Shown: piece by piece, positions 1-64,000 of the stretch
Layout of the letters: the number at the start of each line of letters is the position of its first letter
How positions within the stretch are numbered: the stretch's first letter is position 1
Origin: Candidatus Nomurabacteria bacterium
GTDB lineage: Bacteria; Patescibacteriota; Patescibacteriia; HK-STAS-PATE-3
NCBI GenBank assembly: GCA_023898465.1
Contig: CP060223.1
Coordinates: 480,001-544,000, forward strand
Direction of reading: 5' to 3'
Length of the DNA stretch: 64,000 nt
Made by a program: the position numbers and the translations under genes
The notes under the pieces: generated by a model
The model's input: the letters and a program-made list of their open reading frames with translations, nothing else
The model's database searches: none
What the model was told of the DNA's origin: nothing

Positions 1-59
1 AGCGCCGAGAAAAATTGGTGGCAAGTATTTGAATGTCTTATGAAAAAAATGTGACATTA

Positions 60-2012
60 CTACTCTACAAAAGTGAAAAAATTATAGTATCCCGTAGAAT
101 ATTCTAATCGAAATTTATCTTTTAATCGAGACTCTTCGACAATCTTCATCCTCAAATCTTGATCTTGAAAAAAATGATAAGAAGGGTCAAGTTGAGATTT
201 AATAATATCGGATCGACGATAATAGCTCGACTGCATATCCTCTTTTGTAAAAAGTGGGGCTAAACGCTGATAGTCAGGCTCTGCATTTGCGGTAATAAGA
301 TAGCGGACATGATACGCTTGCATTGTTTTTGCTAAACCACGAATAGCTATCGAATCTTCAAGTTTAGTTTCATCTAGAATATCAACATTTGCAAAACTGG
401 GACGCCCTGATCCTATCGTAAGTGTCATTACAAAACTCTCATCAATATATATATCATCTAAGTCCGTATGCTGACGTAAATATGTTAGTGCATCTAAGTA
501 TTCGGGACGTTGTTTTTCTAAGCGAACTTGAATTGCGTGCAGGTTTACTGGAAAGAGCCAGATGAAAGCATTAGCCAGAAAAAGAAGCATAAAAATCCTT
601 TTATTGAGAAGCTTGGCAATACCATACAAGGTCAAGGCTGCCGAAAAACACAAAAAAACTAGAATTATCAAGGTGTAATAATTATGAAAAAAGATTACCT
701 TGGAAGCGAGAATGAGATAAAAAACTGACGAAAATCCCAAAGTAATACCCATGTGCAAAATTCGCTTATTTGATTCTGTTTTTTGAAAAAAAATCAGAGG
801 ACTGCAAATTATCCCTGCTATTGCCAACCACGCTATTGGAGTTGTAACATACTCGCGCAATTGAGAAAGCAATTCTTTATACATCGGCCAATAGAGAATC
901 AATTGCCCGTCGGTCAAAAATTCTTTTACTGTATTTGAGTCTTTATTTTCCAACCAATAAAGAGTTATTCCTATAAAAACTAATCCGATACAAGCATACT
1001 TCCAAATTTGAAATTTTTGCACAAAAGCAACTATAGTTGCTATATATCTGGAAAAACGATGTCGGTAATGGATAAGGAGAAGTAAGGCGAGTAGCCAAAA
1101 AACAATAATAAAAGCGTCGCGTATGGGATAGCGCGGGAGACTAGATACAGCAGTCACAAGCATCCCGTATGGAATTGCCGCGATGAAAAAAAATGTAAGG
1201 CTTTGCTGAATAAAAAAAGAGATATTTTTTCGTTGTAACCAAAGCAACAATAGTGCAGCGGGAAGAAGCCACACACCAATAGAATCTTTCATCGTCAAAC
1301 CTAAACCAAAGCAAAGGCCAGCGGACATGATATAGACAGGATCTTTGGTTTTGAGTGACTCCGACAAAAAGGCTAAGGTTAAAAATGTACAAAGCAGCAA
1401 CAAATTATCATATACGGTAACAAAACTCGCAAAGCTAAGAATGGGATTTAACGCGAGTAAGCTTATTACTATTAACGAAGGGAATTTACTTATCCAATAT
1501 CGCAAAAAAATATATCCAGCGATTAAGGTGAGCATTCCGATCAAGTGTGTAAGTAAACGAGTATTCCATTCAAGCGAATTCTGAGGCAGCAGAGTATAAG
1601 TACCTGCTAAAGACCATTCCAAAACTGGAATGTGTGAAAAATCATTAAAAATTCCTTGGGGATTGCTTACGGGATTTGCTAAATATTTCCTTTGATGCCA
1701 AAAGGGATTTTTCATTTCAATCATGTGGAGCGCCGGCTCTACATAGGTGTTGTACTTTAATTCATGTTCACCAGTAAAATTGTATGAAAAATATGGAAGC
1801 TTAATCAGGGTCCAAGCGAATAGGATCAAGAAGAGAAACGTAAGGGCAATCCAGTTTTCACGAACGATAAAACGAAAAAACGATCCGAGGATAGGCAACT
1901 CCGCGAAACGTGGGAAGCGCGTCCTAAAGACCTCTACCCTCTTCGCGTCGTTCTGAGCCTCATTTTCACTTTCTTGCCCGATTTGTTTACCGAGCCTAGT
2001 TAGTACATTCAC
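60..2012 (-). CDS. polytopic membrane glycosyltransferase, GT-C fold (ArnT/PMT-like)
   Basis: 650-aa ORF. The N-terminal ~480 aa are a run of hydrophobic helices and the C-terminal ~170 aa are soluble. It is the last gene of a nucleotide-sugar / polyprenyl-phosphate glycosylation cluster. The family call rests on architecture and context only. Confidence 0.5.
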   Translation of the reverse strand: MNVLTRLGKQIGQESENEAQNDAKRVEVFRTRFPRFAELPILGSFFRFIVRENWIALTFLFLILFAWTLIKLPYFSYNFTGEHELKYNTYVEPALHMIEMKNPFWHQRKYLANPVSNPQGIFNDFSHIPVLEWSLAGTYTLLPQNSLEWNTRLLTHLIGMLTLIAGYIFLRYWISKFPSLIVISLLALNPILSFASFVTVYDNLLLLCTFLTLAFLSESLKTKDPVYIMSAGLCFGLGLTMKDSIGVWLLPAALLLLWLQRKNISFFIQQSLTFFFIAAIPYGMLVTAVSSLPRYPIRDAFIIVFWLLALLLLIHYRHRFSRYIATIVAFVQKFQIWKYACIGLVFIGITLYWLENKDSNTVKEFLTDGQLILYWPMYKELLSQLREYVTTPIAWLAIAGIICSPLIFFQKTESNKRILHMGITLGFSSVFYLILASKVIFFHNYYTLIILVFLCFSAALTLYGIAKLLNKRIFMLLFLANAFIWLFPVNLHAIQVRLEKQRPEYLDALTYLRQHTDLDDIYIDESFVMTLTIGSGRPSFANVDILDETKLEDSIAIRGLAKTMQAYHVRYLITANAEPDYQRLAPLFTKEDMQSSYYRRSDIIKSQLDPSYHFFQDQDLRMKIVEESRLKDKFRLEYSTGYYNFFTFVE

Positions 2013-2020
2013 AAAAACTC

Positions 2021-3367
2021 CTATCGCCCAATTCCTCGATAGTGCACGCCGGCCTTTTGCAAAGCAGACTTATCAAGCGCATTTTTACCGTCGATGAGGA
2101 CTTTTACATGATATTTCTTCCAGAGCTTGTTTGGGATATCGAGAAATGCCTGATGGTTTGTCACCAGAATCACTGCGTCTACCTTTGATAATAGAGCCTC
2201 TAGGCTCTCCACTGTGGATTTTTGTGGTACATGAGGGTCATACACCTCTACTTGCGCGCCAAGCTCTCTAAGACGCTCCTGAATGCGAAATGAGGGACTC
2301 TCGCGCACATCATCGATGTTGGCCTTATACGCTACCCCTAATATGCCTACTTTCGTACCCTTCACAGGCAGAGCAACTTGATTTAGTGCCTCTATGAGCT
2401 GCTTTACGGTATACTCTGGCATTCCATTATTAATCTCCCTCGCTAGCTTAAGGAACTTATGATCAAAGCCAATCTGCCTTGCTCGCTCAATGAGATAATA
2501 TGGATCAACGGGTATACAATGACCTCCAACGCCGCATGAAGGATAATGCGCTAAAAAGGCAAAAGGCTTTGTCTGAGCACCTTCAATAACATCTAAAATA
2601 TCAATGCCCAATTTGCTAAATGATTGTGCCATCTCATTCACAAAGGCAATATTAATATCGCGAAAAGAATTTTCCATTATCTTTGTCGCTTCCGCGGCCT
2701 TGAGAGATTCCATTGGCCGGATTGGCGCATCAATAATACTCTCATACAGCCGGATTGCCTTTGCTCTACCTTTTTTGGTATACGCGCCAATTACCCTGGG
2801 AATCGTTCGCACATTCCATTTTGCATTACCCGGATCAATTCGTTCAGGGCAATGCGCTAAGGTAAAATCTTTACCAGCATGAAGCCCAGATGTTTCTAAC
2901 ACGGGAAGGAGAACTTCTTCGCAAGTTCCAGGATTAATGGTGGACTCAATAATAATCAATTGTCCTTTGTGAAGATGCTTCGCAATTTTTTTACATGCAT
3001 CGATTACTGGACCATAATCAGGATTGTATGCGTGGTCAACTGGTGTAGGTACGCAAACAATTATAGCTTTTGCCTTTTTCACTACACTAAAATCAGTTGT
3101 AGCTAAGAAAGGATTCTTTTTTAAATTTTTACGGACTCGCACATCATCAATCGGAGATACACCAGCGCTGATCATTTCTGCTTTTTTTTGACTTCGAACG
3201 ACTCCCAGGACCTTATATCCCTTTTCAACAGCTAAGCATGCAAGTGGAAGACCAACATAACCCAATCCAACAACGGCTAAAGCCCCTTTCCTAGTTTTTT
3301 GTGAACGAATAGCACGCTTTTTACTTCGCATACTTTTGCTGCTTGAAAAACCAAGAGACTGTTTCAT
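2021..3367 (-). CDS. nucleotide-sugar 6-dehydrogenase (UDP-glucose/GDP-mannose dehydrogenase family, WecC/WbpA/TviB-like)
   Basis: Rossmann motif VVGLGYVGLPLA and catalytic-Cys motif GGHCIPVDP, the form I associate with UDP-N-acetylhexosamine dehydrogenases rather than Ugd. The basic N-terminal 30 aa may be an over-extension. Overlaps the upstream gene end. Confidence 0.85.
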   Translation of the reverse strand: MKQSLGFSSSKSMRSKKRAIRSQKTRKGALAVVGLGYVGLPLACLAVEKGYKVLGVVRSQKKAEMISAGVSPIDDVRVRKNLKKNPFLATTDFSVVKKAKAIIVCVPTPVDHAYNPDYGPVIDACKKIAKHLHKGQLIIIESTINPGTCEEVLLPVLETSGLHAGKDFTLAHCPERIDPGNAKWNVRTIPRVIGAYTKKGRAKAIRLYESIIDAPIRPMESLKAAEATKIMENSFRDINIAFVNEMAQSFSKLGIDILDVIEGAQTKPFAFLAHYPSCGVGGHCIPVDPYYLIERARQIGFDHKFLKLAREINNGMPEYTVKQLIEALNQVALPVKGTKVGILGVAYKANIDDVRESPSFRIQERLRELGAQVEVYDPHVPQKSTVESLEALLSKVDAVILVTNHQAFLDIPNKLWKKYHVKVLIDGKNALDKSALQKAGVHYRGIGR

Positions 3368-4256
3368 TTATACCCATAGCAACATCAATGCTCGGCCCCC
3401 AATTCAACTCCTTGGCACTTTTTTGCACATCAAGACTACTCGCCATCAATTCACCGGGAATCTCCGGACCGTGCTTTGCTTCAAGATCGCTGTGCATGGA
3501 ATCTTTTATTAAGCTCCAAAGCTGGCTGATGCTGGTTTCTTGACTCGTACCAACGTTGAATATGCCGACACGATCCGAGTCAGCCGCCGCAATAAAAGCC
3601 CGCACAACGTCGGAAACGAATACGAAGTCTCGAGTTTGCGATCCGTCACCATTAATTTGCGGTGAACGATTGTGCAATACGTGATCAATAAATATTGCCA
3701 CTACACCCGCTTCACCCTTTGGATCTTGCCGAGGGCCGTATACATTTGCTAAGCGGAGTGCTGCGCTGGGCATCTTATACACTTTCGTATAAGCCGAAAG
3801 ATAATACTCAAAGGCCCGCTTCCCTATTCCGTACGGTGAAATAGGTGCAGCTAAACCAGTTTCTGGAGTTGGTCTTGCCTCATCTGCATCATAAATCGCC
3901 CCGCCGGTTGAGGCAAAGAGAAACTTCTCTACCTGTATTTCACGAGCCGCTTCAAGTAACTTAATACTACCAATAATATTAATATTGGCATCTTCGTCTG
4001 GATGTTCAAGTGAGTAGCGTAGATTTTTTTGCGCAGCTAAGTGAAATATCTGGTTCGGCTTAAACCTTTTAATTTCCTGAGCGGTCTTATCTTTACAGAT
4101 ATCAAGTTCTAAGAAATCAACCTCCGGATGCAAATACTCTTTATTGCCGGTGGACAAATCATCTATCACCAATACTCGATTACCCTGGGAGAGCAGCGCG
4201 TCAACCAAGTGAGAACCAATAAATCCAGCTCCCCCAGTTACGACGACTTTGCTCAT
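3321..4256 (-). CDS. NAD-dependent sugar epimerase/dehydratase (GalE-like SDR)
   Basis: [18 protein letters not shown] glycine-rich NAD motif and YGIGK (YxxxK) catalytic motif. 311 aa. Confidence 0.8.
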
Positions 4257-5428
4257 AGGTATTTTTTGGCCGCCGATCGGAATTTAGCAGCTAAGGAGAG
4301 TTGCTCCCAACTAAAGCTTGCTTCTTTACGACCGAAGTGTCCATACGCTGCGGTTGGTCGATAAATAGGCCTACGTAAATTAAGGTGTTGGATAATACCA
4401 CCAGGAGTCAAATCCGCCACCTGGCGAACGATCTTTTCTAATTTACCATCGCTAATGACACCTGTGCCTTTTGTGTCGATAAGCACGCTGATAGGTTCAG
4501 CAACGCCAATGACGTAGGCGAGCTGTATTTCGCACTTCTTGGCAAGCTTTGCGCCGACAATATTTTTGGCAACATGTCTAGCCATGTATGAAGCTGATCG
4601 GTCAACCTTGGAAGGATCTTTACCAGAGAATGCTCCACCACCATGGCTACCGTGTCCTCCATAGGTATCGACAATAATTTTTCGTCCGGTCAAGCCTGCA
4701 TCAGCTGGAGGTCCACCCTTCACAAACTTTCCTGTCGCATTAATGAAGTGACGTGTTTTATTATCCATCCAGCGTCCTGCTATTGGTCGGATGACGTGCT
4801 TCATGACATCGCGCTCGACTTTTTTCTCGCTTACTTTTTCATTATGCTGCGTAGCAATAACAACAGTGTTTAAACGCTTTGCTTTACCATTTTCGTATTC
4901 GATCGCTACCTCAGTTTTACCATCCGGCCCTAAATAAGGCATTATTCCTTTCTTTCGCACGTATGCTAAGCGACGAGAAAGTTTATGAGACAGAATAATC
5001 GGCAATGGCATTAACTCAGGTGTTTCATCAGTGGCATAACCAAACATGAGTCCCTGATCACCTGCTCCTTGCTTTTTATACTTACCCTTACCCTCATCTA
5101 CACCCTGCGCAATATCAGCGCTCTGCTCATCAATTGCGACGATCACGCCGCAGTCCTGCCAATGAAATCCCATATTTGGATCAGTGTAGCCAATATCCCG
5201 AATAGTCTCTCGAGCTATTTTTGCAATATCAACATATCCCTTTGTCCTTATCTCTCCTGCAACAACAATCAAGCCGGTAGTTGCCATGGTTTCGACACCT
5301 GCGCGACTATGGGGATCCTGTCGTAATAATTCGTCAAGTATTGCGTCTGATATTTGATCGCACACCTTATCAGGGTGGCCTTCGGTTACTGACTCTGAAG
5401 TAAAGACATGATGTCGATTCGTTGACAT
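4253..5428 (-). CDS. metK: S-adenosylmethionine synthetase
   Basis: Full-length match to MetK hallmarks: [53 protein letters not shown]. Confidence 0.95.
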
Positions 5429-5447
5429 GCTCCTAGTTCCTTAATTA

Positions 5448-6473
5448 TTACTGGTCTTTTGAAATACTAGCTGAAATATCAATATTTTTTGCGCCTTTAA
5501 AGTAATCAATGGTCCGGCGTAAGCCTTCTGATAAGGCCACTACTGGAAACCAGCCTAAGCGCTCTTTTGCCAAAGCTATATTAGGCACGCCCTGTATAAC
5601 TGTTGACTTAGTGTGTTCGGTAAAACGAGATCCTGATGTACTGCCCGTAAGTTCTTGAATGTACTTTACTACATCCTCTAGGCGATGTTGATCAGGACTA
5701 CCCAGATTAACTGGCCCTAACTCGCTTGATTTCATGAGTCGCAGTAAGCCCTCCACAATATCGCTGATGTAACAAAGAGTCGTGGTATCATCTGCTTTAC
5801 CGTATACCGTAATAGTTTCGTTACGCAACGCCGCATTAATCATTTCCGGCACCATTCTACCATCGTCTACGCGCAAGCGAGGACCATAGGTGTTAAAGAG
5901 TCGGGCGATTTTTGCCTTTAATGCGTATTTTTCTCGGTAGTGCACGGTTAAGCTTTCGGCAAAGCGCTTACCCTCACTAAAGGCCGATCGCGACCCAACC
6001 GGATTCACATAGCCCCAATATTCTTCTGGGTATGGAGTCCTTTCCATGGGTTCGCCATAAATGGCATCAGAAGAAGCCAAGAGAAAACTGGCTTGATATT
6101 TTTTCGCCATTTCAAGAGCATTCCGAGTTGCTTGAGCATTTGCTACCAGTGTTTCAACTGGCATCTGTAGATAATCCTTTGGTGAAGTCGGAGAGGCGAA
6201 ATGATAAATTTCCTGCACTCCTTGGAACTCCACTTGAAAAGGTTTAAGACCTGGCTCGTGATCAAGATCTATCGGATCAGACAAATCATGCTTCACAAAC
6301 TCAAAATTTGGATTTTGGAGAAGATGATTTATGTTTTCTTCTCGACCAGTTGAAAAATTGTCTAAACAAATAACCTTGTGTTGCTTCACCAGCTCATCAC
6401 AAAGATGAGATCCAATGAATCCTGCTCCACCTGTTACTAATATGTTTTTTCTTTCAAAAATGGGTCTGCTCAT
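5448..6473 (-). CDS. UDP-glucuronate (or UDP-GlcNAcA) decarboxylase-like extended SDR (UXS family)
   Basis: [18 protein letters not shown] followed by CLDNFSTGREENI, then a YSEGKR-type (YxxxK) motif. 341 aa, typical UXS length. Confidence 0.8.
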   Translation of the reverse strand: MSRPIFERKNILVTGGAGFIGSHLCDELVKQHKVICLDNFSTGREENINHLLQNPNFEFVKHDLSDPIDLDHEPGLKPFQVEFQGVQEIYHFASPTSPKDYLQMPVETLVANAQATRNALEMAKKYQASFLLASSDAIYGEPMERTPYPEEYWGYVNPVGSRSAFSEGKRFAESLTVHYREKYALKAKIARLFNTYGPRLRVDDGRMVPEMINAALRNETITVYGKADDTTTLCYISDIVEGLLRLMKSSELGPVNLGSPDQHRLEDVVKYIQELTGSTSGSRFTEHTKSTVIQGVPNIALAKERLGWFPVVALSEGLRRTIDYFKGAKNIDISASISKDQ

Positions 6474-6482
6474 ACGCAGTAC

Positions 6483-7199
6483 TTAACGATAATGACCTAA
6501 AATGTCATGGTATCGAACACTAAGAAGCTCCCAAAAAGTTTTTATATAATCTGAGGGACGCACCTTACTAGCAAAATCATTCTTCCAAGTCACAGGAATT
6601 TCCTTCATCGTGAAGTGAAATTTTTTTGCCAGGAAAAGTATTTCAAAATCAAATCCCCACCCTCGTAGCTGCTGCTTTTGAAAAAGCATACGGCAGCGCT
6701 TACTATACAGTTTAAATCCGCATTGCGTATCTTCTATGCCGGACACTGCTAACCATTGAATCAACTTATTTCCAATTCGTCCCAGCGTTACCTTCACCGA
6801 AGATTGACGAACGGTAATATCAGCTTCGGGTAATGCTCGCGAGCCAATCAACACATCATACTGCTTACGCTCCGGCCAAAACTTAGCGAAATCTTGAATC
6901 GGAGTGGAGAGATCAGTATCGGTCAGCAACACCCAGACACCTCTTGCTTCTAGCATTCCAGCCTTAACGGCAGCACCTTTACCGCCATGTGGCACAGAAT
7001 GCACCCGGACCGGCTTCCCATAACCAGCTGCTAATCGAGCAGTACCATCCGTGCTACCATCATCCACCACCACTACCTCGTAGCTAAGATCGGGGTAGTG
7101 CTTGGGGAAATATTCAAGGATAGTTTCCAAGCTGGGAGGCAGGCGCTTCGCTTCATTATACGCCGGCAAAACAATGGAAAGCTCAACAGGATTTGACAT
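6483..7199 (-). CDS. GT2 polyprenyl-phosphate glycosyltransferase (ArnC/DPG-synthase-like)
   Basis: LSIVLPAYNEAKRL ... VVVDDGSTDGT ... DTD motifs of GT-A family 2. 238 aa. Confidence 0.8.
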   Translation of the reverse strand: MSNPVELSIVLPAYNEAKRLPPSLETILEYFPKHYPDLSYEVVVVDDGSTDGTARLAAGYGKPVRVHSVPHGGKGAAVKAGMLEARGVWVLLTDTDLSTPIQDFAKFWPERKQYDVLIGSRALPEADITVRQSSVKVTLGRIGNKLIQWLAVSGIEDTQCGFKLYSKRCRMLFQKQQLRGWGFDFEILFLAKKFHFTMKEIPVTWKNDFASKVRPSDYIKTFWELLSVRYHDILGHYR

Positions 7200-7257
7200 G
7201 ACTATTTCTTAATGTACGGCTCAATACTGAATAAAATGTGTACCGAGCTCGGCCGCT

Positions 7258-7286
7258 AGTATACCAATTTTTAAGCCTTTGGACAA
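7258..7286 (-). promoter_or_regulatory. sigma70-like promoter TTGTCC-N17-TATACT upstream of the GT2 gene
   Basis: Read directly on the minus strand. The -10 is preceded by TGG (extended -10-like). Confidence 0.4.
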
Positions 7287-7299
7287 GCAGGTCATATAC

Positions 7300-7731
7300 T
7301 TAATGCTGACGAAAGGTCCAAAATTTATTGGCAAAAAAATTCCAAAATAGCACAATGAGCACTGACACTATCTTTGCATAAATATCGTGCAATCCTACTA
7401 CGACAACAAAAAACCAAAGTCCTAATTCGGTTAGTACTGCGCCTACCGCACTCACAGCGACAAAGCGAGTGTATTGCCGACGAAAGGCTCTTTGACGATC
7501 ACGAAAAGTCCAGCGCTTATTTAAGGTAAAGCTTAAACTTACTGCGCTTAAAAATGCAACCGCGTTTGCTGCTAAAAAGGGAACGTGAAAAAAACGAGTG
7601 AGCGAAAAATAAATACTAAAGTCTAGGCAGGTATTCCCAAACCCAACAACACCAAACTTAATAAATTGCGCCAGGCCAGGCCGGCGCTCAATGAATGGGT
7701 GTTGGCGAATGTAGTTAACAAGCTGCTGCAT
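7300..7731 (-). CDS. GtrA-family membrane protein (putative polyprenyl-P-sugar flippase)
   Basis: 143 aa with 4 TM helices. FIKFGVVGFGNTCLDF at the N-terminus and KFWTFR at the C-terminus, as in GtrA. Confidence 0.8.
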   Translation of the reverse strand: MQQLVNYIRQHPFIERRPGLAQFIKFGVVGFGNTCLDFSIYFSLTRFFHVPFLAANAVAFLSAVSLSFTLNKRWTFRDRQRAFRRQYTRFVAVSAVGAVLTELGLWFFVVVVGLHDIYAKIVSVLIVLFWNFFANKFWTFRQH

Positions 7732-10526
7732 TATCTTGGCTCAAAGTTTGCTCCAACGCTGATGCCACCGCGGAAAGCTGGATCAAAAGTAAACATTTGT
7801 TCAATGACACTTCCGTTACCATCAAAAACTCTCAGGTGTGGCCCTCCGCCAATCCCTGCACCCACAATGATATCGTCAGCCCCATCAGCATTCACATCCG
7901 CGCTCGCAATGCGTACTCCTCCGCGAAAATTCTCGGCAAAAGCGAAAAATTGAGACTGCACTTCCCCACTCGCATTAAATACTCGAACATGCGGTCCACC
8001 ATTACTTAAAGGAGCAACGACTATTTCTGATACGCCATTACCATCCACATCACCAACTGCCAGGTCTAAACCGATTCTAAAGTAGCTTGGGTAAGCGAAA
8101 AATTGAGAGACCAGTCCTCCACTCCCATTAAAAACACGCACATGTGGCCCACCGTTACTAATTGGCGCTACAACAATTTCAGGAATAGCATCCCCAGTCA
8201 CATCACCACATGCAACAGAGAGACCTATGCGAAAATATGATGGGTAGGCATAAAATTGACCGTATAAGCCTCCGCCGCTAAAAATGCGCACTTGGGGCGC
8301 TTTTCCTGCACCAGTACCCACAATAATTTCATCACGTCCATCACCATCCAAGTCGCAGGTTGCAATGCTTACTCCACCTCGATAACTTGGCGCATAGGCC
8401 ATAAACTGGTATTCCAAAGCCCCACGCGAGGAAAAGACGCGAATGTGTGGACCACCACTTGAAGCTGGCGCGCTTACAAATTCCATTAATCCATCTCGAT
8501 CAATATCACCTGAAGTAATATTCACTCCTCCAGTAAAGTTTGGAGCATAGGCCATTGTCTCCCATAGGAGACTCCCATCCTGACGCAAGGTTCGCACGGT
8601 TGGACTATGGTTGCTTAAAGGCGCGCTGAGTAGATTAACCCAAACGTCGTAGTTCATCGTATCAGTCGCTGTGCTCACTAACCCTGCCTGATCAGTGGCC
8701 TTCACTGTCACGGTGTTCAATCCCGGCCCTAAAGTAAGCACGCCGGAGTAGGTATTGCCATCACGAAAAGCAAGACGCCCATTCACGGTCACTTCAGCAA
8801 TTCCTGAATCATCGTCACGTGATACGCCAACGATATAATGACGTCGATTCCCGGTTGAGCTACCTGCAAAAGGATACGTTATGGTAACCGTTGGAGCCAG
8901 GGTGTCGATTTTTACTTCAAAGCTATGGGCACTTTCAATGTTGTCAGCAAGATCTTCGGCATAATATTCCACAGTTATATTACCTTTAGGCAAAGTCACT
9001 GCACTGGAGTATGTCTGCCAACTACCGCTATTAATGCGATAAAAAATTGCACTCACCCCAGCGGCATCATCGCTAGCGGACAATGTCATCTGCGGGGCTG
9101 TGCTATAAAAACCATTTTGGCCGTTTGGACTACTGGGACTGAGACTAGCTGAGGATACTGGCGGCGTAACATCAGTAGTGATAACAGACAAGCCGGCATC
9201 AATATCTAAAAGCCCGTATCCATACTCGAGATCATAGCCACTACTACCGAGGTCCTTAGCTGTTTCAGTAAGCACGCCTTTAGCATCAGCAGGATCAGCG
9301 CCGGCTGCTAAAAAGAGTGCTAAGGCAGCACTCACATGTGGAGTGGCCATCGACGTGCCCTGATAGCCCACATAACCAAAAGTGGTAAAATCAGCTGGTA
9401 GGCTATCCCCATCGAGGTTTGTGAATCCTTGCTGGATAATTGATGAGGAGCCATCCCCGCCTGGTGCAACCAAGGCGATATTTTGTCCATAATTAGAGTA
9501 CGAGGCGCGAGTATTTTGTGTGGTATTTCCGGTAGCTCCCACGGCAATAACTCCTGAGGTGCGAGCTGGGTATAGCAAGGTTGAGCTATTTGCATTTCCG
9601 GTAGCAGCGACCACTAGAATTCCCTGAGCAATAGCATCATTTACTGCGTCAGTCAGAGCCTGACTGTAGCTACTTGTTCCCAAGCTCATGGATATAATAT
9701 CAGCGCCGTGTGTTCGCGCATAATCAATCCCCTGCGCAATATCAGCAGTAGTACCATATCCATCTCTGGCTAAAACTTTAACCGGCATGATTGTGCTGTG
9801 ATATGCCAAACCCGCAGCGCCGAGGCTGTTATGTGTTGTCTCTGCTATGGTGCTACTTACATGTGTACCATGTCCATTATCATCATTCGGATGAGTATCT
9901 TCGTTTACAAAGTCATATCCAGTTGTGAAATTTGTGGCACTAAAATCTGGCGCTTTTGCATACTCTGCACCAGCTGATAAGCAATTACCCGGATTTTCTA
10001 CTAAACACTTCGCTGGGTTAGGGTCTGTATATGCTTGATAGGCAACGCCAGTATCTAAGACTGCGACGATAACACTCGGATCACCACCATGGGTTGGACT
10101 GCTCGTGTCATAATCCCAGGCCTGAGACGCTTTTACCTTTGTAAAATTCCATTGCTGGTTATACAAAGGATCATTAGGAGTGAAGGTTGCTCCTACTAAA
10201 TAATTTGGCTCTATATACCGAGTCTCAGGCAATGAGGCAAGTCTATCCTGCAAATCATTTGCCTCAGTTTCATTTGGTAATGAAAAAAGAAAACTCTGCG
10301 CACTTAATTGCTGCACAGTTAAGGAGGGAAAGGTCGAAAGTATAGTGGCGAGATGATCATTATCGGTAATAATGTCACCTTCCTCATTTGCACTTATACC
10401 AGTTGTGGTAAATCCCACAACCCGCTGACCAGGATATACAAACTGACTTTGCGCTTCTACTTGCGGACTAAAAAAACTGAAAATCCAAACTAGAACTATT
10501 CCGCCTATGAAGCGCCCCCATCTCAT
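7731..10526 (-). CDS. secreted subtilisin-like S8 serine protease with Ig-like middle region and C-terminal FG-GAP/VCBS-type beta-propeller
   Basis: Signal peptide. Catalytic triad motifs VAVLDTGV, HGTHVSST, GTSMATPHVS. The C-terminal ~290 aa are ~6 repeats of GGPH(V/I/L)RVF...F.A(Y/F)...FR.G...D(V/L).GDG..EI(I/V)V. Confidence 0.85.
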   Translation of the reverse strand: MRWGRFIGGIVLVWIFSFFSPQVEAQSQFVYPGQRVVGFTTTGISANEEGDIITDNDHLATILSTFPSLTVQQLSAQSFLFSLPNETEANDLQDRLASLPETRYIEPNYLVGATFTPNDPLYNQQWNFTKVKASQAWDYDTSSPTHGGDPSVIVAVLDTGVAYQAYTDPNPAKCLVENPGNCLSAGAEYAKAPDFSATNFTTGYDFVNEDTHPNDDNGHGTHVSSTIAETTHNSLGAAGLAYHSTIMPVKVLARDGYGTTADIAQGIDYARTHGADIISMSLGTSSYSQALTDAVNDAIAQGILVVAATGNANSSTLLYPARTSGVIAVGATGNTTQNTRASYSNYGQNIALVAPGGDGSSSIIQQGFTNLDGDSLPADFTTFGYVGYQGTSMATPHVSAALALFLAAGADPADAKGVLTETAKDLGSSGYDLEYGYGLLDIDAGLSVITTDVTPPVSSASLSPSSPNGQNGFYSTAPQMTLSASDDAAGVSAIFYRINSGSWQTYSSAVTLPKGNITVEYYAEDLADNIESAHSFEVKIDTLAPTVTITYPFAGSSTGNRRHYIVGVSRDDDSGIAEVTVNGRLAFRDGNTYSGVLTLGPGLNTVTVKATDQAGLVSTATDTMNYDVWVNLLSAPLSNHSPTVRTLRQDGSLLWETMAYAPNFTGGVNITSGDIDRDGLMEFVSAPASSGGPHIRVFSSRGALEYQFMAYAPSYRGGVSIATCDLDGDGRDEIIVGTGAGKAPQVRIFSGGGLYGQFYAYPSYFRIGLSVACGDVTGDAIPEIVVAPISNGGPHVRVFNGSGGLVSQFFAYPSYFRIGLDLAVGDVDGNGVSEIVVAPLSNGGPHVRVFNASGEVQSQFFAFAENFRGGVRIASADVNADGADDIIVGAGIGGGPHLRVFDGNGSVIEQMFTFDPAFRGGISVGANFEPR
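7734..8610 (-). repeat. intragenic tandem repeats (~50-55 aa FG-GAP-like blades) in the S8 protease gene
   Basis: Two adjacent blades are nearly identical at protein level (GGPHVRVFNGSGGLVSQFFAYPSYFRIGL... / GGPHVRVFNASGEVQSQFFAFAENFRGGV...). Confidence 0.7.
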
Positions 10527-11743
10527 GTCGACAGTGAACTTAAGATAACTTTACTGTTTTGCGTTACACCGTCCCGTAAGTAATTTATATCCACTTCAGC
10601 GCCTATAGTCACGGACTGGAGTAATTGCTGCAAGCTGTGGGACTGGTCAATATTTTGACCATTCACGGAGATAATGATGTCGCCGTCTTGTAGACCCGCC
10701 TCGCTGGCCGGCCCACCCTCAACAACTGCTGGGTCAGCCGCGGTCCCTGCCAACAAAAACCCATCATTTCGCTGATTCGTTTGGCTCTCACTTAATCCTA
10801 CTGAGTTATGCAAATCATAACCATGCACACCTAATCGAGTCCGTGTGATAAGTCCTGAACTGGTATAGGCCTGAAGAGCTGTTCGTATATATACAACAGG
10901 GAAAATACGATTTGGATTTTCTTGTTGCAAATATATACCTTGCAGAGAACCGTTTTGATCAACCACAATTGACCCCGGGCTCACCGCCGCTTCTCCACTC
11001 AGCAAAATATCGTGGGATAAGACCTCGCTTGATTCAAGCGAAAGCGGATCACTGTTTATTGATGCATTTGCGCTGACTAACTGCGTACTACGAATTTGCG
11101 GCACTCCAAGTGATCGATTCGCACTTAAAATATATAGCCCTTGCCCGGCGTGCAAATCCGCAGCTACACCAAAGCTCAATACTTGGTATTGCTCTCCGCT
11201 CACTTGACCAAGGCTTAGATCGCTAATTGGATCATAGGCAAGAATACTTACGTCCAACTTTTTTCCTGCATTAGTATATGCGACAACCTGACCACTAATG
11301 GTACTTGCATTAACTTTTCCATCAAAAACAAAGATACCATCAGTGGTAACAAAAGCTCCTGTACCAAGGTACGTGTACTGAGTATCCTCAACTTGATATA
11401 CACTAAGGAGTGATTGAGTCACTCGGTCATAAAGCGCCTGCCTGTCTTGGTCAATCCGATCGGTGCTCCCTGTCTCCCGAATAATAACCTCTCGAGCCTC
11501 ATTTGAGGTTTCTGCGAGACGAATATCTCGCCAAAAAGGCCATTGAGGGTTCTGTTGATATAGACTATTGAGAAGTACCATCCCTACTGCCCCAGATAAC
11601 AAACCAAATAGAACCGTGAAAAGAAGAATAGAAATCCAAGAAACTCGTTTACTTGGTTGCTCAATTGTACTTTGGTTATAAAGCTTCTCAACTGAGGCTT
11701 CTTGGGAATATTTTGGGGATGTGGGAGCGATCTTTGGTTTCAT
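10523..11743 (-). CDS. membrane-anchored HtrA-like trypsin-fold + PDZ protein, catalytic His apparently missing
   Basis: N-terminal TM helix. GTGAFVTTDGIFVFDGKV aligns to the GSG...TN.HV block but has no His. C-terminal PDZ-like GLQDGDIIISVNGQNI. ATGA overlap with the S8 gene. Confidence 0.6.
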   Translation of the reverse strand: MKPKIAPTSPKYSQEASVEKLYNQSTIEQPSKRVSWISILLFTVLFGLLSGAVGMVLLNSLYQQNPQWPFWRDIRLAETSNEAREVIIRETGSTDRIDQDRQALYDRVTQSLLSVYQVEDTQYTYLGTGAFVTTDGIFVFDGKVNASTISGQVVAYTNAGKKLDVSILAYDPISDLSLGQVSGEQYQVLSFGVAADLHAGQGLYILSANRSLGVPQIRSTQLVSANASINSDPLSLESSEVLSHDILLSGEAAVSPGSIVVDQNGSLQGIYLQQENPNRIFPVVYIRTALQAYTSSGLITRTRLGVHGYDLHNSVGLSESQTNQRNDGFLLAGTAADPAVVEGGPASEAGLQDGDIIISVNGQNIDQSHSLQQLLQSVTIGAEVDINYLRDGVTQNSKVILSSLST

Positions 11744-11753
11744 ACTTGTACAA

Positions 11754-12518
11754 CTAAACCCAGGAGGCGGTTCCTAATATAATCACGAGTAAGATAAATG
11801 ATAACACAAGAGGACGCAGTATCATGTTGCGTTCAATTTTCTCCTTTAATGCAGCCCGATGCATGGCCACCAAGGTGTAGTAAATGATTGTAATAACAGC
11901 TCCATTTACAATGAAATTTGTTGGAAAAAAGCTCATCACGATAAAGACCTCACTGAGCATGATGGAAAAAACAGCAAACCAGCGCCAACCCCGCACATCC
12001 AGGGTCTTTTTTACCCATAACATTTCATAAGAAACGCTCACGACTACTAAAACCCAAAAAGGCAAGAGCATGAACCAGTTAAATCCCAAAAAAACTATCA
12101 TTCCGTAAAGAGAGGCGCTGGCAAAGAACATAACCACTAACGCAAATCCATTTGAAAGGTTTTCTAAAGCAAAGGGTTGATATCTACCCGGCGAGTAGTG
12201 GTAATGAAAGATTTGTCGATAATAAAAACCAAGAGCAAACGGGATGATAATAGTGATGCCCCATCGAATAAATGACGAGGTGATAAACAAGACAATACTT
12301 TGACTACTGAGATATAACCAAAATGGCAGGATAAGAAGTGACCAAAAAGTTAGCGACCTCCACTGCCGTCCAGCTAGCAAATACACACTAAGGATATTCC
12401 ACACCGTGAGAATGGCGCCGATTATCCAAACTAAGCCAGGACGGAGAGTGAGGACAAACATCCCGCTAAGGAAGACTATTGTTGAAAAGGCTGGTAAAAA
12501 TCTAATAAACGCAAGCAT
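11754..12518 (-). CDS. polytopic membrane protein, unknown function
   Basis: 254-aa ORF with ~8 hydrophobic helices. No recognisable motif. Confidence 0.55.
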   Translation of the reverse strand: MLAFIRFLPAFSTIVFLSGMFVLTLRPGLVWIIGAILTVWNILSVYLLAGRQWRSLTFWSLLILPFWLYLSSQSIVLFITSSFIRWGITIIIPFALGFYYRQIFHYHYSPGRYQPFALENLSNGFALVVMFFASASLYGMIVFLGFNWFMLLPFWVLVVVSVSYEMLWVKKTLDVRGWRWFAVFSIMLSEVFIVMSFFPTNFIVNGAVITIIYYTLVAMHRAALKEKIERNMILRPLVLSFILLVIILGTASWV

Positions 12519-12519
12519 G

Positions 12520-13137
12520 CTATATTCTTCCTAAACCATTTGGGTTATAACCGTTTTTTACCTCTTCGCCATCACTAAAACCGTCACCATCGCTATCTTC
12601 TTCAGTCGGATCAGTTTGATATACATACACCTCTAGAAGGTCGTTTAAGCCATCACCATCGGTGTCGCTTTTCTCTGGGTCAGAGCCATATTGCGCCTCT
12701 AGACGATCGAGTAGTCCATCATTATCTGTATCGGTTCGATATGACACCGAGCTATTTACATTACTCGTATTCGTATTTTGATTTACTGCCCTACTGCTTG
12801 ATGTAGCACTCGTCTGAGTTTGCTGGACTTCACTTGCATTTGTTCCTGGTTGACGTTCAGGTAAAATTCGACGGATCGAATCTTGTAATGCATTCGTGGT
12901 GGAATTTGTTGTTGCTTCAGAGTCATCTTTTTTTGGCACGAGTAAAAGAATTCCACCCCCAACTATTACAATCCCGCTGAGAGAAAGGAGTAGCATGGTA
13001 AATACCCGAGGACTCTTGGGCGATATAACTTTCTTAACATCTGGCTCACTAAATGCGACTGGTTCATCAGGCAAACCAGGACTGTTCAGGGTCCCGCGAG
13101 AGTCGTCGTGCTCAAATTCTGAGTTGGTCTCGGGCAT
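12520..13137 (-). CDS. membrane-anchored protein with thrombospondin-type-3-like Ca-binding Asp repeats
   Basis: TM helix, an N/T/S-rich linker, and C-terminal DTDNDGLLD...DTDGDGLND...DSDGDGFSDGEEV. Confidence 0.65.
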   Translation of the reverse strand: MPETNSEFEHDDSRGTLNSPGLPDEPVAFSEPDVKKVISPKSPRVFTMLLLSLSGIVIVGGGILLLVPKKDDSEATTNSTTNALQDSIRRILPERQPGTNASEVQQTQTSATSSSRAVNQNTNTSNVNSSVSYRTDTDNDGLLDRLEAQYGSDPEKSDTDGDGLNDLLEVYVYQTDPTEEDSDGDGFSDGEEVKNGYNPNGLGRI

Positions 13138-13143
13138 AGCTCA

Positions 13144-13863
13144 TTAACTCTCGAGTCGACCGGATCCCAGAGGGCTATATCCGTTATTTACCTCTTCACC
13201 ATCCAAATAGCCGTCGCCATCGGAATCAGGGTTCAATGGATCGGTGTTATATATGTACACTTCTTTAAAATCGCCAAGATCGTCTCCATCGCTATCACTT
13301 AGGGTTGGATCAGTACCAAGAGCAGCCTCTTGCGTATCAGTTATGCCATCTCTGTCAGTATCAACGTTGGAATTTGTGTTTTGCGCACTGCTGTTTTGAT
13401 TCGACTGATTTGTACTTGTGTTCGTGTTTGACGTATTTGTAGCCTGATTAGCATTTGAGGTGTTTGTATTTGTGGTAAATTCGGTACCAGTATTCAAATT
13501 ACTCGTATTAGTATTGCTTGTGCGATTTACCACAGTGTTACTTGCCTGATTGCTTACCGTATTGGTCGTTTCTGTATTTACATTAGTATTGGTGTCGCTG
13601 GGTAAAAAGAAGAAGTAATATGCAGCCGCTCCACCCGCTACCACCACCAGGATAACGAGGAGTACCCAAAGCCAAGCCTTAGATCCTTTTTTAGGTGGAG
13701 GCGTTTGTGCCTGCCACTGAGGCTGAGGCGGAGTATTTTGATTTTGTTGCGGAATAAAGGGATTTTGAGGTGCTGGCGGAGGTGTAGCTTGTGGAAAACT
13801 TGGAGCTGCACGCATGCCTTGATCTGGCTGCGCTGTTGGTGTTGACTCTTGGTTCTCAAACAT
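13144..13863 (-). CDS. paralog of the preceding gene: Pro/Gln-rich head, TM helix, N/T/S-rich linker, TSP3-like Asp repeats
   Basis: I place the start at Met42 of the track ORF (MFENQES...). The C-terminus DTDRDGITD...DSDGDDLGD...DSDGDGYLDGEEV is colinear with 12520-13137. Confidence 0.6.
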   Translation of the reverse strand: MFENQESTPTAQPDQGMRAAPSFPQATPPPAPQNPFIPQQNQNTPPQPQWQAQTPPPKKGSKAWLWVLLVILVVVAGGAAAYYFFFLPSDTNTNVNTETTNTVSNQASNTVVNRTSNTNTSNLNTGTEFTTNTNTSNANQATNTSNTNTSTNQSNQNSSAQNTNSNVDTDRDGITDTQEAALGTDPTLSDSDGDDLGDFKEVYIYNTDPLNPDSDGDGYLDGEEVNNGYSPLGSGRLES

Positions 13864-14032
13864 ACAAATCCCCTTTACATTAATTACAACGCCTTGAGTG
13901 TACCTGATTTTATAAAAAAAGACTAGAGAATAATATCGAGAGATTGTCAACTCTCTACCAAAAAGCCCCAGTTGGTACTGGAGCATGATTGGTATCGCCG
14001 GCTTACTAAGGAATTCGGCGAGAAGTTCTCAA

Positions 14033-14569
14033 CTAATGAAGATTGGTTTGCAACTGAGCCTTTTGTAGGAGCTTCATTGCCTCGCTAGTAATTACCTGCA
14101 CCTTTTCCTCCCCTTTATCAACTATTTTTTGTAGCACTTCAAAGGGGTGTAGCTTGGTAAAGTTTCCTTGCACCACTTTCTTTGTTTGCTTCTGAATTGC
14201 TCGCGGCATAACTTTTACGACATCATTCATCATATGCTGAGGGGAAAAGATATATGCTGCAGTAACCTTACCACTGTGCATAATCGTCTGCAGACTGCTC
14301 TCTAACTGACGGAGAAACTTCACTCGCAAGGAAGCCTCCACATCTTCTCGCACCGCGCCAGAAGCAAGAGTTTTTCCACCTCGGCGTTTGGCAAAATGGC
14401 CCTCCTTATCTGAGTATTCCGGCGCCTCGATTCTATATGAGAGCACGTTTTCTATTGTGCCATTCATTGCCTCATAGAGCTCGAGGGATTTTGTCCCAGT
14501 CACAATAAACAAGGCGCGCTCATTAGTAAACTGAGGCAGTGTTTGCGTAATATGTAATCTTCGTCGCAT
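14033..14569 (-). CDS. host-attachment (PF10116-like) / bacterial eRF1-like (baeRF) family protein
   Basis: I place the start at MRRRLHIT, preceded by a perfect AGGAGG at 14572-14580. The layout (LFIVTG...LYEA; DKEGHF..RRGG; KFLRQLESSL...AAYIFSPQHMM...NFTKLHPFEVL) matches my memory of the Host_attach family. No search was possible. Confidence 0.45.
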   Translation of the reverse strand: MRRRLHITQTLPQFTNERALFIVTGTKSLELYEAMNGTIENVLSYRIEAPEYSDKEGHFAKRRGGKTLASGAVREDVEASLRVKFLRQLESSLQTIMHSGKVTAAYIFSPQHMMNDVVKVMPRAIQKQTKKVVQGNFTKLHPFEVLQKIVDKGEEKVQVITSEAMKLLQKAQLQTNLH

Positions 14570-14913
14570 AGATCCTCCTACATAAGTTAATAGTTTGAAG
14601 CTATCTCTATATGTATTACCTGAGGGCGAAGAGCATTCTTTCACTTCCACAATGGGGATGAAAAAACCGAGGAGGCAGTTGGCGTTCACTCGGATTCCCC
14701 TGGCGCAGCTGGTGCTGTAGTTGCAGTCCTTTGCTGAATAGATTGTATGTTTAGGTTACTCGCCACAAAAGCACATGTCAATATTGACGCTAGGTAAAAA
14801 CTCTTGTGCAATAATATTTTTTAGTTCGGGGAATCGAAAATCGCCTGCGAATGTTACAGCAGCTTCTTTGCTCTATGCAATTTACCCGTCTCAAGAAATA
14901 ATCTTCGCTGCGA

Positions 14914-14987
14914 TGGCTCGGGAGCAGGGACTCGAACCCCGGTTACTAGGGCCAGAACCTAGCGTCCTACCACTAGACGACTCCCGA
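14914..14987 (-). tRNA. tRNA-Gln (anticodon CUG), CCA encoded
   Basis: Hand-folded cloverleaf: acceptor TCGGGAG/CTCCCGA, D arm GTCT/GGAC, anticodon stem CTAGG/CCTAG with loop TTCTGGC, T arm CGGGG-TTCGAGT-CCCTG. U1:A72 and G73 are typical of tRNA-Gln. Confidence 0.9.
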
Positions 14988-15047
14988 ATCAACGCAGCGC
15001 GATAATGTACAGATTTCCCCTTATATCGTACAGAATACTACCCTACC

Positions 15048-16673
15048 TTATGCGCTAAAAGCCTGCAAGACCTTGTCCCAAGTGCTATCACCAGTCGAAA
15101 CCTCTGAGCGACTAGGGGCCGCTTTTGCAGGGGCCACGCGATCACTCGTATCAAGACTCACATCATCCAAGCGTTGAGGAATATCATCAGCCCGCGTGTA
15201 CTCTACTCGCTCAACCACCCCTTCAATTTTTAAGTCCTCGCCAGTCAATTCACGAAGTGCTTCAAGAAGCACTGCCCTATTTTTATGCTCAAGCAGCTGG
15301 TCACGATGAAATGGATAAGCTGCTGAAATAGTAAAAACCCCCTCCTCTTTGGCTTTTGGACGACACACTTTTAATACCACGGCCAAGCTATGTGAACTTT
15401 CGCTCACCTTTAACACTAATGACTCCCAGAGCTTTTGTACCCCCACGTCAGCAGGTAAAGAGGCTTTTACGGGTTTTTCTTTTTTTGCCTTAGGAGCTGG
15501 CGCTTCGGTTTTTTCCTCTACTTGAGGGATTTCCTCGGTGGGAGCACTAGGGGTTGAAGGAGGCTCAGGTGGGCTTGGCGGATCTTCAGGTGGACGACTT
15601 ATTGTCTCCCCTCCCTGGGATTGTTCAAGTATAAAAAGCTCTATTGGAAGCTCTGGCACTTGTACATCACGAAGCATGCCTTCCAGCTCCAATAATCCAC
15701 GCAACCAACTAGACAACATGCCTGGTCGTAATTTGGTTGAGAGTTCGGCTATATCACCTTTCTTTGCCTGTTTTTCCGCTGCTGTTTGGATTAAATCTTG
15801 CACCACGCCCAACATATCGAGATAGAACTGCTCAACGCGACTACCCGCCGCTAAGGCCTCACGCAATTCATTCCGTGCTTGCAGTGGATCCGCTTCAGTG
15901 ATTGCGGTAAAAACCTTAATAGCCCGCTCGCGGTCACGTCGAGGCAAAACCATTGCCGCAACCTCTTCAGTTATTTCCTTTTCTTCGAGGGAGAGAAGCT
16001 GACTTAAAAGACTCTCTGCATCGCGAATTGAACCGTCTGCTAAGTGAGCTACCTGCTCTAAGACTGAATCAACAACTTTTACCTTTTCCTTCTTACATAA
16101 ATCCTGCAGTCGATCGAGTAAATCTTCTGCCTCTAGACGGCGAAAATCAAAACGCTGACAACGTGAAATAATAGTTTCCGGAACCCGTTCAATGTCAGTT
16201 GTTGCAAAAATAAATACCACAAACTCAGGTGGCTCTTCAATTATCTTAAGTAGTGCGTTAAATGCTGAGGTCGACAGCATATGCACCTCATCGATAATAA
16301 ACACTTTATACGGAAAAACACTCGGACGAGTGCGTGCGTTTGGAATGATGTTCTCGCGCACATTATCTACCTGGGTATGAGAGGCCGCGTCCATTTCAAT
16401 GACATCCATTGCGCGATTCTCACGAAAGGCCTGACAATTTGCACACTTGGTACACGGCTCAGCTCCTTGGCGCTGTGCACAATTGATCGCCTTTGCAAAA
16501 ATGCGAGCAGTGGTTGTTTTACCAACCCCTCTCGGACCAGTGAACATATAGGCATGGCCAATACGGTCGCTGATGATCTCCCGCTCCAAAGGCAAACGAA
16601 TATGCTTTTGGTTCACTAAATCAGCAAAAGTCTGCGGTCGGTAGGTACGTGATAATGAGGTAGTTCCAGCCAT
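15048..16673 (-). CDS. dnaX: DNA polymerase III subunit gamma/tau
   Basis: GHAYMFTGPRGVGKTTTARIFAKAINC Walker A, Zn module C..C..C, DEVHML Walker B, SRCQRF sensor. Pro/Lys-rich linker before the C-terminal domain. Confidence 0.9.
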   Translation of the reverse strand: MAGTTSLSRTYRPQTFADLVNQKHIRLPLEREIISDRIGHAYMFTGPRGVGKTTTARIFAKAINCAQRQGAEPCTKCANCQAFRENRAMDVIEMDAASHTQVDNVRENIIPNARTRPSVFPYKVFIIDEVHMLSTSAFNALLKIIEEPPEFVVFIFATTDIERVPETIISRCQRFDFRRLEAEDLLDRLQDLCKKEKVKVVDSVLEQVAHLADGSIRDAESLLSQLLSLEEKEITEEVAAMVLPRRDRERAIKVFTAITEADPLQARNELREALAAGSRVEQFYLDMLGVVQDLIQTAAEKQAKKGDIAELSTKLRPGMLSSWLRGLLELEGMLRDVQVPELPIELFILEQSQGGETISRPPEDPPSPPEPPSTPSAPTEEIPQVEEKTEAPAPKAKKEKPVKASLPADVGVQKLWESLVLKVSESSHSLAVVLKVCRPKAKEEGVFTISAAYPFHRDQLLEHKNRAVLLEALRELTGEDLKIEGVVERVEYTRADDIPQRLDDVSLDTSDRVAPAKAAPSRSEVSTGDSTWDKVLQAFSA

Positions 16674-16742
16674 ACGATATGCAAAAGCTCACCCATTTTA
16701 GCGAAGGTGAAGTGTTTTGACAACGGAGCAGTGCTTTTGGCT

Positions 16743-17360
16743 CTAGACTGGGGAGTCTAGATCGTCTTCTGCCACTTCAGTCGGAAATTCTTCGAGTGGT
16801 GCTACTGGAGTACCGTCGGACTTTTTGATGATATTTTCCACAGCTGCCCACTGGCTATCCTTTTCTTTTGGCACCAAAATAACGATCTCATCGCCTACCT
16901 CGCCTTTAAAATACGTCACACTGGCCAAAAGCACTTTATATGCTCGATTGGCAGCCGCAACCTCGAATTCGCCACTGGTTTCATCGCGCAATAATTGACC
17001 AATGAGTCGTTGTCGCTCAGTTGGGCCAATCTGCTTATACACAAACGAACCATCGGTCATAATAGTGAGTTTAAGGCGATCGCCTTCAACTAGCTTGGAT
17101 TTTGAGGCATAGTTTGCCGGCACCGAGTACTGCTTGCCATCAGGTCCCAGCATATTTTGACCGTCAAAGAGGCCTTCAACTACTTTGGCGCCGTTTTCAA
17201 CAGTCATTTTACCGTTTTGACGAGCCTGAGCTAAGAGGTCGGTATTTGCGCCAACTGCCTCTGTGCCATCATCCTCAAGCATGGCCTTGGCTCTCGCTAG
17301 GCTCTGCTCGGCACTTTCAATCAATTGACGTATGATTTTTGCGTTATTTCCGTTACTCAT
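16743..17360 (-). CDS. conserved hypothetical protein
   Basis: I place the start at MSNGNNAK (Met18 of the track ORF). Acidic C-terminus. No motif recognised. Confidence 0.55.
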   Translation of the reverse strand: MSNGNNAKIIRQLIESAEQSLARAKAMLEDDGTEAVGANTDLLAQARQNGKMTVENGAKVVEGLFDGQNMLGPDGKQYSVPANYASKSKLVEGDRLKLTIMTDGSFVYKQIGPTERQRLIGQLLRDETSGEFEVAAANRAYKVLLASVTYFKGEVGDEIVILVPKEKDSQWAAVENIIKKSDGTPVAPLEEFPTEVAEDDLDSPV

Positions 17361-17407
17361 TTTGGCTTTCTTTGTGGAAACAGCATAGCAGCCTTTCCCC
17401 CCTGTCG

Positions 17408-17944
17408 TCAACGTATATAGAGGTAGACTGTCCCGCTCTTTGGATCAGGTTTATCAGCCTTTTTTGGAGAAATATTGGGGAAAGGAAAAGCATAGCTTAC
17501 TAAGCGACTTCCCGGTTTTGCCTCGGCTAACCACTTCTTTTCAAGCTTAGCCATGGCTTTTGGAGTAAGAAAACAGGCAATTAGATCGGCTTGATCAAGC
17601 TTCTGATGAAAAAAATCTCGGAAATGCATTTTTGCCTGTGATCGAGCTAAACCGCGCAAACGCCATAACGAGGCAAGGTAAGGAAGAAGCGAAATCTCAA
17701 AACCCTCCGCCCGAGCCTGATATTGCTTTACCGCATGAAGCAAAAAGCGGCCGTCACCGGCTCCCAGGTCCATGACAAGCTCGCCTGGCTGGACATTGCT
17801 TAACTGAAACATCCGCTCAACATCACGTTGACGAGTAGGAAGCCAAGGCGCTGCCCGCAAGCCAGCGAAAGCAGCGCTACCAAGAAATAAAATAAGAAAG
17901 ACAAAGAAGATGAAAATTGGCGATGTGGAAGCGAGGCTTACCAT
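17408..17944 (-). CDS. membrane-anchored class I SAM-dependent methyltransferase
   Basis: N-terminal TM helix followed by motif I VMDLGAGDGRF. Confidence 0.7.
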   Translation of the reverse strand: MVSLASTSPIFIFFVFLILFLGSAAFAGLRAAPWLPTRQRDVERMFQLSNVQPGELVMDLGAGDGRFLLHAVKQYQARAEGFEISLLPYLASLWRLRGLARSQAKMHFRDFFHQKLDQADLIACFLTPKAMAKLEKKWLAEAKPGSRLVSYAFPFPNISPKKADKPDPKSGTVYLYIR

Positions 17945-17955
17945 ATTAAGGCGAC

Positions 17956-20581
17956 CTATGCTTTACCATTAGCGAACCTTGGCCAAGGCCAAAGAGCACT
18001 ATGATACAAGTAATAAATCCCGTTGCGATAAGCGCAAAACCCACAGTAGACCCGCTCAAAATAAATACTCCATACCAAAGTGGGCTGACGAGACAATTCA
18101 CGGACCTGCTGTGCTGCTAATTCGGGGTTTGATGCGGTCGGCGGCAATGACTGCATATTAAAAGCACGAGCCGCAGTATTCTGTATCAAAAGCTTCACAT
18201 ACGCATTATAGCGCTCAATGTTAATCACATCATACTCATTAAAGACCGGTGAAAACTGTCGAGCAAAAACTTCTGCATCTTCCGCCCACCCGGAAAGCCA
18301 ACAAAGTCCCAACTGTACCCAAGACCGCGTCTCGCATGGTCGACTTACCGTCTTCAATAAGCTGACCTAGATATTGATGCGCAAGTGTTAAGCAGAGTCG
18401 ATACTTACGCGCTTCGGAAAGAATAGTTGCAATTGATGGCGTAATAAAATTTTGAAATTCATCAATGTACAGGTAAAAATCTTTGCGCTCTGTTTCAGGC
18501 AAAGCCGCCCGTGACATTGCGGCCATTTGAAGCTTGGTTACCAGGATAAGCCCAAGCAGATTAGAGTTCACTTCACCGGTCCGTCCCTTGGAGAGGTTCA
18601 CCAAGAGTATTTTTTGTTCATCCATTATTTTCCTAAAGTCAAACCCGGAGTGCGGTTGACCAATGATGTTGCGCATCATGCGGTTTTCTACAAAGCGACC
18701 GACTTTAGAAATAAGATAGCCAAGCATTTCGGACTTGTGGAAGTCTGAAGTCTGTGCCATTTCCTTTTCCCAAAAAGCCCGAACAACCGGATCTTGCACC
18801 TTACTCAACTTATATCGCTGGAAAGTCTTGTCAGTAAACATGCGTGGAATATCAACAATCGTTCCTGGTGCCTCGCGATCAGCCGCTAAAGTAAGCATAA
18901 CGTTACGCATATTATGCTCAAACATCGGGCCAATCATTTCTGGCGGGAAAAGCTTGTAGAAAATGGCAATCATTTCTTGTATAGCAAAGTCGATTTGCTC
19001 TTCTCCCTCAGCATCAAGCATATTCAAGCCAATGGGACGCTCAGTATCAGCCGGCTCAAACAATACCACATCCTTCATGCGTTCTTCTGGTATCGAGCCC
19101 AGTAAATGCTCAACTAAATCACCATGCGGATCAATCACGCAGACACCTTCACCGTTGCGAATATCCTGCTTGGCCATTTCCTGCATTTCAACCGATTTAC
19201 CTGTGCCGGTAATACCAATGATATAGGCATGACGGCGACGATCTTCTCGCGAAATACGTATGGGCGTGCGAGCGCCCCGATAGATATTTGTACCAAGTAA
19301 GAGACCTTCCTGTGGCACATTGACCGGTGGTGGCGCCTTACGAGCACCCAACCAAAGAATATTTGGAGTCTCAATCGTGGCTGAGGGCAGGTGATAAAGA
19401 CTGGCCAATTCCTCAGTATTTAACACATAGCGACGGCCCTCATTAAAACTACGATAAACAAAGTCCCGCACAAAACGAGTTTTAGAAAGGAGGGAGCGTT
19501 GTCGAAATCCATTACCTGATTCTGGTGAGGTGTATTGGGAAAAGGCATTCACCACGGCCTGATGAATCATGCGTGCTCGCGCTAGGGTTTGGGAGGCGGC
19601 AATGACACGTATATTCACATGAAAACCTGATTTAGAAGACTTTACCCCAATAGCCTCCACCTTACTCTGCTCAGCCGGCGTCATTTGATATGGAGTCATT
19701 TCCCGTTCCATCCGCTGCCGTCGATCAGCTTCACTTGTACCAGAGACGCTTGATTGCAAAGTACGGAAAGTGGCGCCCAGCACTGACATAGCACCTGAAT
19801 TACCTTGCCCAACCGGCTTACCATCCTGAATACGTCTGGCAATAGCATGTCCGCTCTTTTGCCAGCTCGTACCTGCCGGACGCAAGACCATTTGAATTGC
19901 CGCGCCTTCATTAGGGTCCAGCTTTGACATCACATTAGTTAATGCGTTCAGTGGATCAGACTCAAGTGTACGGTAGCTGCGTATTGGATAGGCGGAAGCT
20001 TTTGCGAGCGTCAAATAACTTCCCGCCACATAACCCTGCGGAGGGAAAATATTATAGTCAGGCACTTCCTCAATATGCGCCATGGGATATTGCGCTTGTA
20101 CTTGTGATTCGAGGAGCTGCTGCAAGTGTCTCGGTACGGCCATGTAAAACTTTATCAATCCCTTTTGCGCAACAATTTCAAACGCGAGATGATCGGTTCG
20201 GCCATAGAGAAAATTATACCAAGCGTTCGTAAGAATATTTGCGTGCTGTTCAGCCTTGATGCCAGCTAGGTTGGCATAGAGCGTTTCTGCCACGGAGAGG
20301 AGTTCGCGCGGATCACTTGGTTGATGTTCATCTTGCGCCGCCTCTTTAGGCACTGTTACGAGCAGTACTACATGCTCCAAAGCAACTGGCACACGATGCT
20401 TTGCTCGCACATACCAGCGAATTAACCAGAGGGCTAATACAACAACCAGCCCAAAAAGCACTATTGGCCATACTACTTGCACTATAGGTTGCTCAAAAAA
20501 ACTCTGGCTAATATCTTCAACCGAGGGGGTGGCTAAACTTCCACCTGGCCCGCCTATTTGTAATAATGCACCAAAAATCAT
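17956..20581 (-). pseudogene. VirD4/TraG/TraD-like type IV coupling-protein ATPase, reading frame broken near 18283-18287
   Basis: Walker A IIGITGTGKSVEM and Walker B FYLYIDEFQNF, with an N-terminal TM region. The 780-aa frame ends ...LLAFRVG+junk. The conserved continuation AEDAEVFARQFSPVFNEYDVINIERYNAYVKLL is in the adjacent frame (track ORF 17956-18357). Confidence 0.7.
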
Positions 20582-21099
20582 AAATCCTTTTCTGGATGAC
20601 GTAAGCGCAAAATCTTATCTGTCTTAATTTTTGCTTCTTGCTCGAGATAATATTGACTCACGCCCGGGATAAATCGTAGCCAACGTAAAATAACCTTCGT
20701 TATGGCCTGTACCTTTACTTTTACCGCACTCAGCAATTCGGTAACCTTTTGAGCGGTTTTTTCTCCTTCTTGTTTGAAGCGCTGCTGCTGCTCAGGACTC
20801 ATCCCGCGAAAAACCTCTTGCAGATTTTCCTCCAAAATAGCCTCTACCTGCTGCGCTGGCGTACCATAAGGGAGGGCCGGCTCTATTTGACTGGTCTTAG
20901 TCTGCGGTTGAGCAATTCGTCGTCGAGATTCCGTATCAGAATGTATTTTTTCCTGCTCGTGTTGCGACTCACTTTCAAGAACCCTTTCAGGCTGCGGAGC
21001 CTGTTCAATCCCAAATTCAGGAGCTATCGCCTCGGGCTTTGCACGCTCTGGCGAAAAAGCCGGTGGTGCTTCTTGATGTTCCTTTGTTTGATCAGCCAC
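20578..21099 (-). CDS. hypothetical protein (acidic, low-complexity N-terminal half)
   Basis: GTG start preceded by AAGGGG..GGGGAA. ATGA overlap with the ATPase gene implies translational coupling. Has its own TTGAGA-N17-TATACT promoter upstream. Confidence 0.55.
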   Translation of the reverse strand: MADQTKEHQEAPPAFSPERAKPEAIAPEFGIEQAPQPERVLESESQHEQEKIHSDTESRRRIAQPQTKTSQIEPALPYGTPAQQVEAILEENLQEVFRGMSPEQQQRFKQEGEKTAQKVTELLSAVKVKVQAITKVILRWLRFIPGVSQYYLEQEAKIKTDKILRLRHPEKDL

Positions 21100-21272
21100 G
21101 TGTGTTCCCCTATACCCCTTAAAACAAATGAAAGTATAACATTTTCATCTTGCTTTCTCAACTTGAAGAAAAAAGAAAAGCCCCGCTCCAATTTGTTCGG
21201 AAGACTCCTCGGGATGAGAAGTGCTCGGAACAAACCAGAGCGGAGCAGATAAGGCCTTACCCAATCAACGGC

Positions 21273-21458
21273 TTAGTATGCACCCATGTACACACTTGCA
21301 CCGACAGCCCATAAAAAGCTGAAAAGAATGAGTAGGGCAGAAAGTGTGACACCTTCCATAACTTCAACCAGGACATGTGGCTGTGCTTTAGCTTGGGCAG
21401 CAGCTGGCTGGTCAGTAGTTGAAGCTACCGGTGTGGTATTCATTTGTGATGGTTCCAT
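21273..21458 (-). CDS. small membrane protein (61 aa, single C-terminal TM helix)
   Basis: ORF followed by a long imperfect hairpin plus a U-run. Function unknown. Confidence 0.4.
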   Translation of the reverse strand: MEPSQMNTTPVASTTDQPAAAQAKAQPHVLVEVMEGVTLSALLILFSFLWAVGASVYMGAY

Positions 21459-21528
21459 TTTTCTTTTTCCTTTTTGCTCCGTTGTACTGAACGGAGATAA
21501 TTTTTTTTAAACCGACTCCCTTCGACCT

Positions 21529-22530
21529 TTATACGGGAACTTGGTTTCGAGATGATGAGGTGGGAAGTGTTGGCGCAATCTTAGGAGCATGCGCTTGCAG
21601 CTCTTCTTCCAGTCGGTTGTCCTTTTCCCACTCTTGGACAACGGTCAGAATATCAGATTCGATAACTGTTGGTACTTTGCCGTCTTGATTGTTCAGTGAC
21701 TCGAGTTTTACTTTGGCAGCCGCTTCATCAATCACATCAATTGCTTTATCCGGGAAATGACGGTTGCTTAATTTTTGATTAGAAAGTTGCACCGCATAAT
21801 TTAATGCCTCGTCGGTAATACGTACACCATGGTGCTTTTCATATCGCGAACGTAATCCATACAAAATTTTTAAAGTCATGTCGGCACTTGGCTCTTCAAT
21901 GGCAACCGGCTGGAAGCGTCGCTCTAGAGTACTGTCACGTGAAATATAATTTGTATACTCTTCAGGGGTAGAAGCGCCAATGACTTGTAACTCACCGCGT
22001 GCTAGAGCCGGCTTCAGAATATCGGCTGCATCAATTGCACCAGATGCCTCACCTGCCTCGGCTAAGGTATGAATCTCGTCGATGAACAAAATGATTGTTC
22101 GGTTCGCATGAATGATTTCATCGCGTAAAGTTTTTAAGCGCTTCTCAAATTCACCGCGATATTTTGTGCCAGCAACCAAGCCAGCTAAGTCGAGAGCTAG
22201 CACGCGTTTCCCTTTCAAAGTTTCGGGAACTTTTCCGTTGGCAATTTCGCTGGCTAACTCCTCAACTATAGCCGTCTTACCAACTCCTGAGTAACCGATC
22301 AACACGGGATTATTTTTTGTACGGCGTGAGAGAATTTGAATAAGTCGATGAATCTCATGACTGCGACCAATCACTGGATCTAATTTCCCTTGGCGTGCAA
22401 GGTGGGTTAAATCATTTGCGTATAAACCTAAAGTCGAGACATGATGGCCGCCATCCCTCTGTCCCTTAACGTAATAAAAAATTACCAGCAGTCCAATCAA
22501 CCCAATTCCGAGTGGTACAAATATTTCCAT
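21529..22530 (-). CDS. membrane-anchored single-domain AAA+ ATPase homologous to the D1 ring of ClpA/ClpB/ClpC
   Basis: N-terminal TM helix [21 protein letters not shown]. Then [77 protein letters not shown]. No N-domain, M-domain or D2. Confidence 0.8.
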
Positions 22531-22578
22531 AACCTTTTTTGTTTTTCTTTTGCTTACAGCGCTTAACGCTGTACGTTT

Positions 22579-22818
22579 TTATTCTTCTGAGGTAACAAAG
22601 ACTTGATCTACGCCGAGCACTTCGCCATTGCGATATGTTTTTGTCGCGCTAGCGGTCGGGATAGTGTCTTGCTTCCCGCCTGTCCAAGTGTAGATGGCGG
22701 AAAAAAGAACTGAGCCAAGTACGATAACACCCACTGACACAACATAGAGCAGGGCTATTTTTTGACTTGTGCTTACTTGTGTAGTGGTTTGTACTGGGAT
22801 TGTTTTTTTATTTGGCAT
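22579..22818 (-). CDS. small membrane protein (79 aa)
   Basis: I place the start at MPNKKT, preceded by AGGAGG. One TM helix. Confidence 0.5.
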   Translation of the reverse strand: MPNKKTIPVQTTTQVSTSQKIALLYVVSVGVIVLGSVLFSAIYTWTGGKQDTIPTASATKTYRNGEVLGVDQVFVTSEE

Positions 22819-22880
22819 AAGGCCTCCTGGTTTGAAAAACAAAGACCATATTCAGTCTTTGTGTTTCTTTTACATTTACT

Positions 22881-22909
22881 ATTCTAGCACACTTTTTTAC
22901 TTTTTGCAA
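22881..22909 (-). promoter_or_regulatory. sigma70-like promoter TTGCAA-N17-TAGAAT for the 22818->17956 gene string
   Basis: Read directly. The leader contains hairpin ACAAAGAC-N8-GTCTTTGT followed by UUUUC, before the SD. Confidence 0.5.
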
Positions 22910-23182
22910 GCATAAAATAACGCGTCAATTGTTTCGGCAATGTTCAATTTAATATATTACCAAACTCCCTGGACTACCACGTTCAGGGAGAGCGCTTCTT
23001 CCGCGAAGGTGGTACTTCGCGGAATTGTAAAGGTGACTTTATTGCCCCCCCTCCCTTCCCTATTCCATGCACCGTCCAAGATAAATTCTTGGACTACGCG
23101 GTTATTATTTTCTCCTGCGTAGCGCAGGCGAAGAATTCATCTTCGCCATTCAGCATCGCTGGAGTTTATACAAAAACTTCAG

Positions 23183-23223
23183 GCAAAAGAAAGACGCCTG
23201 CACTCAAATGAGTAACAGGCGTC
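23183..23223 (-). terminator. intrinsic terminator of the lipoprotein operon
   Basis: GACGCCTG-N15-CAGGCGTC followed on the minus strand by TTTCTTTTG. Confidence 0.55.
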
Positions 23224-23263
23224 ATGGTGGTGAGTGAGTCGGGAAGATCATACTTCCTCCTCA

Positions 23264-23713
23264 CTACTGTCCGCGAACCGTGAAGTCCGGTCCGCCGTTG
23301 TTGTTGGTGCACACCGCGACGACCCAAGCGTACTTGCCCGTGAAACCGCGGACGGTTTCAACTTCGTAGATGCGCTCAGCCGTGATCGCCGGCACGTTGA
23401 TGGTGAAAGTACGAAACACACGATCACTGATCTGTGACTGATACACTTTGATAGTGTATCGCCCCTCGTTCAGGGTCATAGTCCCGTACTCATTGGGATG
23501 CACGGTCAGTCTTCGCGGCGGAGTACCGTCTTGCTCGTCCGCCGCTGCATGCCGAGTGATCTCGTACGACAAGGTGTAGTTCCAGTCGTTCGAGAAGATG
23601 CCTTCCGAACCTGCGAAATCCGGTCCCGTGAGCGTGAATGCACACCCAGAGAGGAGCGACGCTACGATGCCCAGAAGAGCAACGATAGCGAAGAAACGGT
23701 TGAACACCTGCAT
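23264..23713 (-). CDS. putative lipoprotein, unknown function
   Basis: Signal peptide with lipobox LLSGC. GC-rich codon usage. 149 aa. Confidence 0.55.
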   Translation of the reverse strand: MQVFNRFFAIVALLGIVASLLSGCAFTLTGPDFAGSEGIFSNDWNYTLSYEITRHAAADEQDGTPPRRLTVHPNEYGTMTLNEGRYTIKVYQSQISDRVFRTFTINVPAITAERIYEVETVRGFTGKYAWVVAVCTNNNGGPDFTVRGQ

Positions 23714-23719
23714 TGTTCA

Positions 23720-24142
23720 TTACCTCCCAATCACCACGCCAGCAGCGTAGCGATGGTTGTAGTAGCGGAAGCTCCGTCCTTGATATGGGACGAAGAACTT
23801 TCCGTCACGTGTCTTCTTCCCATCGACGTTGAAGGATGTCCAGAGATACTTGCCCTCCGGATACCACTTCACGAAAGTCGGACATGTTCCGTCCAACGTG
23901 AATTGGTCCAGAGGATTCCTGTCAGAATCGTAGACGATCACTCGTTGCGTGAAATCCCGAAGTGGACCAGTGTTGGCGAAGATGACTTCCCCGCCTCCAG
24001 TCGACTCCACCACCTCGTGTCCATGCGCGACAGGGTTGTCGCACACGAAAACTTCGTGACAGAAGCGAGCTGTCGGTCCGCAACCCGTGAGGAGGGTCAC
24101 GCCAGCAGTCAACAACATGATGACAAAGAGCGAGCGGTTCAT
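23720..24142 (-). CDS. putative lipoprotein, unknown function
   Basis: Signal peptide with lipobox LLTGC. SD GGAGGAAAGG upstream. 140 aa. Confidence 0.55.
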   Translation of the reverse strand: MNRSLFVIMLLTAGVTLLTGCGPTARFCHEVFVCDNPVAHGHEVVESTGGGEVIFANTGPLRDFTQRVIVYDSDRNPLDQFTLDGTCPTFVKWYPEGKYLWTSFNVDGKKTRDGKFFVPYQGRSFRYYNHRYAAGVVIGR

Positions 24143-24187
24143 TTTCCTTTCCTCCGTAGCTAGAGTGCTTCCAATTGTGAACAGAGC

Positions 24188-24216
24188 ATGATAGCATATT
24201 TTCTCTATTTTGTCAA
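24188..24216 (-). promoter_or_regulatory. sigma70 promoter TTGACA-N17-TATCAT driving the lipoprotein operon
   Basis: Read directly on the minus strand. Confidence 0.55.
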
Positions 24217-24316
24217 GAGGAGTAATAAATAACCTCCAACCGAAAGCTGAAGATGGCCATCTTCAGCTGCGAATACTATTGCCCATGCACTCCTCTACTT
24301 GCTACACTTCCCCTAC

Positions 24317-25693
24317 ATGGAACTCCAGCTATTCAACACACTGACACGACAGAAAGAAATATTTACTCAACCAGACCAGAGTCCGGTAAAAATGTATTCA
24401 TGCGGACCAACGGTGTATGGCTTCGCGCACATTGGTAATCTCCGCACCTATGTGTTTAGCGACCTCCTCCGCCGAACTCTTGAGTACAATGGTTTCAAAG
24501 TTGCCCAAGTCATGAACAGCACCGACGTTGGACATCTCACCGACGATGCTGATCAGGGAGAAGATAAAGTCGAGCAACAAGCCAAACGTGAAGCAAAAAG
24601 TGCGCTCGAGCTCACTCGTTCCTATGAGGAAGCCTTTCTTCATGATTTAGATGCCCTGCATATCGAACGCCCTACCCAATGGCTACGTGCGAGCGAACAC
24701 ATCCAAGAACAAATTGCCTTGATTCAACAACTTGAGGCAAAAGGGGTTACCTATCAGACTAGCGATGGAATTTATTATGACACCAGCACCTTCCCCCGCT
24801 ACGGCGAATTCGCCCGACTACATACGGCCGGACAACAGGAAGGCGCCCGCGTGCAAGTGAATACTGAGAAGCGTCATCCGACTGACTTTGCTCTGTGGAA
24901 GTTCAGTCCAGCTAACCAACAGCGCCAAATGGAATGGGGTTCTCCTTGGGGAGTTGGCTTCCCGGGCTGGCATCTAGAGTGTTCAGCTATGGTGATGAAA
25001 GCCTTTGGACCGACTGCTGATATTCACACCGGCGGTATTGATCATATTCCTGTCCACCATACGAATGAAATTGCCCAGAGCGAAGCAGTGACCGGCCAAG
25101 CGCTGGCCCGTTTCTGGCTGCATGGCGAATTCCTTATAATAGACGAGGGTCGTATGGGTAAATCTGAAGGAAATGCGCTTACCTTAAAAACACTGCAGGC
25201 AAAGGCCTTTGATCCTATCGCCTACCGCTTCTGGCTATTGCAAACTCATTATCGCACCAAGTTAAACTTTACCTGGGAAGCTCTCGAGGCAGCCCAGCGA
25301 GGTTGGCAAAACATGACTGCCGAAATAGAGCGTTGGGGCGCTATAGAGCCGGGACAAAGGAATGAAGATTTTGAGCAGCGCTTCCACGAAGCCATCAACA
25401 ATGATTTAGATCTGCCAAAATCTATGGCTATAACTTGGGAGTTGTTGCGCTCGGAAATACCTACCAATGATAAACTGGCCACCCTCTTAGGTTTTGATCG
25501 AGTTCTTGGACTAGGTATTGAAAGCATCCGCCCAATTACGCTGCCTGAGGAATTAAACACCTTATTACAAGAGCGCGAAACAGCCAGACAGGCAAAGGAC
25601 TGGGAAAAGGCGGATACGCTTCGTCAGCAACTTCTCGATGCTGGGTATGTAGTTGAGGATCGACCAAGCGGCGCTTTTGTCCGCCGAGCCTAA
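24317..25693 (+). CDS. cysS: cysteine--tRNA ligase
   Basis: MELQLFNTLTRQKEIF...MYSCGPTVYGFAHIGNLRTY (HIGH-type motif), WGVGFPGWHLECSAM, GKSEGN (KMSKS-type). I place the start at the ATG at 24317. Confidence 0.9.
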   Translation: MELQLFNTLTRQKEIFTQPDQSPVKMYSCGPTVYGFAHIGNLRTYVFSDLLRRTLEYNGFKVAQVMNSTDVGHLTDDADQGEDKVEQQAKREAKSALELTRSYEEAFLHDLDALHIERPTQWLRASEHIQEQIALIQQLEAKGVTYQTSDGIYYDTSTFPRYGEFARLHTAGQQEGARVQVNTEKRHPTDFALWKFSPANQQRQMEWGSPWGVGFPGWHLECSAMVMKAFGPTADIHTGGIDHIPVHHTNEIAQSEAVTGQALARFWLHGEFLIIDEGRMGKSEGNALTLKTLQAKAFDPIAYRFWLLQTHYRTKLNFTWEALEAAQRGWQNMTAEIERWGAIEPGQRNEDFEQRFHEAINNDLDLPKSMAITWELLRSEIPTNDKLATLLGFDRVLGLGIESIRPITLPEELNTLLQERETARQAKDWEKADTLRQQLLDAGYVVEDRPSGAFVRRA

Positions 25694-26068
25694 TTACACT
25701 GAGACAAAGCTTTTTGCATAGGTGATGGCTTCATCCATGCCGCCTTCGTATTTCACCACGTACTGATCAGCCACTTCCCTACCTGCTTGCATATCCACGC
25801 GTGAACATAGGGAGCTAAGGAGTATTAAGGGGATGTGCTTTGTACGCTGGTCAGCTTTAATGCAACGAGCAGAGGCAATTCCATTCATCACTGGCATAAC
25901 AATATCTGAAATTATCAGGTCCGGCTTTTCATTCATAACTATAGATACCGGATCAGCACTTGGGTTAGTAAAGTGTCGCACCTCAAAGCCAGCTTGGCGC
26001 AGACGCTGGCCAAACTTTTCTGCAAAAGCTGGGTCATCTTCAAAATGAAGTACTCGAGGTTTAGACAC
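25694..26068 (-). CDS. stand-alone response-regulator receiver domain protein
   Basis: 124 aa. DD pair (FEDD), phospho-acceptor DLIISDIVMP, conserved K near the C-terminus. Confidence 0.8.
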   Translation of the reverse strand: MSKPRVLHFEDDPAFAEKFGQRLRQAGFEVRHFTNPSADPVSIVMNEKPDLIISDIVMPVMNGIASARCIKADQRTKHIPLILLSSLCSRVDMQAGREVADQYVVKYEGGMDEAITYAKSFVSV

Positions 26069-26147
26069 AGAAGGAGTATAGCAAACTTTCTATATACTTA
26101 TGCTATAGTAAGACTGCTTAAATAATTGGATCATTTACGAGGGGAAA

Positions 26148-26834
26148 ATGAAAATACTACTCATCGAAGACAACCCAGAAATCCGTGAGTTTCTCAAGCC
26201 GGCTTTAGAAGCGGAGGCTTTTTCAGTTGATATTGCTGAGAATGGTAACATTGGTGCAAAAATGTCATGGGATCACACCTATGACTTGATTATTTTGGAC
26301 TACATGCTGCCGGATAAAAATGGCTGGGAAGTATGCCAAGAAATAAGAAATCGTGGAAATAAGGTACCTATTCTCGCACTTTCGGTGGTAAATGATACCG
26401 AAAAGAAAGTAGAATTTCTCAACTCAGGCGCTGATGACTATCTCACGAAACCTTTTTCCTTTAATGAATTATTAGCCAGAATTAGGGCACTTTTGCGTCG
26501 ACCCGATACTTTTGTGCACAATACACTGGCCGTTGGTGACCTTGAAATGGATCTCATTCAGCAAACAGTACGATGTGGGGGCCAAGAAGTATATCTAACT
26601 CGCAAAGAGTTTGAATTATTGGAGTATTTAATGCGAAACCCAGATCGTCCTTTATCCCGAGGAATGATTATTGAGCATGTCTGGGATATGGCAATTAATA
26701 CTTTTTCAAACACAATAGAAACGCATATTTTCAATTTGCGTCGGAAGCTCAATGAAAAAGCTTCGCGACAAATAATCGAAACACTCCCGGGTCGAGGTTA
26801 TAAAATAAGTTCAGTTTCCAAAATCACTTCTTAA
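26148..26834 (+). CDS. OmpR/PhoB-family response regulator
   Basis: REC domain (DLIILDYMLPDKNG) plus winged-helix (LTRKEFELLEYLMRNP...VWD...TIETHIFNLRRKL). Confidence 0.9.
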   Translation: MKILLIEDNPEIREFLKPALEAEAFSVDIAENGNIGAKMSWDHTYDLIILDYMLPDKNGWEVCQEIRNRGNKVPILALSVVNDTEKKVEFLNSGADDYLTKPFSFNELLARIRALLRRPDTFVHNTLAVGDLEMDLIQQTVRCGGQEVYLTRKEFELLEYLMRNPDRPLSRGMIIEHVWDMAINTFSNTIETHIFNLRRKLNEKASRQIIETLPGRGYKISSVSKITS

Positions 26835-27051
26835 GATAAAGTTAAGCAATTCTTTATCTCACCTGCTCTATAGTACATGTGCGCCTTGCTGGTCGACATT
26901 GCGCAGTAGTACAAATTTAATAGGAATAAGCCACATGAGCACCTTACTGGAGCAAATGCTCAACCAAGTTGAGACGCGGGGGGAATTGCAGAGCACCGAA
27001 ATTGCTCTGCAGCAAAGTGAGTTCCAGCCCTGGTCTCCCTGATAGCGCAAA

Positions 27052-28506
27052 ATGAACGCTCCGACGCCTCAGTTTGGAAACGGCTTTTTTTCAAAACCGA
27101 ACTACCCGCGTAAGGGCGTTCATTTTTTTCGTCTGCTTTTTGCACTTAAATCCATTGATGAGGATAAGCGTCGTAAGGAATTTATTCTCCTTATTATTCT
27201 GACGACCTCCATACTTATTGTCCTAGCGCTGAATCTCAGCGTACTTATTCGATTACTGCAAAGCCCTGACTTCACCGATCTGCGAGTTGCCGTCCCTTTC
27301 ATCATACTTCTCGCCTTTGTTTTTCTCTTCTGGTTAATGAAAAAACAACACATTACGATTACATCGTACATTGTCGTTGGAGTATATTTCTTCAGTATAA
27401 GCTTTGCTGCTTATACTTGGGGTATTGATTTGCCGGCCGCACTACTGAGTTTTGGTGTCCTCCTTTTTATTTCCGGAATGCTTATTTCAGCTCGCTTTGG
27501 TATTGGCTTGGCTATTGCCACTGCGGCTATCTTGATTTATTTTGCGTATCTGGAAGAGCACGGTATACACACACCGGACCGAGCCTGGATACAACAAGGG
27601 ATACGAGTAAGCGATGCCATAAATTTTTCTATCATACTGCTCTTTTTAACTGTGATCTCATGGCTGGCTAACTCCCAAATCAATAAATCTTTGCAACGCG
27701 CTCGATATTCTGAGGAAGCCCTGAAACAAGAGAAAGACCTACTAGAAATTACGGTACAAAATCGCACAAAGGCTTTGCGAAAAATTGAGCTACAAAAAAT
27801 ATCCGAGCTGTCTCAATTTGCTGAATTTGGCCGACTAGCAGCAGGACTGTTTCATGATCTCATTAATCCACTTAATGGCCTGCTCTTAAATATCCATCGC
27901 CTCTAACAAAGTGATGAAGCAAAGCAAGGAGACACACAAGAACGTATACAGCAAGCCGTAAAAGTAGGAGCTAAATTACAAGAATTTATTCAAAGGATTA
28001 AAAAGCAAATTAGTCGGGAACAAAGCCATGAAATATTTTTCCCAGCAAATGAGATTAGCGATGTTATCGAGCTACTGCGATACCAAAGCACTGAAGCAAA
28101 GGTGCATATCGCCTGCGTGACCACTAGAGAAATTTCCATTTATGGCTCCCCTCTCCTGTTTAGACAGCTCATACTCAATCTCCTAACCAACGCGATTGAG
28201 GCGTATCAAGGAACTGAGCAAAAAGATAAAACTGTACTCATCACACTTCATGCAGATAATGCAAATAATGAACTGAGCGTCCGAGATCATGGAGTTGGTA
28301 TCCCGAAAGATAAGCTCTATAAAATATTTGAGCCATTTTATACGACCAAGCCTAGTGATACTGGGATAGGCATTGGACTATCCACCGTTAAAAGTATTGT
28401 TGAGCAAGAATTGGGAGGAAGTATTAAGGTGCAAAGCGGCGAATATACAACCTTTACCATTCGTTGGCCTCAAAACTCTTCACCGACGCGACATGGAGAA
28501 CACTAA
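27052..28506 (+). pseudogene. sensor histidine kinase interrupted by one in-frame TAA (27904-27906)
   Basis: Track ORFs 27052-27906 and 28102-28506 are in the same frame, and the 195 nt between them have no further stop. The H-box FHDLINPLNG is just before the stop. The N box LLTNAIEA and G boxes DHGVGIP / GIGIGL come after it. Confidence 0.75.
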
Positions 28507-30439
28507 TGCGCAGATCATCAAACAAGGACTACGTTACCTACAAAACATACAAACAAAAGAAGGGGGCTTCCTCAGTCAATCAAGCCCACTAAGCGAAAAA
28601 AATCCCAGGGGAATTCCGCGCCTCACGAGTTTTTTTACTTCACATGTACTTTTTTGCCTTGCTCAACTTCGCGAGTACACTGAAACAGAACTCATCATTA
28701 AGAAAGCCGAGCATTTTTTACGTTCACAAATTAACGCGCAGGGTTCATTTAATTACTGGAATAGAACAAGTACAGAGGCTACACAAATCCCCTATCCGGA
28801 TGACCTCGATGATACGATATGTGGATGGAATGCGCTCCATCTACTTCACACCGACGGTCTAAGCGGCGCTGAGTTGGCCAAGCTCACTCAACTCCTTATT
28901 CATCAGGAAGAGCAACCCGGCGGACCCTACCGCACCTGGCTACTGAATTCTCACTCCCCTGATGGTGAATGGTCAGATACTGATTTGGCAGTCAATGCAC
29001 ATATCGCCCGCCTTTTACGTTACCTCGGAGTAAAAACACCGCGCCTAGATGCTTTTTTAGAAAATGCATTGCGACAGGAAGTTCTCCTCTCGCGATATTA
29101 TCCTAGCTCCTTCCCAATCCTCTATGCGCTCTCCTATCGTAGCCCTCAAAAACATTCAAGCTTTATTCTACGTCATATCAAGAAGCTCCAACTCCCTGAC
29201 GGCACCTGGGGTAATCCATTACATAACGCTTTAGCTATTGAAACGCTGAGGGAGCTTGGCATTCGAGAAAATGAATTCGATAGCACTCGTGCGCAACAGT
29301 CCTTACGGGAAGCTCAAGAAAAAGGAGCTTGGCCAGCCATTGCTTATTGTATTGATCCCTGCTTCGAGGGCGAACAAATGATTGCTCGATCGAGCGCCCT
29401 TACAACCGCATACTGCCTACTTGCACTACATCAAAAAGAGAAAAAATCTCCTGTAACTATCGCAAAGGCAAATGAAAGCGAGGCGCGCTTTCTGCATGAC
29501 GTCCATCAAATTCTTTCTTATAAAATTACTAGTCTTGCGCCAGAGTTACAAGATCAGGGTAAGCAAACAATACTGCACTTTATTGAAAAAAAAGAAAACG
29601 CACATATCGCACTCCTCTCTTTACTAAGTTACCGAGCACTTTCCTCAAATATACTTAGATCCGACTATGAGTATCTGCTACGTCTCGCAATAAATAATAT
29701 CTATGGATGGATTGCCTATGGCATTTACGATCACATTCTCGATGAAAAAGATCTCATTGAGAAGCTACCTCTCGCCAATGTTTTACTCCGCACTCTTCAA
29801 TCAGAATACACTAAGCTTTTGCAATATATCCCGGGAGGTATTACTTATCTCGAAAACACTCTTAATGCCATAGACGCGGCTAATGCATGGGAAATTGACC
29901 ATTGCCGACTACACGTTAATGAAAAAAAACTTAAGCTACCCCAACACTTGCCTGCATTTAAGGATCTTTCGCAGCTAGCACAAAAAAGCTTTGGACATGC
30001 ACTACCAGCAATAACGGTATTTGCGCTCCACGGCTATAGCTTAGAAGAAGCTCCCCTTCAACATTTGCAAAACTTTTTTAAACACTTCCTCATAGCACGT
30101 CAGTTAAACGATGATGCACATGACTGGCTTACTGACTTAACAAAAGGAAGAATCACGCCAGCCAACCTGCGGGTGATTAAAAAAATATCAACTAAAGAAA
30201 TTAACTTTCAAGAGGATCTTACAAAACTAAAAAAAATGTATTGGGAAGAATGTATCAATGATATTAGTCAAGAAATTCTTCAGCATATTGCTGAAGCAAA
30301 AAATGAGCTTGGACAAATTAATATAGCAAATCCTGAGTACCTCAGCTCACTTCTTCACTCCTCGGAAACTGCAGCTAAAGAGGCAAAAAAACAAAGTAAG
30401 CAAATACTAGGCTTTCTAAAAAACTTTCATCCAGCCTAG
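28493..30439 (+). CDS. two-domain isoprenoid enzyme-like protein: N-terminal prenyltransferase/squalene-cyclase-repeat domain, C-terminal squalene/phytoene-synthase-like domain
   Basis: I place the start at MENTNAQ (ATG 28493). DLDDT (28802-28816) resembles the class II cyclase DxDD(T). QW-like repeats include QLPDGTWG. C-terminal DHILDE (29729-29746) and NDDAHDWLTDLTKGRI (from 30107) resemble the two Asp-rich motifs of the SQS/PSY family. Motif-level call only. Confidence 0.55.
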   Translation: MENTNAQIIKQGLRYLQNIQTKEGGFLSQSSPLSEKNPRGIPRLTSFFTSHVLFCLAQLREYTETELIIKKAEHFLRSQINAQGSFNYWNRTSTEATQIPYPDDLDDTICGWNALHLLHTDGLSGAELAKLTQLLIHQEEQPGGPYRTWLLNSHSPDGEWSDTDLAVNAHIARLLRYLGVKTPRLDAFLENALRQEVLLSRYYPSSFPILYALSYRSPQKHSSFILRHIKKLQLPDGTWGNPLHNALAIETLRELGIRENEFDSTRAQQSLREAQEKGAWPAIAYCIDPCFEGEQMIARSSALTTAYCLLALHQKEKKSPVTIAKANESEARFLHDVHQILSYKITSLAPELQDQGKQTILHFIEKKENAHIALLSLLSYRALSSNILRSDYEYLLRLAINNIYGWIAYGIYDHILDEKDLIEKLPLANVLLRTLQSEYTKLLQYIPGGITYLENTLNAIDAANAWEIDHCRLHVNEKKLKLPQHLPAFKDLSQLAQKSFGHALPAITVFALHGYSLEEAPLQHLQNFFKHFLIARQLNDDAHDWLTDLTKGRITPANLRVIKKISTKEINFQEDLTKLKKMYWEECINDISQEILQHIAEAKNELGQINIANPEYLSSLLHSSETAAKEAKKQSKQILGFLKNFHPA

Positions 30440-30463
30440 AACTGTGAAAACTTCCTGGCGCTC

Positions 30464-31108
30464 TTAATTTTTCACGCTAATCCCGCCAAACATAGCCGTA
30501 CCCTGAATTGTCAGAGTCTTGCTCGCATTTGGATCGGGTTGTGATTTATCCTCTGAGCCACCTAAGATCGGTGTTACATTCATCACCACCCGCACATTTT
30601 TTGGCACAATAATATCAATACCAGCAAAACTGGCTGATGCGTTCAGGACTGATTGCTCAGCCAAATCTGCTTCGCGAAAATCTAACTTAATGCCACCGAA
30701 CCAGGCTGAGCTTTGTCCTTCCTTAAAATGACCAGTCACTTTGCGTTCTATACCGCTAAATACCACGCTTGCATCAGCTGACCCTTGATCCTCCTTCATC
30801 CTTCCATCCCATTGCTTTCCCATGACGATCCGGGCACCAAAGACAATGATAATGATTGGCCAGAATAAGGTCCAGGCAGATTTCGCAAAGAGATCGAGTT
30901 GATCAATAAACAATAATAAGCCAACTAAAATAATGAGGGCCGGACCAAACCACATGCGACGATTATTATTCAATGCGTAAAAACCTACTGCGATTATTGC
31001 CAAGGACCACCAAAAATTTGGTAGATTGTCTGCCCAAGCAAGATCAAGCTGCTGCAGGAGAAAACCCAAGCCTAATAAAATCAAGAAAAAACCTATAAGT
31101 TTGCGCAT
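30464..31108 (-). CDS. LiaF-like (DUF2154) cell-envelope stress membrane protein
   Basis: 4 N-terminal TM helices. The C-terminal domain has FGG..LDF..A.L......ASFAGIDIIVP..V.V..... FGG repeats. Confidence 0.55.
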   Translation of the reverse strand: MRKLIGFFLILLGLGFLLQQLDLAWADNLPNFWWSLAIIAVGFYALNNNRRMWFGPALIILVGLLLFIDQLDLFAKSAWTLFWPIIIIVFGARIVMGKQWDGRMKEDQGSADASVVFSGIERKVTGHFKEGQSSAWFGGIKLDFREADLAEQSVLNASASFAGIDIIVPKNVRVVMNVTPILGGSEDKSQPDPNASKTLTIQGTAMFGGISVKN

Positions 31109-31162
31109 ACTACATCCATTAAGATTCTGATACTATAAGCATACACCTCTCAGTACAGCTGT

Positions 31163-31825
31163 CTATAGGGTATCAAGATGCCGGTTCTGTCGAAACCATT
31201 GCTTCTGTAGCTGGTAATTCGGCAAAATACTGGCGACCCGCTGCCAAAATTTCTTGCTGTGATTATGCTCAAGTAGATGGGCTAACTCATGTACGAGCAC
31301 ATAATCAATTGCTTCGGAGGGTAATAAGATAAGACGCCAGCTCAAAGCGATATTTCCACCCAGACTGCAGGAACCCCAGCGTGTTTTAGCGCTGCTCAAA
31401 CGAAGTTTTTTATACTTTAAGCCGGTCCGCTCGCTCCATTCCTGAATTCGTGAAAAAAGATATTCTCGCGCCTCTCTCTTGTACCATTCGTGCACTAGTT
31501 TTTTTGCCTGAAGTCTTTTTTGTGTTGGTAGAAGCAAAACATCATCTCGGAGAGTTGCTTTTTTTATTGAGGAAAAATGTAGGGTAAATATTTTACCTTT
31601 ATAGTTAAAACGCTCCCCTTCTTGATATTGTTTTACTTTTCTCGGTCCACCGTTCTTTCTTATCCGTTGGAGATGCTGCTCAATCCAGGTCGACTTCTGT
31701 CGTAGGAGTTCTTCGATTTTTTCTACCGGGAATTGAAGAGGAGCTCGGATCAGCAATTGCGCTTCGGGCGTAATCAATACTGCCACACTTCTTCGGCGTG
31801 ACCGAATAAGGCGATACGTATGCAT
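31163..31825 (-). CDS. YgjP-like (DUF45) zinc metallopeptidase
   Basis: WGSCS...VLVHELAHLLEHNHSKKFW (HExxH). Confidence 0.75.
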   Translation of the reverse strand: MHTYRLIRSRRRSVAVLITPEAQLLIRAPLQFPVEKIEELLRQKSTWIEQHLQRIRKNGGPRKVKQYQEGERFNYKGKIFTLHFSSIKKATLRDDVLLLPTQKRLQAKKLVHEWYKREAREYLFSRIQEWSERTGLKYKKLRLSSAKTRWGSCSLGGNIALSWRLILLPSEAIDYVLVHELAHLLEHNHSKKFWQRVASILPNYQLQKQWFRQNRHLDTL

Positions 31826-32191
31826 TTATTTCCCGGACTTTACTTTTAACTCACGCAAACGATGAGTAAGTAGCTGACGGAGTAGACTAAGAGGAATCTT
31901 GGAATCGAAAGGAAACTGTAGTGTGGCTTTACCTGTTTGATACGGTGCGAGTTTCTTTGCCCATTTTGAATCAGAACGCATGCTCGACATAACAAAGAAG
32001 CTCACATGATCACGAAATGCAGCAAAATATGCTAGACGACCATTCCAGTCATAATAAGGCATACCATAGCTTATCTTTTCTTCCGCCTTAGGTGCTACGG
32101 TTGTTATTAATTTCCGTATTTGCCGTAGCATTGGCTGGGCTTTCTTCGGCGCTGCACTAATATATGCACTTACTGTTTTAGCTTTTTGCAT
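31826..32191 (-). CDS. DUF1801 (YdhG-like) domain protein
   Basis: 121 aa. The YGMPYYDWNGRLAYFAAFRDHVSFF pattern is as in the YdhG family (from memory). Confidence 0.55.
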   Translation of the reverse strand: MQKAKTVSAYISAAPKKAQPMLRQIRKLITTVAPKAEEKISYGMPYYDWNGRLAYFAAFRDHVSFFVMSSMRSDSKWAKKLAPYQTGKATLQFPFDSKIPLSLLRQLLTHRLRELKVKSGK

Positions 32192-32193
32192 AG

Positions 32194-32514
32194 CTACTTC
32201 TTTCTTGCGGTTTTCTTATTTCGTTTCTCAAGTATCCCTCGTACTGAAGGACTAACTGCTTTATCTTTTCTATGAATACAGCCTAACCAACAACATGGAC
32301 GTCGCATACCTTCCTTTAGCTCACTCACCACTCGTCGGACATGCTCCTTTCTCGTTTCTTCCTTTTTCACAAAGGTGGTCCAACAAATCCACTCATTACG
32401 AGCAAGTGGTGTAAGTTTCTCCCATAATCCAAGAGCGGCCTTATCAGCGCTTAATGCTTTTTGTAGGTCAGGTGGAACTGTATGAGCTGTTCCAGGGGAA
32501 ATTTTTTGAGACAT
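32194..32514 (-). CDS. YdeI/OmpD-associated family protein
   Basis: 106 aa. W..LTPLARNEWICW...KKEETR..R pattern (from memory). Confidence 0.5.
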   Translation of the reverse strand: MSQKISPGTAHTVPPDLQKALSADKAALGLWEKLTPLARNEWICWTTFVKKEETRKEHVRRVVSELKEGMRRPCCWLGCIHRKDKAVSPSVRGILEKRNKKTARKK

Positions 32515-32567
32515 TTTAGTCGTAGTGTTTATTTCTTCACTTCTGATATTAACACATGCAAGATGTA

Positions 32568-32813
32568 TTATGAAATATCAATTTCAGCTTGGTAACCCGC
32601 TTCGCGAACCGCTTGAATAAGCTGGTCAGCCTTTACCTCATCACCGTGCGTAACCTCGGTGCGTGCTTTCGCATAATTAGTTTTTGAAGAATCAACACCA
32701 GGCAAATCCTCAATACTATCATCAATGGTCATGCTACATGAAGTACAATGCATACCACTAATTTTTAGAAGGGTCTTTTGCCTATCGCTTTGTTTTTTAC
32801 GTTGAAAAAACAT
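32568..32813 (-). CDS. copZ: heavy-metal-associated (HMA) copper chaperone
   Basis: GMHCTSCSMTI metal-binding motif. 81 aa. Confidence 0.8.
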   Translation of the reverse strand: MFFQRKKQSDRQKTLLKISGMHCTSCSMTIDDSIEDLPGVDSSKTNYAKARTEVTHGDEVKADQLIQAVREAGYQAEIDIS

Positions 32814-32829
32814 AATTGGATATTGTGAA

Positions 32830-33876
32830 TTAAATAACTTCCATCACGCCTGTATACATACCCATAGAACATGAATATGTATATCGGCCCGGTTGCGTTG
32901 GAGTAAATTGAAAACTTTGTCGGTCAGTGGGACGCAAAAAAGTGTCAATACCAAATTGTCGAAAAGTAAAAGCAACCGCACAAGAATATACGTCATTACT
33001 CTGCAATATCAACTCCACTGGCTTATTCTTTTCAACCGCAAAATATCGGGGCGAGTACCCTTGACCCAACACGTTAATGGTTACTCGCTGCACACCGTTA
33101 GTAAGTACCACTTCATCACTAACAGCCTTTGGTGTGCTTGTGTTCTGAAATTTTGCAATAATTTTTTCATACGTAATTGGTGCATCATACACATTAAGGA
33201 TCCCGTTGAAGCTGATAAGCGACAAGACAATCAAAATAGCAGCGGCAGTTTTTTGAAACCATCCATGCATCGTATCTGAGAGCTTCGCGGTCATGACGCC
33301 AAGTAAGGTAAAAATTGGTGAAGTACCAAGCACAAAGAAAAACATAATAAGGGCTCCAGCTATAGGACTGCCACTAGTAACTGCCACCACTTCCATTGCC
33401 TGAGTAACGCCGCAAGGGATAAAGACGGTCAAGACCCCTAATACTGCGGGGGCAAATAAAGTATCGCTCTTACTTGATTTCTTCACAAAGCGCTGCAGCC
33501 AACGCGGTGGCTGAAATGCTAAGAAGCGAAAGATTGGATGCACGTTTAATAAGTTCATTGCTGTAGCAAACATAAACAACGCTGCAGCAAGTTGAAAAGC
33601 GATACGCACATTTAATCCTATCGCTAACACTGAACCAAGCCAGCCAAGCAAAAAACCAAAGGCGGTGTGTACAATTAATTTCGCTAGTAAAAAAATACCT
33701 ACTGGCCAAATATCTGTTCCGCGGATTCGTGCATCGCTAGATTTTAGTGATGTTTTTCCGTTTTCAGATCGTTCCTTCTGATTAGCTATCACGCCTGCCA
33801 ACAACCCCCCTTGGACAGCTAGGCAGGTTAAGCCACCGGTAGTTAAGCCTGCTAAGAAAAAAACCCAATAATTCAT
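32830..33876 (-). CDS. TauE/UreH-like permease fused to a C-terminal cupredoxin-like domain
   Basis: ~7 TM helices. C-terminal [16 protein letters not shown] (Cys-Met cluster). Overlaps the copA stop. Confidence 0.55.
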
Positions 33877-36104
33877 ATGTGTGATCGAAACGTTTTTAAT
33901 CGTAAGGCATTAAGCACAACTGAAACACTTGAAAAGGCCATTGCAGCGCCTGCCCAAATTGGATTGATAGTAATTCCCCAAATCGGCGCTAATGCTCCCA
34001 TGGCAACGGGTATGAGAAGAACATTATAACCAAAAGCCCAAGCAAGATTTTGCCAAATATTCTTCATAGTTGCTCGAGAAAGCGCAAGAGTCACTGGAAT
34101 TAACCGTAAGTCTGGACGAAGTAACACAACTCCAGCGGTCGCAATAGCAACATCAGTTCCCTGCCCCATTGCAATACTTAGATCCGCCGCTGCCAAGGCA
34201 GGCGCGTCGTTAATTCCATCCCCAATCATTGCGACGCCTTTTTTCTGCTGCTGCAGCTCTTTTATTCGCTGCTCTTTTTCTTGTGGAAGCACCTGTCCGA
34301 TAACTTGCGAAAGTTTAAGCTCACGCTGCACGTGCTGCGCTGCTTCTCTAGTATCACCAGTGAGCATTATGGTCTGTATGCCCTGATGATTTAAGGCGGC
34401 AATTACGCTGGCGGATTCCTCACGTATCGTATCAGCAATACTAAAGGAGACGAGGGCTTCATGATTGTCGGCCACATATACACGAGACATATTCACTGGC
34501 ATGAATTGAGCCTGGTCTGCATCGATTTGGATATTCTCTTGAGCCAACAGTGAGGCACTACCAATATTCATTTGACCGATAGTATCCTTAGCCCGAACTC
34601 CTTTTCCGGGCACATCAATTATTTCAGGCGCTGTTTCTGCGCTAGGTATTCCTTTGTCATTGATATACTGCGCAATAGCTTTTGCTAAAGGATGATTTGA
34701 GCGTTCTTCAATTGTCCGGACACGGCCAAGTAACTCTTGCTGCTCCTGGACGGAAAAAGTACGCATCATTTGTATATCTTGTACACGGGGCTTGCCTTCC
34801 GTTAAGGTGCCAGTTTTATCAAACACAATGGTCTGCACACGTCTCCCCAATTCAAGCGCTTCAGCATTTTTTATAAGTATCCCAAGCTCTGAACCCTTAC
34901 CAATGCCGACCATAATTGAAGTGGGAGTGGCTAAGCCGAGCGCGCAGGGACAAGCAATAATAAGCACACTCACCATGCTTACAAGTGCGTGTGCCCAAAC
35001 TGGATCTGGTCCAAAAAATAACCAAAGTCCAAAAGTGAGCAATGAAAGAGCGATAACAATTGGCACGAAATATGCTGAGATCTTGTCAGCTAAATTCTGT
35101 ACCGGGGGTCGAGATCCTTGCGCTTCTTCAACTAAGCGTACGATTTGTGCCAGCATAGTTTCATCACCCACTCGTCTTGCTTCCATCTCAAAAGCACCGC
35201 TAGTATTCATAGTTGCGCCAATTACCTGGTCTCCTGCCTTTTTCTCTACTGGCAAGCCTTCCCCAGTCACCATGCTTTCGTCTACCGCAGAGGATCCAGA
35301 CACAATATTCCCATCAACAGGAACTTTTTCACCTGGCTTCACTAAAATACGGTCTCCTACACGCACGTCAGTAAGGGGAAGATCCTGCCAAGTTTTTTTT
35401 TGAAATACATGCGCTATTTTTGCCTCTAGCTTCAACAAACGCTTCATTGCTGTAGCTGCCTGACCTTTTGCTCGCAACTCGAGAAATTTACCCAGTAACA
35501 CTAATGTAATTACCGTAGCTGAAGTTTCAAAGTACGCTAGCTGACTAATACCTAATGCCGCTAATTGATTTTCGTAAACTATTGAGAATGCTGAGGAGGC
35601 ATAGGCTACGCTAGTTCCTAAGGCGATAAGCGTATCCATATTGGCCGTGCGATTTTTCAGCGCAGACCAAGCGCTCAGGTAATAGTTTTTTCCAGCCCAA
35701 AACTGTACCGGGGTGGCAAGTATCCACATCAACCATGACTGACGCAGCCAATCAGGCGCTCCTGGCACCATCGCGCCAATAAGCAATAGTACAGTGAGTG
35801 GGAAAGAAACAAACAATCTCTGTCTCAACTGACGCAACTCTTCGACTCGTTCCTTTTCCGTAAGATCGCCGTGATCATGTACGCCTATGTGCGCTTTATA
35901 ACCCAACTTTGCAACGGTTTGCCCTATTTCATACTCTGGAGTTGCATGAGGGTCGAAGCTAACTGCTGCTTGATGATTTCCATAATTTACCGTTGCCTCT
36001 TTTACACCTGGAAGTTTCTTTAGACGACGTTGGATATTTGCCGCACAGCTTGCGCAATGCATGCCAGACACATGAAAATTGATCTGTTGGACATTATTTG
36101 GCAT
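33873..36104 (-). CDS. copA: copper-translocating P1B-type ATPase
   Basis: N-terminal [17 protein letters not shown] ([13 protein letters not shown]), [16 protein letters not shown] place the start at MPNNVQQ (36104). Confidence 0.9.
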
Positions 36105-36573
36105 ATTTTCCTGGATTTTTTTGAAAAGCCTTTTTACATCCACTCGCGCAAAAATAATATTTCTTCCCCTGATATTGCATGGCCGCGCCGGCCGTACTCG
36201 GAGAGACACGCATGTGACATACAGGGTCATGCACGATTGGCATAAGATCCTTCATTGTCCTACTGAATTCATCAGGTTTTTTATCGCCCTGTTGAACAAC
36301 AATAATGTCGCGAATAAGTTGACTCGCCTTAGCAAAATTCGGATGAGCTAAATGGTATCGAAGACGCTTTCCCAGCCGATGATAACTTACCGCTCCAGCA
36401 TCACGAAGTATTTTAAGATGCTGACTGAGATTTGCTTGTGGCAAACCAAGCATGTCTTGCATTTCCTCAACCGTTGCTGGGCCTTCTTTTAGTAAATGTA
36501 AAACCTCCAAACGGCGCGGATGTGCAAGCGCTTTTAAAAGCTTGGCGTGGAGTTTAAAAACTTGTTCATACAT
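36094..36573 (-). CDS. ArsR/SmtB-family metalloregulator with C-terminal YHS/TRASH zinc-ribbon-like domain
   Basis: [19 protein letters not shown]...[16 protein letters not shown]-terminal DPVCHM...[13 protein letters not shown] place the start at MYEQ (36573). Confidence 0.8.
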
Positions 36574-36615
36574 ATTCGCTATTTCGAATATATATACTTC
36601 AGAAAAAACTGTCAA
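36572..36615 (-). promoter_or_regulatory. cop operon promoter TTGACA-N17-TATATT with a 7-6-7 inverted repeat ATATTCG-N6-CGAATAT overlapping the start codon (putative operator; near-leaderless mRNA)
   Basis: Read directly. The -35 is at 36610-36615, the -10 at 36587-36592, the palindrome at 36572-36591. Only 13 nt lie between the -10 and the ATG, and there is no SD. Confidence 0.45.
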
Positions 36616-36623
36616 GAAATCCC

Positions 36624-37880
36624 CTATCGAATGTAGACGACCGCGCCTGTGCTAAAGGTGTTTATATCTTTACACGCCTGACCTGGAAAAACCTCAGCCC
36701 GTAATTTACGACTCTCCAGCATCTCTACCATAAAACATCCAGCTGAACTTGTTCCTGAACGCAGCTCCAGAGTGCTGCTCAAACTTGATCTATCCCAAAC
36801 TTGGCCATCAGCGTAATAGACTTGCTCGTAAAGGTCATAGGCTACCCGGCCGTTTTCTGGACTAATATCAACTGGCTTAGCAGCGTCGTGAGCAATAGTG
36901 AACTGTGAAGCGCCATCTGGCCAGTTACCTATTGAAATTACCGTAGCGCTAGGGTCGAGATGATCTGGAGCGATCGCGAGATGGGTAGTCCAATACGCAG
37001 ACGGATCATTGCCCGCATAACCATTTGTGGTCCCATCAGGATTCATCACAAACCAGGTGCCAATTAACCGTCCATCAATATCATAGTCAATCTTGCCGCT
37101 ACGTGGTTCAACTGTACGTAAATACTGGGTCAAAGCTAGGGAGCGAAGTTCTTCAGTGTAGTACGGCAGCGGATCAACAGTATGAATCTTCCACGATTCA
37201 CGCTCATAATGCTCCGGCACCACGAAGCCGCTAAGCTCGCTCTCTGTATCCCAAACAGCAAAATCGAGAGTCTGCCCGCCGATACTCCCTATACGTTGTC
37301 CAGCCTTCACAGGTAAATCAATACTATTCCCCTGCTGCTGATAGGCACTAAGTATATCAGGTGCTAAACCAGTGACTAAATCATAGTAGTAAAATAGATG
37401 ACAACTCATGCTGAATACTATCCGAAAGTCTGTCACGGTCTTGTTCGCATTTTGCCCCTGACCAGAGTGGGTACGCGTCCCTATATCAACAATCCGCGCA
37501 TCGGCCATTGCGTATACTGGATAGGCATCAATAGGTGAATCAAAAGGCTCGGGTGAGAAGTATTGATGATCAATTGGGGTGACGTGCCCACCGATCATTA
37601 ATCCGTATGGGATAATAAATCCAACATCGCTAGGGTCCATGGGATAATCGGTAAGCAAGGGTTTGTCGGTTCCCTGACAATGTCCATGACTTAATTCCTG
37701 ACCAGCTACATCAGCCGGCGTCCTCGCCTGCTCTTGTGTATTGATATTTTCTTCATTTTGCATTGAGGAGTTTTGATTTTGACTAACAGTATTGTCGTTA
37801 TTTCTACGAGTGAATAGCACAATAAGCACTGCCAGAAGAATGAGGACAGCGATGATGACGAGCGTCGCTACTTTTTTCAT
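36624..37880 (-). CDS. secreted/anchored protein with a degenerate M23/LytM-like core
   Basis: N-terminal TM helix. GGHVTPIDHQY...PVYAMADARIVDIG...VKAGQRIGSIGG resembles the M23 layout, but the HxH position reads LDF. Confidence 0.4.
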   Translation of the reverse strand: MKKVATLVIIAVLILLAVLIVLFTRRNNDNTVSQNQNSSMQNEENINTQEQARTPADVAGQELSHGHCQGTDKPLLTDYPMDPSDVGFIIPYGLMIGGHVTPIDHQYFSPEPFDSPIDAYPVYAMADARIVDIGTRTHSGQGQNANKTVTDFRIVFSMSCHLFYYYDLVTGLAPDILSAYQQQGNSIDLPVKAGQRIGSIGGQTLDFAVWDTESELSGFVVPEHYERESWKIHTVDPLPYYTEELRSLALTQYLRTVEPRSGKIDYDIDGRLIGTWFVMNPDGTTNGYAGNDPSAYWTTHLAIAPDHLDPSATVISIGNWPDGASQFTIAHDAAKPVDISPENGRVAYDLYEQVYYADGQVWDRSSLSSTLELRSGTSSAGCFMVEMLESRKLRAEVFPGQACKDINTFSTGAVVYIR

Positions 37881-37969
37881 ATGGGTAAGTATAGCATAGA
37901 AAAAATAGCTTACTCAGTATGAGTAGATTTTAATAGGCATTAAAAGGATTTTCGCTGTAAAATATCTCT

Positions 37970-38446
37970 TTACTGCCCTTGCTCGAAATCCTTCAGGATA
38001 CGCAAGTATTTTGCTTGAGTATCACTACCAATTTGTGGATGCGTAAAAACCGGCATTACACCGGTTATTGCTATGATATTTCTTACTTCATCAAAATAGA
38101 ATCCATCCAACGTTGCAATAAAGAGCCAAGAAGGATTCCAAGACTTAGCCATCCGTTTAGCATCTATAAGCACATATTCAGGACTTAGTTGTTTTTGATA
38201 TTTTACCTCTATCAATCTGACTTCGCTTGTTGCATGATCAATGACAGCGAAATCTGGCGCGGTACGTAAAATATTAACTGTTGGATTATCTTGTGAATAA
38301 CCCTGCTGGATAAGCTCAGGGATAATTTTTTCATACCCAAATTCGAGTACTGTAAATTGGCGTGATTCGCGAAACATTTGTGCAAATATCGTTTCAGCAA
38401 TTTTACCTTTAATGAGATTGTGAGTGAATTCTGTTGAGGTAGACAT
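37970..38446 (-). CDS. PD-(D/E)XK nuclease-fold protein (Hjc/endonuclease-like)
   Basis: GKIAETIF (E) ... APDFAVID (D) ... RLIEVKY (E-x-K) in the canonical order and spacing. 158 aa. Confidence 0.5.
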   Translation of the reverse strand: MSTSTEFTHNLIKGKIAETIFAQMFRESRQFTVLEFGYEKIIPELIQQGYSQDNPTVNILRTAPDFAVIDHATSEVRLIEVKYQKQLSPEYVLIDAKRMAKSWNPSWLFIATLDGFYFDEVRNIIAITGVMPVFTHPQIGSDTQAKYLRILKDFEQGQ

Positions 38447-38598
38447 TATTTTTTCTTAATAAACTTTTTCAACTTTACTTGAATGTAGGTTGCCGCAATA
38501 GTAAACAGAAGTATTATTCCAAAAGCAGGAAGAAATACTTTCAGCATTATTCCCATAAACCTACTTGTACCTTCAACAAGCTGAGGATCGGCAGGCAT
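38446..38598 (-). CDS. small membrane protein (50 aa; below the track cutoff)
   Basis: The ATG abuts the upstream stop (TAAATG) and its stop overlaps the next ATG (TAATG). One TM helix (VFLPAFGIILLFTIAATYI) and a Lys-rich tail. Confidence 0.4.
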   Translation of the reverse strand: MPADPQLVEGTSRFMGIMLKVFLPAFGIILLFTIAATYIQVKLKKFIKKK

Positions 38599-38784
38599 TT
38601 ATCTTGTTTTCTTCTTATAGCAGCTATAACAAAGCGAACGATCGCGGGAAATAACTGTACCACAACTCCGGCACTTTTTCGTGCCATACTTTTTTACACT
38701 CGAAGACTTTTTCTTAGTCTGGCATGAGTAGCACAGTGTATACGTTCCTGTTGTTTTTGTTCCACAGCGGCTGCATTTAGGCAT
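38599..38784 (-). CDS. double zinc-ribbon small protein (61 aa)
   Basis: I place the start at MPKCSRCG. Two CxxC...CxxC units (CSRC..CYSC; CRSC..CYSC), very basic. Confidence 0.5.
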   Translation of the reverse strand: MPKCSRCGTKTTGTYTLCYSCQTKKKSSSVKKYGTKKCRSCGTVISRDRSLCYSCYKKKTR

Positions 38785-38789
38785 ACTTA

Positions 38790-38966
38790 CTACGCCCCCA
38801 AAAACTTCAGCGCCTCGTAGACAAAGAAAACGGGCCAGATAATCGCTTTTAACAAACCGAGTACGCCAATCCAAAATGAAGTCGCTACCGAGATATAGTA
38901 GATAGCGGCACCGATCAGACCGAGACCATAGAAAGCCCCACTACTCCCTGCATTTGCCTTATTCAT
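38790..38966 (-). CDS. small membrane protein (58 aa; below the track cutoff)
   Basis: AAGGAG SD 5 nt upstream of the ATG. Two hydrophobic helices (FYGLGLIGAAIYYI; WIGVLGLLKAIIWPVFFV). Confidence 0.45.
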   Translation of the reverse strand: MNKANAGSSGAFYGLGLIGAAIYYISVATSFWIGVLGLLKAIIWPVFFVYEALKFLGA

Positions 38967-39000
38967 ATAACTCCTTAACTAATTATGTTTACAGGACAAA

Positions 39001-39258
39001 TTATACCACTTCGCGACGAACATAAAATAGACAACAAAGGGATACAGTCGCCGGAAACAAATATACCAAATCAAACCACCCTATTTGATCAGTGATAGTC
39101 AAAAAAATATTCAACAACATGAGTAGAGCAAGCATCCAGTAGGCCCACTTCTTTTTCAATCGTAATTGCCAAGTAAGTAAGAAGAGCGCAAAAGCATTTA
39201 CTAACGCAAAGCTAGAATAAAAGAAGCGGTAATCTGAGTCGCGAAATAACCAAAACAA
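39001..39258 (-). CDS. small membrane protein (85 aa)
   Basis: 3 hydrophobic helices. Start uncertain. Confidence 0.45.
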   Translation of the reverse strand: MFWLFRDSDYRFFYSSFALVNAFALFLLTWQLRLKKKWAYWMLALLMLLNIFLTITDQIGWFDLVYLFPATVSLCCLFYVRREVV

Positions 39259-39391
39259 CGCAAAGCATACCCAGAAGGCCGCAATGCTATAGAGTAGTCG
39301 AATGGTAAAAGTGAAATAATTTATAGTCGAAGCATATTATTGATAAGTGGAAAGGAAAAGCCGCCGGTAAAGACCAACGGCTAGATGAAAT

Positions 39392-39619
39392 CTAGGCCGC
39401 TCGTTGCTCAGTCCTCAGGATAGCAGAAGCACGACGATACGCTTTGTCTCGCACCGCCTTTGGTACATCCTGCTCTCTTAAGGCACCTTGAATCGAGCCT
39501 AGCTGCACCTCATTCCCCTTACGATAAAAGGTGAGCACAAAGCCTTCAGCGCCTATTTCCACTCGACCATGTAGACGATCAACCTCCAGCACCTCGGTCT
39601 CTGCATCTTGTTCACCCAT
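39392..39619 (-). CDS. small hypothetical protein (75 aa)
   Basis: I prefer the ATG at 39619 because it is preceded by AGGAGG-N5. The longer 161-aa track ORF would run through a structured, promoter-containing region. Confidence 0.45.
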   Translation of the reverse strand: MGEQDAETEVLEVDRLHGRVEIGAEGFVLTFYRKGNEVQLGSIQGALREQDVPKAVRDKAYRRASAILRTEQRAA

Positions 39620-39756
39620 ATGAGCCTCCTGGTCGGGAAAAAGCTCTTCTTGGATTGGTCGCATGTGTCTTTCACGCATATATATATTGTACGCCTCAAG
39701 CAGGAAAAGTAAAAGTAGTCTTGACGAGCCCAAGGCTCGGGGTTTATTATAGCGAC

Positions 39757-39971
39757 ACTTCTCAAGCCGACAGAGAAGTTGTCTCAGAATCCGTTTTGTC
39801 GGCACTCTCGCGTGAATGTTTCGCGGTTCATCGAGAGCGTAGAACGGCGATAGGCTGATGGGACCGATCCCACTCAAAAGCCGAAAAAAAACGGGATCCT
39901 GCCCCAGGCATCAATACTTGTCGCCCGAATTCCAATCGGGAAACATAGATGCGCTGGGGCTCCATTTTTTT
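39757..39971 (+). ncRNA. candidate structured RNA (~215 nt), unknown class
   Basis: TTGACG-N18-TATTAT at 39721-39750. Nested helices: CTCTCG/CGAGAG, TGGGA/TCCCA, CCGTTTT..TCGGC with GCCGA..AAAACGG, CCCCAG(39902)/CTGGGG(39954). Ends in U7 at 39965-39971. Confidence 0.35.
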
Positions 39972-39980
39972 ATAGATACC

Positions 39981-40008
39981 TAAAAGCCAGGAGCTGCCCT
40001 CTCCTGGC
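39981..40008 (-). terminator. intrinsic terminator after the 40035-41186 gene
   Basis: GCCAGGAG-N7-CTCCTGGC followed by TTTTAGG on the minus strand. Confidence 0.6.
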
Positions 40009-40034
40009 CTTTGAGGCTGAAAGGAGGAATGAGC

Positions 40035-41186
40035 CTAATTATCTATTTCAAAATCCCAGAGTGCTTGTACCTGCGACGCGCTTAGGCCGGTGCGTGTCGC
40101 AATCTCTTGAGCCAAACTTGAGGTGCTGGTATTTGCAGAGGTCCACTCATAGCGCTGTGTATCACCACGGCGGGCTTTAATTTCTGTGCCATCTTCACGT
40201 ACCCGGACTTCTATTTCCCATTGGGCTTCTTCTTCATCGCCGTGATCCTCTGAATCGTTTGAATTACTATTACTGTTATGTGAATTGGTATCATCATTCA
40301 CATTTCCTTCATGAGAGTTGGTTGCATCTACATGCGTATTCTTATTATCATTTCCATGATCATCATTGGTGTCAGAATGGTCATCACTGCTATTGGCATT
40401 TTGCAGATCTACACCATCATACTCAATTTTGATAGCTGCCCGAACTTGGGCTTCGCTTAAGCCTAAACGGTCGGTAACTGCTTTAATAATTTCTTCACGA
40501 TCAGTCGTAGTCAGGGTAAACTCACTGTGCTGATTTGCTACTTCAGCCTGAACAAAGGCTTGTGCACCAGCTACGTGCACTTCAATTTCAATTCGCTGAA
40601 GACTATGACTGTTTTGTGCGTCTTCAATCTCACGCAGTTTTACTTCAACGTTACTTAGCGTCGCTGCAGCATGCTCATTTTCTTTGGCTTCTAATTCATC
40701 GCGCACTTCAGCTACGGTTTGTTGCGCATTTTGCAGAGCGGAATTTACATGATCAGCAGCATCTCGAGCTAGTTGCTCCTTTTGCTCTTGCTCTAACTCA
40801 GCTAGCTCTTTTGCTCGCTCAGCTGCAATCTCAGCCTGGATGCGGAGTCGCGCCTCAGCTGAGGTGGCTAAATTTAAACGGACTTGCTCGACGGCTTGAT
40901 CAATACCAAAGAGCCAATCTCCTGGCTTGGCATTATTCGCTGCGAGGACAGTGCCGGTGCCGCTGCCTAATAACACGATAGCGATAAGGATGCTTGCAAT
41001 CATATTTTTGTGATTAAGGAAAAAACCTGATCGCTGCTTATATCGATCAGCTTCCGGGACTGTTACGCTCGATGCAGCCATACGCAAACGAGCCTCAATA
41101 CGTTCACGGGCAGCCGGAGATAAAGACTGAGAATGAGACATCTTTAACAGCTTGATAATTTCTTTTGATGAAAAATGTTTCGACAT
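40035..41186 (-). CDS. anti-sigma-factor-like membrane protein (DUF5667-like): cytoplasmic head, TM helix, coiled coil, His/Asp/Asn-rich region
   Basis: Lies immediately downstream of the ECF sigma gene. One TM helix (ASILIAIVLLGSG). Two similar ...GLS(E/A)(A/S)QV... modules. Confidence 0.55.
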   Translation of the reverse strand: MSKHFSSKEIIKLLKMSHSQSLSPAARERIEARLRMAASSVTVPEADRYKQRSGFFLNHKNMIASILIAIVLLGSGTGTVLAANNAKPGDWLFGIDQAVEQVRLNLATSAEARLRIQAEIAAERAKELAELEQEQKEQLARDAADHVNSALQNAQQTVAEVRDELEAKENEHAAATLSNVEVKLREIEDAQNSHSLQRIEIEVHVAGAQAFVQAEVANQHSEFTLTTTDREEIIKAVTDRLGLSEAQVRAAIKIEYDGVDLQNANSSDDHSDTNDDHGNDNKNTHVDATNSHEGNVNDDTNSHNSNSNSNDSEDHGDEEEAQWEIEVRVREDGTEIKARRGDTQRYEWTSANTSTSSLAQEIATRTGLSASQVQALWDFEIDN

Positions 41187-41190
41187 ATAT

Positions 41191-41736
41191 TTACGAATAA
41201 GAGAGTTGTTCCATTTCCTTGCGTAAGGCTTGCAAAGCCCTATGTTTCAATACGCGCACATTGAGAGCACTGATCTGCATTACTTTTGCCACTTCACTTA
41301 TACTTAGATCCTCTCGATAAAGCATATGGAGCAGAGTTGCGTAGCGTTCAGGAAGGCGGGTTAAGGCTGATTCCATTTCCCGCTCCATTATTACATCTGG
41401 CATCTCATCCGGATCACTTGATAAAGTATGACTCACGCTCTCAATATCAACCTGGGTGCGTTGGCCACGATAATGATCAATCAAGCGGAAACGGGCAATT
41501 TGAAAAAGCCAGGTAGAGAATTTTGCATGTTTCTGCTCCTTATATCGGGGCAATGAGCGAATCATTTCAAGAAAAACAGTTTGGGTTAAATCCTCAGCTG
41601 TTTCCTGACTACTGACCCGCATAAGCAAGAAACGGAACACCCGGTCTCCGAAAAGGTGGAAAAGTTCGGCCACCCCTTCTTGATCCCCTTGTTGCGCTCT
41701 GGCGACGATTTCCTGTACTTGGCTTTCGTGTTGCAT
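41191..41736 (-). CDS. ECF-type sigma-70 family RNA polymerase sigma factor
   Basis: Region 2 (DLTQTVFLEMIRSL..Y....KFSTWLFQIARFRLIDHYR) and region 4 (ISEVAKVMQISALNVRVLKHRAL). Confidence 0.9.
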   Translation of the reverse strand: MQHESQVQEIVARAQQGDQEGVAELFHLFGDRVFRFLLMRVSSQETAEDLTQTVFLEMIRSLPRYKEQKHAKFSTWLFQIARFRLIDHYRGQRTQVDIESVSHTLSSDPDEMPDVIMEREMESALTRLPERYATLLHMLYREDLSISEVAKVMQISALNVRVLKHRALQALRKEMEQLSYS

Positions 41737-41798
41737 AGCGTATATTAGTATATCGGAAATAGGATTATTTTGTTACATCTACCAAGAAATGCTATTAC

Positions 41799-41827
41799 TT
41801 GACATTTTTTCATATCTAGTCTAGTAT
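41799..41827 (+). promoter_or_regulatory. sigma70 promoter TTGACA-N17-TAGTAT
   Basis: Read directly. Points into an ORF-free GC-rich segment. Confidence 0.5.
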
Positions 41828-41833
41828 ATGCAC

Positions 41834-42191
41834 TCGATGTTCATTAGAAATGAGAGAGAGGCGGGATGAGATAGGTGTCCCCCCAGACACCTCGCTACCT
41901 TCATACAGCGGTAGTTGCATCATCCCACTGCCCGAAGCGGCTCCCCACCCTTGTTACTACTTGTACTGGCTTCATCCCTAAGGATCCCCCGCCAGTCTGG
42001 TGCTGACATGTTCGGCGTCATATCCTTATGGTCTATTGGCTGCAAAGCTGATCACCTTTTGTGATGATGACTCACCGATGCTTCGGCTCAGATGCCTCTC
42101 TCTCCACCTACGCCTGCGCACCTGAGCACTCCCCCAGGCTCACTGCGCATGTGCCCCCGTCGTGTCGTTGTACCGACGGGGGTGCTTTTTT
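41834..42191 (+). ncRNA. candidate large structured RNA (~360 nt), unknown class
   Basis: No ORF of 60 aa or more on either strand between 41737 and 42232. An 11-nt perfect long-range complement GAGAGAGAGGC (41852-62) / GCCTCTCTCTC (42094-104). Several internal hairpins. Terminator CCCCCGTCG-N11-CGACGGGGG + U6 at 42154-42191. Confidence 0.5.
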
Positions 42192-42232
42192 ATAAAAAGA
42201 AATCCCCAGGCCGATTGGTCTGGGGATGAGAA

Positions 42233-42679
42233 CTAGAACTGTTGTGCTGAACGCATCCGATGAAGCGTGCTACACACCAGTCCAATACCAGAGCGACGCT
42301 CTACACAGAACTGATACACCCGTTGCGCCGCCATGAGCTTTTCATAGAGCGCCTGACCATGCTTAGTGGCTAGTTCGTTTCGCATCTCCCGGTCTAGACC
42401 TTGGTAATACGAACCAAGCAGCAGATAGCGCACTAGAAGCCACCCCAGTAACCCGGAGCTGAGCAGCATCGCTGTTAAAGCACCGGGCAGAGTCAGATAC
42501 CCGAGCAAATCCTCCAGTCTTGCCCAGTAGTACACTGCAACAAGCTCAAATAGCAGAAACGCTAGCGTGGCTATAGTTGACCCTATCCGGATAAACAGGC
42601 GCCACCTTTTCACTCTCTCGCACAACTCTAGAATCTCTTCTTCTTGAACACTGAGTTGCGCGTAGAGGAAATTCGACAT
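42233..42679 (-). CDS. GC-rich two-TM membrane protein, unknown function
   Basis: I place the start at MSNFLYAQ, preceded by GGGAGGTG. Terminator CCCCAG-N10-CTGGGG + U-run downstream. 66 nt downstream of the heliorhodopsin stop. Confidence 0.5.
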   Translation of the reverse strand: MSNFLYAQLSVQEEEILELCERVKRWRLFIRIGSTIATLAFLLFELVAVYYWARLEDLLGYLTLPGALTAMLLSSGLLGWLLVRYLLLGSYYQGLDREMRNELATKHGQALYEKLMAAQRVYQFCVERRSGIGLVCSTLHRMRSAQQF

Positions 42680-42745
42680 ATGCACCTCCCTCTTGCATAC
42701 CCAAAAGCAGTCTACACCCGCTGCACTGCAGGTCAAGCATTCAGG

Positions 42746-43528
42746 TTAAGGCCGGAGAGTACCGGAAAACATTTGCCAGGCTAGAGCTGATTTCGCCACC
42801 AGGGACAAAATCATATAGGCCTTTTCACCGTAGAGATAGTCCTGCCATTTCCCTATCTTCTTATACTGCAGGACCATGTTAATCGCGAAGATGTTAAAGG
42901 TGACAAAGATGGTGGCCACAATGAAATAAACAAAGGTAGGAATCTCCACTCCGGTCGACTGTACCGCGCCAATGAAGAAAGCAACAATGACCAGCCAGGG
43001 AATTAAGCCAGCCAAAACTCCTATCCAGTACGAAAGCCAATTCGTATGCTTGGTCGTCTGATTATGTACTTCCATCATCAAGCCCATGAGATTCATAATC
43101 GCATTCAAGGCAAACAGCGAAATGAGTAGCCAAAGATCGTACACACCACAAAGCATGGCAATAACTACAATCATAACTGACGAGGATAAGGCATACTCAG
43201 CCCAACGCAGCTTGTTGATGCCCTTTTTCAAATTCTCCTCATACCATTCCCGCAAAGGTCCGGCTAGAAGGAAATGCGCAAAAGCAGAAAGGAAGAGAAA
43301 GACCGCTACGGTGGGGCCTAAGCGTAAGTCAAACAAATGCTCAGGAAGTGGAGCTACACCAAAAACTGGATTATTTGGATCGATTTTCAGGTATGAAGTA
43401 ACAACTGGTAAAGATGAATTATTGCTTATCAAAACCATAATGACGCCTTGCACGAAGTGAAGGGCGGCCATTGACCAATTCCAGACTTGTAGTTTTTTTA
43501 ACTGCTCTTTTTGACTACGCATTTTCAT
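42746..43528 (-). CDS. heliorhodopsin
   Basis: 260 aa, 7 TM. RWAEYALSSSVMIVVIAMLCG and GEKAYMILSLVAKSALAWQMFSGTLRP closely match my recollection of heliorhodopsin 48C12 (RWVEYSLSSSVMIVLIAQICG; GERAYIVLSLVAKSALAWQIFSGTLIPA). This includes the Schiff-base Lys and the counterion Glu. Confidence 0.85.
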   Translation of the reverse strand: MKMRSQKEQLKKLQVWNWSMAALHFVQGVIMVLISNNSSLPVVTSYLKIDPNNPVFGVAPLPEHLFDLRLGPTVAVFLFLSAFAHFLLAGPLREWYEENLKKGINKLRWAEYALSSSVMIVVIAMLCGVYDLWLLISLFALNAIMNLMGLMMEVHNQTTKHTNWLSYWIGVLAGLIPWLVIVAFFIGAVQSTGVEIPTFVYFIVATIFVTFNIFAINMVLQYKKIGKWQDYLYGEKAYMILSLVAKSALAWQMFSGTLRP

Positions 43529-43546
43529 ACCCCCCCCTTTTTTTCT

Positions 43547-43885
43547 TTACTTAAACCGTTTGCCTAGCCACGCGCCAATCCAAACGGCAAAAAGAATAAT
43601 ACCAAAAAGAATAAGTTGCCACAACCATTGTTCGCTTTCACGCCATAGCATTAGTAGCACGAATAGTGCAGCTGGTACTAGCCAAATACCCGTCCACGCT
43701 TTCCAAAGTGATGGAAACGCAAAAGTAAAGCCAGCGCTAAAAAGCAAGTACACTGCAAAAATTATTGCTCCAGCAACTATGTAATCATTTATCCCGGCGC
43801 TATCAGAAAAAAGCACATTCAGGACGAGAAAAAATCCAAAGAGGCAGCTAAGTAGACAGGCAAGGATAATCAAAAACGTACGCAT
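43547..43885 (-). CDS. small 4-TM membrane protein
   Basis: 112-aa hydrophobic ORF directly upstream of the heliorhodopsin gene. Confidence 0.55.
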   Translation of the reverse strand: MRTFLIILACLLSCLFGFFLVLNVLFSDSAGINDYIVAGAIIFAVYLLFSAGFTFAFPSLWKAWTGIWLVPAALFVLLMLWRESEQWLWQLILFGIILFAVWIGAWLGKRFK

Positions 43886-43925
43886 ATACTAAAGTATATC
43901 ACTTGCCTCGGTCTTTGCGTAGTAC

Positions 43926-45614
43926 TTACTTAGGCTCTGCTACTGGATCTGTAAGCGACGCTCCTGCTGCTGCCATCTCTTCGTGTTCAGCGTCTCTAGG
44001 TAAGAAGAAGGATGCAATGAGGGTGAGTAAGGTAAAAGCAGCTGCGTAATTCATCACATCTTTGTTTGAATCAACGATTGCCTCGTACTGTAGACGGGAT
44101 AACTGCGGCAGCAGTTCAGCTGGGATGTTAGAGGTATCACCCGGTTCAGCGTTACCGAAAGTACGAGCCTGCTCCTCAATCGCTTCAATCAACTGAGGCT
44201 TCATTGCCTCAGGGATATTTACCAAGTCCTGGACGCCTGTTTCAACATGAGAGAGTAAGGAGCTTAAGAGAATCGTCCCAATAATAGCCGTACCAAGTGC
44301 CTGGCCCACAGTACGGAAGGTGGTATTTAAACCTGACGCTTGGCCAGAAAACTGCAGTGGAATAGTGGCTAAAGTAAGATTGGTAATCTGGGACATGATT
44401 AATCCAAAACCAAAGCCATACAAGGCAAGACCGGGAATCAAATCCCATTGACTCATATCAACTGAGAACTCGCTCTTGAGCACAAAAGCACTGATGAAAG
44501 AGATGAGAATGCCGAGCTGAATAATGTAGCGAGCGTGGAAGCGACCAGTGAAACGTGAGAAAAGCCCAGCGGCGATAAACAAGGCGATCGACATCGGCAT
44601 CAATGCTAGGCCCGTATCAAAGGCGCTTAAACCCAAAATAGCCTGTAGTAAAACTGGAATGGTAAAGAAGATGCCAGATTGAGCTAATACGAGAATGGTC
44701 AATGTCACAATGCCAGTGGAAAAAGCTCGATTCTGCAATATCACTGGATTCATAAGGGGCACTAAACCATCTGCACGTTGTGAACGATGTAAGCGTCGCT
44801 GCCAAAAACCAAAAAAGATGAGTATGAGCACGCCAAGGGCTACTGCTATTGGGGTAATGGAAAGGTCAAAAGGATGTATAGCAATATCGCCCATAGAATA
44901 AATCTCTTTTGCCTTCCACCAACCGTACTGACTTGCTTCCAAGAGGCCAAACACCACCGAACCAAGACCAAACGCTGACAGGATGGCGCCTAAATAATCA
45001 AGCTTCTCGCGTGAAGCATCATGCGTGCGTGGATCACGAATATAGCGAGCCAGAGCGAGAATAACTATGACAATAATCACCTCAGTAGCAAAAGCCCAGC
45101 GCCAGCTAAAATGCGTAGTCATATAACCGCCGAATAGTGGTCCAAGTGCTGCAGTCGCGCCAGCGGTGCCGCCCCAGATGCCGAAGGCAATGCGCAAATC
45201 CCTGCCGCGGTAATTCGCCAAAATAAGCGAAACAGTAGCTGGCATCATCAATGCCGCTCCAATGCCCTCAATAATTGACCAGCCTAATATCAACACATTT
45301 ACGTTCGGACTGAGTGCGGCAGTGATAGTGCCGGTCGCATACACCACTACGCCGATAAGGAAAAGCTTTTTGCGGCCATACATATCACCTATTCTGCCAC
45401 CAGTGAGCATAAAGGCTGCCATAACAAGAGAATAGATGGTGATGGCCCACTGCACATTTCGCAAGCTTGTACCGAGATCATGCACAACGTTTCGAATAGA
45501 AACATTAAGCATGGTGGTATCAAAGATGATAATCACCAAAGCAAGGCTAAGTACAACTACTAGGCCCCACTTCTGGAACCAAGCGCGAATAGGATGTGAA
45601 GTATTTGTTTCCAT
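43926..45614 (-). CDS. MFS transporter, 14-TM DHA2 (EmrB/QacA-like)
   Basis: GGRIGDMYGRKKLF motif A, 14 hydrophobic segments. I place the start at METNTSH. Confidence 0.85.
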   Translation of the reverse strand: METNTSHPIRAWFQKWGLVVVLSLALVIIIFDTTMLNVSIRNVVHDLGTSLRNVQWAITIYSLVMAAFMLTGGRIGDMYGRKKLFLIGVVVYATGTITAALSPNVNVLILGWSIIEGIGAALMMPATVSLILANYRGRDLRIAFGIWGGTAGATAALGPLFGGYMTTHFSWRWAFATEVIIVIVILALARYIRDPRTHDASREKLDYLGAILSAFGLGSVVFGLLEASQYGWWKAKEIYSMGDIAIHPFDLSITPIAVALGVLILIFFGFWQRRLHRSQRADGLVPLMNPVILQNRAFSTGIVTLTILVLAQSGIFFTIPVLLQAILGLSAFDTGLALMPMSIALFIAAGLFSRFTGRFHARYIIQLGILISFISAFVLKSEFSVDMSQWDLIPGLALYGFGFGLIMSQITNLTLATIPLQFSGQASGLNTTFRTVGQALGTAIIGTILLSSLLSHVETGVQDLVNIPEAMKPQLIEAIEEQARTFGNAEPGDTSNIPAELLPQLSRLQYEAIVDSNKDVMNYAAAFTLLTLIASFFLPRDAEHEEMAAAGASLTDPVAEPK

Positions 45615-45715
45615 AATTGCAAAAAAATGAATGGCCGTACTCACCCGGAGCACTCCCGGATAATAACGTAACGTCAAGTATACTCGCCGCTCAATAACTT
45701 GTCGAGACTACGGCA

Positions 45716-46219
45716 TCATATCTTCCGAGCGTCATAGGCCCAGTGTAGCAGCGCCTGACGTTGCCGACGGCGACAAGCCATATCACGAGGCGCGCAATAC
45801 TTCTTGATTTGACCAACGTGACGACGAATAGCTTTCCAGCGCTTTATTTGACGCTCATCCTCCCTGGGAATACGACGGCCTGAATAATAGCGACAGTACC
45901 ATTGAAACCAACCTCGTGGATCCTCTGGATAAATCCAGCCTTTGCGCTGCCACTCTGCTAAAGATTGACTAGCGTCGACAGCAAAGAAATTGAGGTGGGG
46001 ATTATGGGTGGAGGATAATCGTGCGCCGCGAAACCATGAAGCGGGAAATTCTTTTTGACAATCATTGAGGTACTTACCCCCAAAAACACCTAGTCGCAGC
46101 ATCTGCGCAGGACTTAATTCAGGCGTAAACTCTGGAGCAAAGTTTCGGCCAGGCGCTTCTGTCCGGTAGTATGTGTAGGCCTGCTGAAAGCTATCGTTTA
46201 CTTTAACTTTTTTCTTCAT
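45716..46219 (-). CDS. conserved hypothetical protein
   Basis: I place the start at MKKKVKV. Trp/Arg-rich (GWFQWYCRYYSGRR). No family named with confidence. Confidence 0.5.
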   Translation of the reverse strand: MKKKVKVNDSFQQAYTYYRTEAPGRNFAPEFTPELSPAQMLRLGVFGGKYLNDCQKEFPASWFRGARLSSTHNPHLNFFAVDASQSLAEWQRKGWIYPEDPRGWFQWYCRYYSGRRIPREDERQIKRWKAIRRHVGQIKKYCAPRDMACRRRQRQALLHWAYDARKI

Positions 46220-46541
46220 AATCCCCTGTTGAAGCTTGCCGCACCCAGCGCTGCTCAATATAGAGCACTCGCCACCACCATCGCCCTAAGAAATACCCAC
46301 CAATCGCTCCAAGTAGTAACAAGCCAATTTGAATGTATGGTGGAAGCGCACATCCCCAGGTCCAATGTATAACCTGTCCATTTTTCTCAGCCCAGCTTAA
46401 ATACCACTGCTCAATTCCTAAATGTAACAGCAAACTTAACAGCACGCCGAACACAGTAGCGCTAATGAGATAAAGTGCATGTTTGAACGGGGTTGCTTTA
46501 AGTGGTCCGCGATGAAACATATTTAGAAAAGATTTAACCAA
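46203..46541 (-). CDS. small membrane protein
   Basis: 2-3 TM helices. Overlaps both neighbours by a few codons. Confidence 0.4.
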   Translation of the reverse strand: MVKSFLNMFHRGPLKATPFKHALYLISATVFGVLLSLLLHLGIEQWYLSWAEKNGQVIHWTWGCALPPYIQIGLLLLGAIGGYFLGRWWWRVLYIEQRWVRQASTGDYEEKS

Positions 46542-49500
46542 CCAAAGAGGTCTTGCACTGATCCTAGGATTACCTGCACAACTGTTTGTTCTTGCTGTGG
46601 AGTAAGAATAGTCAGAGGCTCAGACACCGAGGTCTGTCCACTGGAATCCGTGCTCTCCACCTTGAACTGATACACCGAACCTGGCTCAAAACTTGTCAAA
46701 ACGACAACGTGCCGTTTCGTATAGTTTGTATCAAGTGGCGTGGCTTCGGTAATTGCTTCATCAGCACTGGCAACACCCTGTCGATAGTACACTCGACTAG
46801 TGGCTGGCTCATTTGTTAGCCAGCTGATGATGGTTTGGACTTTAGTATCACGGCCCGGGGAAAGGGCTGAGTCAGTTTGAATCTGCGAGATAAGCGGAGG
46901 CGCATTCTCATCGCCGGTCACAAAGGAGTCAAGCGTCTTGGAAACCGTATTGCCATCTGCATCAACACTTACCAACTCAATTGCGTAAGTCACTCCAGAC
47001 TCAAAACTATCTACAGTCACCTGATGAATAATGGTTTGCGTATCATCTCGAACACTGCTTAACTCATCGACCGCTTTGATGTTATTGCGATAAGGTATCA
47101 CCCGTACAGTGGCATCTGCATCACGAGTGGTGGTCCAGCGGAATACCGCTTCCTCGCTTGATATTTTTTCGACGGCATAATTTTGAATATCAAAAACCTG
47201 CGGATCAGTAGTGAAACTAAAGTCTGCACTTTGCGTTGTCTGGCTAATCTTTGTTCGACTACGCACTTGGTAATGATAGGTTGTATCAGGCTGTAAGTTG
47301 TAAACCGTAACTGAATGGGTCGTGCTATAGGTTTCCGCATCACCCACCACCTGAGTATACTGTTGTGCCAGAGCAAAGTCAGCATCTGAAGCGTAAGCTA
47401 CCAGGGCATTAGAGTCTTTATCAGTTCTCCATTGGATAGTGACTGAAGTTGGACCAACATCCACGCGAGGCTCTCCACTAATAAGCGGAGTAGGAATTAT
47501 TTTTGATAACTCCTCGATGAGTTGATACTGCTCTTCTAAACTTAGCTCTAAAATATCAATGCTAACATTGCCATAGAGATCATTCAGTAGATCAAGATTT
47601 TCTTCAAGGATATTCTTAATCTCATCAGGATTGTTTCTATCGATTGGTGCAGTGCCAGACGTAGTGAATGTTTTATCGCCGGTAATCGACGTGTTGCCGC
47701 TTGCATCAACGGAAATAACTCGATAATGATAAGTAGACCCACTGTTTAATTGTTGCAGAGTAAGGCTATGACTGGTGGCATAAGTCCAGTCACCATAAAT
47801 AGTTCCGTAAACTGTGGTAAGGCCAAATTGAATAAAGCTATTCGCTTCCTCACTTGTAGTCCAACGCACAGTGGCAGCGCTATCGCTAATGTTTACCACC
47901 TCGATGCCGGTTATGCTTGGATTTGTCTCATCCTTACTACCATCAATAGCATCTTGTTCACGTTGCTCTACATCTGATTCCTCAGACAGCATTTCTAAAG
48001 TGCTAAAGGATTTTTCTGTACTCGTTGTGCTATTACCTGAAGCATCAACTGACGAAACAGTGTAATAGTATGTCGTCTTAGGGCTGAGATTACTTAAGGT
48101 AACTAAATGGGTTAGGTTGAGACTTTCGTCTAAGCTCGTTGTAACCGTATAATTTCCCGAGCTTGTCCCATAACGCAATTGAGATGTTGCTCGCTCGTTA
48201 CTTAGCCAGGTAACTACTGCTCGAGTGTCAATGACCGGATCGGCCTGTATATTTGATAAGACTGGTGGCACTGTATCACTAGTCGTAACAAAGGAGTAAT
48301 ATTCACCACCGTTGTTATCAAAAGCTACGCCTGAGGTTACATAGTAGTAATACAGGGTACCGTTTGTCAGTCCTGATAACTTCACTAAATGATTCATCGT
48401 TGGTGGAGTATCCAGACCAACCTCAATGGCATCACTCATATCTGAATTCACTGAATAGAAGACGTGTGAATCAGACTCTACATCAGTTAACCAGCTTATA
48501 CTCGCTTCAGTATTACTCACCTCTTGCGTACTTACATTAGAAATTGCTGGACCACTTAAGGTTGTTACCGTATATCCATCACCTCCGTCAGAGTCAGTTG
48601 CCGAGTTCCCACCCGGATCCTCTGAACGAACTCTGAAATAGTACGTTGTCGAGGGATCGAGTCCGGTAAGTATGACTCGGTGAACACCAACACCTGCTTC
48701 ATTATCCATCAGAGTTGCAACACCGATAGTCGTACCAAAATCAGCTGGGGTATCTGAATATCCAATAGTAGAATCAGAGAGCTCATCTGTCTCCCAGGTA
48801 ATAGTGACCGTCTGAGTACCTATCTGACTGGTTGCTACATTTGAAATAGTTGGAGGCGTACTATCAGTACCTCCTTGTCCGTTGGCAGACTCTGAGACAA
48901 CCGCCGAGTAGTAAGAAAAATTTCCATCGCTATCTTCGCTTGATATCTTATACCAATAGCTTGTATCTGCTGTAACACTTTGATCGAGATAATAGTTAAT
49001 TGCTCTATCGCTTATGTGGCTAATCGTACTATAGCTCGTGCCGTCTGTTGAACGATACACCGTGTATTCGCTAAAGCCTGGGTCGGGCAGTGCTACTGCC
49101 TTCCAAGAAATAAAGAGTTGATAGGCATCAGCTTCTACATTACTAATATCACGAATAATCACTGTTGTTGGTGTTTCTGGTGTTACCGCTGATGCACTAC
49201 TGCTGGTATTTTTGTACGCATCACGGAAACGGACATAGACTGTATCTGGATCAGTAACCAAGGAAATAGTTGAGGAAGAGGCATAGCTTACCCACGTCGC
49301 GCCAACAAAGTCACTCCGCAAAGATACTTGCATTTCAAGGCTGCTATCATCAGAGCCGGAGAGATCGAGAGAAGCGGGGTCAGTACGTGCGTCCACCACA
49401 ATTGCCGGACTACCGAGGACTGGGTCTTTTACATCAAGAGTAAAGGCGCTTGTTTCATCGCTGGCTGTATTATTTGCTAATTCCCCATCATCAATAGTGA

Positions 49501-51943
49501 CTCTAATTAAGGTAGTGGTGCTATAGGTCCCATCGATTTGGGCTTTTGCGTTCCAGCTTGCACTATATTCAGTGTAATTAGTTTCATCGATGTCTTTAGG
49601 ATCGGTTGCCCCGGATGATAGCCCTGTGGTCACGTTAAACCAATCAAGGCCATTATTTAACGAATATTCAAAACTCGGGGTCACCTGTCCTGAGCCAGAG
49701 CTGCCATCTGGGTCACGAACTGAGTAAGTGATAAGCACGCTACCATCACTGCTTTGCTGGGTAGCTGTTGGTGCGCCCTCAAACTCAGGCGGTGCATTTA
49801 CCACATACACCATAGTTGCATCATACAGTGTTGGCGCCGCATAACCGTTTGAAGACTCTAGCCATACCTTATACTGCATCCACTGATCATTCGTACTATC
49901 GGTATGAGTGCTATTCACCGTCTCTCCGCCACTTGGATCAGTATAATAATCCCCTGTGCCGCTAGGACCAAGCCAGCTTGACCAAGTACCAGGAGATCCT
50001 GAGCTATCTGGAGCGGTCCGAATCTGAAATTTGATTTCAGTACCACTCGGTAGATTTTCTGTCCAGCGCATACCCCCCAGCGCATTTAATGCATCGGTGC
50101 TATCAAAAGCAGATGAGGTCAGTGTTTGTGATGATGGGTATTGTTGATAACCGATGCTAATGTCTTCAAAGTGCGGCGAAGCACTAGTATCACTCGTCGA
50201 CATACTCACTCGATATTGAATGTATTGCTCACCATCCGTGACGCAAGCGTCAGAACTAATATCATTCCCGCTCGTTAAATTACCGCATCCGGACCAATCA
50301 GGTGCTCCACTCATGCCTGAATCATTTGAGGTACGAGCCTGAACAGTTAAAGTGGTGCTTCCTGGAACGGTAGCATTCCAACTTAAGGTATCAAAAACAG
50401 TGTTTCCGTTTGTATTAAGTGCCGCTGAGGTGAAAGTGCCCGGTGTAAGATAGGTTGAAGGAATATTAATGGCTAATCCGCTTGCACCATCAGCCATATA
50501 GCTAGTGGTGCCTGATTGCAACACATGTTTTCCGAGCGCGGTAAGTGCGGTGCTGCTCACTTCTGATGGAGAGGTTGGATTGCTCACATCAAGCACTTTT
50601 AAGCTTGCGTCATCAATAATGTACAAGTCTGTGCCTACCGCCTCTACTGAACGCACATCAGTCAAACCTGTACTATAAGCCCCTATGCGAACCGGGACAG
50701 ATGGATTACTAATATCAATAATAGTGACACCAACCGAGGAGTCTGCGGTATATGCGTAGCTACCTACTATAGCTACATCATATCCTTCATCAAAGGCTTC
50801 AAAATCATACGAATATCCTCGTACACCGCTAATAGAACCCGGGGTTCCAATATTGTATATGTTTAAACTCGCAGCCTCTCCGTAATCATCGTACCCAACC
50901 CCATATAAGTAATCACCATCAGCAACCAGGCGATACGGTCTTGCTTGATATGAAACGTTTGACGCACTGAGACTTGGGTTTACCGGATCCGCCAAAGACA
51001 ACACATAAATGCGCATCACACGACAAAAACCTGAACAACCTCCTACTGCAAAACCGGCATACAAATATGATCCACGAAGGTATACGCTGTACACCTCTCC
51101 CGTGCTTGTATATTGCCCTACTAAGCTCGGCGCATTTTTGTTGCTAATATCCACTACACGAACATCACCGGTATAGTCAGCAAGATACGCATAGTTGCCT
51201 GAAACGGTAACGTCTCGCGCGTCGTTTGTGTCGACACTACCAAGGGGCTGAGGTGATAAAGGATTCGAAATATCAAAAATTTTCAAACCATCAACGCCAT
51301 CGGCAATATAGGCATAATTACCGTCGACAAAAACTCCTTTTGCGTCAGTGGTGTCGGAATAGGCAGTGCCACCACTTGATTGGGCCAACTCAACATAGGC
51401 CCCACTTCCCGATCCCGTGACTTGAGTGCTACTCGTGGTACCTGTACCAAAATCAGCATCACTCGTTTGCACGAGAGACTGCGACGTGGTAGTTAAGCTT
51501 AGTTCCGTGCCAATGTTAAGGTTTGCATCAGCTGCTGAGTACTCATTCCAACCTGTCTGATCACCTGGATGCTGAGCAGTATTTGCAGTTTGACCACCGC
51601 TCCAGTCTGTCTGCACCCAATAATAAGTGGCCGCTCGAGAGGAACCAATAGTGAGAGCCCAAAATGTCACGCTAATGAGTAAAACAGACGAAATAATTGC
51701 TCCTGCGTAACGTCGAGAACTTTTAAAAGGCTTTATTACCTTTTGCGCTACCTTTTTATTACGTTTTAAGGAAATGGCAAGTACCCATCCAAAATATAAT
51801 GGGATAAACGCGGTATAAGGACGCTGCTTCTTGCGTTTCGCGCGAAGAAGCGTTGTTTTTTTCTGTAAGCTGGCTGATAAAGAAAATATTCCGAAACCAG
51901 CTCTTTTTGGGGGGCTTTTTTTCGCCGACCTTTTTTTGGTCAC
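46523..51943 (-). CDS. giant (1806 aa) anchored surface protein: LVIVD-repeat beta-propeller + multiple Fn3/PAP-N-like domains
   Basis: N-terminal basic region and TM helix. LVIVD-type repeats (YAYIADGVDGLKIFDISNPLSP; NYAYLADYTGDVRVVDISNKNAP; YAYTADSSVGVTIIDISNPSVP). At least 8 repeats of the pattern T.T..W.T....S.V.Y......Y........H.V.L..L.P.T.Y.Y.V.S.D..GN. Confidence 0.8.
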   Translation of the reverse strand: MTKKRSAKKSPPKRAGFGIFSLSASLQKKTTLLRAKRKKQRPYTAFIPLYFGWVLAISLKRNKKVAQKVIKPFKSSRRYAGAIISSVLLISVTFWALTIGSSRAATYYWVQTDWSGGQTANTAQHPGDQTGWNEYSAADANLNIGTELSLTTTSQSLVQTSDADFGTGTTSSTQVTGSGSGAYVELAQSSGGTAYSDTTDAKGVFVDGNYAYIADGVDGLKIFDISNPLSPQPLGSVDTNDARDVTVSGNYAYLADYTGDVRVVDISNKNAPSLVGQYTSTGEVYSVYLRGSYLYAGFAVGGCSGFCRVMRIYVLSLADPVNPSLSASNVSYQARPYRLVADGDYLYGVGYDDYGEAASLNIYNIGTPGSISGVRGYSYDFEAFDEGYDVAIVGSYAYTADSSVGVTIIDISNPSVPVRIGAYSTGLTDVRSVEAVGTDLYIIDDASLKVLDVSNPTSPSEVSSTALTALGKHVLQSGTTSYMADGASGLAINIPSTYLTPGTFTSAALNTNGNTVFDTLSWNATVPGSTTLTVQARTSNDSGMSGAPDWSGCGNLTSGNDISSDACVTDGEQYIQYRVSMSTSDTSASPHFEDISIGYQQYPSSQTLTSSAFDSTDALNALGGMRWTENLPSGTEIKFQIRTAPDSSGSPGTWSSWLGPSGTGDYYTDPSGGETVNSTHTDSTNDQWMQYKVWLESSNGYAAPTLYDATMVYVVNAPPEFEGAPTATQQSSDGSVLITYSVRDPDGSSGSGQVTPSFEYSLNNGLDWFNVTTGLSSGATDPKDIDETNYTEYSASWNAKAQIDGTYSTTTLIRVTIDDGELANNTASDETSAFTLDVKDPVLGSPAIVVDARTDPASLDLSGSDDSSLEMQVSLRSDFVGATWVSYASSSTISLVTDPDTVYVRFRDAYKNTSSSASAVTPETPTTVIIRDISNVEADAYQLFISWKAVALPDPGFSEYTVYRSTDGTSYSTISHISDRAINYYLDQSVTADTSYWYKISSEDSDGNFSYYSAVVSESANGQGGTDSTPPTISNVATSQIGTQTVTITWETDELSDSTIGYSDTPADFGTTIGVATLMDNEAGVGVHRVILTGLDPSTTYYFRVRSEDPGGNSATDSDGGDGYTVTTLSGPAISNVSTQEVSNTEASISWLTDVESDSHVFYSVNSDMSDAIEVGLDTPPTMNHLVKLSGLTNGTLYYYYVTSGVAFDNNGGEYYSFVTTSDTVPPVLSNIQADPVIDTRAVVTWLSNERATSQLRYGTSSGNYTVTTSLDESLNLTHLVTLSNLSPKTTYYYTVSSVDASGNSTTSTEKSFSTLEMLSEESDVEQREQDAIDGSKDETNPSITGIEVVNISDSAATVRWTTSEEANSFIQFGLTTVYGTIYGDWTYATSHSLTLQQLNSGSTYHYRVISVDASGNTSITGDKTFTTSGTAPIDRNNPDEIKNILEENLDLLNDLYGNVSIDILELSLEEQYQLIEELSKIIPTPLISGEPRVDVGPTSVTIQWRTDKDSNALVAYASDADFALAQQYTQVVGDAETYSTTHSVTVYNLQPDTTYHYQVRSRTKISQTTQSADFSFTTDPQVFDIQNYAVEKISSEEAVFRWTTTRDADATVRVIPYRNNIKAVDELSSVRDDTQTIIHQVTVDSFESGVTYAIELVSVDADGNTVSKTLDSFVTGDENAPPLISQIQTDSALSPGRDTKVQTIISWLTNEPATSRVYYRQGVASADEAITEATPLDTNYTKRHVVVLTSFEPGSVYQFKVESTDSSGQTSVSEPLTILTPQQEQTVVQVILGSVQDLFGWLNLF

Positions 51944-51988
51944 GACAAAATTATCCCACTTTTTCCACTATTGAGCAAGTGAAAACTA

Positions 51989-53188
51989 TTACTTATATCG
52001 CAGCGCTTCCAATGGATCCATATTTGCAGCGCGACGTGAAGGAAAAATACCAGTTAAGAAACCGATGAAGGTGGAAAAAACAATAATAACCACAACAAAC
52101 CACAGTGGTTCATAAAATAAATCTAAAGAGCGTCCACCTAAGCGCATCGCCAGGAAATTTAATCCAACATTAGTAATTTGACCAGCCAAAAATCCTAATA
52201 ATACGCCACCCAGACCACCGAGAAAGCCCATCAACATTGACTCGATTAAAAACATCTTACGAATATCCGCTCGCGTAACACCAACCGAGCGCATAATACC
52301 TATTTCATTAATACGTTCGAGTAAGGCAATTGTCATGGTATTAAACATACCAATTGCTGAAACAACTAAGGCAATTAATCCAAAGAGACCGAGGATGATT
52401 TGTAGCACGTTAAATATCTGATTTGCCTGGGAGATGATGTCGGATAATGAGGAAACAAGGTATCCACGAGCAATAATTTGATCACGAACAGTCGCCAGCG
52501 CATCCTGCTCAGCTACTTTCACCTTTACTAGGTCATAGGACTCAATGTCATCAATGCCCAACTCTTGAAGCGGCACATAGGCAAAACTTGATGTTTCATC
52601 TTCAATAATTCCCTGAACTGTGAAGCTCTGCTCCACCTCACGCACATCAACGGTTTCAAAACCCTGCTCATCAAGCTGTGCCACATATACGGTCATAGTC
52701 ACTTCTTGATGCAACATCTCGTCAGCACTCTTATTAAAGAGCTTAGCGGCAGCACTTGATAACACAATTGCCTGACTTGCCTCACTGCTAAATATTTCAC
52801 CTTGATCGACTTGCAAGCCATGTAGTCTGAAAAAATTTGGGTCTACTGCTTGTAAAAGGGAGTCACTGCTCAAGCCCTGGAAGTGGATCTGGCCGGAAAA
52901 GCTCTTCAAACGCGCAGTTTCTGTTACCTCTGGTAAATCCTCTAGATTCTTTAAGGATGCGTCATCCAACACAACCAAGCCGGAATCTCCAGGGGCAACA
53001 TCTAAGCTTAACAATGCATCGGCGGTGGTAATTTGGCTTAAAATAACTCTTTGTAAACCATAGCCTAGCGATACGAGGAAGAGCACTGCGCCAATACCGA
53101 TACCCACGCCTAAGATCGTTAAAAAGGTCCGCATTGGACGGGTAGTAAACATACGCGTCGAAAGTGAAAGGAGATCCGGAATACGCAT
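51989..53188 (-). CDS. ABC transporter permease, FtsX/MacB-like
   Basis: N-terminal TM helix, large periplasmic-type loop, C-terminal 3-TM FtsX domain ending DPLEALRY. Confidence 0.85.
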   Translation of the reverse strand: MRIPDLLSLSTRMFTTRPMRTFLTILGVGIGIGAVLFLVSLGYGLQRVILSQITTADALLSLDVAPGDSGLVVLDDASLKNLEDLPEVTETARLKSFSGQIHFQGLSSDSLLQAVDPNFFRLHGLQVDQGEIFSSEASQAIVLSSAAAKLFNKSADEMLHQEVTMTVYVAQLDEQGFETVDVREVEQSFTVQGIIEDETSSFAYVPLQELGIDDIESYDLVKVKVAEQDALATVRDQIIARGYLVSSLSDIISQANQIFNVLQIILGLFGLIALVVSAIGMFNTMTIALLERINEIGIMRSVGVTRADIRKMFLIESMLMGFLGGLGGVLLGFLAGQITNVGLNFLAMRLGGRSLDLFYEPLWFVVVIIVFSTFIGFLTGIFPSRRAANMDPLEALRYK

Positions 53189-53190
53189 AC

Positions 53191-54537
53191 TTACTCGACC
53201 TGATACTTACCTAACATAATTAGTTCTAGACGGCGAGCTAATTTACGAGCTGTTTGTCTGTTATATCCTAAGCCGCCCTCATCCCACGGTAAATCAAATT
53301 GACGAAAAGCTTCTTTTTGATCAATAACACCCTGTAAACGATTTTGAAGTACTGTATTGAAACGACGCAGTTCATCCGCGCTCCTCATATGAATAGCAAA
53401 CACATCGAGGAGATAATGTCGAATTGTGTGCACTCGTTCTTCTTCGCTTGTAGCTTGCGCTTCGCCCTCTCTTTGCTGAAGTAGTTTAATTTCCTCGACA
53501 AGCTGGGCGATCTTTTCAGTCATCTTTTCTGCGGTGCGATGATCCAAGCCAAAGCCGCCGTCCTCAATATTGAGGTCAAGTAACTGTTCTAAACGCTGAT
53601 CCTCACGCAGCCCGCTCATCAACATGTGCTGCACTTGCTCCTCTAGCTTTGACAATTGAGGAAGTGTTAATCCTGTCAGCACCTCGGTAACAATCTCACG
53701 CGACTTATAGGGCAGAAGCAAATGTTCAATATGCTGAGGCTCTAAGGTGGTATATGATCGCAGGAGTAATTCGAGATTATGCGGCACAACGGGCGGCACC
53801 TCTTTTACCTCTTTCACGCCGGGATGAATAGCTCGGTTCACTTTCGTCTGAATGATCTGCCCATCCTTCATATAAAAAACCCGATGGGCTAAATGCAAAT
53901 GGGCCGGATTATGCGTGACGAGAATAATCGTCTTATTTCTTTTCTCATTTAGCTCATGAATCAAATCCATCACATCATTGGCTGACTTTGAATCAAGGTT
54001 TCCAACCGGCTCATCCGCAAGCACAATGTCGGGATTATTTACTAGAGCGCGACAAATAGCCACTCGTTGCTGCTGACCACCAGAAAGCTCTGTTGGCAAT
54101 TTTTCAGCCTGGGTAATCACGCCAAAGTGCTTGAGAAGCTCGTTAGCAAGCTTAGTTCGCTCGGCCACCGCAGTATGAATTGCCATTTGCGGCAAAAGTA
54201 CATTTTTGCGAACTGATAAGGTTGGTATCAAATAGAAGGCTTGAAAAATCATGCCAATCTTATGCTGGCGATACTCAGCAATCTCTCGCATGGTCAGATG
54301 AGCAATGTCTTTTTTATCTACTGAAATATTTCCATGCGTATGGGTTTCTAGGCCAGCAATTGAATAGAGTAAGGTAGACTTTCCACAACCCGAAGGGCCA
54401 AAGAAAATAATAAATTCACCTGGATAAATTTCCAGGTTAATACGCTGAAGTGCTTTCACTTCATTCTTGCGACCCATAAAATAGGTCACGTTAAGGTCTT
54501 TTACTTCAATAATTGGCTGTAGTACTTGCTTGCCCAC
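53191..54537 (-). CDS. ABC transporter ATP-binding protein (MacB/LolD-like) with ~220-aa C-terminal extension
   Basis: GPSGCGKST Walker A, LSGGQQQRVAICRAL signature, ILADEP Walker B. The extension has two similar modules (GGFGLDHRTAEKMTEKI... / GGLGYNRQTARKLARRL...). Confidence 0.9.
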   Translation of the reverse strand: MGKQVLQPIIEVKDLNVTYFMGRKNEVKALQRINLEIYPGEFIIFFGPSGCGKSTLLYSIAGLETHTHGNISVDKKDIAHLTMREIAEYRQHKIGMIFQAFYLIPTLSVRKNVLLPQMAIHTAVAERTKLANELLKHFGVITQAEKLPTELSGGQQQRVAICRALVNNPDIVLADEPVGNLDSKSANDVMDLIHELNEKRNKTIILVTHNPAHLHLAHRVFYMKDGQIIQTKVNRAIHPGVKEVKEVPPVVPHNLELLLRSYTTLEPQHIEHLLLPYKSREIVTEVLTGLTLPQLSKLEEQVQHMLMSGLREDQRLEQLLDLNIEDGGFGLDHRTAEKMTEKIAQLVEEIKLLQQREGEAQATSEEERVHTIRHYLLDVFAIHMRSADELRRFNTVLQNRLQGVIDQKEAFRQFDLPWDEGGLGYNRQTARKLARRLELIMLGKYQVE

Positions 54538-54597
54538 CTTCGCGTATACTCCGACAGCTGAATAAAACTCTTTTAAGTATACGCTTTTTTGAGGAAC

Positions 54598-55716
54598 TTA
54601 TCTAGTTTTTGCCTGCCAAATAGGCATTTGCGCAAGTTCCGCCATTGCTTCACTTGCCTCAATAATTCCCCCTCCAATAAGCTCATCCCCTTGATAAAAC
54701 ACGATGAACTGTCCTGGCGTGACTGCACGCTGTGCTGTAGTGAAAGAAACGCGCAAGTGCCCATCCTGCTTCTCAATCACGCAATCCTGGGCTGGCTGAC
54801 GGTAACGAATGCGAGCCTGGCAATGATAAGGAAATTCTGGCTCTCTCATTGTCCAACTTGGCTCAATCATGCTCAGCCAGGTAGAGTAAAGCAAAGGGTG
54901 CTTATTCCCCTGCACGGCAATAAGACGATTATGCTCGGTATCTTTTACTGCCACATAGTACGGAATACCCGTGCCGCTCACCCCTAGGCCTTCTCGCTGG
55001 CCAATGGTGGCAAATATACTTCCCTGGTGCTGACCAATAACCTTACCCTCTGGAGTTATCACCTCGCCGGGCTGCTTGTGCAAGCGTGTTTGTAAAAATT
55101 CAGCGATATTCACTGGACCAACAAAGCAGATACCCTGGCTGTCTTTTTTCTCCGCTGTGCGCAGTCCGGCTTCTCGCGCCATCTTTCGCACTTCAGGTTT
55201 TGTATACTCACCGATTGGAAAAAACGCGTAGGGCAAACTGCGCTGATCTAAACTCATGAGAAAATACGACTGATCTTTGTTGCTATCTAAACCCTGGAGA
55301 AGATGAGACCCATCTGCATCATGACGCACTCGGGCATAATGTCCGGTTGCAACTGCATCATATCCTTCGGCAAGCGCCCGTTGTAAAAATAATCCAAACT
55401 TAATCTCCTTATTACAAAGAATATCAGGATTTGGCGTGCGACCTGCAGCGTATTCTGCAAAGAAGATATCCATAACCCGTTGACGATACTCTTCTTCAAA
55501 ATCCCAGACTTCGAAAGGAATGCCTAACTGGGTAGCAACCCGGACCGCATCTTTGCGATCAGCTTCTTCTGAGCAGTATGGCGAAATCTTGGACTTGGTC
55601 CAGTTTTTCATAAATACGCCCGTGATGTCATATCCTTGGTCTCGCAATAAAAGTGCGGCAACCGAAGAATCAACCCCACCGGACATACCTACGGCGATTT
55701 TTTTCTTCTTCGTCAT
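54598..55716 (-). CDS. mnmA: tRNA 2-thiouridine(34) synthase
   Basis: KIAVGMSGGVDSSVAALLL PP-loop, GRTPNPDILCN, DSQGICF. I place the start at MTKKKK. Confidence 0.9.
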   Translation of the reverse strand: MTKKKKIAVGMSGGVDSSVAALLLRDQGYDITGVFMKNWTKSKISPYCSEEADRKDAVRVATQLGIPFEVWDFEEEYRQRVMDIFFAEYAAGRTPNPDILCNKEIKFGLFLQRALAEGYDAVATGHYARVRHDADGSHLLQGLDSNKDQSYFLMSLDQRSLPYAFFPIGEYTKPEVRKMAREAGLRTAEKKDSQGICFVGPVNIAEFLQTRLHKQPGEVITPEGKVIGQHQGSIFATIGQREGLGVSGTGIPYYVAVKDTEHNRLIAVQGNKHPLLYSTWLSMIEPSWTMREPEFPYHCQARIRYRQPAQDCVIEKQDGHLRVSFTTAQRAVTPGQFIVFYQGDELIGGGIIEASEAMAELAQMPIWQAKTR

Positions 55717-55759
55717 AGCGACGCAATGTACCACATGCCGAAGCCTGATGCAAGCATCT

Positions 55760-56905
55760 TTACTTGCCTAGCGCGGTATAGAGGTCATAGACATCAGTCG
55801 TACCCTCTCGCAAAACTTCAACATACATACGGACGCTCCCATCGCTCTGCGTAATAACTTCCGGCTGTCGAATACTGCGATTGTTTGGACCGAGCAATAC
55901 GGCTTGATTGGTTTTCGTAAAAGTGAGTCCATCACTGCTCTCGGCTTGGAAAATTGCCAAGCTTTGTACAATGTTCCCGTCTTGCGAAATGTCACTTCGC
56001 GGCGCAGCGTAATAGAGAATGTAATCCTCCCCTAGGTAGTGAAGCGCTGGATCATATACCGTTGCGGCTATGCGTTCACCTTCCCAGATCCAGTCCTGAC
56101 CAACATTTTCTGAAAGCATGCTCACAATTCGATCACCCTGAGACTCATATACCATACGCAAGTTGCCATTTGGGAGAAGCAGGAGATCAGGACTACTCAA
56201 CAAGCCTGCATCATTACGAGCACCATCAACAATTTTGCCGTGCTGGCTAAAACGCAATCCATCAGAAGAAAAGGCTACATAAAAAGCGCGAGGTTGATCA
56301 ATCTGCGGCACTTCAATTTTTTGTCGAGGTGATAACTCATACACCATGATGAAATACTCACTCGAAATTTGAAGCACTGCTGGATTATGAATTTCCGGAC
56401 GGCGATCAAAAGGAATGCTAGTGTCCTCAGAAATGCCGGTTGACTCGGGATCACCAAATTCTACCCCATCTTGAGAAGTTCTCCGATAAATATTCCCATC
56501 CTGCACATAGTAGAGTGCGATCGTGCCATCGGGGTACACAATACTTGAAACATTAGTAATACCTCGTAAGATCGGCTCATCACTGAGGGTCCAGCTTTGT
56601 GGCGCGTCAAGGTCAGGCGCTTCTGGTATGACAAAGGAATAATCGTTTTCTGCGCTTGAGGTATTGGTGATAGGCCCCGGGGTTAATGTAGTTCCAGGGT
56701 TATACCAACGGGTGAGCAGAGCTATGCTAAAAAGGACAATTGAAAGCACAAGTGTCTGCCAATACAAACGCGGAATACTATACAACTTTGTTTTTTTGTT
56801 TCGCGTCGACCTAATCCGATTCCTCAAGGTCGTCCCAGCGACCGAGGATTTCCTTTTGGGTCTGCTGGAGGCACGACGCGCAGTAGTCTTCACTGCCCTC
56901 CTCAT
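55760..56905 (-). CDS. anchored beta-propeller-like protein with Asp-box-like S.DG..F repeats
   Basis: Basic N-terminus and TM helix. Recurring TSQDGVEF / SSDGLRF / SSDGLTF. Family not resolved. Confidence 0.45.
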   Translation of the reverse strand: MRRAVKTTARRASSRPKRKSSVAGTTLRNRIRSTRNKKTKLYSIPRLYWQTLVLSIVLFSIALLTRWYNPGTTLTPGPITNTSSAENDYSFVIPEAPDLDAPQSWTLSDEPILRGITNVSSIVYPDGTIALYYVQDGNIYRRTSQDGVEFGDPESTGISEDTSIPFDRRPEIHNPAVLQISSEYFIMVYELSPRQKIEVPQIDQPRAFYVAFSSDGLRFSQHGKIVDGARNDAGLLSSPDLLLLPNGNLRMVYESQGDRIVSMLSENVGQDWIWEGERIAATVYDPALHYLGEDYILYYAAPRSDISQDGNIVQSLAIFQAESSDGLTFTKTNQAVLLGPNNRSIRQPEVITQSDGSVRMYVEVLREGTTDVYDLYTALGK

Positions 56906-57017
56906 ATTTTTTCTTGCACTGTTTACAAGTTTTCACTGACTCAGTATAACAGAAATCTTTTTTTAGCCCAAAAAAACCAAAGTGGCATGGAAAGAAACAA
57001 TACGTTATACTGCTCGT

Positions 57018-57398
57018 ATGCATATTATTTTTCGTTGGATTCTTAACGCACTCGCCCTCCTCCTGGTCGCCTATCTCCTGCCTGGATTTGCGGTTGATTC
57101 TTTTTATGCCGCGCTTATTACCGCGCTTATCCTAGGCATCCTGAACGCGGTTATCCGACCGCTGCTCATCATCCTCACCCTGCCCGTTACCATCCTCACT
57201 CTCGGACTTTTCACCTTTGTGATTAATGCCCTGCTTATCTGGTTTGTAGCGAGCTTTGTGCAAGGATTTCAGGTTGATGGATTTGGACCTGCTTTCCTAG
57301 CTGGATTACTACTTTGGATTATTTCTTGGTTCACCAACGGACTTACAAAAAAGCGCAACACAAAACCAAAAGTGGAAGTATTAGGTCAACCTAAATAG
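57018..57398 (+). CDS. DUF360 / phage-holin-4-like membrane protein
   Basis: I place the start at MHIIFRW. 4 TM helices. The AVIRPLLIILTLPVTILTLGLFTFVINAL pattern is typical of the family (from memory). Confidence 0.65.
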   Translation: MHIIFRWILNALALLLVAYLLPGFAVDSFYAALITALILGILNAVIRPLLIILTLPVTILTLGLFTFVINALLIWFVASFVQGFQVDGFGPAFLAGLLLWIISWFTNGLTKKRNTKPKVEVLGQPK

Positions 57399-57404
57399 CC
57401 CTGC

Positions 57405-58886
57405 ATGCAACGCGCCTCCGGAGTCTTACTGCCGGTCTCTTCACTACCTAGTCCCTATGGCATTGGTGATTTTGGGCCATCTGCGTATACCTATGTAGAT
57501 TGGCTGCAGGAAGCAGGTCAGAGATACTGGACCATCCTGCCTCTCCTTATCCCTGACTCGCTGGGGTCACCCTTTAATACCGTTTCCGCCTTTGCGCTGA
57601 ATTGGCAACTTATTAGCCCGGAACTTCTGGTACAACAGAAACTCCTTGATGCAAAAACTGCTCGTGCGCTACAGAGTGATGCAAAACGAGTTCGCCATCG
57701 TGAGGTAGCGCAAACAAAACGCCGAATTTTGCACCAAGCTTGGAAATATTTCCTTCTTCATGCAAGCGCTCAGCAACGGCGTGACTTTGCTGCTTTTCAA
57801 AAGCAAGAAAAAGACTGGCTAGACGATTTTGCGCTTTATATGGCAATCAAAGAAACGCAGCGAGGTCGACCCTGGTTTCGTTGGATCAACGTCTATCGAG
57901 AACGAGATTTTAAAGCACTGCAAAAGTTTCGCGAGAAACAAAGCGATAGGATACAGCAGCACGCTTTTGGCCAATGGGTTGCTACTCAACAATGGCAGTC
58001 ATTAAAAGACTATGCCAATAAAAAAGGTGTGCGTATTTTTGGCGATCTCCCTTTCGCCGTAGCGCATGACAGCGTTGATGTTTGGAGTCATCCAGAACTT
58101 TTTTACATAAGCCCGCAGGGTAAATCCCTCCAAGTACTTGGAGTTCCACCTGATAGTTTTTCTAAAACCGGACAACTGTGGGGTTCACCGGCTTATAAGT
58201 GGAAAAAACACGCAGCTACTCACTTCCAGTGGTGGGTGCAACGCTTTGCTAAAGCAAGTCAGCTCTATGACATGCTCCGGCTCGATCATTTCCGTGGTTA
58301 CGCAGCGAACTGGGTTATTCCTGGAAAAGCAAAAACAGCCAAGGGTGGACACTGGGAAAAAGTGCCTGGTAAAAAACTCTTCCGCGCAATTCAGAAAAAG
58401 GCTCAACACCTACACTGTGTGGCCGAAGACCTGGGTGTCATAACACCGGATGTGATTGCGCTAAGGAATGCTCTTCAATTTCCCGGCATGCGCATACTTG
58501 AATTTGGCCTAAGTGATGGCAAGCGAAGTGTGCACCATCCTGATAATTATCCAATAAACTGTGTAGCCTATACCGGCACCCACGACCTCCCTCCACTCAA
58601 ACAGTGGTTCCACAATGCAAAGCGCACAAGTAAAATGAATGCGACACGCTATGGGCAGAGCGACACCCAACACATTGGGCAAAATCTCATCCACGCCCTG
58701 CTATGGAACAAAGCGAAAATAGTAATCATACAAATGCAAGACCTGCTTGCGCTTGGCCAGGGCAGCCGTATAAACACCCCAGCCACCAAGCGAAATAACT
58801 GGAGCTGGAGATTGACTTCGACCTCTCTCAGCAAAAAAACAGCGCGAGAGCTAAAAAGTCTGCTCAAAGAAACGCGTCGGATCTAG
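57405..58886 (+). CDS. malQ: 4-alpha-glucanotransferase (GH77)
   Basis: SGVLLPVSSLPSPYGIGDFG N-terminus, LRLDHFRG, GDLPF, EDLG. Confidence 0.9.
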   Translation: MQRASGVLLPVSSLPSPYGIGDFGPSAYTYVDWLQEAGQRYWTILPLLIPDSLGSPFNTVSAFALNWQLISPELLVQQKLLDAKTARALQSDAKRVRHREVAQTKRRILHQAWKYFLLHASAQQRRDFAAFQKQEKDWLDDFALYMAIKETQRGRPWFRWINVYRERDFKALQKFREKQSDRIQQHAFGQWVATQQWQSLKDYANKKGVRIFGDLPFAVAHDSVDVWSHPELFYISPQGKSLQVLGVPPDSFSKTGQLWGSPAYKWKKHAATHFQWWVQRFAKASQLYDMLRLDHFRGYAANWVIPGKAKTAKGGHWEKVPGKKLFRAIQKKAQHLHCVAEDLGVITPDVIALRNALQFPGMRILEFGLSDGKRSVHHPDNYPINCVAYTGTHDLPPLKQWFHNAKRTSKMNATRYGQSDTQHIGQNLIHALLWNKAKIVIIQMQDLLALGQGSRINTPATKRNNWSWRLTSTSLSKKTARELKSLLKETRRI

Positions 58887-58963
58887 TCTTTACTTTTCTT
58901 GTAGAATGCGATAAGTATTGTACAGATTTTGGATAGGTCGCACATTAAAATGGAGGTAATCGG

Positions 58964-59563
58964 ATGTCGCTTATTCAGGCTCGTGTACACGAGCAAATAG
59001 CCTTCAGCAATCAAGCTGATTTCACACGACTACTGCAGCGCTATCTCGTCGCGGACCAAATCCAGCCGGGGCATCAGAACGGTACAGCTGAAGTCTCGGA
59101 AAGGCCGCGGGTGGTTCGTTTTCCTGGATGCCTGGTAGTGACGGCCGCCTATCGAAACCTCGCAGTTGGAGGGATCGACCGGTCAGACCTGCACAGACTG
59201 CATCACTTGCACGCATCACTTCGCGCCGAGCTGTATGAACCTGATGAGCTGGCCCGGGTTGGATTCTGGTCGCAGACTGATCCGGCTGCCGTCGTCACTC
59301 TCACAGCCCTGGGTGGCGGGATTCAAGAGGTTCGCTTCTTCGAATCCGAATGGCAAAGGTGCGATCAAATTCCACTCTTCTTCCAACGACTCCGTGAAGA
59401 GCATGGCGATGACGCAAATATCATCGTGCTAGAAGCGGCAGCTGCGAAGGAGATGCTCGAACTGGGCATCACGCCAAAGAGCTTGCAGTGTTTCTTGGTC
59501 CAGATCGATGCCCACCGGGTTTCTGTCGTCGACAACTTCATGCCAACTTTCGTGCCCAAGTAG
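58964..59563 (+). CDS. hypothetical protein (199 aa), GC-rich
   Basis: GGAGG SD 7 nt upstream. Followed by a clean terminator. No motif recognised. Confidence 0.5.
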   Translation: MSLIQARVHEQIAFSNQADFTRLLQRYLVADQIQPGHQNGTAEVSERPRVVRFPGCLVVTAAYRNLAVGGIDRSDLHRLHHLHASLRAELYEPDELARVGFWSQTDPAAVVTLTALGGGIQEVRFFESEWQRCDQIPLFFQRLREEHGDDANIIVLEAAAAKEMLELGITPKSLQCFLVQIDAHRVSVVDNFMPTFVPK

Positions 59564-59575
59564 GAGGATCTCCCA

Positions 59576-59607
59576 GGCCCTGAGGTAAACACTTCAGGGC
59601 CTTTTTT
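59576..59607 (+). terminator. intrinsic terminator
   Basis: GGCCCTGA-N10-TCAGGGCC + U6. Confidence 0.65.
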
Positions 59608-59621
59608 ATTTTACGTATGAC

Positions 59622-59649
59622 TTGACAAAAGCCCTCTTTTTAGTATACT
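59622..59649 (+). promoter_or_regulatory. sigma70 promoter TTGACA-N16-TATACT
   Basis: Read directly, ~70 nt upstream of the GTG start at 59719. Confidence 0.5.
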
Positions 59650-59718
59650 GGCCGGTCTAGAAATAGTAGTAGCTATCGAACGGAACGTATATTCACAAAG
59701 GGAAGAGGAGGCTCAAAC

Positions 59719-61161
59719 GTGGTGCAGAAGACTGCCACGGCTTGGGTCGTGGCATTCATTCTTCTGTTCTGCCACGCTCAAGCCTCGACTGCTACAGTCA
59801 CTCATTTCGTTTTTGGCATGCGCGGCAACGCGAATGTCGACGTGTGTGACAACGGCGACCTTCGCCAGTTTCACACCACGCCGGCAGGTGGACTCGTATT
59901 CACCAGTATGGGAGGTGGCGAATTCGAGATCGGTCTCGAGGGTCAAGTCAGCTGCAGTCGTGATGGAGGAGGTGGAGAAAACCTCATCCAAAACGGCGCT
60001 TTTGACCAGGGCACTTGCTCAGAATGGGAATTGGAGGACCCCAATGGACGCGCTGCAGCATCCTGTAGCAATGAGGGTCGCGTCACCGTGCAGAGTAGCG
60101 GACAATACTACGAAGTCCAGCTCAAGCAATCGATCCCGCTGATCAATGGTCAATGGTATCGTCTGAGCTTCGACGGCGACAGTAGCGTTCGCCACATCAT
60201 ACCGGTCGGAATTATCAATCCGGCCAGCTATGATTCGATCGGCCTCTGGGCTGATTGCGATCTGCACACCGATCGACGCAGCTTCGAATACCTTTTTCGC
60301 TCCAGTGAGACCATCTCTGATGCACGCTTCAGTTTCTACATTGGTGAACATCCGGCGACCTATCGTTTCGACAACGTAACGATAGTGCCGGTTGATCCCA
60401 GTGCAGACTGTTTCCGTGCTCCAGGTGAACTCATTGTGAACGGAGGGTTCGAGTGCGATCAGGTCTGCCAGCACGCTTGGCGATTCGAGGATCACTTTGG
60501 ACCCGGCTATGCTCTGTGCGATGCTGTGTCCCATAGTGGTGCTCACTCAGCCAAGCTACGACCAGCTCAAGCGGGTCAGTACTACGAAACGCAGTATCAG
60601 CAGCTTGTCACTGTCCAACAGGGACAACGCTATGAATTGCGTTTCTACGCCCGGACCAATCGTGACCCGCAGACTATTGTGGTCGAGCTGGTTGACCCAC
60701 AGAGCTTTGCGAACCGCGGACTCGTCTTTGGTCCCGTGCTCAACAGTAGCTGGACTGAGGTGCGACAAAGCTTCACTGCCAATCGTAGTGGTGTTGCTCG
60801 TCTCGGTTTTGCGGTTGGTAACTGGGACCCTGGTACTCCGGTCTGGATCGACGACGTCAGCTTGCGTCCGGTACTTAGCGTCGGAGGCGGTGACGCACAA
60901 AGCGCGACACCATCAGCCCTGGCCACCCAAGCGAACGCTGCAGTCTTTGCTCTAGAGCAACGAGCTGATGTTCGTATCAACGTCTTTGACGTGGGAGGAC
61001 GTCAAATTGCTGGCGAGTCTCGCTCCTTGTCTGCCGGGACTCATACCTACATCTGGGACGGATTGCTGCACAGCGGTGTCCGTGCTCCCAGCGGCATTTA
61101 CTTTGTCCAGGTCACCGGCGCTAGTGTCCATGCCATCAAACGCATTGTAATGGTGCGTTAG
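59719..61161 (+). CDS. secreted protein with two CBM4/9-like jelly-roll modules and a FlgD-Ig / T9SS type-A-like C-terminal domain
   Basis: Signal peptide. Duplicated NLIQNGAFDQG..EWE / ELIVNGGFECD...AWRFED openings with F.FY / LRFYAR and W(I)DDVS(L) endings. C-terminal RINVFDVGGRQI....LSAGTHTYIWDG......APSGIYFVQV........KRIVMVR. Confidence 0.65.
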   Translation: MVQKTATAWVVAFILLFCHAQASTATVTHFVFGMRGNANVDVCDNGDLRQFHTTPAGGLVFTSMGGGEFEIGLEGQVSCSRDGGGGENLIQNGAFDQGTCSEWELEDPNGRAAASCSNEGRVTVQSSGQYYEVQLKQSIPLINGQWYRLSFDGDSSVRHIIPVGIINPASYDSIGLWADCDLHTDRRSFEYLFRSSETISDARFSFYIGEHPATYRFDNVTIVPVDPSADCFRAPGELIVNGGFECDQVCQHAWRFEDHFGPGYALCDAVSHSGAHSAKLRPAQAGQYYETQYQQLVTVQQGQRYELRFYARTNRDPQTIVVELVDPQSFANRGLVFGPVLNSSWTEVRQSFTANRSGVARLGFAVGNWDPGTPVWIDDVSLRPVLSVGGGDAQSATPSALATQANAAVFALEQRADVRINVFDVGGRQIAGESRSLSAGTHTYIWDGLLHSGVRAPSGIYFVQVTGASVHAIKRIVMVR

Positions 61162-61193
61162 AGGCTGGAACCATGCGTCAACACATCTACAAC

Positions 61194-61230
61194 AGCGCCT
61201 GAAGAGATTTACTCTCTCAGGCGCTTTTTT
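61194..61230 (+). terminator. intrinsic terminator
   Basis: AGCGCCTGA..GAGA / TCTC..TCAGGCGCT + U6. Confidence 0.65.
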
Positions 61231-61287
61231 GTATATGAAAAGCCGCCAAAGTTCCGAAGAAGCTTGGCGGCGAGAGACGAGGAGGGA

Positions 61288-61611
61288 TCAGGCGCCCTCA
61301 GTACTGACCTCCTCCTTCCCGCAAAGATGCAGGATGAATGACAATAGCGTGAGGAACCCGAGGATCCCGCCTGCAATAAGCAGGAACCAGCGGCCGAGGT
61401 CTCCGAAGAAACCCCGATAGACTCCTTCGATGAAGGGACGATGACCCGTGCCTTCAAACACGAGTACCGTGGGGAATCCTCCCCAAAACATGAGGAGGGA
61501 GATGATCGCAAGAGTCGCCACCGACACACCCATGGCAAAGGGCGACAGAATGATCGCCAGTCCCATGTGCTTTCCGACCAGCTTGAGCAAACCCGTAAAC
61601 AAGCGTGCCAT
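61288..61611 (-). CDS. small 3-TM membrane protein, GC-rich
   Basis: I place the start at MARLFTG, with GAGGAA upstream. Promoter TTGACA-N17-TATTAT at 61684-61712. Terminator GCCGCCAAAG/CTTGGCGGC at 61242-61270 + U-run. Confidence 0.5.
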   Translation of the reverse strand: MARLFTGLLKLVGKHMGLAIILSPFAMGVSVATLAIISLLMFWGGFPTVLVFEGTGHRPFIEGVYRGFFGDLGRWFLLIAGGILGFLTLLSFILHLCGKEEVSTEGA

Positions 61612-61683
61612 AATAGTATTCCTCGTATGTACCGACCTCAAAAGGTCGAGTTTGAGTCAATGTACAAAACGTATCTGGGCAAT

Positions 61684-61712
61684 ATAATAGCACATTTCGT
61701 TTATTTTGTCAA
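61684..61712 (-). promoter_or_regulatory. sigma70 promoter TTGACA-N17-TATTAT
   Basis: Read directly on the minus strand. Confidence 0.5.
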
Positions 61713-61721
61713 TATATAAAG

Positions 61722-62996
61722 CTAAAATCTTGCTAATCTTGGCGAATTATCATGCAATACTGTGCTTGCTGCAATAGTTTTACGGAAGCCCACTCGCTCT
61801 TGCGCATGCTTCCGTACATTCCACATTGCTCCCCAACGCAACATATACGCACCATAACGCTCATGCACTCGATCAATCACTGCTTCAACAGCATCGTGAT
61901 TTACCTCGGGCCAAATCTTGAGCTGACCGCTCCTTGGGCGTAAGCGAAAAGTGCCTATGCCTAAAAAAGTAAGGAAGCGTCCATGAACTTCTGGTGCTAA
62001 CATATCCCAGGCCAATTGAAAAAGCTTTCGCCCTTCGCGTAGCCCATCACCTAACTTACGCTGTCCACCGTGTGAAGCGCCTTCAGCCATACGGGTATAT
62101 TCACTTGGCACACTGCGAGCCATTGCCCAGATGCCATGGGCTTCTAAGTTCTTCTGGCGCAATTCCCGAGCAGTCTTTTCGCAAAGCTTCATCAACACCG
62201 CTCGGTGAAAAGTGTGATCGCGCGTACGTTCACGCAAGACATGCGTATGTCCAATTGACTTCGGGTCTCGCTCCTCCTGCACACCGCCTAATTCAATCCC
62301 TTGCACATTTGCCCAGAGCTCATAGCCACGCACTCCGAGAGCCTCCATTAGATTAGTAACTGGATAGCGATAAAGATCCTCGAGAGTAAAAATACCTAAA
62401 GCATGCAGGCGACGTTCATAGCCCTTATTAATCCCCCAAGCCTCAGTCACTGGTCGGCCGGCCAAGTAGCTTGGCACCTGGCGCCGCTCAAGCACAACCG
62501 TCCCACCCTTTGGCGCAATATCAGAGGCGAACTTAGCTAACCAGCGAGTTGGTGCTACCCCAATGGAACACCGCAGCCACTCGCCCACCTCGCGAAAAAT
62601 ACGCTGACGAAAAGCCTCACCTATCTTCGCCACTTCATCAAGTGAATGGGCGTCACCAGTGAAATCAACAAAAGCCTCGTCAATTGAGTAAGGCTCGATA
62701 TCCTCAGAGTACTCAGCCATGATACGAAAAATTGCTTCAGTGGTGGAATGATACTTTGGTGGATCAACCTCTACCACCTTCAGGGCAGGATAAATGTGCA
62801 AACCATCCTTCACCCGCATACCAGTCACAATGCCTAACGCTTTTGCTTCTCGTGAAGTGGCAATCATGCAGCCTCCCGGCGCCATGGTGGCGGCAATGCC
62901 GACCGGCCGACCTCGCAACTTCGGATTCGCCTGCTGCTCGACTGAGGCGAAATACGAGTTCATATCGAAATGGAGAATGAGGCGAGAATGAGACAT
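61722..62996 (-). CDS. dinB: Y-family DNA polymerase IV
   Basis: ILHFDMNSYFASVEQ, SIDEAFVD catalytic motifs. 424 aa. Confidence 0.9.
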   Translation of the reverse strand: MSHSRLILHFDMNSYFASVEQQANPKLRGRPVGIAATMAPGGCMIATSREAKALGIVTGMRVKDGLHIYPALKVVEVDPPKYHSTTEAIFRIMAEYSEDIEPYSIDEAFVDFTGDAHSLDEVAKIGEAFRQRIFREVGEWLRCSIGVAPTRWLAKFASDIAPKGGTVVLERRQVPSYLAGRPVTEAWGINKGYERRLHALGIFTLEDLYRYPVTNLMEALGVRGYELWANVQGIELGGVQEERDPKSIGHTHVLRERTRDHTFHRAVLMKLCEKTARELRQKNLEAHGIWAMARSVPSEYTRMAEGASHGGQRKLGDGLREGRKLFQLAWDMLAPEVHGRFLTFLGIGTFRLRPRSGQLKIWPEVNHDAVEAVIDRVHERYGAYMLRWGAMWNVRKHAQERVGFRKTIAASTVLHDNSPRLARF

Positions 62997-63136
62997 ACGA
63001 TTACTTAACTAGATTGACAAAACAAGCTTATGGGTGGTAAGTAAGAGGACTGTCTGATGCCCCTGAATCGGGTGTCTGTGAGCACTTACTCACATCCGTG
63101 GTGGAGACAGTGTTCCTTACACAGGAGGTAAAACCT

Positions 63137-63655
63137 ATGAGTCGCAAGAGTGCTCACCAAACGAGGACTCCATCAGACATCAACGAAGAATCACCCTTTC
63201 TCAGAACGCTCTACTATTCCTTGATGAAGTGGAGTACGGTCCCGAGGAAAGAGATCGTGCCCGAACTACAGGACGAAATGAGACTGCGAGCTGAGACAAT
63301 GGGTCTCAGCGTCACTCTCTCCAGCGGCGTTCAGGGACCGAGCTACACCGACGTCGTGCTTGGGCTTTACGTCCTGCTGACCCGTAGCTACGTCGAGAGG
63401 TCTATCCAGAACATCATCTGGGGAGTCCTGGGTCACTGCACAAATCATCAGTTCGCCAAGTTCATCCGTTTGACCAACGCGCGGCACAACCCTAATCCCG
63501 AGAGCAGGACAAGGGCGATGAGGGCGCTCTATGAAATCGCTTCATTGGGCCATAGTCGCTGGCTCAATGTTGGGAAGTCCTGGCAACGGGGCGCGAGGTG
63601 GCGCATGAACGAGCTGATCAACTCTGGTCGCTTCGAGGCCCCAATCTATTGGTAA
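63137..63655 (+). CDS. hypothetical protein (172 aa), GC-rich
   Basis: I place the start at MSRKSAH, preceded by AGGAGG-N8. Terminator at 63667-63698. Confidence 0.5.
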   Translation: MSRKSAHQTRTPSDINEESPFLRTLYYSLMKWSTVPRKEIVPELQDEMRLRAETMGLSVTLSSGVQGPSYTDVVLGLYVLLTRSYVERSIQNIIWGVLGHCTNHQFAKFIRLTNARHNPNPESRTRAMRALYEIASLGHSRWLNVGKSWQRGARWRMNELINSGRFEAPIYW

Positions 63656-63666
63656 GGAAGCTACAT

Positions 63667-63698
63667 AGCCCAGACACTCCGGTGTGCTGGGCTTTTTT
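63667..63698 (+). terminator. intrinsic terminator (shared with the convergent minus-strand gene)
   Basis: AGCCCAG.CAC-tccg-GTG.GCTGGGCT + U6. Confidence 0.6.
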
Positions 63699-63884
63699 CT
63701 ACTTCACAAACTCCACCTTTTCACACTCACTGCAATACATAGGCTTCATCGCATGCGTCACAAAGGAAGGTAAAGCACGCATAGGCTTAGCGCATTGACT
63801 GCAGCGCTTTGTGCCCCGCTCCTGTTTTGTTTCTCGAATCGTACGCGGTGTCATATATTTTCGTTTGCCCTCCATAGACACCAT
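63699..63884 (-). CDS. small zinc-ribbon protein (61 aa)
   Basis: CSQC ... CSEC pair, basic N-terminus. Confidence 0.4.
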   Translation of the reverse strand: MVSMEGKRKYMTPRTIRETKQERGTKRCSQCAKPMRALPSFVTHAMKPMYCSECEKVEFVK

Positions 63885-63943
63885 TCCAAGCGTATGGTGT
63901 CAAAACAAAGATCAAAAGTGTTGTCCTGGCTTGAAACAGCAAA

Positions 63944-64000
63944 ATGATAATAAAGCTTATTGCCATCTCGGCGCCGATAGGTCAGATTCACCCGCTCCAC
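63944..64000 (+). CDS. possible 5' end of a CDS truncated by the window edge
   Basis: ATG followed by an open frame MIIKLIAISAPIGQIHPLH to the end of the window. Too short to name. Confidence 0.25.
   Translation, partial: MIIKLIAISAPIGQIHPLH

Follow-up and report, generated by a model that had tools for sequence, protein, structure and literature searches.

We focus on five short stretches (islands A to E) of a Candidatus Nomurabacteria genome (CPR/Patescibacteria; metagenome-assembled, ~1.08 Mb) that a preliminary description had taken for GC-rich cassettes inserted between backbone genes. On balance, we judge it probable that they are heterogeneous, short, independently transcribed units and not one class of inserted cassette, with GC-rich genes drawn from a flexible Patescibacteria pool. 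A, C, D and E are a mix of fast-evolving small accessory genes and two structured non-coding segments. Among the products of the protein genes of A, D and E are lipoproteins, membrane proteins, a secreted glycan-binding protein and small orphans. The genes themselves are fast-evolving or variable among relatives, and have one common GC-shifted, weakly biased codon usage unlike that of every backbone gene tested. They are best explained by transfer from higher-GC Patescibacteria or by replacement with alleles from these, a known phenomenon, and a higher-GC donor is possible for the 148-aa gene of C.

Composition and codon usage

The window, by which we mean the whole 64,000-nucleotide stretch analysed, has a GC content of 45.6%; composition statistics cover ~73 kb of the genome. 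Within the boundaries first drawn, GC is 52.6% in A (22960-24250), 50.3% in B (39392-39990), 53.4% in C (41850-42740), 53.5% in D (58890-61715) and 54.4% in E (63045-63700). The 60-68% given in the preliminary description is true only of the single 60-nt lines counted, the islands that do deviate lying at 52-54%, and its 33-48% for the backbone came from selected lines. At least 60% GC is reached by 34 of the 1066 60-nt lines of the window, many of them outside the islands. The sliding-window check it proposed does set four islands apart: nearly all 600-nt windows above the mean + 2 SD in GC lie in A, C, D and E, with one more in DinB, and the only tetranucleotide outliers (1-kb windows below the mean − 2 SD) are 23001-24750, 41751-42750, 59001-61500 and 62501-63750. 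B never exceeds 2 SD and is no outlier by either measure. Low-GC stretches of equal deviance occur at 1-1300 and at 37.7-38.7 kb, and GC stays raised for ~1.2 kb past the window end on an identical Logan contig. In composition, A, C, D and E deviate modestly but truly from their surroundings, and B does not; the GC excess is partly due to two highly structured non-coding segments, which make up about a third of A and half of C.

The clearest signal is GC3, at 0.55-0.70 in island ORFs versus 0.40 ± 0.046 in the backbone. Codon usage of the island genes correlates at ~0.5 among themselves and at −0.4 to +0.3 with the backbone, and all 46 of 46 backbone genes, DinB and CysS included, are of backbone type. 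The strongest shift is towards NNY codons ending in C and follows the coding strand, whichever DNA strand a gene lies on; G-ending codons, rare AGG included, are also raised. L012, which belongs to the same CPR group and has 60.5% GC, correlates at r 0.69 with the islands and −0.40 with the backbone, a resemblance that any high-GC donor would be expected to show. The gene of island B correlates better with the backbone (r 0.39) than with the island set (−0.01) and is native-looking; upstream of it, 39880-40034 is the terminator region of a sigma/anti-sigma operon.

The islands and their counterparts in relatives

The features are collected in Table 1. Comparisons were made with L008 (a contig from a different study, from a strain ~85% identical), L009 and L010 (co-occurring strain variants), L011 (a relative with sigma 76% identical) and L017 (a distant relative with CysS 62% identical).

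Table 1. Features of islands A to E and of DinB, in window coordinates
Feature	Position	Strand	Description
A, ORF-free left part	22843-23263	.	Hairpin-rich spacer from the lipoprotein operon to an 87-aa gene
A gene 2	23264-23713	-	149-aa lipoprotein (USN54009); lipobox LLSGC; GC3 0.70; SD GGGAGG, energy −11.5 kcal/mol
A gene 1	23720-24142	-	140-aa lipoprotein; lipobox LLTGC; GC3 0.66; SD energy −9.5
A operon promoter-like site	24188-24216	-	TTGACA-N17-TATCAT with TG, 11/12 consensus
Palindrome	24245-24268	.	AGCTGAAGATGGCCATCTTCAGCT, perfect, 24 nt; ~50 nt upstream of CysS start
B gene	39392-39619	-	75 aa (NCBI 90 aa, to 39664; USN54028); SD AGGAGG; promoter TTTACT-N16-TACAAT at 39713-39686; terminator 39382-39359
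C left half	41799-42196	+	Candidate structured ncRNA, ~360 nt
C right half	42233-42679	-	148-aa membrane protein (USN54031); GC3 ~0.57; SD GGGAGG; terminator 42200-42228
D gene 1	58964-59563	+	199-aa orphan cytoplasmic protein; SD GGAGG; strong terminator 59575-59602
D gene 2 (D480)	59622-61161 including promoter; CDS 59719-61161	+	480-aa secreted protein; promoter TTGACA-N16-TATACT at 59622-59649
D gene 3 (D107)	61288-61712; CDS 61288-61611	-	107-aa membrane protein; promoter TTGACA-N17-TATTAT at 61712-61684, 11/12
DinB	61722-62996	-	DNA polymerase IV; IMS and IMS_C domains; separates D from E
E, whole spacer	62997-63707	+	DinB start to next gene's stop; 172-aa gene (E172) 63137-63655, all-helical; SD AGGAGG; terminator ~63670-63700

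The spacer of A contains the operon terminator (~23200-23230), several near-perfect 8-10 bp hairpins and, on the plus strand, the C-rich tract CCCCCCCTCCCTTCCCT, with the promoter of the 87-aa gene at its low end. It folds stably on both strands (z −6 to −7.6), has no Rfam match, and differs from L009 and L010 by 0-1 mismatch in 421 nt, against 2.2-6.6% in neighbouring genes. The syntenic spacer of L017 is likewise hairpin-rich (z −5.95), with significant sequence conservation only at the promoter of the 87-aa gene. The lipoprotein genes diverge by 2-6.6% across co-occurring strains versus ~1% in their neighbours, and gene 1 is the most variable of all (6.6% of nucleotides against L009 and L010; backbone ~1%). 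Homologues of both lie in L017 with order and gene block kept, gene 1 at 1487-1963 (33% identity, E 5e-15) and gene 2 at 1975-2418 (E 2e-6). Judged by this synteny, A is an ancestral two-lipoprotein operon together with a hairpin-rich spacer, and the earlier view of it as an insertion into an intergenic gap gives way to one of residents of a conserved block. Because the genes are syntenic with their L017 orthologues, acquisition at A needs an extra assumption, allelic replacement: a divergent allele richer in GC has probably taken the place of the ancestral one. The L017 orthologues are somewhat enriched in C at third positions (0.33 vs 0.21), a hint of a gene-specific property. The palindrome at the right edge of A is present once in the window; a near-identical one lies upstream of DinB in L008, within the DNA that substitutes for island E, and a symmetric variant is found in the L017 spacer.

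The left half of C is a candidate for a conserved RNA gene, as suggested by a comparison of two diverged copies. It has a promoter (TTGACA-N17-TAGTAT, 41799-41827, 10/12), a predicted transcript of ~41836-42196 and an intrinsic terminator (~42153-42195), and its minimum free energy is −140.2 versus −106.1 ± 4.6 for shuffles (z −7.3). The L011 orthologue (z −8.65) keeps the promoter, the CTTCGGC loop, the terminator position and the closing helix GAGAGAGGC/CCTCTCTCC; the two copies have no ORF in common, and cytosine makes up 31-32% of the bases. The nearest known systems are the C-rich-motif regulatory sRNAs of Firmicutes (RsaE/RoxS type) and the large structured ncRNAs of unknown function (OLE, GOLLD, ROOL, raiA). 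The RNA recalls them as a stand-alone promoter-to-terminator unit that is rich in C, with C-runs in predicted loops, highly structured and conserved in a relative. However, RsaE and RoxS are shorter than its ~360 nt, and, as a by-product of this analysis, it matched no Rfam family. The neighbouring 148-aa gene has a codon usage ambiguous between the backbone and island types and is missing in L011, where only an RNA-bearing 461-nt spacer lies between heliorhodopsin and sigma.

All three genes of D have counterparts in L008. The first is 64% identical in amino acids, with differences skewed to third positions; it has no match in Pfam, PHROG or PADLOC, and its AF2 model is unusable. D480 carries two CBM_4_9 carbohydrate-binding modules and a FlgD-Ig / T9SS-sorting-like C-terminal domain (Pfam, NCBIfam), is 94.8% identical to its L008 counterpart, and keeps there the strong SD (energy −11.9) of its GTG start at 59719. 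The codon changes between the two, 86 synonymous and 25 nonsynonymous, show D480 to be a real gene. No close homologue of it was found, the best match covering 31% of the query at 35% identity. D107 shares only 29% of its residues with the L008 gene at the same position. DinB, by contrast with the islands, correlates better in codon usage with the backbone (r 0.69) than with the islands (0.15), lacks an SD and is 94.6% identical in L008; it is native and outside the islands. Beyond it, a 727-nt stretch comprising island E is swapped in L008 for an unrelated 358 nt without a gene. The E172 family is small (17 representative clusters, the one named member from a Ca. Magasanikbacteria MAG) and only weakly similar to ARM/HEAT, but its conserved core argues that the gene is real.

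Origin of the GC-rich genes

Presence, absence and turnover vary among relatives, from the loss or gain of E and the 148-aa gene to the rapid change of D107. The proposed comparison with sister genomes bears out patchiness for the first two and shows the A genes to be resident in L017. No donor was identified for the island genes, and since their proteins are near-orphans, transfer is argued only from composition and patchy distribution. In 125 Patescibacteria genomes, hundreds of islands were found, with transfers mostly within the phylum (PMC12455944). Together with the codon usage of L012 and the E172 relative in Magasanikbacteria, this makes other higher-GC Patescibacteria likelier donors than a high-GC host. 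The presence of the A family in L017 and of an E172 relative in Magasanikbacteria would support such a CPR gene pool. The earlier proposal of multi-site acquisition from a high-GC donor survives as the best account of the coding parts of A, D and E, given their shared GC-shifted codon usage and the absence of E from L008; it has to be revised in that the islands are heterogeneous, include an ancestral locus (A) and structured non-coding DNA (A and C), and have in a high-GC host a less likely source.

Could the genes instead be native and highly expressed, their C-ending codons selected for translation? The expression signals lend this some weight, since strong SDs and consensus promoters precede all island genes. 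Seven of the eight reach an SD energy of −9.5 kcal/mol or lower, whereas the backbone has a median of −2.1, no better than at random positions. Three of the window's four 11/12 sigma-70 consensus matches, the best in it, fall within A and D. The C-ending shift follows the coding strand, and the A genes are ancestral. In L017 an SD precedes DnaK, HSP20 and the lipoprotein orthologue, so high expression could contribute. Yet the bias is weak (Nc 52.4 where GC3 predicts 57.8, the same deficit as the backbone's 54.2 against 57.3), G-ending codons, even rare AGG, are up as well, and the L017 chaperones keep TTT, ATT and AAA, their shift correlating at only r 0.17 with that of the islands. Moreover, relatives do without E and the 148-aa gene, and the B gene is SD-led with native codon usage. 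We consider this explanation unlikely.

The strong SDs of island genes amid an SD-less backbone are a by-product in their own right. SD-poor translation is known from Bacteroidota and from Parcubacteria without an anti-SD motif (Tsurumaki et al. 2022, PMC9297842). The random-level backbone energies are alike; unlike in those regimes, strong canonical SDs precede some genes, a minority, both in this genome and in its relatives, DnaK and HSP20 of L017 among them. An anti-SD is therefore probably present (the 16S 3' end lies outside the window). The description of the islands as self-contained cassettes largely holds: their genes stand singly or in pairs, and each such unit has a promoter-like site, a strong SD and a hairpin terminator of its own. 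Promoter and terminator totals across the window are at chance level. These sets seem to be typical of a kind of stand-alone SD-led gene that relatives have too, and no mark of foreign origin.

A donor outside the CPR, such as a host or neighbour from the Actinomycetota or the FCB group, is in our view improbable. Many non-CPR bacteria typically have SD-led genes and a GC3 in the range 0.55-0.70, the C-terminal domain of D480 is common in secreted proteins of the FCB group, and some donors on record are phylogenetically diverse (PMC12455944). However, the T9SS-tail scores of D480 are under the curated cut-offs and no homologue of it was found outside the lineage, the sole annotated E172 relative is from Magasanikbacteria, the A family is present in a CPR relative, and L012 shows that matching codon usage exists within the CPR group itself.

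We give very little credence to integrase-free passenger cassettes of an unrecognised kind, that is, promoter-SD-gene-terminator modules entering intergenic sites and possibly aimed at palindromic hairpins. In its favour, each island is compact and self-contained and lies between genes, the same palindrome stands at the right edge of A and in the L008 allele lacking E, Logan contigs stop at island edges (58877, 24142, 24219), and over 29 nt the promoters of the A operon and of D107 (61684-61712) show 83% similarity. But, in line with the preliminary description, no integrase or transposase turned up in the ORFs scanned and no direct or terminal inverted repeats were found at the islands; the window yielded no recombinase, and comparison of the island edges gave no common motif. 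The GAAGA/TCTTC hairpin pattern shows no enrichment (2 matches vs 0.5 expected; 12 of 100 shuffles equal this), A is ancestral, half of C is a putative conserved RNA, and the sole clean polymorphism, E against L008, is a whole-spacer replacement and no precise insertion. As for assembly chimerism, with foreign GC-rich fragments spliced into the MAG, the genome is metagenome-assembled, same-run short-read contigs break at some island edges, and none of the independent contigs compared spans the A/CysS junction (24220-24300) or island B, but it is scarcely credible because such contigs span most junctions: L004 covers heliorhodopsin-C-sigma, L008 MalQ-D-DinB (at ~85-90% identity), L001 and L007 D, DinB and E plus 9 kb past the window, L009 and L010 run from the backbone into A, and L017 has the A genes in the same block.

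Relation to known islands and a proposed history

The general concept of the genomic island is reportedly set out in the 2005 work of Hsiao et al. Small single-gene units without mobility genes of their own, lying between other genes, recall integron gene cassettes. Those are promoterless, however, and stand with attC sites in arrays beside an IntI integrase, whereas the islands have their own promoter and terminator, are dispersed, and lack an attC-like repeat or integrase. Closer are the islets and transferred ORFans of Patescibacteria (PMC12455944), alike in atypical GC, codon and tetranucleotide composition, in richness in hypothetical, surface and secreted proteins, in patchiness among relatives and in likely intra-phylum exchange. 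In contrast to these, the units here are tiny, with one to three genes in 0.6-2.8 kb, and lack a tRNA anchor, an integrase and flanking repeats, A is an ancestral locus of atypical composition and no insertion, and the signal is partly non-coding structured DNA.

On the reading we prefer, transfer and replacement among Patescibacteria, the GC-rich genes would belong to a flexible pool exchanged within the group. Their arrival may have been spread over time, with DNA taken up and then integrated through homologous or illegitimate recombination, without a dedicated integrase. D would be older than the split from the ~85%-identical strain, and E and the 148-aa gene would have arrived, or been lost elsewhere, recently enough to remain polymorphic among relatives.

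Composition and anatomy of the islands

The compositional anomaly is real, occupies four regions instead of five and has mixed causes. The preliminary description had proposed five islands of 60-68% GC, A to E, set between the backbone genes that make up the rest of the window. Those figures are right for the single 60-nt lines that were counted, but whole islands reach only 50.3-54.4% within a window of 45.6% GC; the headline values exaggerate the effect about two-fold, and the anomaly is about half the claimed size. Lines of at least 60% GC number 34 of 1066, many of them outside the islands. In 600-nt windows, GC above the mean plus two standard deviations is found almost exclusively in A, C, D and E, and every 1-kb window whose tetranucleotide signature deviates falls inside these same four regions, with none elsewhere in the window. 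The GC content at third codon positions (GC3) is 0.55-0.70 in island ORFs vs 0.40±0.046 in the backbone. Atypical composition, one hallmark of genomic islands, was thus found for A, C, D and E and not for B, which is no outlier in GC, tetranucleotide or codon usage. Two low-GC stretches deviate from the mean as much as the high-GC islands do, and such low-GC lines had served as 'backbone' in the preliminary counts.

By exact-sequence look-ups the window sits in a contig of 1,082,586 nt from a MAG recorded as Candidatus Nomurabacteria bacterium (locus tags H6760_*, proteins USN54009 and others). Its backbone genes include CysS, DinB, MalQ, MetK, an ECF sigma/anti-sigma pair, heliorhodopsin, a copper ATPase, a 1806-aa LVIVD/fn3 protein and a TrwB/VirD4-like ATPase. 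The sole Rfam or ARAGORN match in the window is a tRNA-Gln gene far from every island. Island genes are named here by island letter and length in amino acids.

Features of the window and their counterparts on related contigs; island boundaries and GC values follow the preliminary delimitation
Feature	Position	Strand	Description
Low-GC stretch	1-1300		35-37% GC; falls in a PMT_2-type glycosyltransferase gene
218-aa protein gene	14033-14689	-	beside the window's only tRNA gene; matches Host_attach / baeRF family 12 (release-factor-like)
tRNA-Gln	14914-14987		
TrwB/VirD4-like ATPase	18239-20581	-	~2.4 kb left of A
Island A	22960-24250		52.6% GC
A-left	island A		downstream of the operon: terminator, then 421-nt ORF-free hairpin-rich spacer
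Tiny ORF	23222-23263	-	strong SD, then the ORF MIFPTHSPP
Tiny ORF, L017	2419-2455	+	strong SD, then the ORF MFPLTPT
A149 + A140	island A	-	two lipoprotein genes behind a TTGACA-N17-TATCAT promoter
Palindrome	24245-24268		A's right edge, upstream of CysS
Palindrome, L008	4862-4889		upstream of DinB, E-less
Palindrome, L017	~2705-2732		lipoprotein-operon spacer
Low-GC stretch	37701-38700		35-37% GC
Island B	39392-39990		50.3% GC
B75	island B		one 75-aa gene with promoter, AGGAGG and terminator
Island C	41850-42740		53.4% GC
Island C, unit 1	41836-42196	+	~360-nt promoter-to-terminator unit, no convincing ORF (41799-42196 including promoter)
Homologue of unit 1, L011	2110-2467	-	spacer
Island C, unit 2 (C148)	island C	-	148-aa membrane protein gene
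Heliorhodopsin	42746-43528	-	adjoins island C
Island D	58890-61715		53.5% GC
D199	island D		199-aa orphan
D480	island D		480-aa secreted protein, two CBM_4_9 modules and a FlgD-Ig / T9SS-tail-like domain
D107	island D		107-aa membrane protein
DinB	61722-62996	-	between D and E
Island E	63045-63700		54.4% GC; entire spacer from DinB to the next gene; carries E172, a 172-aa helical protein gene
Second TrwB/VirD4-like ATPase	~64.7-67.9 kb (L002 5820-9011)		just right of D/E, followed by a DUF8128 gene

Both A149 and A140 have the lipobox L-x-x-C after the signal peptide that characterizes bacterial lipoproteins (...VASLLSGC and ...VTLLTGC), as do their orthologues on the related contig L017 (...LLISGC and ...FTSVGC). 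They were rejected as paralogues, their likeness being confined to the signal peptide. In both genomes a strong Shine-Dalgarno (SD) sequence and a tiny ORF come directly after the stop of the second lipoprotein gene, just before the operon terminator. What else had been called B belongs to the sigma/anti-sigma operon, as its terminator region. Among the island proteins there were no phage or defence matches, either with PHROGs and PADLOC on all eight or in viral-contig scans with E172, D480 and D199; a 132-aa ORF beyond E gave one weak PHROG match whose function is not named (E 0.0026). Single-sequence AlphaFold2 models of D199 and E172 were unusable (pLDDT 36 and 43), and the E172 family profile gave at most a weak ARM/HEAT-like similarity against PDB and Pfam.

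Codon usage, translation signals and possible donors

One codon usage is common to A149, A140, D199, D480, D107 and E172, which correlate with one another at r ~0.5 and with the backbone at -0.4 to +0.3; B75 is backbone-like and C148 ambiguous. All backbone genes (46 of 46, DinB and CysS included) fit backbone usage better. Because DinB has backbone codon usage, D and E are best taken as separate units on either side of a native gene; a single 6.3-kb foreign block of D, DinB and E was rejected, as DinB has native codon usage and lacks an SD.

A second difference, not anticipated, lies in translation signals. The SD-anti-SD energy is -9.5 to -13.2 kcal/mol in seven of the eight island genes, vs a median of -2.1 kcal/mol in 51 backbone genes, 2% of which reach -8 compared with 1.8% of random positions (Mann-Whitney p 8e-6; 3e-5 if the best start among 40 codons is taken for every backbone gene). 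Three of the four promoters in the 64 kb that match the sigma-70 consensus at 11 of 12 positions belong to A and D; the promoter of the island-C RNA matches at 10 of 12. To this extent the islands resemble the self-contained cassettes first proposed, but over the whole window promoter-like and terminator-like sites are about as numerous as expected by chance. Strong SDs also precede DnaK, HSP20 and an A149-like gene in L017, and the D genes retain theirs in L008, a contig from a separate study, so that SD use characterizes a minority gene class of the lineage and is by itself no mark of foreign DNA. Since B75 is SD-led with native codons, SD use and codon shift are separable. The heliorhodopsin gene, which has a strong G-rich SD-like site, and the 132-aa gene just past the window end are strongly SD-led as well. 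Of all backbone genes, that for heliorhodopsin shows the top GC3 (0.51) and the poorest codon-usage fit (0.34); it may have been acquired too, at an earlier time.

Could the island genes simply be native and highly expressed, their expression causing the GC and codon shift? That DnaK and HSP20 are SD-led in L017 speaks for this, but we consider it improbable. The deficit in Nc, a measure of codon bias, is as small in island genes (52.4 vs 57.8 expected from GC3) as in the backbone (54.2 vs 57.3), and such weak bias points to a compositional shift rather than translational selection. In the islands C- and G-ending codons are up and A- and T-ending codons down. The L017 chaperone genes, taken as a proxy for expression-linked bias, retain TTT, ATT and AAA; the correlation of their shift with that of the islands is just 0.17.

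A match is found in L012 (GCA_040960375.1, JBFOMN010001671.1), whose ECF sigma is 58% identical. This contig has 60.5% GC and a GC3 of 0.73-0.90, and its codon usage correlates at 0.69 with the islands and at -0.40 with the backbone. Higher-GC members of the same CPR group therefore exist and are plausible donors; genomic GC ranges widely within this group. The L012 backbone is largely without SD, with a few small genes SD-led. A homology search with D480 returned no close homologue, and the E172 family comprises 17 representative clusters among 1.84 billion proteins, its one annotated relative being in a Ca. Magasanikbacteria MAG (39% identity). Scanning GTDB genomes with MalQ gave relatives of 40% and 29% at best, and no sister genome. 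In 125 Patescibacteria genomes, hundreds of islands and transferred genes have been reported, with exchange mostly within the phylum (PMC12455944). The proposed acquisition from a high-GC donor fits the GC-shifted, L012-like codon usage, with higher-GC Patescibacteria as the likelier source. The main cause of the anomaly is a set of small, fast-evolving, SD-led accessory genes; transfer or allelic replacement on separate occasions, with higher-GC Patescibacteria as donors, is the best explanation of their weakly biased, GC-shifted codon usage. Structured non-coding DNA contributes a lesser share of the GC excess.

Junctions, presence in relatives and mobility

Chimeric assembly had been offered as an alternative origin of the islands. 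Short-read (Logan) contigs of the source runs do have ends precisely at island edges (24142, 24219 and, in two different runs, 58877), a pattern that suggests that the assembly graph branches there between strains. Most junctions, all but A/CysS (24220-24300) and island B, are covered by independent contigs, which contradict chimerism there. L004 spans heliorhodopsin, C and sigma at 99.9% identity; D, DinB, E and 9 kb past the window end are spanned by L001 and L002 (100%) and L007 (99.99%); L009 and L010, 98% strain variants, run from backbone into A. Because L008 spans MalQ-D-DinB at 85-90% identity, strain heterogeneity fits the edge breaks better than mis-joins do, and an assembly artefact is unlikely.

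The islands differ in their history among relatives. Presence/absence polymorphism at the same site was seen for E (in L008) and C148 (in L011), and not for D (in L008) or A (in L017). Island D occurs in L008 at the same MalQ junction. There, D480 is 94.8% identical in amino acids, and 86 of its codon changes are synonymous against 25 nonsynonymous, which indicates purifying selection; identity drops to 64% for D199 and to only 29% for the gene in the place of D107. Where E would be, 727 nt from the DinB start codon to the next gene's stop are swapped for an unrelated 358 nt; the two alleles differ by replacement of the whole spacer and not by a precise insertion. C148 is missing in L011 (sigma 76% identical), where the heliorhodopsin-sigma gap is 461 nt.

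The claim that all islands were inserted in intergenic gaps fails for A. In L017 (CysS 62% identical), two lipoprotein genes, a spacer, an 87-aa gene and an AAA ATPase gene have the same order and orientation as in the window, the lipoproteins being 33% identical to A140 (E 5e-15) and 23% to A149 (E 2e-6). As the block is shared with so distant a relative, the island A genes are ancestral residents. Between co-occurring strains, even so, no genes vary more (nucleotide divergence 2.2% and 6.6%), while their neighbours diverge by ~1% and the adjacent spacer by 0-0.24%. A DUF8128 gene stands beside the lipoprotein pair in L017, as one does beside the second of the two TrwB/VirD4-like paralogues.

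As the preliminary description had stated, there is no sign of an integrase, transposase, att-like repeat or terminal inverted repeat: the window ORFs that were scanned with Pfam showed no integrase, transposase or recombinase domain, and a repeat search found no direct or inverted pair bracketing any island. The mobility hallmarks of genomic islands (integrase or transposase, tRNA anchor, flanking repeats) are absent. Unlike integron cassettes, which carry an attC-like repeat with IntI nearby, the islands have neither repeated recombination-site-like ends nor an integrase, and have their own promoter per unit; unlike insertion sequences or MITEs, with their terminal inverted repeats and target-site duplication, they have no bracketing repeats. 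A palindrome of 22-24 nt (GCTGAAGATGGCCATCTTCAGC and symmetric variants) recurs, nearly identical, at three sites (Table) and is a candidate operator or hairpin. The GAAGA-loop-TCTTC hairpin family was rejected as an insertion target, as it is not enriched, and the recurrence of the palindrome is accordingly no evidence for a target site. An unrecognised passenger-cassette mechanism is unlikely, given the lack of shared repeats and of a recombinase and the spacer replacement at E.

Structured segments and significance

The left half of island C is a candidate structured non-coding RNA gene of ~360 nt and lies in divergent orientation to the ECF sigma gene. Its predicted fold of -140.2 kcal/mol compares with -106.1±4.6 for shuffles (z -7.3), and the homologous L011 spacer, with the same overall architecture, has z -8.65. 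The two copies have in common the promoter, the terminator, a long closing helix GAGAGAGGC/CCTCTCTCC and a CTTCGGC loop, and 18 of 48 consensus pairs are changed on both sides yet still paired, in a comparison of two sequences only. C makes up 31-32% of bases in both, with several C-runs, and no ORF is conserved between them. Structure and conservation in L011 suggest that this half of C is native, and GC-rich because structured. Rfam 15 holds no family for this segment or for A-left; permissive scans of 41700-42300 and 22800-23300 gave chance-level matches (E >=0.4, scores far below gathering). No further copies of either segment were found with nhmmer, and a gapped-pattern metagenome scan from the island-C RNA gave three chance matches in unrelated high-GC contigs. 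Strong structure is likewise seen in the A-left spacer (z -6 to -7.6), which is near-invariant between strains. With the syntenic L017 spacer it has in common just its richness in hairpins and the promoter next to it; sequence conservation between them was rejected, being significant solely for that promoter.

As a claim about GC islands the result is minor, as compositional islets of orphan genes and gene exchange among Patescibacteria are already documented; the window is one more example and reveals no new mechanism. It carries a caution, in that single-line GC counts inflated the effect, and look-alike 'islands' proved to be of four kinds: a hypervariable operon of ancestral origin, genes of recent gain or loss, a native small gene and a structured RNA. 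A far more speculative picture, which we hold to be a long shot, would have two expression regimes: an SD-independent core, and a few stand-alone, SD-led, consensus-promoter, GC3-rich surface or secreted genes exchanged among Patescibacteria without integrases. The conserved, C-rich ~360-nt RNA beside the ECF sigma operon, and perhaps the likewise C-rich, hairpin-rich A-left spacer too, would be a regulatory RNA not described before, pairing through its C-runs with the GGAGG of the SD-led subset only.

Two observations are worth following up. The ~360-nt RNA, which has no Rfam family, would, if confirmed, be an addition in a lineage where non-coding RNAs have hardly been explored. The SD dichotomy has its setting in the many Parcubacteria lineages reported to lack an anti-SD, the motif having been found in just 48% of Parcubacteria (Tsurumaki et al., PMC9297842); a clean division into an SD-less backbone and an accessory set with SDs would, if confirmed, bear on how translation starts in Parcubacteria.

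Follow-up and report, generated by a model that had tools for sequence, protein, structure and literature searches.

A fused class II terpene cyclase and isoprenyl-synthase-fold protein in a conserved four-gene module of CPR bacteria, a candidate maturase of a tryptophan peptide

The locus and its conservation

The window, a stretch of 64,000 nucleotides of Candidatus Nomurabacteria DNA, contains a module of four same-strand genes in the order regulator, Trp-peptide, six-TM kinase and enzyme:

26148–26834, + strand: OmpR-type response regulator, first gene of the module
26922–26925, + strand: ribosome-binding site (AGGA) of the peptide ORF
26935–27042, + strand: predicted precursor peptide of 35 aa, MSTLLEQMLNQVETRGELQSTEIALQQSEFQPWSP; the leader is conserved, and a Trp stands three residues from the C-terminus
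27052–28506, + strand: histidine kinase with six predicted N-terminal TM helices, an H-box (FHDLINPL) and HATPase_c
28493–30439, + strand: enzyme ORF, start ATG at 28493, product of 648 aa

The response regulator combines a receiver domain with a winged-helix Trans_reg_C domain (Pfam; Response_reg E = 1e-27, Trans_reg_C E = 2e-25). HATPase_c was matched in the downstream part of the kinase (Pfam, E = 2e-25), and its TM helices were counted by eye from the sequence. An in-frame TAA at 27904–27906 interrupts the kinase in the window. The longest reading frame for the enzyme, stop-to-stop from the first start codon (TTG), is 28373–30439; the 648-aa product is identical to a deposited hypothetical protein from a Candidatus Nomurabacteria MAG. 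A first-pass annotation of this DNA had placed the gene at 28493–30439, overlapping the end of the kinase gene, and both the DNA and its translation bear this out, with 14 nt of the enzyme gene overlapping the 3′ end of the kinase reading frame. A scan for promoters and terminators gave counts no higher than those in shuffled sequence. A LiaF-like gene lies just downstream of the enzyme in the window.

The arrangement is strictly conserved. A homologous kinase lies upstream of the enzyme gene on the same strand in all 85 loci with usable upstream DNA, so that a link to a two-component system, which the first-pass annotation had raised on the strength of the gene overlap, is far better founded than was supposed. 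Of the 75 related loci with at least 2.4 kb of upstream DNA, 65 have a homologous regulator there, also in same-strand orientation, and a small ORF is present in every locus that has the kinase and enough upstream DNA. No conserved exporter or leader peptidase adjoins the module in the seven loci with listed neighbours. The family comprises about 1,200–1,800 clusters at 50% identity and occurs in at least 330 CPR species of the Saccharibacteria, Microgenomates and Parcubacteria lineages. CPR/Patescibacteria have tiny genomes with few recognised signalling or secondary-metabolite systems, and the retention of this module by hundreds of species from several CPR classes must reflect an important function.

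A single-barrel cyclase joined to an alpha domain

AF2 models of the enzyme were confident (pLDDT 92 and 94; pTM 0.87 for the two-domain model). The fold check that the first-pass annotation had proposed gave an alpha/alpha-barrel for the N-terminal half and a class I isoprenoid-synthase alpha fold for the C-terminal half. Neither half falls outside the terpenoid families and the Asp motifs are conserved, so that none of the refuting outcomes set out in that annotation was obtained. The domains and motifs are as follows:

28493–29440, + strand: N-terminal domain, monodomain (beta) class II terpene cyclase, residues 1–316
28802–28813, + strand: DxDD motif, D104-L-D106-D107, with D104 and D106 invariant (54 of 54)
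29465–30439, + strand: C-terminal domain, trans-isoprenyl-diphosphate-synthase-like alpha domain and predicted prenyltransferase, residues 325–648
29729–29743, + strand: first Asp-rich motif, D413-H-I-L-D417, with D413 and D417 invariant; family consensus DDFLD
30101–30136, + strand: second motif, Q537-L-N-D540-D541-A-H-D544-W-x-x-D548, with Q537, D540, D544, W545 and D548 invariant

Conservation was scored on an alignment of 54 homologues at 27–37% identity. D104, D106, D413, D417, Q537, D540, D544, D548 and G552 are invariant in it, as is W545, and D103, D107 and D541 are conserved at 96% or more. Residue 414 is Asp in 47 sequences, Asn in five and His in one, the window copy. The motifs are not chance matches. 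The DLDDT that had been marked at 28802–28816 agrees exactly with the translation, and both C-terminal Asp motifs proved conserved in homologues as claimed, but their starts needed correction: IYDHILDE spans 29723–29746, 6 nt ahead of the position first given (29729), and the second motif, QLNDDAHDWLTDLTKGRITP, begins at 30101 rather than at 30107.

The N-terminal domain belongs with AsDMS and MstE among the monodomain (beta-only) class II terpene cyclases. It contains one alpha/alpha-barrel and no gamma domain. When the family profile was compared with PDB sequences, AsDMS (E = 1.2e-17 across residues 29–311) and AstC (E = 1.4e-5) were the sole detectable sequence homologues of this domain; MstE is structurally close, a likeness at the level of fold only. 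The drimenol synthase AsDMS and the fungal AstC are likewise monodomain beta cyclases with an aligned general-acid Asp (DDLDTT, compared with DDLDDT here). The catalytic general acid of AsDMS, D323 (PMC12232559), aligns with D106 in the same profile comparison. D106 is the predicted general acid, and the domain is predicted to act by protonation-initiated cyclisation.

The setting of this barrel differs from that of its relatives. The partner domain in AsDMS and AstC is a HAD-like phosphatase, in place of which the family here has the alpha domain, and MstE, an enzyme of merosterolic acid biosynthesis, is a stand-alone protein with a small-molecule substrate, whereas the N-terminal domain here is fused. 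A diphosphate-binding Arg cluster is a feature of the AsDMS sub-type and is not general to monodomain cyclases. In AsDMS, whose substrate is free FPP, R368, R370 and R415 hold the substrate phosphate (PMC12232559); these positions align with W160, D162 and P201 of the family, and the cluster is absent. Its absence fits a cyclase substrate that has no diphosphate head, for example a prenylated peptide.

Pfam and NCBIfam scans of the enzyme returned sub-threshold matches only (TED_complement, SQHop_cyclase_C and TIGR01787). SQHop_cyclase_C reached 18.2 bits against a cut-off of 26.1, and TIGR01507 reached 15 bits against a cut-off of 431. A squalene-hopene or oxidosqualene beta-gamma cyclase (PF13243, PF13249) was rejected on the single barrel. 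Of the first reading of this half, the terpenoid alpha/alpha-barrel and a DxDD motif that looks functional stand; the squalene-hopene-type beta-gamma assignment does not.

The C-terminal domain adopts the IPPS fold, all alpha, in which the two Asp-rich motifs face each other, and in structure it lies nearest to trans-isoprenyl diphosphate synthases and to the indole prenyltransferase Ord1. Searches of PDB sequences with the C-domain profile and with single sequences gave no real match, and the best 150 matches of the profile among 1.84 billion representatives all belong to the family itself. The class I isoprenoid-synthase fold proposed earlier for this half is supported, but the likeness to squalene/phytoene synthases is not: PF00494 was absent from a Pfam scan of the enzyme even at E ≤ 10, and head-to-head synthases are not the closest structures, so that candidate was rejected.

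PF00348 was likewise not matched in the Pfam scan, and the C-domain profile, compared by hhalign with E. coli IspA, gave a probability of about 1%, with no similarity. The hhalign comparison spuriously aligned the first motif of the family with the SARM of IspA. Chain-elongating synthases carry IPP-binding basic motifs, GKxxR, and RRG just after the first Asp-rich motif. Basic motifs of these types were not found in the C-terminal domain; its only conserved basic columns are R433, R472, K/R498, K/R536 and R603, and none lies within ten residues after the first Asp-rich motif. The lack of a PF00348 match, of similarity to IspA and of conserved basic residues just behind the first motif counts against an enzyme that simply elongates chains.

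The first motif shares its pattern with StheQ, in which the metal ligands D85 and D89 occupy the first and fifth positions and Glu the second, as D413 and D417 do the outer positions here. Q537, three residues before D540, matches Q212/N215 of StheQ, and a Gln one helical turn before the SARM or pseudo-SARM is common to ComQ, PalQ, ChrPC-P and Ord1 (PMC13290415); on its own the feature does not discriminate, since canonical IPPS enzymes also have FQxxDD (AFQVQDDILD in IspA). The second motif sets the family apart. ComQ and StheQ have a degenerate, metal-free pseudo-SARM (NDxxx), whereas the family here keeps a full DDxxD (D540-D541-x-x-D544) together with D548. The sequence shows no detectable similarity to that of ComQ-type enzymes.

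The tryptophan peptide and a proposed maturation route

Besides the window, 80 related loci have a syntenic small ORF (81 sources, 77 distinct sequences), which lies between the regulator and the kinase and is 34–40 aa long. Its consensus is M.xL(L/I)xK(I/V)LTDKxAR...(P)W followed by 1–6 residues, and MKELLEKILTDKATRSTEKVEAFASAQSEFGSWG is a homologue of the consensus type. The Trp is invariant, 1–6 residues from the end, with Pro directly before it in 56 of 77 sequences; five copies came from an HMM without selection for Trp, and it is present in these too. The window copy is a weak match to the HMM (E = 0.09 over 29,033 ORFs) at the exact syntenic position. The first-pass suggestion of isoprenoid-lipid tailoring overlooks this conserved Trp-peptide gene in the same operon.

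The constant pairing of the enzyme with a Trp-peptide gene and a sensor kinase points to a terpene-tagged peptide as the most likely signal. We favour, with a probability of roughly 0.55, the reading that the enzyme matures the peptide of a four-gene signalling module and makes a terpene-decorated Trp peptide rather than a squalene-type lipid. The two folds, the conserved catalytic residues and the strict synteny of the four genes across CPR lineages are observed; we infer the substrates, the prenylation of Trp, cyclisation on the peptide, export and sensing. Once the 35-aa peptide is produced, Mg2+ on D413 and D417 would anchor a prenyl diphosphate (probably the farnesyl or the geranylgeranyl one) in the alpha domain, which would move the prenyl group onto the indole of the conserved Trp, which Q537 and D540 might place on the model of ComQ, StheQ, PalQ and Ord1. 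D106 of the beta domain would then protonate the terminal C=C of the attached chain and so trigger cyclisation, for which there is a precedent in MstE and in the C domains of NctPC and ChrPC, two PC-fusion maturases. The cyclised terpene-peptide, perhaps leader-trimmed and exported, would be detected by the membrane kinase, which would signal to the OmpR-type regulator. As to the supply of the prenyl donor, a Pfam scan of 50 other ORFs in the 64-kb window found no prenyl-diphosphate synthase or isoprenoid pathway genes. This weighs against the reading, as do the complete second motif, the lack of similarity to ComQ-type enzymes, the lack of a conserved exporter or leader peptidase beside the module and the signs of decay in the window copy described below; the small ORF could also be a kinase regulator with no connection to the enzyme.

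A close parallel to the enzyme itself is found in ChrPC and NctPC, fused prenyltransferase-cyclases that, according to a review, prenylate a Trp and then cyclise the prenyl group (PMC13290415). They unite a prenyltransferase and an MstE-like monodomain class II cyclase in one polypeptide, as here; their acceptor is the Trp of a ribosomal peptide, and a Trp-containing precursor ORF adjoins the enzyme here. The P domain of ChrPC is described as trans-IDS-like, a likeness that the C-terminal domain here shows in its fold. The cyclase is N-terminal in our family. Unlike ChrPC and NctPC, the enzyme here is always operonic with a kinase and a regulator, and its hosts are CPR/Patescibacteria. The precursors of PC fusions are reportedly of the proteusin, Nif11 or lasso type, and the precursor here, a peptide of 34–40 aa, is of none of these types.

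The module as a whole resembles ComQXPA of Bacillus, in which ComQ prenylates the Trp of ComX, with ComP as kinase and ComA as regulator (PMC4008528). Both consist of four same-strand genes for an IPPS-fold enzyme, a short precursor with a near-C-terminal Trp, a multi-TM kinase and a response regulator; in ComQ, as proposed here, the first motif serves the donor and a Gln precedes the second motif. They differ in gene order, in the regulator (OmpR-type here, NarL-type in ComQXPA) and in the number of TM helices in the kinase (about six here, 8–10 there). The enzyme here carries a class II cyclase domain in addition, and its second Asp-rich motif is complete, where ComQ has a pseudo-SARM; ComQ is reported as a PF00348 protein, whereas the enzyme here has no PF00348 match and no detectable similarity to it. 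PalP, PalX and PalQ of Paenibacillus are similarly a kinase, a precursor and a prenyltransferase (PMC10853753). PalQ and the Sphaerobacter enzyme StheQ are ComQ-like alpha-fold Trp prenyltransferases that adjoin Trp-containing precursors, in the Pal system also beside a histidine kinase, but unlike the enzyme here they have no cyclase domain. The Trp of StheX is second from the C-terminus, comparable to the near-C-terminal Trp of our peptide; the precursor PalX is of the NHLP type, and its Trp is terminal.

A broader and more tentative proposal, to which we give somewhat less than even odds, is that this CPR-wide module both makes and senses a ribosomal peptide with a cyclised terpene on its near-C-terminal Trp, so that these ultra-small and largely episymbiotic bacteria would have a native system of pheromone signalling or quorum sensing, ComX-like but terpene-cyclised. 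Such a system would use a cyclase-prenyltransferase fusion with no detectable sequence kinship to ComQ. A literature search turned up no account of such a signalling system in CPR/Patescibacteria. If the proposal is correct, CPR bacteria would have a peptide pheromone system, with cell-cell or symbiont-host communication possible, and the family would be a large natural set of compact maturases that join a cyclase to a prenyltransferase and act on short precursors, of use in lipidating peptides and in terpene-peptide biocatalysis. It would also provide a clear fusion of a beta-only class II cyclase with an alpha domain, which bears on how domain combinations evolved in terpene synthases.

Competing explanations and neighbouring genes

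An unlikely but credible alternative is a bifunctional enzyme of free terpenoids, whose alpha domain would form a prenyl diphosphate, or ionise one, for the beta domain to cyclise, either as a prenyltransferase with a class II cyclase (as in fungal PvCPS) or as a class II with a class I activity (as in labdane-type diterpene synthases). The product might be a membrane lipid or a small signal, controlled by or reporting to an intramembrane kinase in a DesK-like manner; the small ORF, which could be an unrelated regulator of the kinase, would then be an unrelated kinase accessory. The complete DDxxD with D548 resembles a second site for metal, which would be in keeping with a canonical class I enzyme or an elongating one. 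Against this, the enzyme is no member of PF00348 and has no similarity to IspA, the beta domain lacks the Arg residues with which AsDMS binds diphosphate, and the invariant Trp of a small ORF that every locus keeps across CPR classes is left unexplained.

We consider it improbable that the protein is a non-catalytic sensor accessory that binds an isoprenoid, for example undecaprenyl (di)phosphate, and modulates the kinase in envelope stress. Its strict pairing with an intramembrane-type kinase and the LiaF-like gene next to it in the window would fit such a role, but that neighbour is not conserved at the other loci (seven with listed neighbours), no TM segment was noticed in the enzyme by eye, and an invariant general-acid Asp and seven invariant acidic or polar active-site residues, kept over deep divergence, points to catalysis. 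A squalene-hopene-type cyclase joined to a head-to-head squalene/phytoene-like synthase for tailoring isoprenoid lipids is highly improbable given the folds described above, even though the C-terminal motifs can be written by eye in SQS/PSY-like form (DxxxD...QLxxxxxDxxxDxxxGR) and SQHop_cyclase_C gives weak sub-threshold matches.

One further gene had been mentioned as a possible partner:

42746–43528: heliorhodopsin (Pfam, E = 2e-98)

It lies 12.3 kb downstream of the enzyme, in agreement with the distance of about 12 kb first noted. The speculative link between the two finds no echo elsewhere, as proximity is not conserved in the seven loci with listed neighbours, and a role in retinal or heliorhodopsin function was rejected on this ground and because no carotenoid-type enzyme is present here. 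The copy of the module in the window may itself be decaying, as suggested by the nonsense codon in its kinase, the divergent leader of its peptide and a first Asp-rich motif that reads DHILD.

Conserved neighbours of the fused enzyme

The enzyme ORF is real: positions 28373–30439 form an open stretch in frame +2, within which the ATG at 28493 starts a 648-aa protein. In a protein database search it was identical to a hypothetical protein deposited from a 1.08-Mb contig of a Candidatus Nomurabacteria MAG. The first-pass annotation had read this protein as a squalene-cyclase-like half followed by a squalene/phytoene-synthase-like half. Its DLDDT motif is placed exactly (28802–28816); IYDHILDE and QLNDDAHDWLTDLTKGRITP are also present, at 29723–29746 and from 30101, each 6 nt away from the position first assigned. 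The overlap reported between the gene start and the end of the histidine-kinase frame amounts to 14 nt.

The decisive finding of our analysis is the conserved gene context. Seven loci were retrieved by exact-protein look-up, and across them conservation next to the enzyme gene was limited to same-strand neighbours: an OmpR-type regulator, usually a 34–38-aa ORF, and a kinase of about 450 aa whose end abuts or overlaps the enzyme gene. No exporter or leader peptidase was conserved near the module in these seven loci. In the window, the module includes the following (transmembrane segments counted by eye):

26935–27042, + strand, peptide ORF MSTLLEQMLNQVETRGELQSTEIALQQSEFQPWSP, with AGGA 9 nt upstream of the ATG
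27052–28506, + strand, histidine-kinase frame with six hydrophobic N-terminal segments joined by short loops, an H-box and HATPase_c
28493–30439, + strand, enzyme

We extended the upstream survey to 87 loci, of which three are duplicates. Where 2.4 kb or more of upstream sequence was available (75 loci), a kinase ORF always ended within 200 nt of the enzyme start; with 0.6–2.4 kb it did so at 8 of 10 loci. Both apparent exceptions do have an upstream kinase: in one the gap is 243 nt, and in the other, from a Patescibacteria MAG (L017:1635–2351, + strand), an extra 238-aa ORF separates kinase and enzyme gene, the sole such insertion among 85 loci checked. The regulator was present in 65 of the 75 loci with at least 2.4 kb upstream. 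The small ORF between regulator and kinase was found at every locus with a kinase and enough upstream DNA (80 related loci plus the window, 81 sources, 77 distinct sequences). Its leader is conserved, M.xL(L/I)xK(I/V)LTDKxAR, and its middle is variable; a Trp 1–6 residues before the stop is invariant and is preceded by Pro in 56/77 sequences. Five small ORFs with non-ATG starts, recovered by HMM without selecting on Trp, all carry it (5/5).

The family is large. We recovered over 120 full-length homologues (28–38% identity, nearly all of 620–675 aa) by searching 5.8 billion proteins. A profile of the C-terminal half matched 1,855 proteins at E ≤ 1e-3 (1,237 at E ≤ 1e-30) among 1.84 billion cluster representatives. 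In about three-quarters of the best 150 of the 1,855 matches, this domain starts near residue 325 and runs to the C-terminus of a 620–700-aa protein, and the fusion is therefore the usual form; shorter proteins among these 150 may be fragments. Pfam family PF28380, precomputed on three members (homologues P0009, P0103 and P0114), may already cover part of the family. With one genome scanned per GTDB species, a relative was encoded in 330 genomes. Labels of the 80 fetched loci include Levyi-, Davies- and Shapirobacteria within Microgenomates, as well as Doudnabacteria, Saccharibacteria/Saccharimonadales, Moranii-, Colwell-, Paceibacterota/Parcubacteria or plain Patescibacteria. Some 'binchicken' MAGs that carry a relative under a Gammaproteobacteria label are probably mislabelled. 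Many module contigs titled 'uncultured Gammaproteobacteria', 'Vitreimonas sp.', 'Bacillota' or 'Methylomirabilota' were also seen (loci L015, L020, L025, L026, L028, L034, L035, L040, L081 and others); such titles on CPR-type contigs are probably taxonomic mislabels or bin contamination.

Cyclase and isoprenoid-synthase-fold domains

The AF2 model of the enzyme is confident (pLDDT 92, pTM 0.87). Invariant residues in a 54-sequence alignment include D104, D106, W160, D164, D413, D417 and E467, together with Q537, D540, D544, W545, D548 and G552. The N-terminal (beta) domain gave only below-threshold squalene-cyclase matches in Pfam and NCBIfam, and the family profile matched the cyclase domain of the bacterial drimenol synthase AsDMS (E 1e-17, residues 29–311) and fungal AstC (E 1e-5). 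Conserved aromatic residues are abundant in this domain in the same alignment, a richness typical of carbocation-stabilising cyclase pockets. D106 falls, in the profile alignment, on AsDMS D323, the catalytic general acid, and W160, D162 and P201 replace R368, R370 and R415, which hold phosphate at the AsDMS pocket mouth (PMC12232559). Because these arginines are replaced, the head group of the cyclase substrate is probably not a bare diphosphate bound as in AsDMS. Their loss fits a cyclase substrate that is already peptide-bound.

The C-terminal (alpha) domain has the superfamily fold first proposed for it; its assignment as squalene/phytoene-synthase-like was wrong. A separate AF2 model of residues 318–648 reached pLDDT 94. 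We found no match in Pfam, NCBIfam or PDB sequences, including with the profile, and hhalign gave about 1% probability against E. coli IspA; judged by sequence, the domain is no canonical synthase. Its conserved basic columns in the 54-sequence alignment (R433, R472, K/R498, K/R536 and R603) do not reproduce GKxxR or RRG, the IPP-binding motifs of elongating enzymes.

In StheQ, Mg2+ on D85 and D89, positions 1 and 5 of a first motif with Glu at position 2, holds the donor diphosphate; Q212 lies three residues before the pseudo-SARM (N215, D216, D219; SARM, second Asp-rich motif), 130 residues separate the motifs, and K174 is 41 residues before N215 (bioRxiv 10.64898/2026.08.29.745113). In our family D413 and D417 are invariant and position 414 varies; Q537, also invariant, precedes D540 by three residues, the motifs are 127 residues apart and K/R498 lies 42 residues before D540. 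By motif spacing, with no computed alignment, D413/D417, Q537 and K/R498 correspond to D85/D89, Q212 and K174. Ordinary synthases, too, can have a Gln ahead of the second motif (IspA reads AFQVQDDILD), so this residue is not diagnostic. ComQ and StheQ have a degenerate pseudo-SARM, whereas this family has a complete second motif plus D548, which leaves room for the alpha domain to act with metal as a canonical class I or elongating enzyme. A rival reading, in which the fusion makes a free terpenoid, builds on this difference.

A candidate peptide-maturation and sensing module

In combining an IPPS-fold enzyme and a short peptide that carries Trp near its C-terminus with a multi-TM kinase and a regulator, the module follows the logic of ComQXPA (PMC4008528), PalP/PalX/PalQ (PMC10853753) and StheQ/StheX (bioRxiv 10.64898/2026.08.29.745113). 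A 2026 review also describes fused prenyltransferase–cyclase maturases: in NctPC, with an ABBA-type P domain, and ChrPC, whose P domain is trans-IDS-like, the Trp of a ribosomal peptide is prenylated and the prenyl is then cyclised by an MstE-like domain (PMC13290415, citing Hubrich et al. 2024); we liken our enzyme to these fusions from that review's description. The most economical reading is that the CPR enzyme is a ChrPC/NctPC-like maturase within a ComQXPA-like sensing module. The alpha domain would prenylate the peptide Trp, the beta domain would cyclise the prenyl tail through D106, and the 6-TM kinase would sense the lipidated peptide. A Pfam scan of 50 other ORFs found no prenyl-diphosphate supply gene within the 64-kb window; any cell that makes undecaprenyl phosphate is expected to have FPP.

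Each kind of component is already known: monodomain class II cyclases, ComQ-type Trp prenyltransferases, PC fusions and ComQXPA loci. The literature searched apparently has no description of a cyclase–prenyltransferase fusion so firmly tied to a Trp-peptide, 6-TM kinase and OmpR regulator, or of such a module being conserved across CPR. The module is widespread, would not be expected in minimal genomes and can be tested directly.

State of the window copy and other features

The window's copy looks slightly eroded. Its kinase frame has an in-frame TAA (27904–27906) just after the H-box with the downstream ATPase domain intact, which may reflect a recent nonsense mutation, a split kinase or an error in the assembly. 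The peptide has a divergent leader (HMM E 0.09), and the enzyme deviates at 11 of 102 conserved columns, including D414H in the first motif, ranking 45th of 54. Just upstream of the peptide ORF is a 14-nt imperfect direct repeat, TGCTCTATAGTACA (26864–26877) and TGCGCAGTAGTACA (26900–26913), + strand, 36 nt apart; it may be fortuitous, or may serve an OmpR-type regulator as an autoinduction site.

Other features are on the − strand:

25694–26068, − strand, 124-aa stand-alone receiver protein (Response_reg only), divergent from and immediately upstream of the module regulator
30464–31108, − strand, LiaF-like membrane protein (LiaF-TM and LiaF-like_C domains), convergent with the enzyme gene
42746–43528, − strand, heliorhodopsin, near an ECF-type sigma factor (41191–41736) and a DUF5667 protein (40035–41186)
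46523–51943, − strand, very large ORF (1806 aa, GTG start)
16743–21099, − strand, region with a TrwB/VirD4-like coupling-protein ORF (18239–20581) and several flanking ORFs without a Pfam match
7731–13986, − strand, run of likely secreted or surface proteins

The LiaF-like gene was not conserved beside the module in the other loci examined. The heliorhodopsin noted in the first-pass annotation is confirmed, and the window showed no genes for retinal or carotenoids. The 16743–21099 region may encode type IV secretion or DNA uptake. The 7731–13986 run comprises an S8 subtilase with FG-GAP repeats (931 aa), an HtrA-like PDZ protease and two bacterial TSP3-repeat proteins.

Follow-up and report, generated by a model that had tools for sequence, protein, structure and literature searches.

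Four closely spaced small genes in a Candidatus Nomurabacteria genome and the family of predicted PD-(D/E)XK nucleases to which the last of them belongs

Compact nucleases and the four-gene locus

CPR/Patescibacteria have tiny genomes, and their accessory genes are mostly uncharacterised. The locus analysed here, in a Candidatus Nomurabacteria genome, encodes a 158-aa predicted nuclease (NUC158) behind three smaller proteins, and the described systems closest to it are compact or solitary nucleases. Archaeal Hjc and the AHJR-like proteins are, as NUC158 is, minimal single-domain PD-(D/E)XK proteins, and they share with it a K-G-preceded Glu in helix 1, an Asp where strand 2 begins, and ExK in strand 3. 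What sets NUC158 apart from archaeal Hjc is a conserved helical insertion, about 27 aa long (GYEK..PEL..QQG), that separates strands 1 and 2, together with an extra C-terminal helix; its family is bacterial (Patescibacteria-type MAGs where labelled) and patchily distributed. Furthermore, the NUC158 family has no Hjc profile match. Pfam Hjc (PF01870) did not match NUC158 at E up to 0.1, nor any of 73 diverse members of its family at E up to 0.01; one member hits Pfam AHJR-like, at an E of 0.0035 only, and profile searches of PDB sequences with narrow and broad NUC158 alignments returned only noise and no Hjc.

The only recurrent weak Pfam signal was to the TnsA-like N-terminal domain (PF08722, TnsA-like_N), which matched 35 of the 73 members between strand 1 and strand 3, with a best E of 4.5e-6. 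NUC158 itself scored 16 bits against a cut-off of 26.5 and lacks the TnsA C-terminal domain, and neither TnsB, TnsC nor any other Tn7-type protein was found among the neighbour families listed for the nuclease. Shedu SduA and the type IV or methyl-directed enzymes (DpnI, the 155-aa NhoI) are standalone proteins with no fixed partner, and so is NUC158, whose relatives also lie in variable regions, some of them beside restriction-modification, Abi or Shedu genes. It differs from these solitary restriction nucleases in having no PADLOC match and no reader or sensor domain, and in being far more conserved than typical defence genes are. A homing endonuclease of the I-Ssp6803I kind was also considered, but the flanks are unrelated between loci, with no insertion in or beside a conserved target gene or intron.

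The window is the whole stretch of 64,000 nucleotides of contig CP060223.1 that was analysed. On its minus strand we found the four ORFs that the earlier note had described, with the coordinates and junctions that it had given them, and each has coding support. The features of the locus and its surroundings are the following:

38790..38966, minus strand: TM58, 58 aa, NCBI H6760_02550; hydrophobic, probably with two TM helices
38599..38784, minus strand: DZR61, 61 aa from its ATG; very basic double zinc ribbon (4 x CxxC)
38446..38598, minus strand: TM50, 50 aa; single-pass membrane peptide that starts MPADPQLVE and ends KKFIKKK
37970..38446, minus strand: NUC158, 158 aa, NCBI H6760_02545 (100% identical, annotated as a hypothetical protein of a MAG); standalone PD-(D/E)XK nuclease fold
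38971..38976, minus strand: AAGGAG Shine-Dalgarno of TM58, read from the sequence, 4 nt before the TM58 ATG
39000..39008, minus strand: TGGTATAAT, extended -10-like motif, 34 nt ahead of the ATG of TM58
40035-41736, minus strand: ECF sigma factor and DUF5667 protein, near the four-gene locus
42746-43528, minus strand: heliorhodopsin, near the four-gene locus
33873-36615, minus strand: ArsR-YHS regulator overlapping a copper P-type ATPase, near the four-gene locus

TM58 and DZR61 are separated by 5 nt (TAG-TAAGT-ATG) and DZR61 and TM50 by none (TAAATG), and TM50 overlaps NUC158 by 1 nt (TAATG). The four genes probably share one transcript. Since 48% of the co-directional ORF pairs in the window lie no more than 10 nt apart, tight spacing alone is no evidence for a functional unit, and three successive tight junctions are unremarkable in this genome. 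The same-strand surroundings also include an MFS transporter, a secreted 418-aa protein and a DsbD-cupredoxin protein; the locus lies in an envelope and metal-homeostasis neighbourhood, not in a defence island.

An extended -10 overlapping the stop of the upstream gene had been proposed for the array. Its position and its overlap stand, as TGGTATAAT (39008-39000) does overlap the TAA of an upstream 85-aa ORF and is a possible promoter for the four genes, but the window has two copies of the TGNTATAAT motif where chance predicts 2.66, so that this promoter is plausible and not significant, and the overlapped ORF appears doubtful as a gene. This hydrophobic ORF, with a TTG start (39001-39258, minus strand), lies between TM58 and a good terminator-like hairpin (39359-39382, minus strand) that follows a 161-aa ORF. 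Its codon score is weak, its sequence is absent from a collection of 15 billion called proteins, and no gene is called there. Unless it is a real gene, the region upstream of TM58 is non-coding for about 390 nt. At the other end of the array, a hairpin 3' of the nuclease gene was no better than those of shuffled sequence.

The three small proteins and the four-gene arrangement

TM58 is hydrophobic over residues 11-51 by hydropathy and has a codon LLR of 10.1. Its homologues, 67-87% identical, form 313 clusters from MAGs with the labels Bacteroidales and Patescibacteria, and together they make up a strongly conserved family of hydrophobic proteins of about 60 aa that no Pfam or NCBIfam model matches. 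The three contexts that we examined are unrelated: the homologues sit after HU, methyltransferase or hypothetical genes, and no ribbon or nuclease gene lies 3' of them.

DZR61 shares with the Pfam DZR domain (PF12773) four CxxC pairs in two ribbons, and it just passes the gathering threshold of that model (27.8 bits against a cut-off of 27.3, with residues 4-55 covered). It differs in being free-standing, only 61 aa long and very basic (17 K+R against 1 D+E), and in having only two relatives among the 5.8 billion clusters searched. These are 62% and 57% identical to it, and both start with MPKC. The cysteines are all kept in one (P0391), while one is lost in the other (P0392), and in the two contexts examined the preceding genes are unrelated and no nuclease of the NUC158 family follows. 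The codon usage of DZR61 is atypical for the window. Compared with one of the homologues, 21 of its codons differ synonymously and 23 non-synonymously, and the synonymous pattern together with an excess of third-position differences indicates that DZR61 is under protein-level selection.

TM50 is hydrophobic over residues 13-43 by hydropathy, and its codon LLR, 4.6, is low but still inside the span that real genes show. Its only homologue is a 93-aa protein that shares the MPADPQLVE N-terminus, encoded with many synonymous differences, and the TM segment, and then continues into a Topo-type C4 zinc ribbon. The gene of this relative (L095:859-1140; also L098:899-1180) is preceded, at a distance of 130 nt, by one for a TdeIII-type restriction endonuclease (R.TdeIII) and followed by one for a membrane-anchored protein that by eye resembles the histidine-phosphatase family. 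In viral contigs MPADPQLVE gave one match, internal to a high-GC helicase, which was judged coincidental.

The reading of two ORFs below 60 aa, TM58 and TM50, as real genes is borne out, by the 313 clusters of homologues in the one case and by the single homologue in the other. The exact sequences of DZR61 and TM50 are absent from the collection of 15 billion called proteins, and the consecutive locus tags H6760_02545 and 02550 imply that the NCBI annotation has no gene between the nuclease and TM58. The homologue evidence for DZR61 and TM50 indicates that these two unannotated genes, both listed in the earlier note, are genuine, and they (38446-38784, minus strand) appear to be coding genes missing from the public annotation of this genome.

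For the arrangement as a whole, we compared 80 nuclease loci from species-representative genomes, taking about 4 kb around each. The genomes are labelled Parcubacteria, Paceibacteria, Saccharibacteria, Falkow-, Kerfeld-, Moran-, Wolfe-, Lloyd- and Magasanikbacteria, and many further ones carry doubtful labels. A phmmer search of all ORFs of at least 25 aa found homologues of TM58, DZR61 or TM50 in none of the 80 loci. The neighbours directly beside the nuclease differ from locus to locus and are heterogeneous at the protein level, the largest cluster, an S51 peptidase, being present in nine of the 80 loci and confined to one subclade. The closest relative of the nuclease (70% identity; locus L081) has different neighbours. 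L081 also carries a heliorhodopsin within 3 kb, with otherwise no synteny with the window.

The earlier note had taken the four genes for a single module and held that this idea would fall if the small ORFs were not conserved in homologous loci. They are not, the four-gene order does not recur in related genomes, and homologues of TM58 and DZR61 occur elsewhere with no such nuclease beside them, the other genes of the set being missing from all three TM58 and both DZR61 contexts that we examined; this lack of co-occurrence largely refutes the module. We found no evidence for its picture of a nuclease tethered to the membrane. No membrane segment is consistently fused to members of the nuclease family. 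Its statement that no named system fits the four genes agrees with our searches, in which PADLOC-DB v2 matched none of the four proteins at E up to 0.1 and NCBIfam and PHROGs returned nothing useful.

The nuclease family, its distribution and its neighbours

At least 789 homologues of NUC158, clustered at 90% identity, were found; almost all are 155-160 aa long and 55-70% identical. In a profile search of the full library the family came to 449 clusters at 50% identity, whose representatives are again, with few exceptions, standalone proteins 150-170 aa long. All the members with a taxonomic label come from Patescibacteria-type MAGs. The AlphaFold2 model of NUC158 (pLDDT 90) has the predicted alpha-beta-beta-beta-alpha-beta core of the PD-(D/E)XK superfamily, and it matches PD-(D/E)XK structures at the level of the generic fold, with TM-scores of 0.4-0.5. 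The E...PD...ExK residues that had been noted in nuclease order are present as E18, P64-D65 and E80-V-K82 and are conserved throughout the family: E18 is kept in 67, D65 in 70, E or D at position 80 in 70 and K82 in 69 of the 73 diverse members, among which K13-G14 and G37-x-E39 (G37-Y-E39 in NUC158) are likewise conserved. The alignment of the core family (24 sequences) has 51 invariant columns, and E18, D65, E80 and K82 are invariant in all 24. These four are the candidate catalytic residues of NUC158, and they support, together with the model, the nuclease fold that had been suggested for the 158-aa protein.

No model of Pfam, NCBIfam, PADLOC or PHROGs reaches its threshold with NUC158, and our literature search found no description of the family. 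It is a new sequence family within a well-known fold, with an Hjc-like core and the added conserved insertion of about 27 aa. No sensor, reader or specificity domain and no conserved partner gene was found for NUC158.

Peptide patterns invariant in the core family gave 104 confirmed matches in 185,579 species genomes. By blastn, DNA homology between loci was confined to the ORF and 15 nt on either side in 884 of 1177 pairs, among them 23 pairs with at least 85% DNA identity. The identity of the nuclease was 0.60-0.64 within taxon labels and 0.59-0.62 between them, with cross-label pairs of up to 95%; many of the MAG labels are unreliable, so that the inference of horizontal transfer is soft. 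Two MAGs carry two diverged copies on different contigs (L014 and L019 in JAQVBZ01, L045 and L076 in JACAFG01), 73% and 63% identical respectively. No relatives of NUC158 were found in viral contigs, in phage genomes and records or in plasmid records, and no terminal repeats were found at the ends of the nuclease ORF. A tRNA scan of seven high-identity loci found a tRNA in two of them, in both cases over 2.8 kb away from the nuclease gene. The patchy occurrence, ORF-confined homology, mixing of labels and variable neighbours point towards an accessory gene, probably subject to horizontal exchange, and not towards a housekeeping resolvase.

Among the neighbours of the nuclease, defence-type genes are, by raw count, a visible minority. 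The neighbours include XhoI, DpnI, DNA methyltransferases, Abi_2/AbiD, NERD, SduA, GajB-like helicases, PIN_8, GIY-YIG and a Schlafen-like helicase, and also peptidases, NUDIX, GNAT, GatB and transporters. The suggestion that the locus might belong to defence islands is consequently a divided one: it agrees with the nuclease alone at other loci, where a minority of its neighbours are restriction, methyltransferase, Abi, Shedu, NERD or GajB-like genes, but neither with the locus in the window nor with the four-gene set.

Within loci L001-L026, 21 were inspected over the 45 nt upstream of the nuclease. No Shine-Dalgarno precedes the ATG, and an AT-rich stretch contains a -10-like ATAAT or TATAAT 0-10 nt before it, which suggests a leaderless nuclease mRNA or one with a very short leader. 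The nuclease gene of the window also lacks a Shine-Dalgarno, and its start overlaps the TM50 stop.

In one subclade, the nuclease is followed on the same strand, 0.75-3.2 kb downstream, by a non-coding element about 165 nt long whose copies are 86-92% identical, at the following positions:

L001:5668-5832, L004:5643-5807, L005:7652-7816: 165-nt element
L006:5875-6039, L008:7667-7831, L009:5214-5378: 165-nt element
L010:5734-5898, L011:6149-6313, L013:2377-2541: 165-nt element

It has a sharp end at GGTTCCAGCCCGAGGTAGCCCGC, which in about six of the nine loci is followed by sequences that, by eye, resemble intrinsic terminators unrelated to each other. The genes between the nuclease and the element vary by locus, and some pairs (e.g. 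L001 and L009) share no homologous DNA beyond the nuclease ORF and the element. Searches of the element for an Rfam family, a tRNA, an ORF or covariation gave nothing. Its covariance model matches 10 loci only, with no copy in the window or in viral contigs; an sRNA, a 3'-UTR element or the end of a cassette are possible identities for it.

The only hint of a functional link between the nuclease and its neighbours in the window comes from zinc ribbons, as read in the sequences. A divergent subfamily of the nuclease, recognised by the motif FWLMFRD, carries a C-terminal Zn ribbon, one in P0277, P0309 and P0320 and two in P0301, and P0304 has instead, by eye only, a possible helix-turn-helix tail. 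DZR61 is 32% identical to the double-ribbon tail of P0301 over 59 aa (E 7e-4), in a single comparison that is largely cysteine-driven. Furthermore, two loci from Paceibacteria-type MAGs have an annotated ribbon gene of the form CxCxxC...CPxC directly upstream of the nuclease:

L014:3743-3934, also in L018: 63-aa zinc-ribbon gene, upstream of the nuclease

In both of these loci a DEAD/ResIII-like 488-aa protein also precedes the nuclease, and a protein with a Shedu SduA_C domain follows it (L014:4476-5762). The fused ribbons, the ribbon gene of these two loci and the likeness of DZR61 to the P0301 tail make a basic zinc-ribbon partner that aids nucleic-acid binding plausible; Zn-ribbon adjacency as such occurs in three of 81 core-family loci, which is not clearly above chance.

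Readings of the locus and of the nuclease gene

We regard it as probable that the four genes are a lineage-specific run with no conserved system behind it, and that the last of them is a CPR-restricted, standalone accessory nuclease, for which a restriction-like role is the most likely. The four-gene operon itself is best read as a chance, lineage-specific arrangement, in which TM58 (widespread), DZR61 (rare) and TM50 would each have an independent distribution of their own. NUC158, as a member of a family of proteins of about 157 aa, would be a metal-dependent endonuclease that acts alone, probably as a homodimer on DNA, and its gene would move between CPR genomes as a single accessory gene. 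Restriction-like attack on foreign or abnormal DNA would be its most likely role, a function that we favour with modest confidence; the 55-70% identity, maintained across CPR classes, and the 51 invariant columns argue against a typical fast-evolving defence gene. Against such a role also count the absence of a sensor or specificity domain by which self DNA could be spared, the absence of a conserved partner, and the position of the window copy outside any defence island. DZR61 may supply in trans the nucleic-acid-binding module that is fused to the nuclease in the divergent subfamily.

A related reading, which we consider possible but distinctly less likely, is that the nuclease is a self-sufficient, CPR-specific gene, either for single-gene immunity or selfish, which spreads horizontally as a bare ORF and recruits fused or adjacent binding partners, and which in one subclade heads a variable-cargo cassette with the conserved 165-nt non-coding element at its end. 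The recruited partners would then be the Zn-ribbon or HTH tails, DZR61 in the window, and the 63-aa ribbon in L014 and L018. The compact defence or abortive-infection module, in which the membrane peptides and the Zn-ribbon protein would tether or regulate the nuclease, seems to us very improbable. It would fit the tight junctions behind a single plausible promoter, the ribbons fused in the divergent subfamily with a tail that DZR61 resembles, and the only TM50 homologue, a membrane-anchored Zn-ribbon protein encoded beside a type II restriction enzyme; it is opposed by an arrangement that recurs in 0 of 80 loci, by homologues of TM58 and DZR61 that occur apart from the nuclease, by the failure of PADLOC to match any of the proteins, by tight junctions that are the norm in this genome, and by a nuclease family with no consistent fusion to a membrane segment.

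The remaining alternatives concern NUC158 alone. As a housekeeping Holliday-junction resolvase, it would serve CPR genomes as a bacterial counterpart of Hjc in resolving recombination intermediates, and the shared layout of KG..AE, D and ExK and the very strong conservation, which fits a core role in DNA metabolism, agree with this. Against it stand a patchy occurrence, with 104 confirmed matches to the core-family patterns in 185,579 species genomes and 449 clusters at 50% identity in the whole family, and the two copies in some MAGs; recombination genes do not recur among its neighbours, there is no Pfam Hjc match, and the 27-aa insertion is absent from Hjc, so that we consider the resolvase unlikely. 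Equally unlikely, in our judgement, is a selfish, self-propagating gene that spreads as a single ORF in the manner of a free-standing homing endonuclease. Homology that ends about 15 nt from the ORF ends even at 85-88% DNA identity, variable flanks, multiple copies in some genomes and a gene tree that departs from the taxon labels would all be consistent with such a gene, but homing should have left conserved flanks, which are not observed, nor is there a conserved target gene, an intron or intein context or a terminal repeat, and strong purifying selection over the whole protein is unusual for homing endonucleases. Finally, an endonuclease directed at RNA, for its processing or degradation, instead of a DNase would find in a conserved RNA substrate a reason for the high conservation; we give this little credence, as the fold matches are to generic PD-(D/E)XK structures at TM-scores of 0.4-0.5 and no RNA-metabolism neighbours recur.

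In a compact genome such as this one, tight gene spacing does not define a system. The NUC158 family, a compact nuclease with no model in the databases, combines conservation like that of a core gene with a distribution like that of a mobile accessory gene, and its substrate would inform how CPR episymbionts handle foreign or damaged nucleic acid.

Follow-up and report, generated by a model that had tools for sequence, protein, structure and literature searches.

Stand-alone small RNA (sRNA) genes lie between protein-coding genes and consist of an orphan sigma-70 promoter followed by a Rho-independent terminator, and they are the class targeted by predictors that work from promoters and terminators. 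Some antisense RNAs are reportedly under riboswitch control, such as the B12-riboswitch-regulated AspocR of Listeria and the S-box antisense RNA in Clostridium acetobutylicum. We know of no characterized sRNAs in the Patescibacteria, and a literature search for them found nothing relevant. These organisms are ultra-small and uncultivated, and their regulatory RNAs are essentially uncharted.

We analysed a window of 64,000 nucleotides from a Candidatus Nomurabacteria (Patescibacteria/CPR) MAG with a genome of 1.08 Mb. The order of genes on the minus strand is heliorhodopsin, a 167-aa ORF, ECF sigma factor, DUF5667 anti-sigma factor, and a small protein gene ending at 39392, beyond which lie several small membrane and zinc-ribbon proteins. 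The main features are as follows.

39392-39679, minus strand: small protein gene, 95 aa (90 aa from ATG 39664 in the NCBI annotation, USN54028.1)
39686-39713, minus strand: TTTACT-N16-TACAAT, the promoter-like site of the small protein gene; -10 box at 39691-39686
39757-39971, plus strand: candidate small RNA of about 215 nt, here called RNA1; MFE -80.5 to -81 kcal/mol, z -4.36; non-coding
39982-40012, minus strand: sigma/anti-sigma operon terminator, formed by the hairpin GCCAGGAG...CTCCTGGC and a U tail; lies outside RNA1
40035-41186, minus strand: anti-sigma gene (DUF5667), product identical to that of NCBI H6760_02560; stop codon at 40035-40037
41191-41736, minus strand: ECF sigma factor gene
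41834-42192, plus strand: second candidate RNA of about 360 nt, here called RNA2 (the "island C" RNA of the first-pass annotation), with a TTGACA-N17-TAGTAT promoter match; unit from 41799; z -6.4
42746-43528, minus strand: heliorhodopsin gene (Pfam E 2e-98), the second gene upstream of the ECF sigma operon

The wider surroundings are ordinary chromosomal genes (copper ATPase, ArsR regulator, MFS transporter, LiaF), and searches of the small proteins adjoining RNA1 with PADLOC and PHROGs gave no phage or defence signature. The only tRNA or tmRNA found in the window by ARAGORN was a tRNA-Gln at 14.9 kb. The GC content is 0.51-0.53 over 39.4-40.1 kb, compared with about 0.40-0.45 in the flanks. 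Compared with a second assembly of the same organism (L001), the window differs only by six substitutions within 61 nt (40485-40545), which sit in a low-complexity part of the anti-sigma gene rich in Asn, Asp, His, and Ser.

The NCBI annotation has no feature between H6760_02555 and H6760_02560. The genes on either side of RNA1 are both on the minus strand and are separated by 356 nt, of which about 270 nt are not needed for their promoter and terminator. We tentatively propose, at a little under an even chance, that 39757-39971 on the plus strand is an unannotated, lineage-restricted small non-coding RNA gene. Its component parts are the following.

39721-39750, plus strand: sigma-70-type promoter-like site TTGACG-N18-TATTAT, 10/12 matches, predicted +1 at A39757
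39725-39739, no strand assigned: palindrome CGAGCC-CAA-GGCTCG, a perfect 6-bp inverted repeat in the spacer of that site
39757-39779, plus strand: 5' hairpin ACUUCUC/GAGAAGU, 7 bp with a 9-nt loop; mean pair probability 0.87
39787-39898, plus strand: four-way-junction core made of P1-P4; -40.6 kcal/mol
39787-39803 with 39880-39898, plus strand: long-range helix P1, 15 bp, which closes the four-way junction
39805-39837, plus strand: hairpin P2, 12 bp; CTCTCG/CGAGAG (39805-39810 with 39832-39837) extended by GUGAAU/GUUCAU
39845-39857, plus strand: weak hairpin P3, 4 bp; pair probability 0.6
39859-39872, plus strand: hairpin P4, 5 bp; UGGGA/UCCCA at 39859-39863 and 39868-39872
39901-39960, plus strand: interrupted terminal hairpin of 60 nt, 20 bp, containing CCCGA/UCGGG; pair probabilities 0.96-1.0

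The region has the anatomy of an independent plus-strand transcription unit, as the first-pass annotation of this DNA had claimed. That annotation described a rightward TTGACG-N18-TATTAT promoter, nested helices (CTCTCG/CGAGAG, TGGGA/TCCCA, and a long-range pairing of CCGTTTT.TCGGC), and a terminal hairpin containing CCCGA/TCGGG followed by U7. We recovered the promoter-like site at 39721-39750, all of the helices within a few bases of where they had been placed, and the hairpin with its U-tract at 39901-39971. The boxes of the promoter-like site, TTGACG at 39721-39726 and TATTAT at 39745-39750, are separated by an 18-nt spacer, and there is no extended -10 box. The site is back to back with that of the 95-aa gene, with 7 nt between the two -35 boxes, and the palindrome, which lies between the two promoters, could be an operator. 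Two elements had gone unmentioned earlier: the 5' hairpin, which starts exactly at the predicted +1, and an A8 tract at 39885-39892, which mirrors the U7.

In helix P1, UCCGUUUU.UCGGC (39790-39803) is paired with GCCGA...AAAACGGG (39880-39895). The MFE and centroid structures are both a branched junction with a separate 3' hairpin, with the 5' and 3' ends of RNA1 unpaired with one another. The terminal hairpin is followed by UCCA and then by U7 (39965-39971), a 4-nt spacer that is suboptimal for termination. The minus strand also has a terminator-like site at 39906-39892, followed by T8, and the hairpin at 39901-39960 with its A8 and U7 tracts looks in form like a bidirectional intrinsic terminator.

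Transcription of this unit, both transcript ends, and any function are inferred from these features. Transcription would start at A39757 from the sigma-70-type promoter, which is back to back with the one serving the 95-aa gene. The predicted structure of the RNA comprises the 5' hairpin, the four-way junction closed by the 15-bp helix, and the long hairpin with its U-tract, and the transcript would end at about 39971, a short distance ahead of the terminator that serves the convergent ECF sigma/anti-sigma operon. Since no co-oriented gene follows RNA1, the predicted RNA would most likely be free-standing, either trans-acting or protein-binding, rather than a leader. For the same reason, that there is no plus-strand gene downstream, we rejected a riboswitch in a co-oriented 5' leader. 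A cis-antisense or type I toxin-antitoxin RNA was also rejected, as the only frame overlapping RNA1 is the spurious N-terminal extension of a 161-aa ORF (discussed below). Target prediction was uninformative, because the best RNAduplex energy of RNA1 against 51 translation-start regions of the window (-51.8) equals the mean best energy of shuffled RNA1 (-51.6).

The 218-nt plus-strand segment folds with -81 kcal/mol (z -4.36), and none of 200 dinucleotide shuffles folded as well; the minus strand of the same segment has a z of -3.09. Most of the z signal comes from the terminator hairpin, with a z of -5.39, while the first 142 nt of RNA1 have a z of -2.17. The 112-nt core has a z of -2.91 on the plus strand and -1.70 on the minus strand (-34.3 kcal/mol), so that it is more stable on the plus strand by 6.3 kcal/mol, a difference that reflects four G-U pairs. 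We also scanned the whole window for structure by an MFE regression on 218-nt windows, in which the RNA1 region was about 3.3 sd below the expected MFE and was approximately the fifth most structured cluster. A GC-rich protein gene with CBM_4_9 and FlgD_ig domains (59719-61161, plus strand) was as structured as the RNA candidates by MFE residual, and fold stability alone therefore identifies no RNA gene here. An 11/12 promoter match is found just upstream of this protein gene, at 59622-59649. The most structured 218-nt windows of the 64 kb, at 22900-23330 (plus strand) and 21100-21400 (minus strand), have residuals of -5.9 and -4.5 sd, respectively, and fall in the large intergenic gaps 22530-23498 and approximately 21250-21529; neither has an Rfam match at the gathering threshold.

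Promoter matches of at least 10/12 occur in the window at chance frequency (18 seen and 14.5 expected), so that only its position supports the promoter-like site of RNA1. On each strand such a match should turn up about every 8.8 kb, and the chance that a given terminator has one 120-260 nt upstream in the same orientation is consequently about 2%. Taken singly, the features of RNA1 are moderately unusual; it is their joint occurrence, in the right order and on one strand, that stands out.

Rfam searches, which the first-pass annotation had proposed as a check, placed RNA1 in no family at either gathering or permissive thresholds. With Rfam 15 and gathering thresholds, the only match in the whole window was the tRNA at 14917-14987. 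At E <= 10 over 39300-42400 and 39740-39985, the best score in RNA1 was 13.9 bits, compared with family thresholds of more than 50, and the weak matches in RNA1 cover only its terminator hairpin. In the permissive search, the neighbouring hairpin at 39982-40012 aligned to the FsrA model, but only at the terminator end of that model.

The only other contigs found with the small protein, two in number, belong to the same organism and show no difference anywhere in RNA1. SRR23493594 and ERZ28655839 carry the same sequence. We used the ECF sigma factor to retrieve five patescibacterial loci, with sigma factors 40-57% identical, and also examined two Logan loci; the nearest anti-sigma homologs are 32% identical. 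No RNA1-like element was found beside the sigma/anti-sigma operon in any of these seven loci. A 500-nt gap in one of them (L008) was considered as a site for an RNA and rejected, as what it contains is a small ORF that has both a Shine-Dalgarno sequence and a terminator. An nhmmer search with RNA1 and RNA2 against the five sigma loci gave no match. A covariance model of 39785-39962, designated R1, found only itself in the window and 13 loci with default filters. No homolog came up in 10 related loci, either with default filters or without filters. When the filters were turned off, the best foreign match had 14.7 bits (8935-9077, plus strand, of locus L006), compared with 13.3 bits for the best unrelated match within the window. 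We rejected this match as a homolog of RNA1, since its score is no better than chance, it lacks P2, and its orientation with respect to the sigma gene is reversed. The matched segment, from a Candidatus Parcubacteria MAG, is itself intergenic with a z of -3.85 and has a long-range helix, small hairpins, and a terminal hairpin, and the gene that follows it also looks leaderless (TATAAT-N6-ATG).

A blastn search against phages and plasmids gave no match, a pattern based on the junction (fixed loops, free stems) had no matches in viral and metagenome contigs, and a scan of viral contigs for one exact 18-mer likewise had none. No homologs with covarying pairs were found in the loci, phages, plasmids, and viral and metagenome sequences searched, a set with limited coverage of whole genomes. 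RNA1 has no similarity to RNA2 or to the other large intergenic gaps of the window, and for this reason we do not consider it a repeat or mobile element.

The first-pass annotation had assigned the gene divergent from RNA1 a start at ATG 39619, preceded by AGGAGG-N5, which would give a 75-aa orphan protein. Neither the start nor the orphan status is upheld. A phmmer search identified two homologs of the 95-aa protein, P0006 (101 aa) and P0007 (104 aa), and a profile search added a further relative, P0008, so that the family has four members. Residues M1, E3, P8, Q10, E11, L13, and F14 (95-aa numbering) are invariant in the four-way alignment, and the three distant homologs keep the N-terminal segment M-x-R-E...P-I-Q-E-E-L-F. 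Because these invariant residues are encoded upstream of ATG 39619, the predicted start of the coding sequence is ATG 39679, or ATG 39664 as NCBI has it, and the AGGAGG is internal to the gene. The A of ATG 39679 is the seventh base after the TACAAT -10 box, and because of this 7-nt distance the mRNA is probably leaderless. The homolog at locus L010 has the same layout, TAATAT-N7-ATG, with no Shine-Dalgarno sequence. The coding sequence starts 78 nt from the start of RNA1, and the two do not overlap.

In the 95-aa protein, a disordered N-terminal tail that includes the invariant QE[ED]LF precedes four beta strands, and a helix forms the C-terminus. The AlphaFold model has a pLDDT of 76, with QE[ED]LF in the low-confidence tail, and Foldseek found no fold relative in the PDB with E < 0.1. 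The QE[ED]LF motif resembles beta-clamp-binding pentapeptides such as QLxLF and QADMF. Scans of metagenome and viral contigs for the protein family gave no confirmed relative. A 58-aa membrane protein encoded nearby (38790-38966, minus strand) is 73% identical to a protein encoded at 1397-1576 of locus L015, about 270 nt downstream of the 95-aa homolog there, and flavodoxin and zinc-ribbon genes recur near family members in loci L011-L013 and L015. The loci of the 95-aa family suggest a small conserved neighbourhood. The firmer practical result of this analysis is the correction of the neighbouring gene to one for a protein of 90-95 aa that belongs to a four-member family and probably has a leaderless mRNA.

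RNA2 has a long-range closing helix and a strong terminator (42153-42190), and no Rfam match at E <= 10. On fold statistics it is a stronger candidate than RNA1. The two RNAs are alike in their consensus-like promoters, compact folds, and terminators, and in lying on the strand opposite to all neighbouring genes. It had been claimed that RNA1 and its small protein repeat a pairing of RNA and small protein seen at RNA2. We found no support for this claim: RNA1 and RNA2 are unrelated in sequence, the 167-aa ORF next to RNA2 is unrelated to the 95-aa protein, and the loci of the 95-aa homologs lack RNA1. The geometry also differs: RNA1 and the small protein gene are divergent, whereas RNA2 diverges from the sigma operon and converges on the 167-aa ORF. 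Whether the partners co-occur in other genomes had been raised at the same time, and we found the 95-aa family elsewhere without RNA1. No RNA1-like element was present beside the P0006, P0007, and P0008 homologs in loci L010, L011-L014, and L015, which have co-oriented genes upstream instead of RNA1. In L015 a zinc-ribbon gene occupies the position where RNA1 would be, despite the 73% identical 58-aa neighbour.

It is conceivable, though in our estimation unlikely, that RNA1 and RNA2 are both real lineage-specific structured RNAs that bracket the ECF sigma/anti-sigma operon as an RNA control layer. RNA2 would share a divergent promoter region with the sigma gene, and RNA1 would converge on the anti-sigma gene. 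Such an arrangement would be an RNA layer over an envelope-stress sigma factor, and the two RNAs would rank, to our knowledge, with the earliest small RNAs to be described from the Candidate Phyla Radiation.

What the analysis shows of this segment is the set of features described above, the stability of the fold and its strand asymmetry, the non-coding character of the region, and its absence from known families. The same segment could also be spacer DNA that holds a fail-safe bidirectional terminator and the promoter of the 95-aa gene, with the plus-strand promoter match and the core fold being products of chance. This explanation, the main rival, is somewhat doubtful in our judgement, but several of the observations fit it. 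The promoter match is of a kind that occurs at chance frequency (18 and 14.5), the z of the core is only -2.9 (-2.2 when the 5' hairpin is included), a coding gene attains an equal MFE residual, and the hairpin is also a minus-strand terminator followed by U8. There is likewise no conservation in any relative examined and no Rfam match, and the best foreign match to R1 (14.7 bits) is to be set beside the 13.3 bits that chance provides within the window. Counted directly against an sRNA gene are the lack of homologs, the origin of most of the z in the terminator hairpin, the chance frequency of the promoter together with its 18-nt spacer and missing extended -10 box, the lack of the element in the closest relatives of the flanking genes, and the 4 nt between the stem and U7. 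A fail-safe function, however, is at odds with the presence of the operon's own terminator at 40012-39982, and the well-paired stretch of about 140 nt that separates the hairpin from the promoter-like site would be left without a role. The fold is clearly better on the plus strand than on the minus strand, and the order of promoter, +1 hairpin, and terminator would be a coincidence of about 2%. In favour of the sRNA proposal, promoter-like site, helices, and terminator occur in the right order on one strand, and another unit built in the same way is found 2 kb away (41799-42190). RNA1 also has the 3' intrinsic terminator expected of an sRNA gene, is non-coding, and is not the leader of a co-oriented gene.

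Two other explanations assign the segment a different kind of function, and we consider both less probable still. RNA1 could be a cis-acting element of the riboswitch or attenuator type, whose terminator sets the amount of antisense read-through into the convergent anti-sigma/sigma operon. The layout agrees with this, as the promoter is followed by the P1-closed junction and the terminator, beyond which the anti-sigma gene reaches its 3' end on the opposite strand. Bases that would lengthen the terminator stem towards the U-tract overlap with the 3' strand of P1 (AAAACGGG, GGA), so that formation of P1 could change the efficiency of termination. UGUCGGC moreover has two possible partners, GCCGACA (39766-39772) and GCCGA (39880-39884), and an alternative fold lies 3.7 kcal/mol above the MFE. 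We nevertheless judge this explanation quite improbable: no known aptamer class matches at E <= 10, inspection revealed no convincing anti-terminator pairing, chance alone would by our estimate give about 1.4 complementarities of 7 nt in a 215-nt sequence, there is no conservation that would define a binding pocket, and the second hairpin at 39982-40012 would obstruct read-through. The region could also be protein-coding, given that open frames exist in it, namely the 161-aa minus-strand frame and a 41-aa plus-strand ORF (39858-39983). Codon-usage log-odds, trained on 22 long genes of the window, are 0.27 +/- 0.11 for real genes (5th percentile 0.07) and 0.34 for the small protein CDS, but -0.17, below the 5th percentile, for the part of the 161-aa ORF that crosses RNA1 (its first 66 codons), and -0.21 for the 41-aa ORF; the best ORF overlapping RNA1 scores 0.009. 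The first-pass annotation had already called the 161-aa ORF a probable artefact, to be overturned by homologs that keep the long frame, and our results agree: the homologs P0006 and P0007 begin near residues 67-76 of this frame, a phmmer search of 1.84 billion representatives aligned nothing to its residues 1-67, and none of the gene callers, NCBI included, adopts it. The 41-aa ORF was rejected because of its score, the lack of a Shine-Dalgarno sequence before TTG 39877, and its passage through the terminator hairpin and U-tract. An 18-aa plus-strand ORF at ATG 40029 was also set aside, since its AGGAGG is only 1 nt away and it overlaps the anti-sigma stop codon. We therefore regard a coding function as extremely improbable.

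RNA1 is at present one unverified sRNA prediction among many. If transcribed, it would be a new small RNA without a family in the Patescibacteria, adjoining an ECF sigma/anti-sigma pair, and would be of local interest for regulation in reduced genomes.

Among the Rfam families of free-standing RNAs, 6S RNA, raiA, and SRP RNA resemble RNA1 in being about 200 nt long and encoded by a free-standing gene. RNA1 differs from 6S RNA in having a branched junction and a terminator rather than a rod with a central bubble, and it has no Rfam 6S match. Like the riboswitch-controlled antisense RNAs, RNA1 has a structured 5' domain followed by a terminator and faces a convergent regulatory operon, but it has no aptamer match, clear anti-terminator, or conservation. 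As in bidirectional terminators between convergent units, a G+C-rich hairpin (39901-39960) lies between an A-tract and a U-tract where plus- and minus-strand transcription would meet. This hairpin is unusually long for such a terminator (60 nt, interrupted), it lies downstream of a promoter-like site and about 140 nt of further paired bases, and the minus-strand operon already has a terminator of its own. The candidate RNA1 differs from stand-alone sRNA genes in having no homologs among the sequences searched, no known target or chaperone partner, and a patescibacterial host. It is like them in being intergenic, non-coding, and about 200 nt long, in ending in a strong hairpin and U-tract downstream of a promoter-like site of its own, and in having no co-oriented gene downstream.
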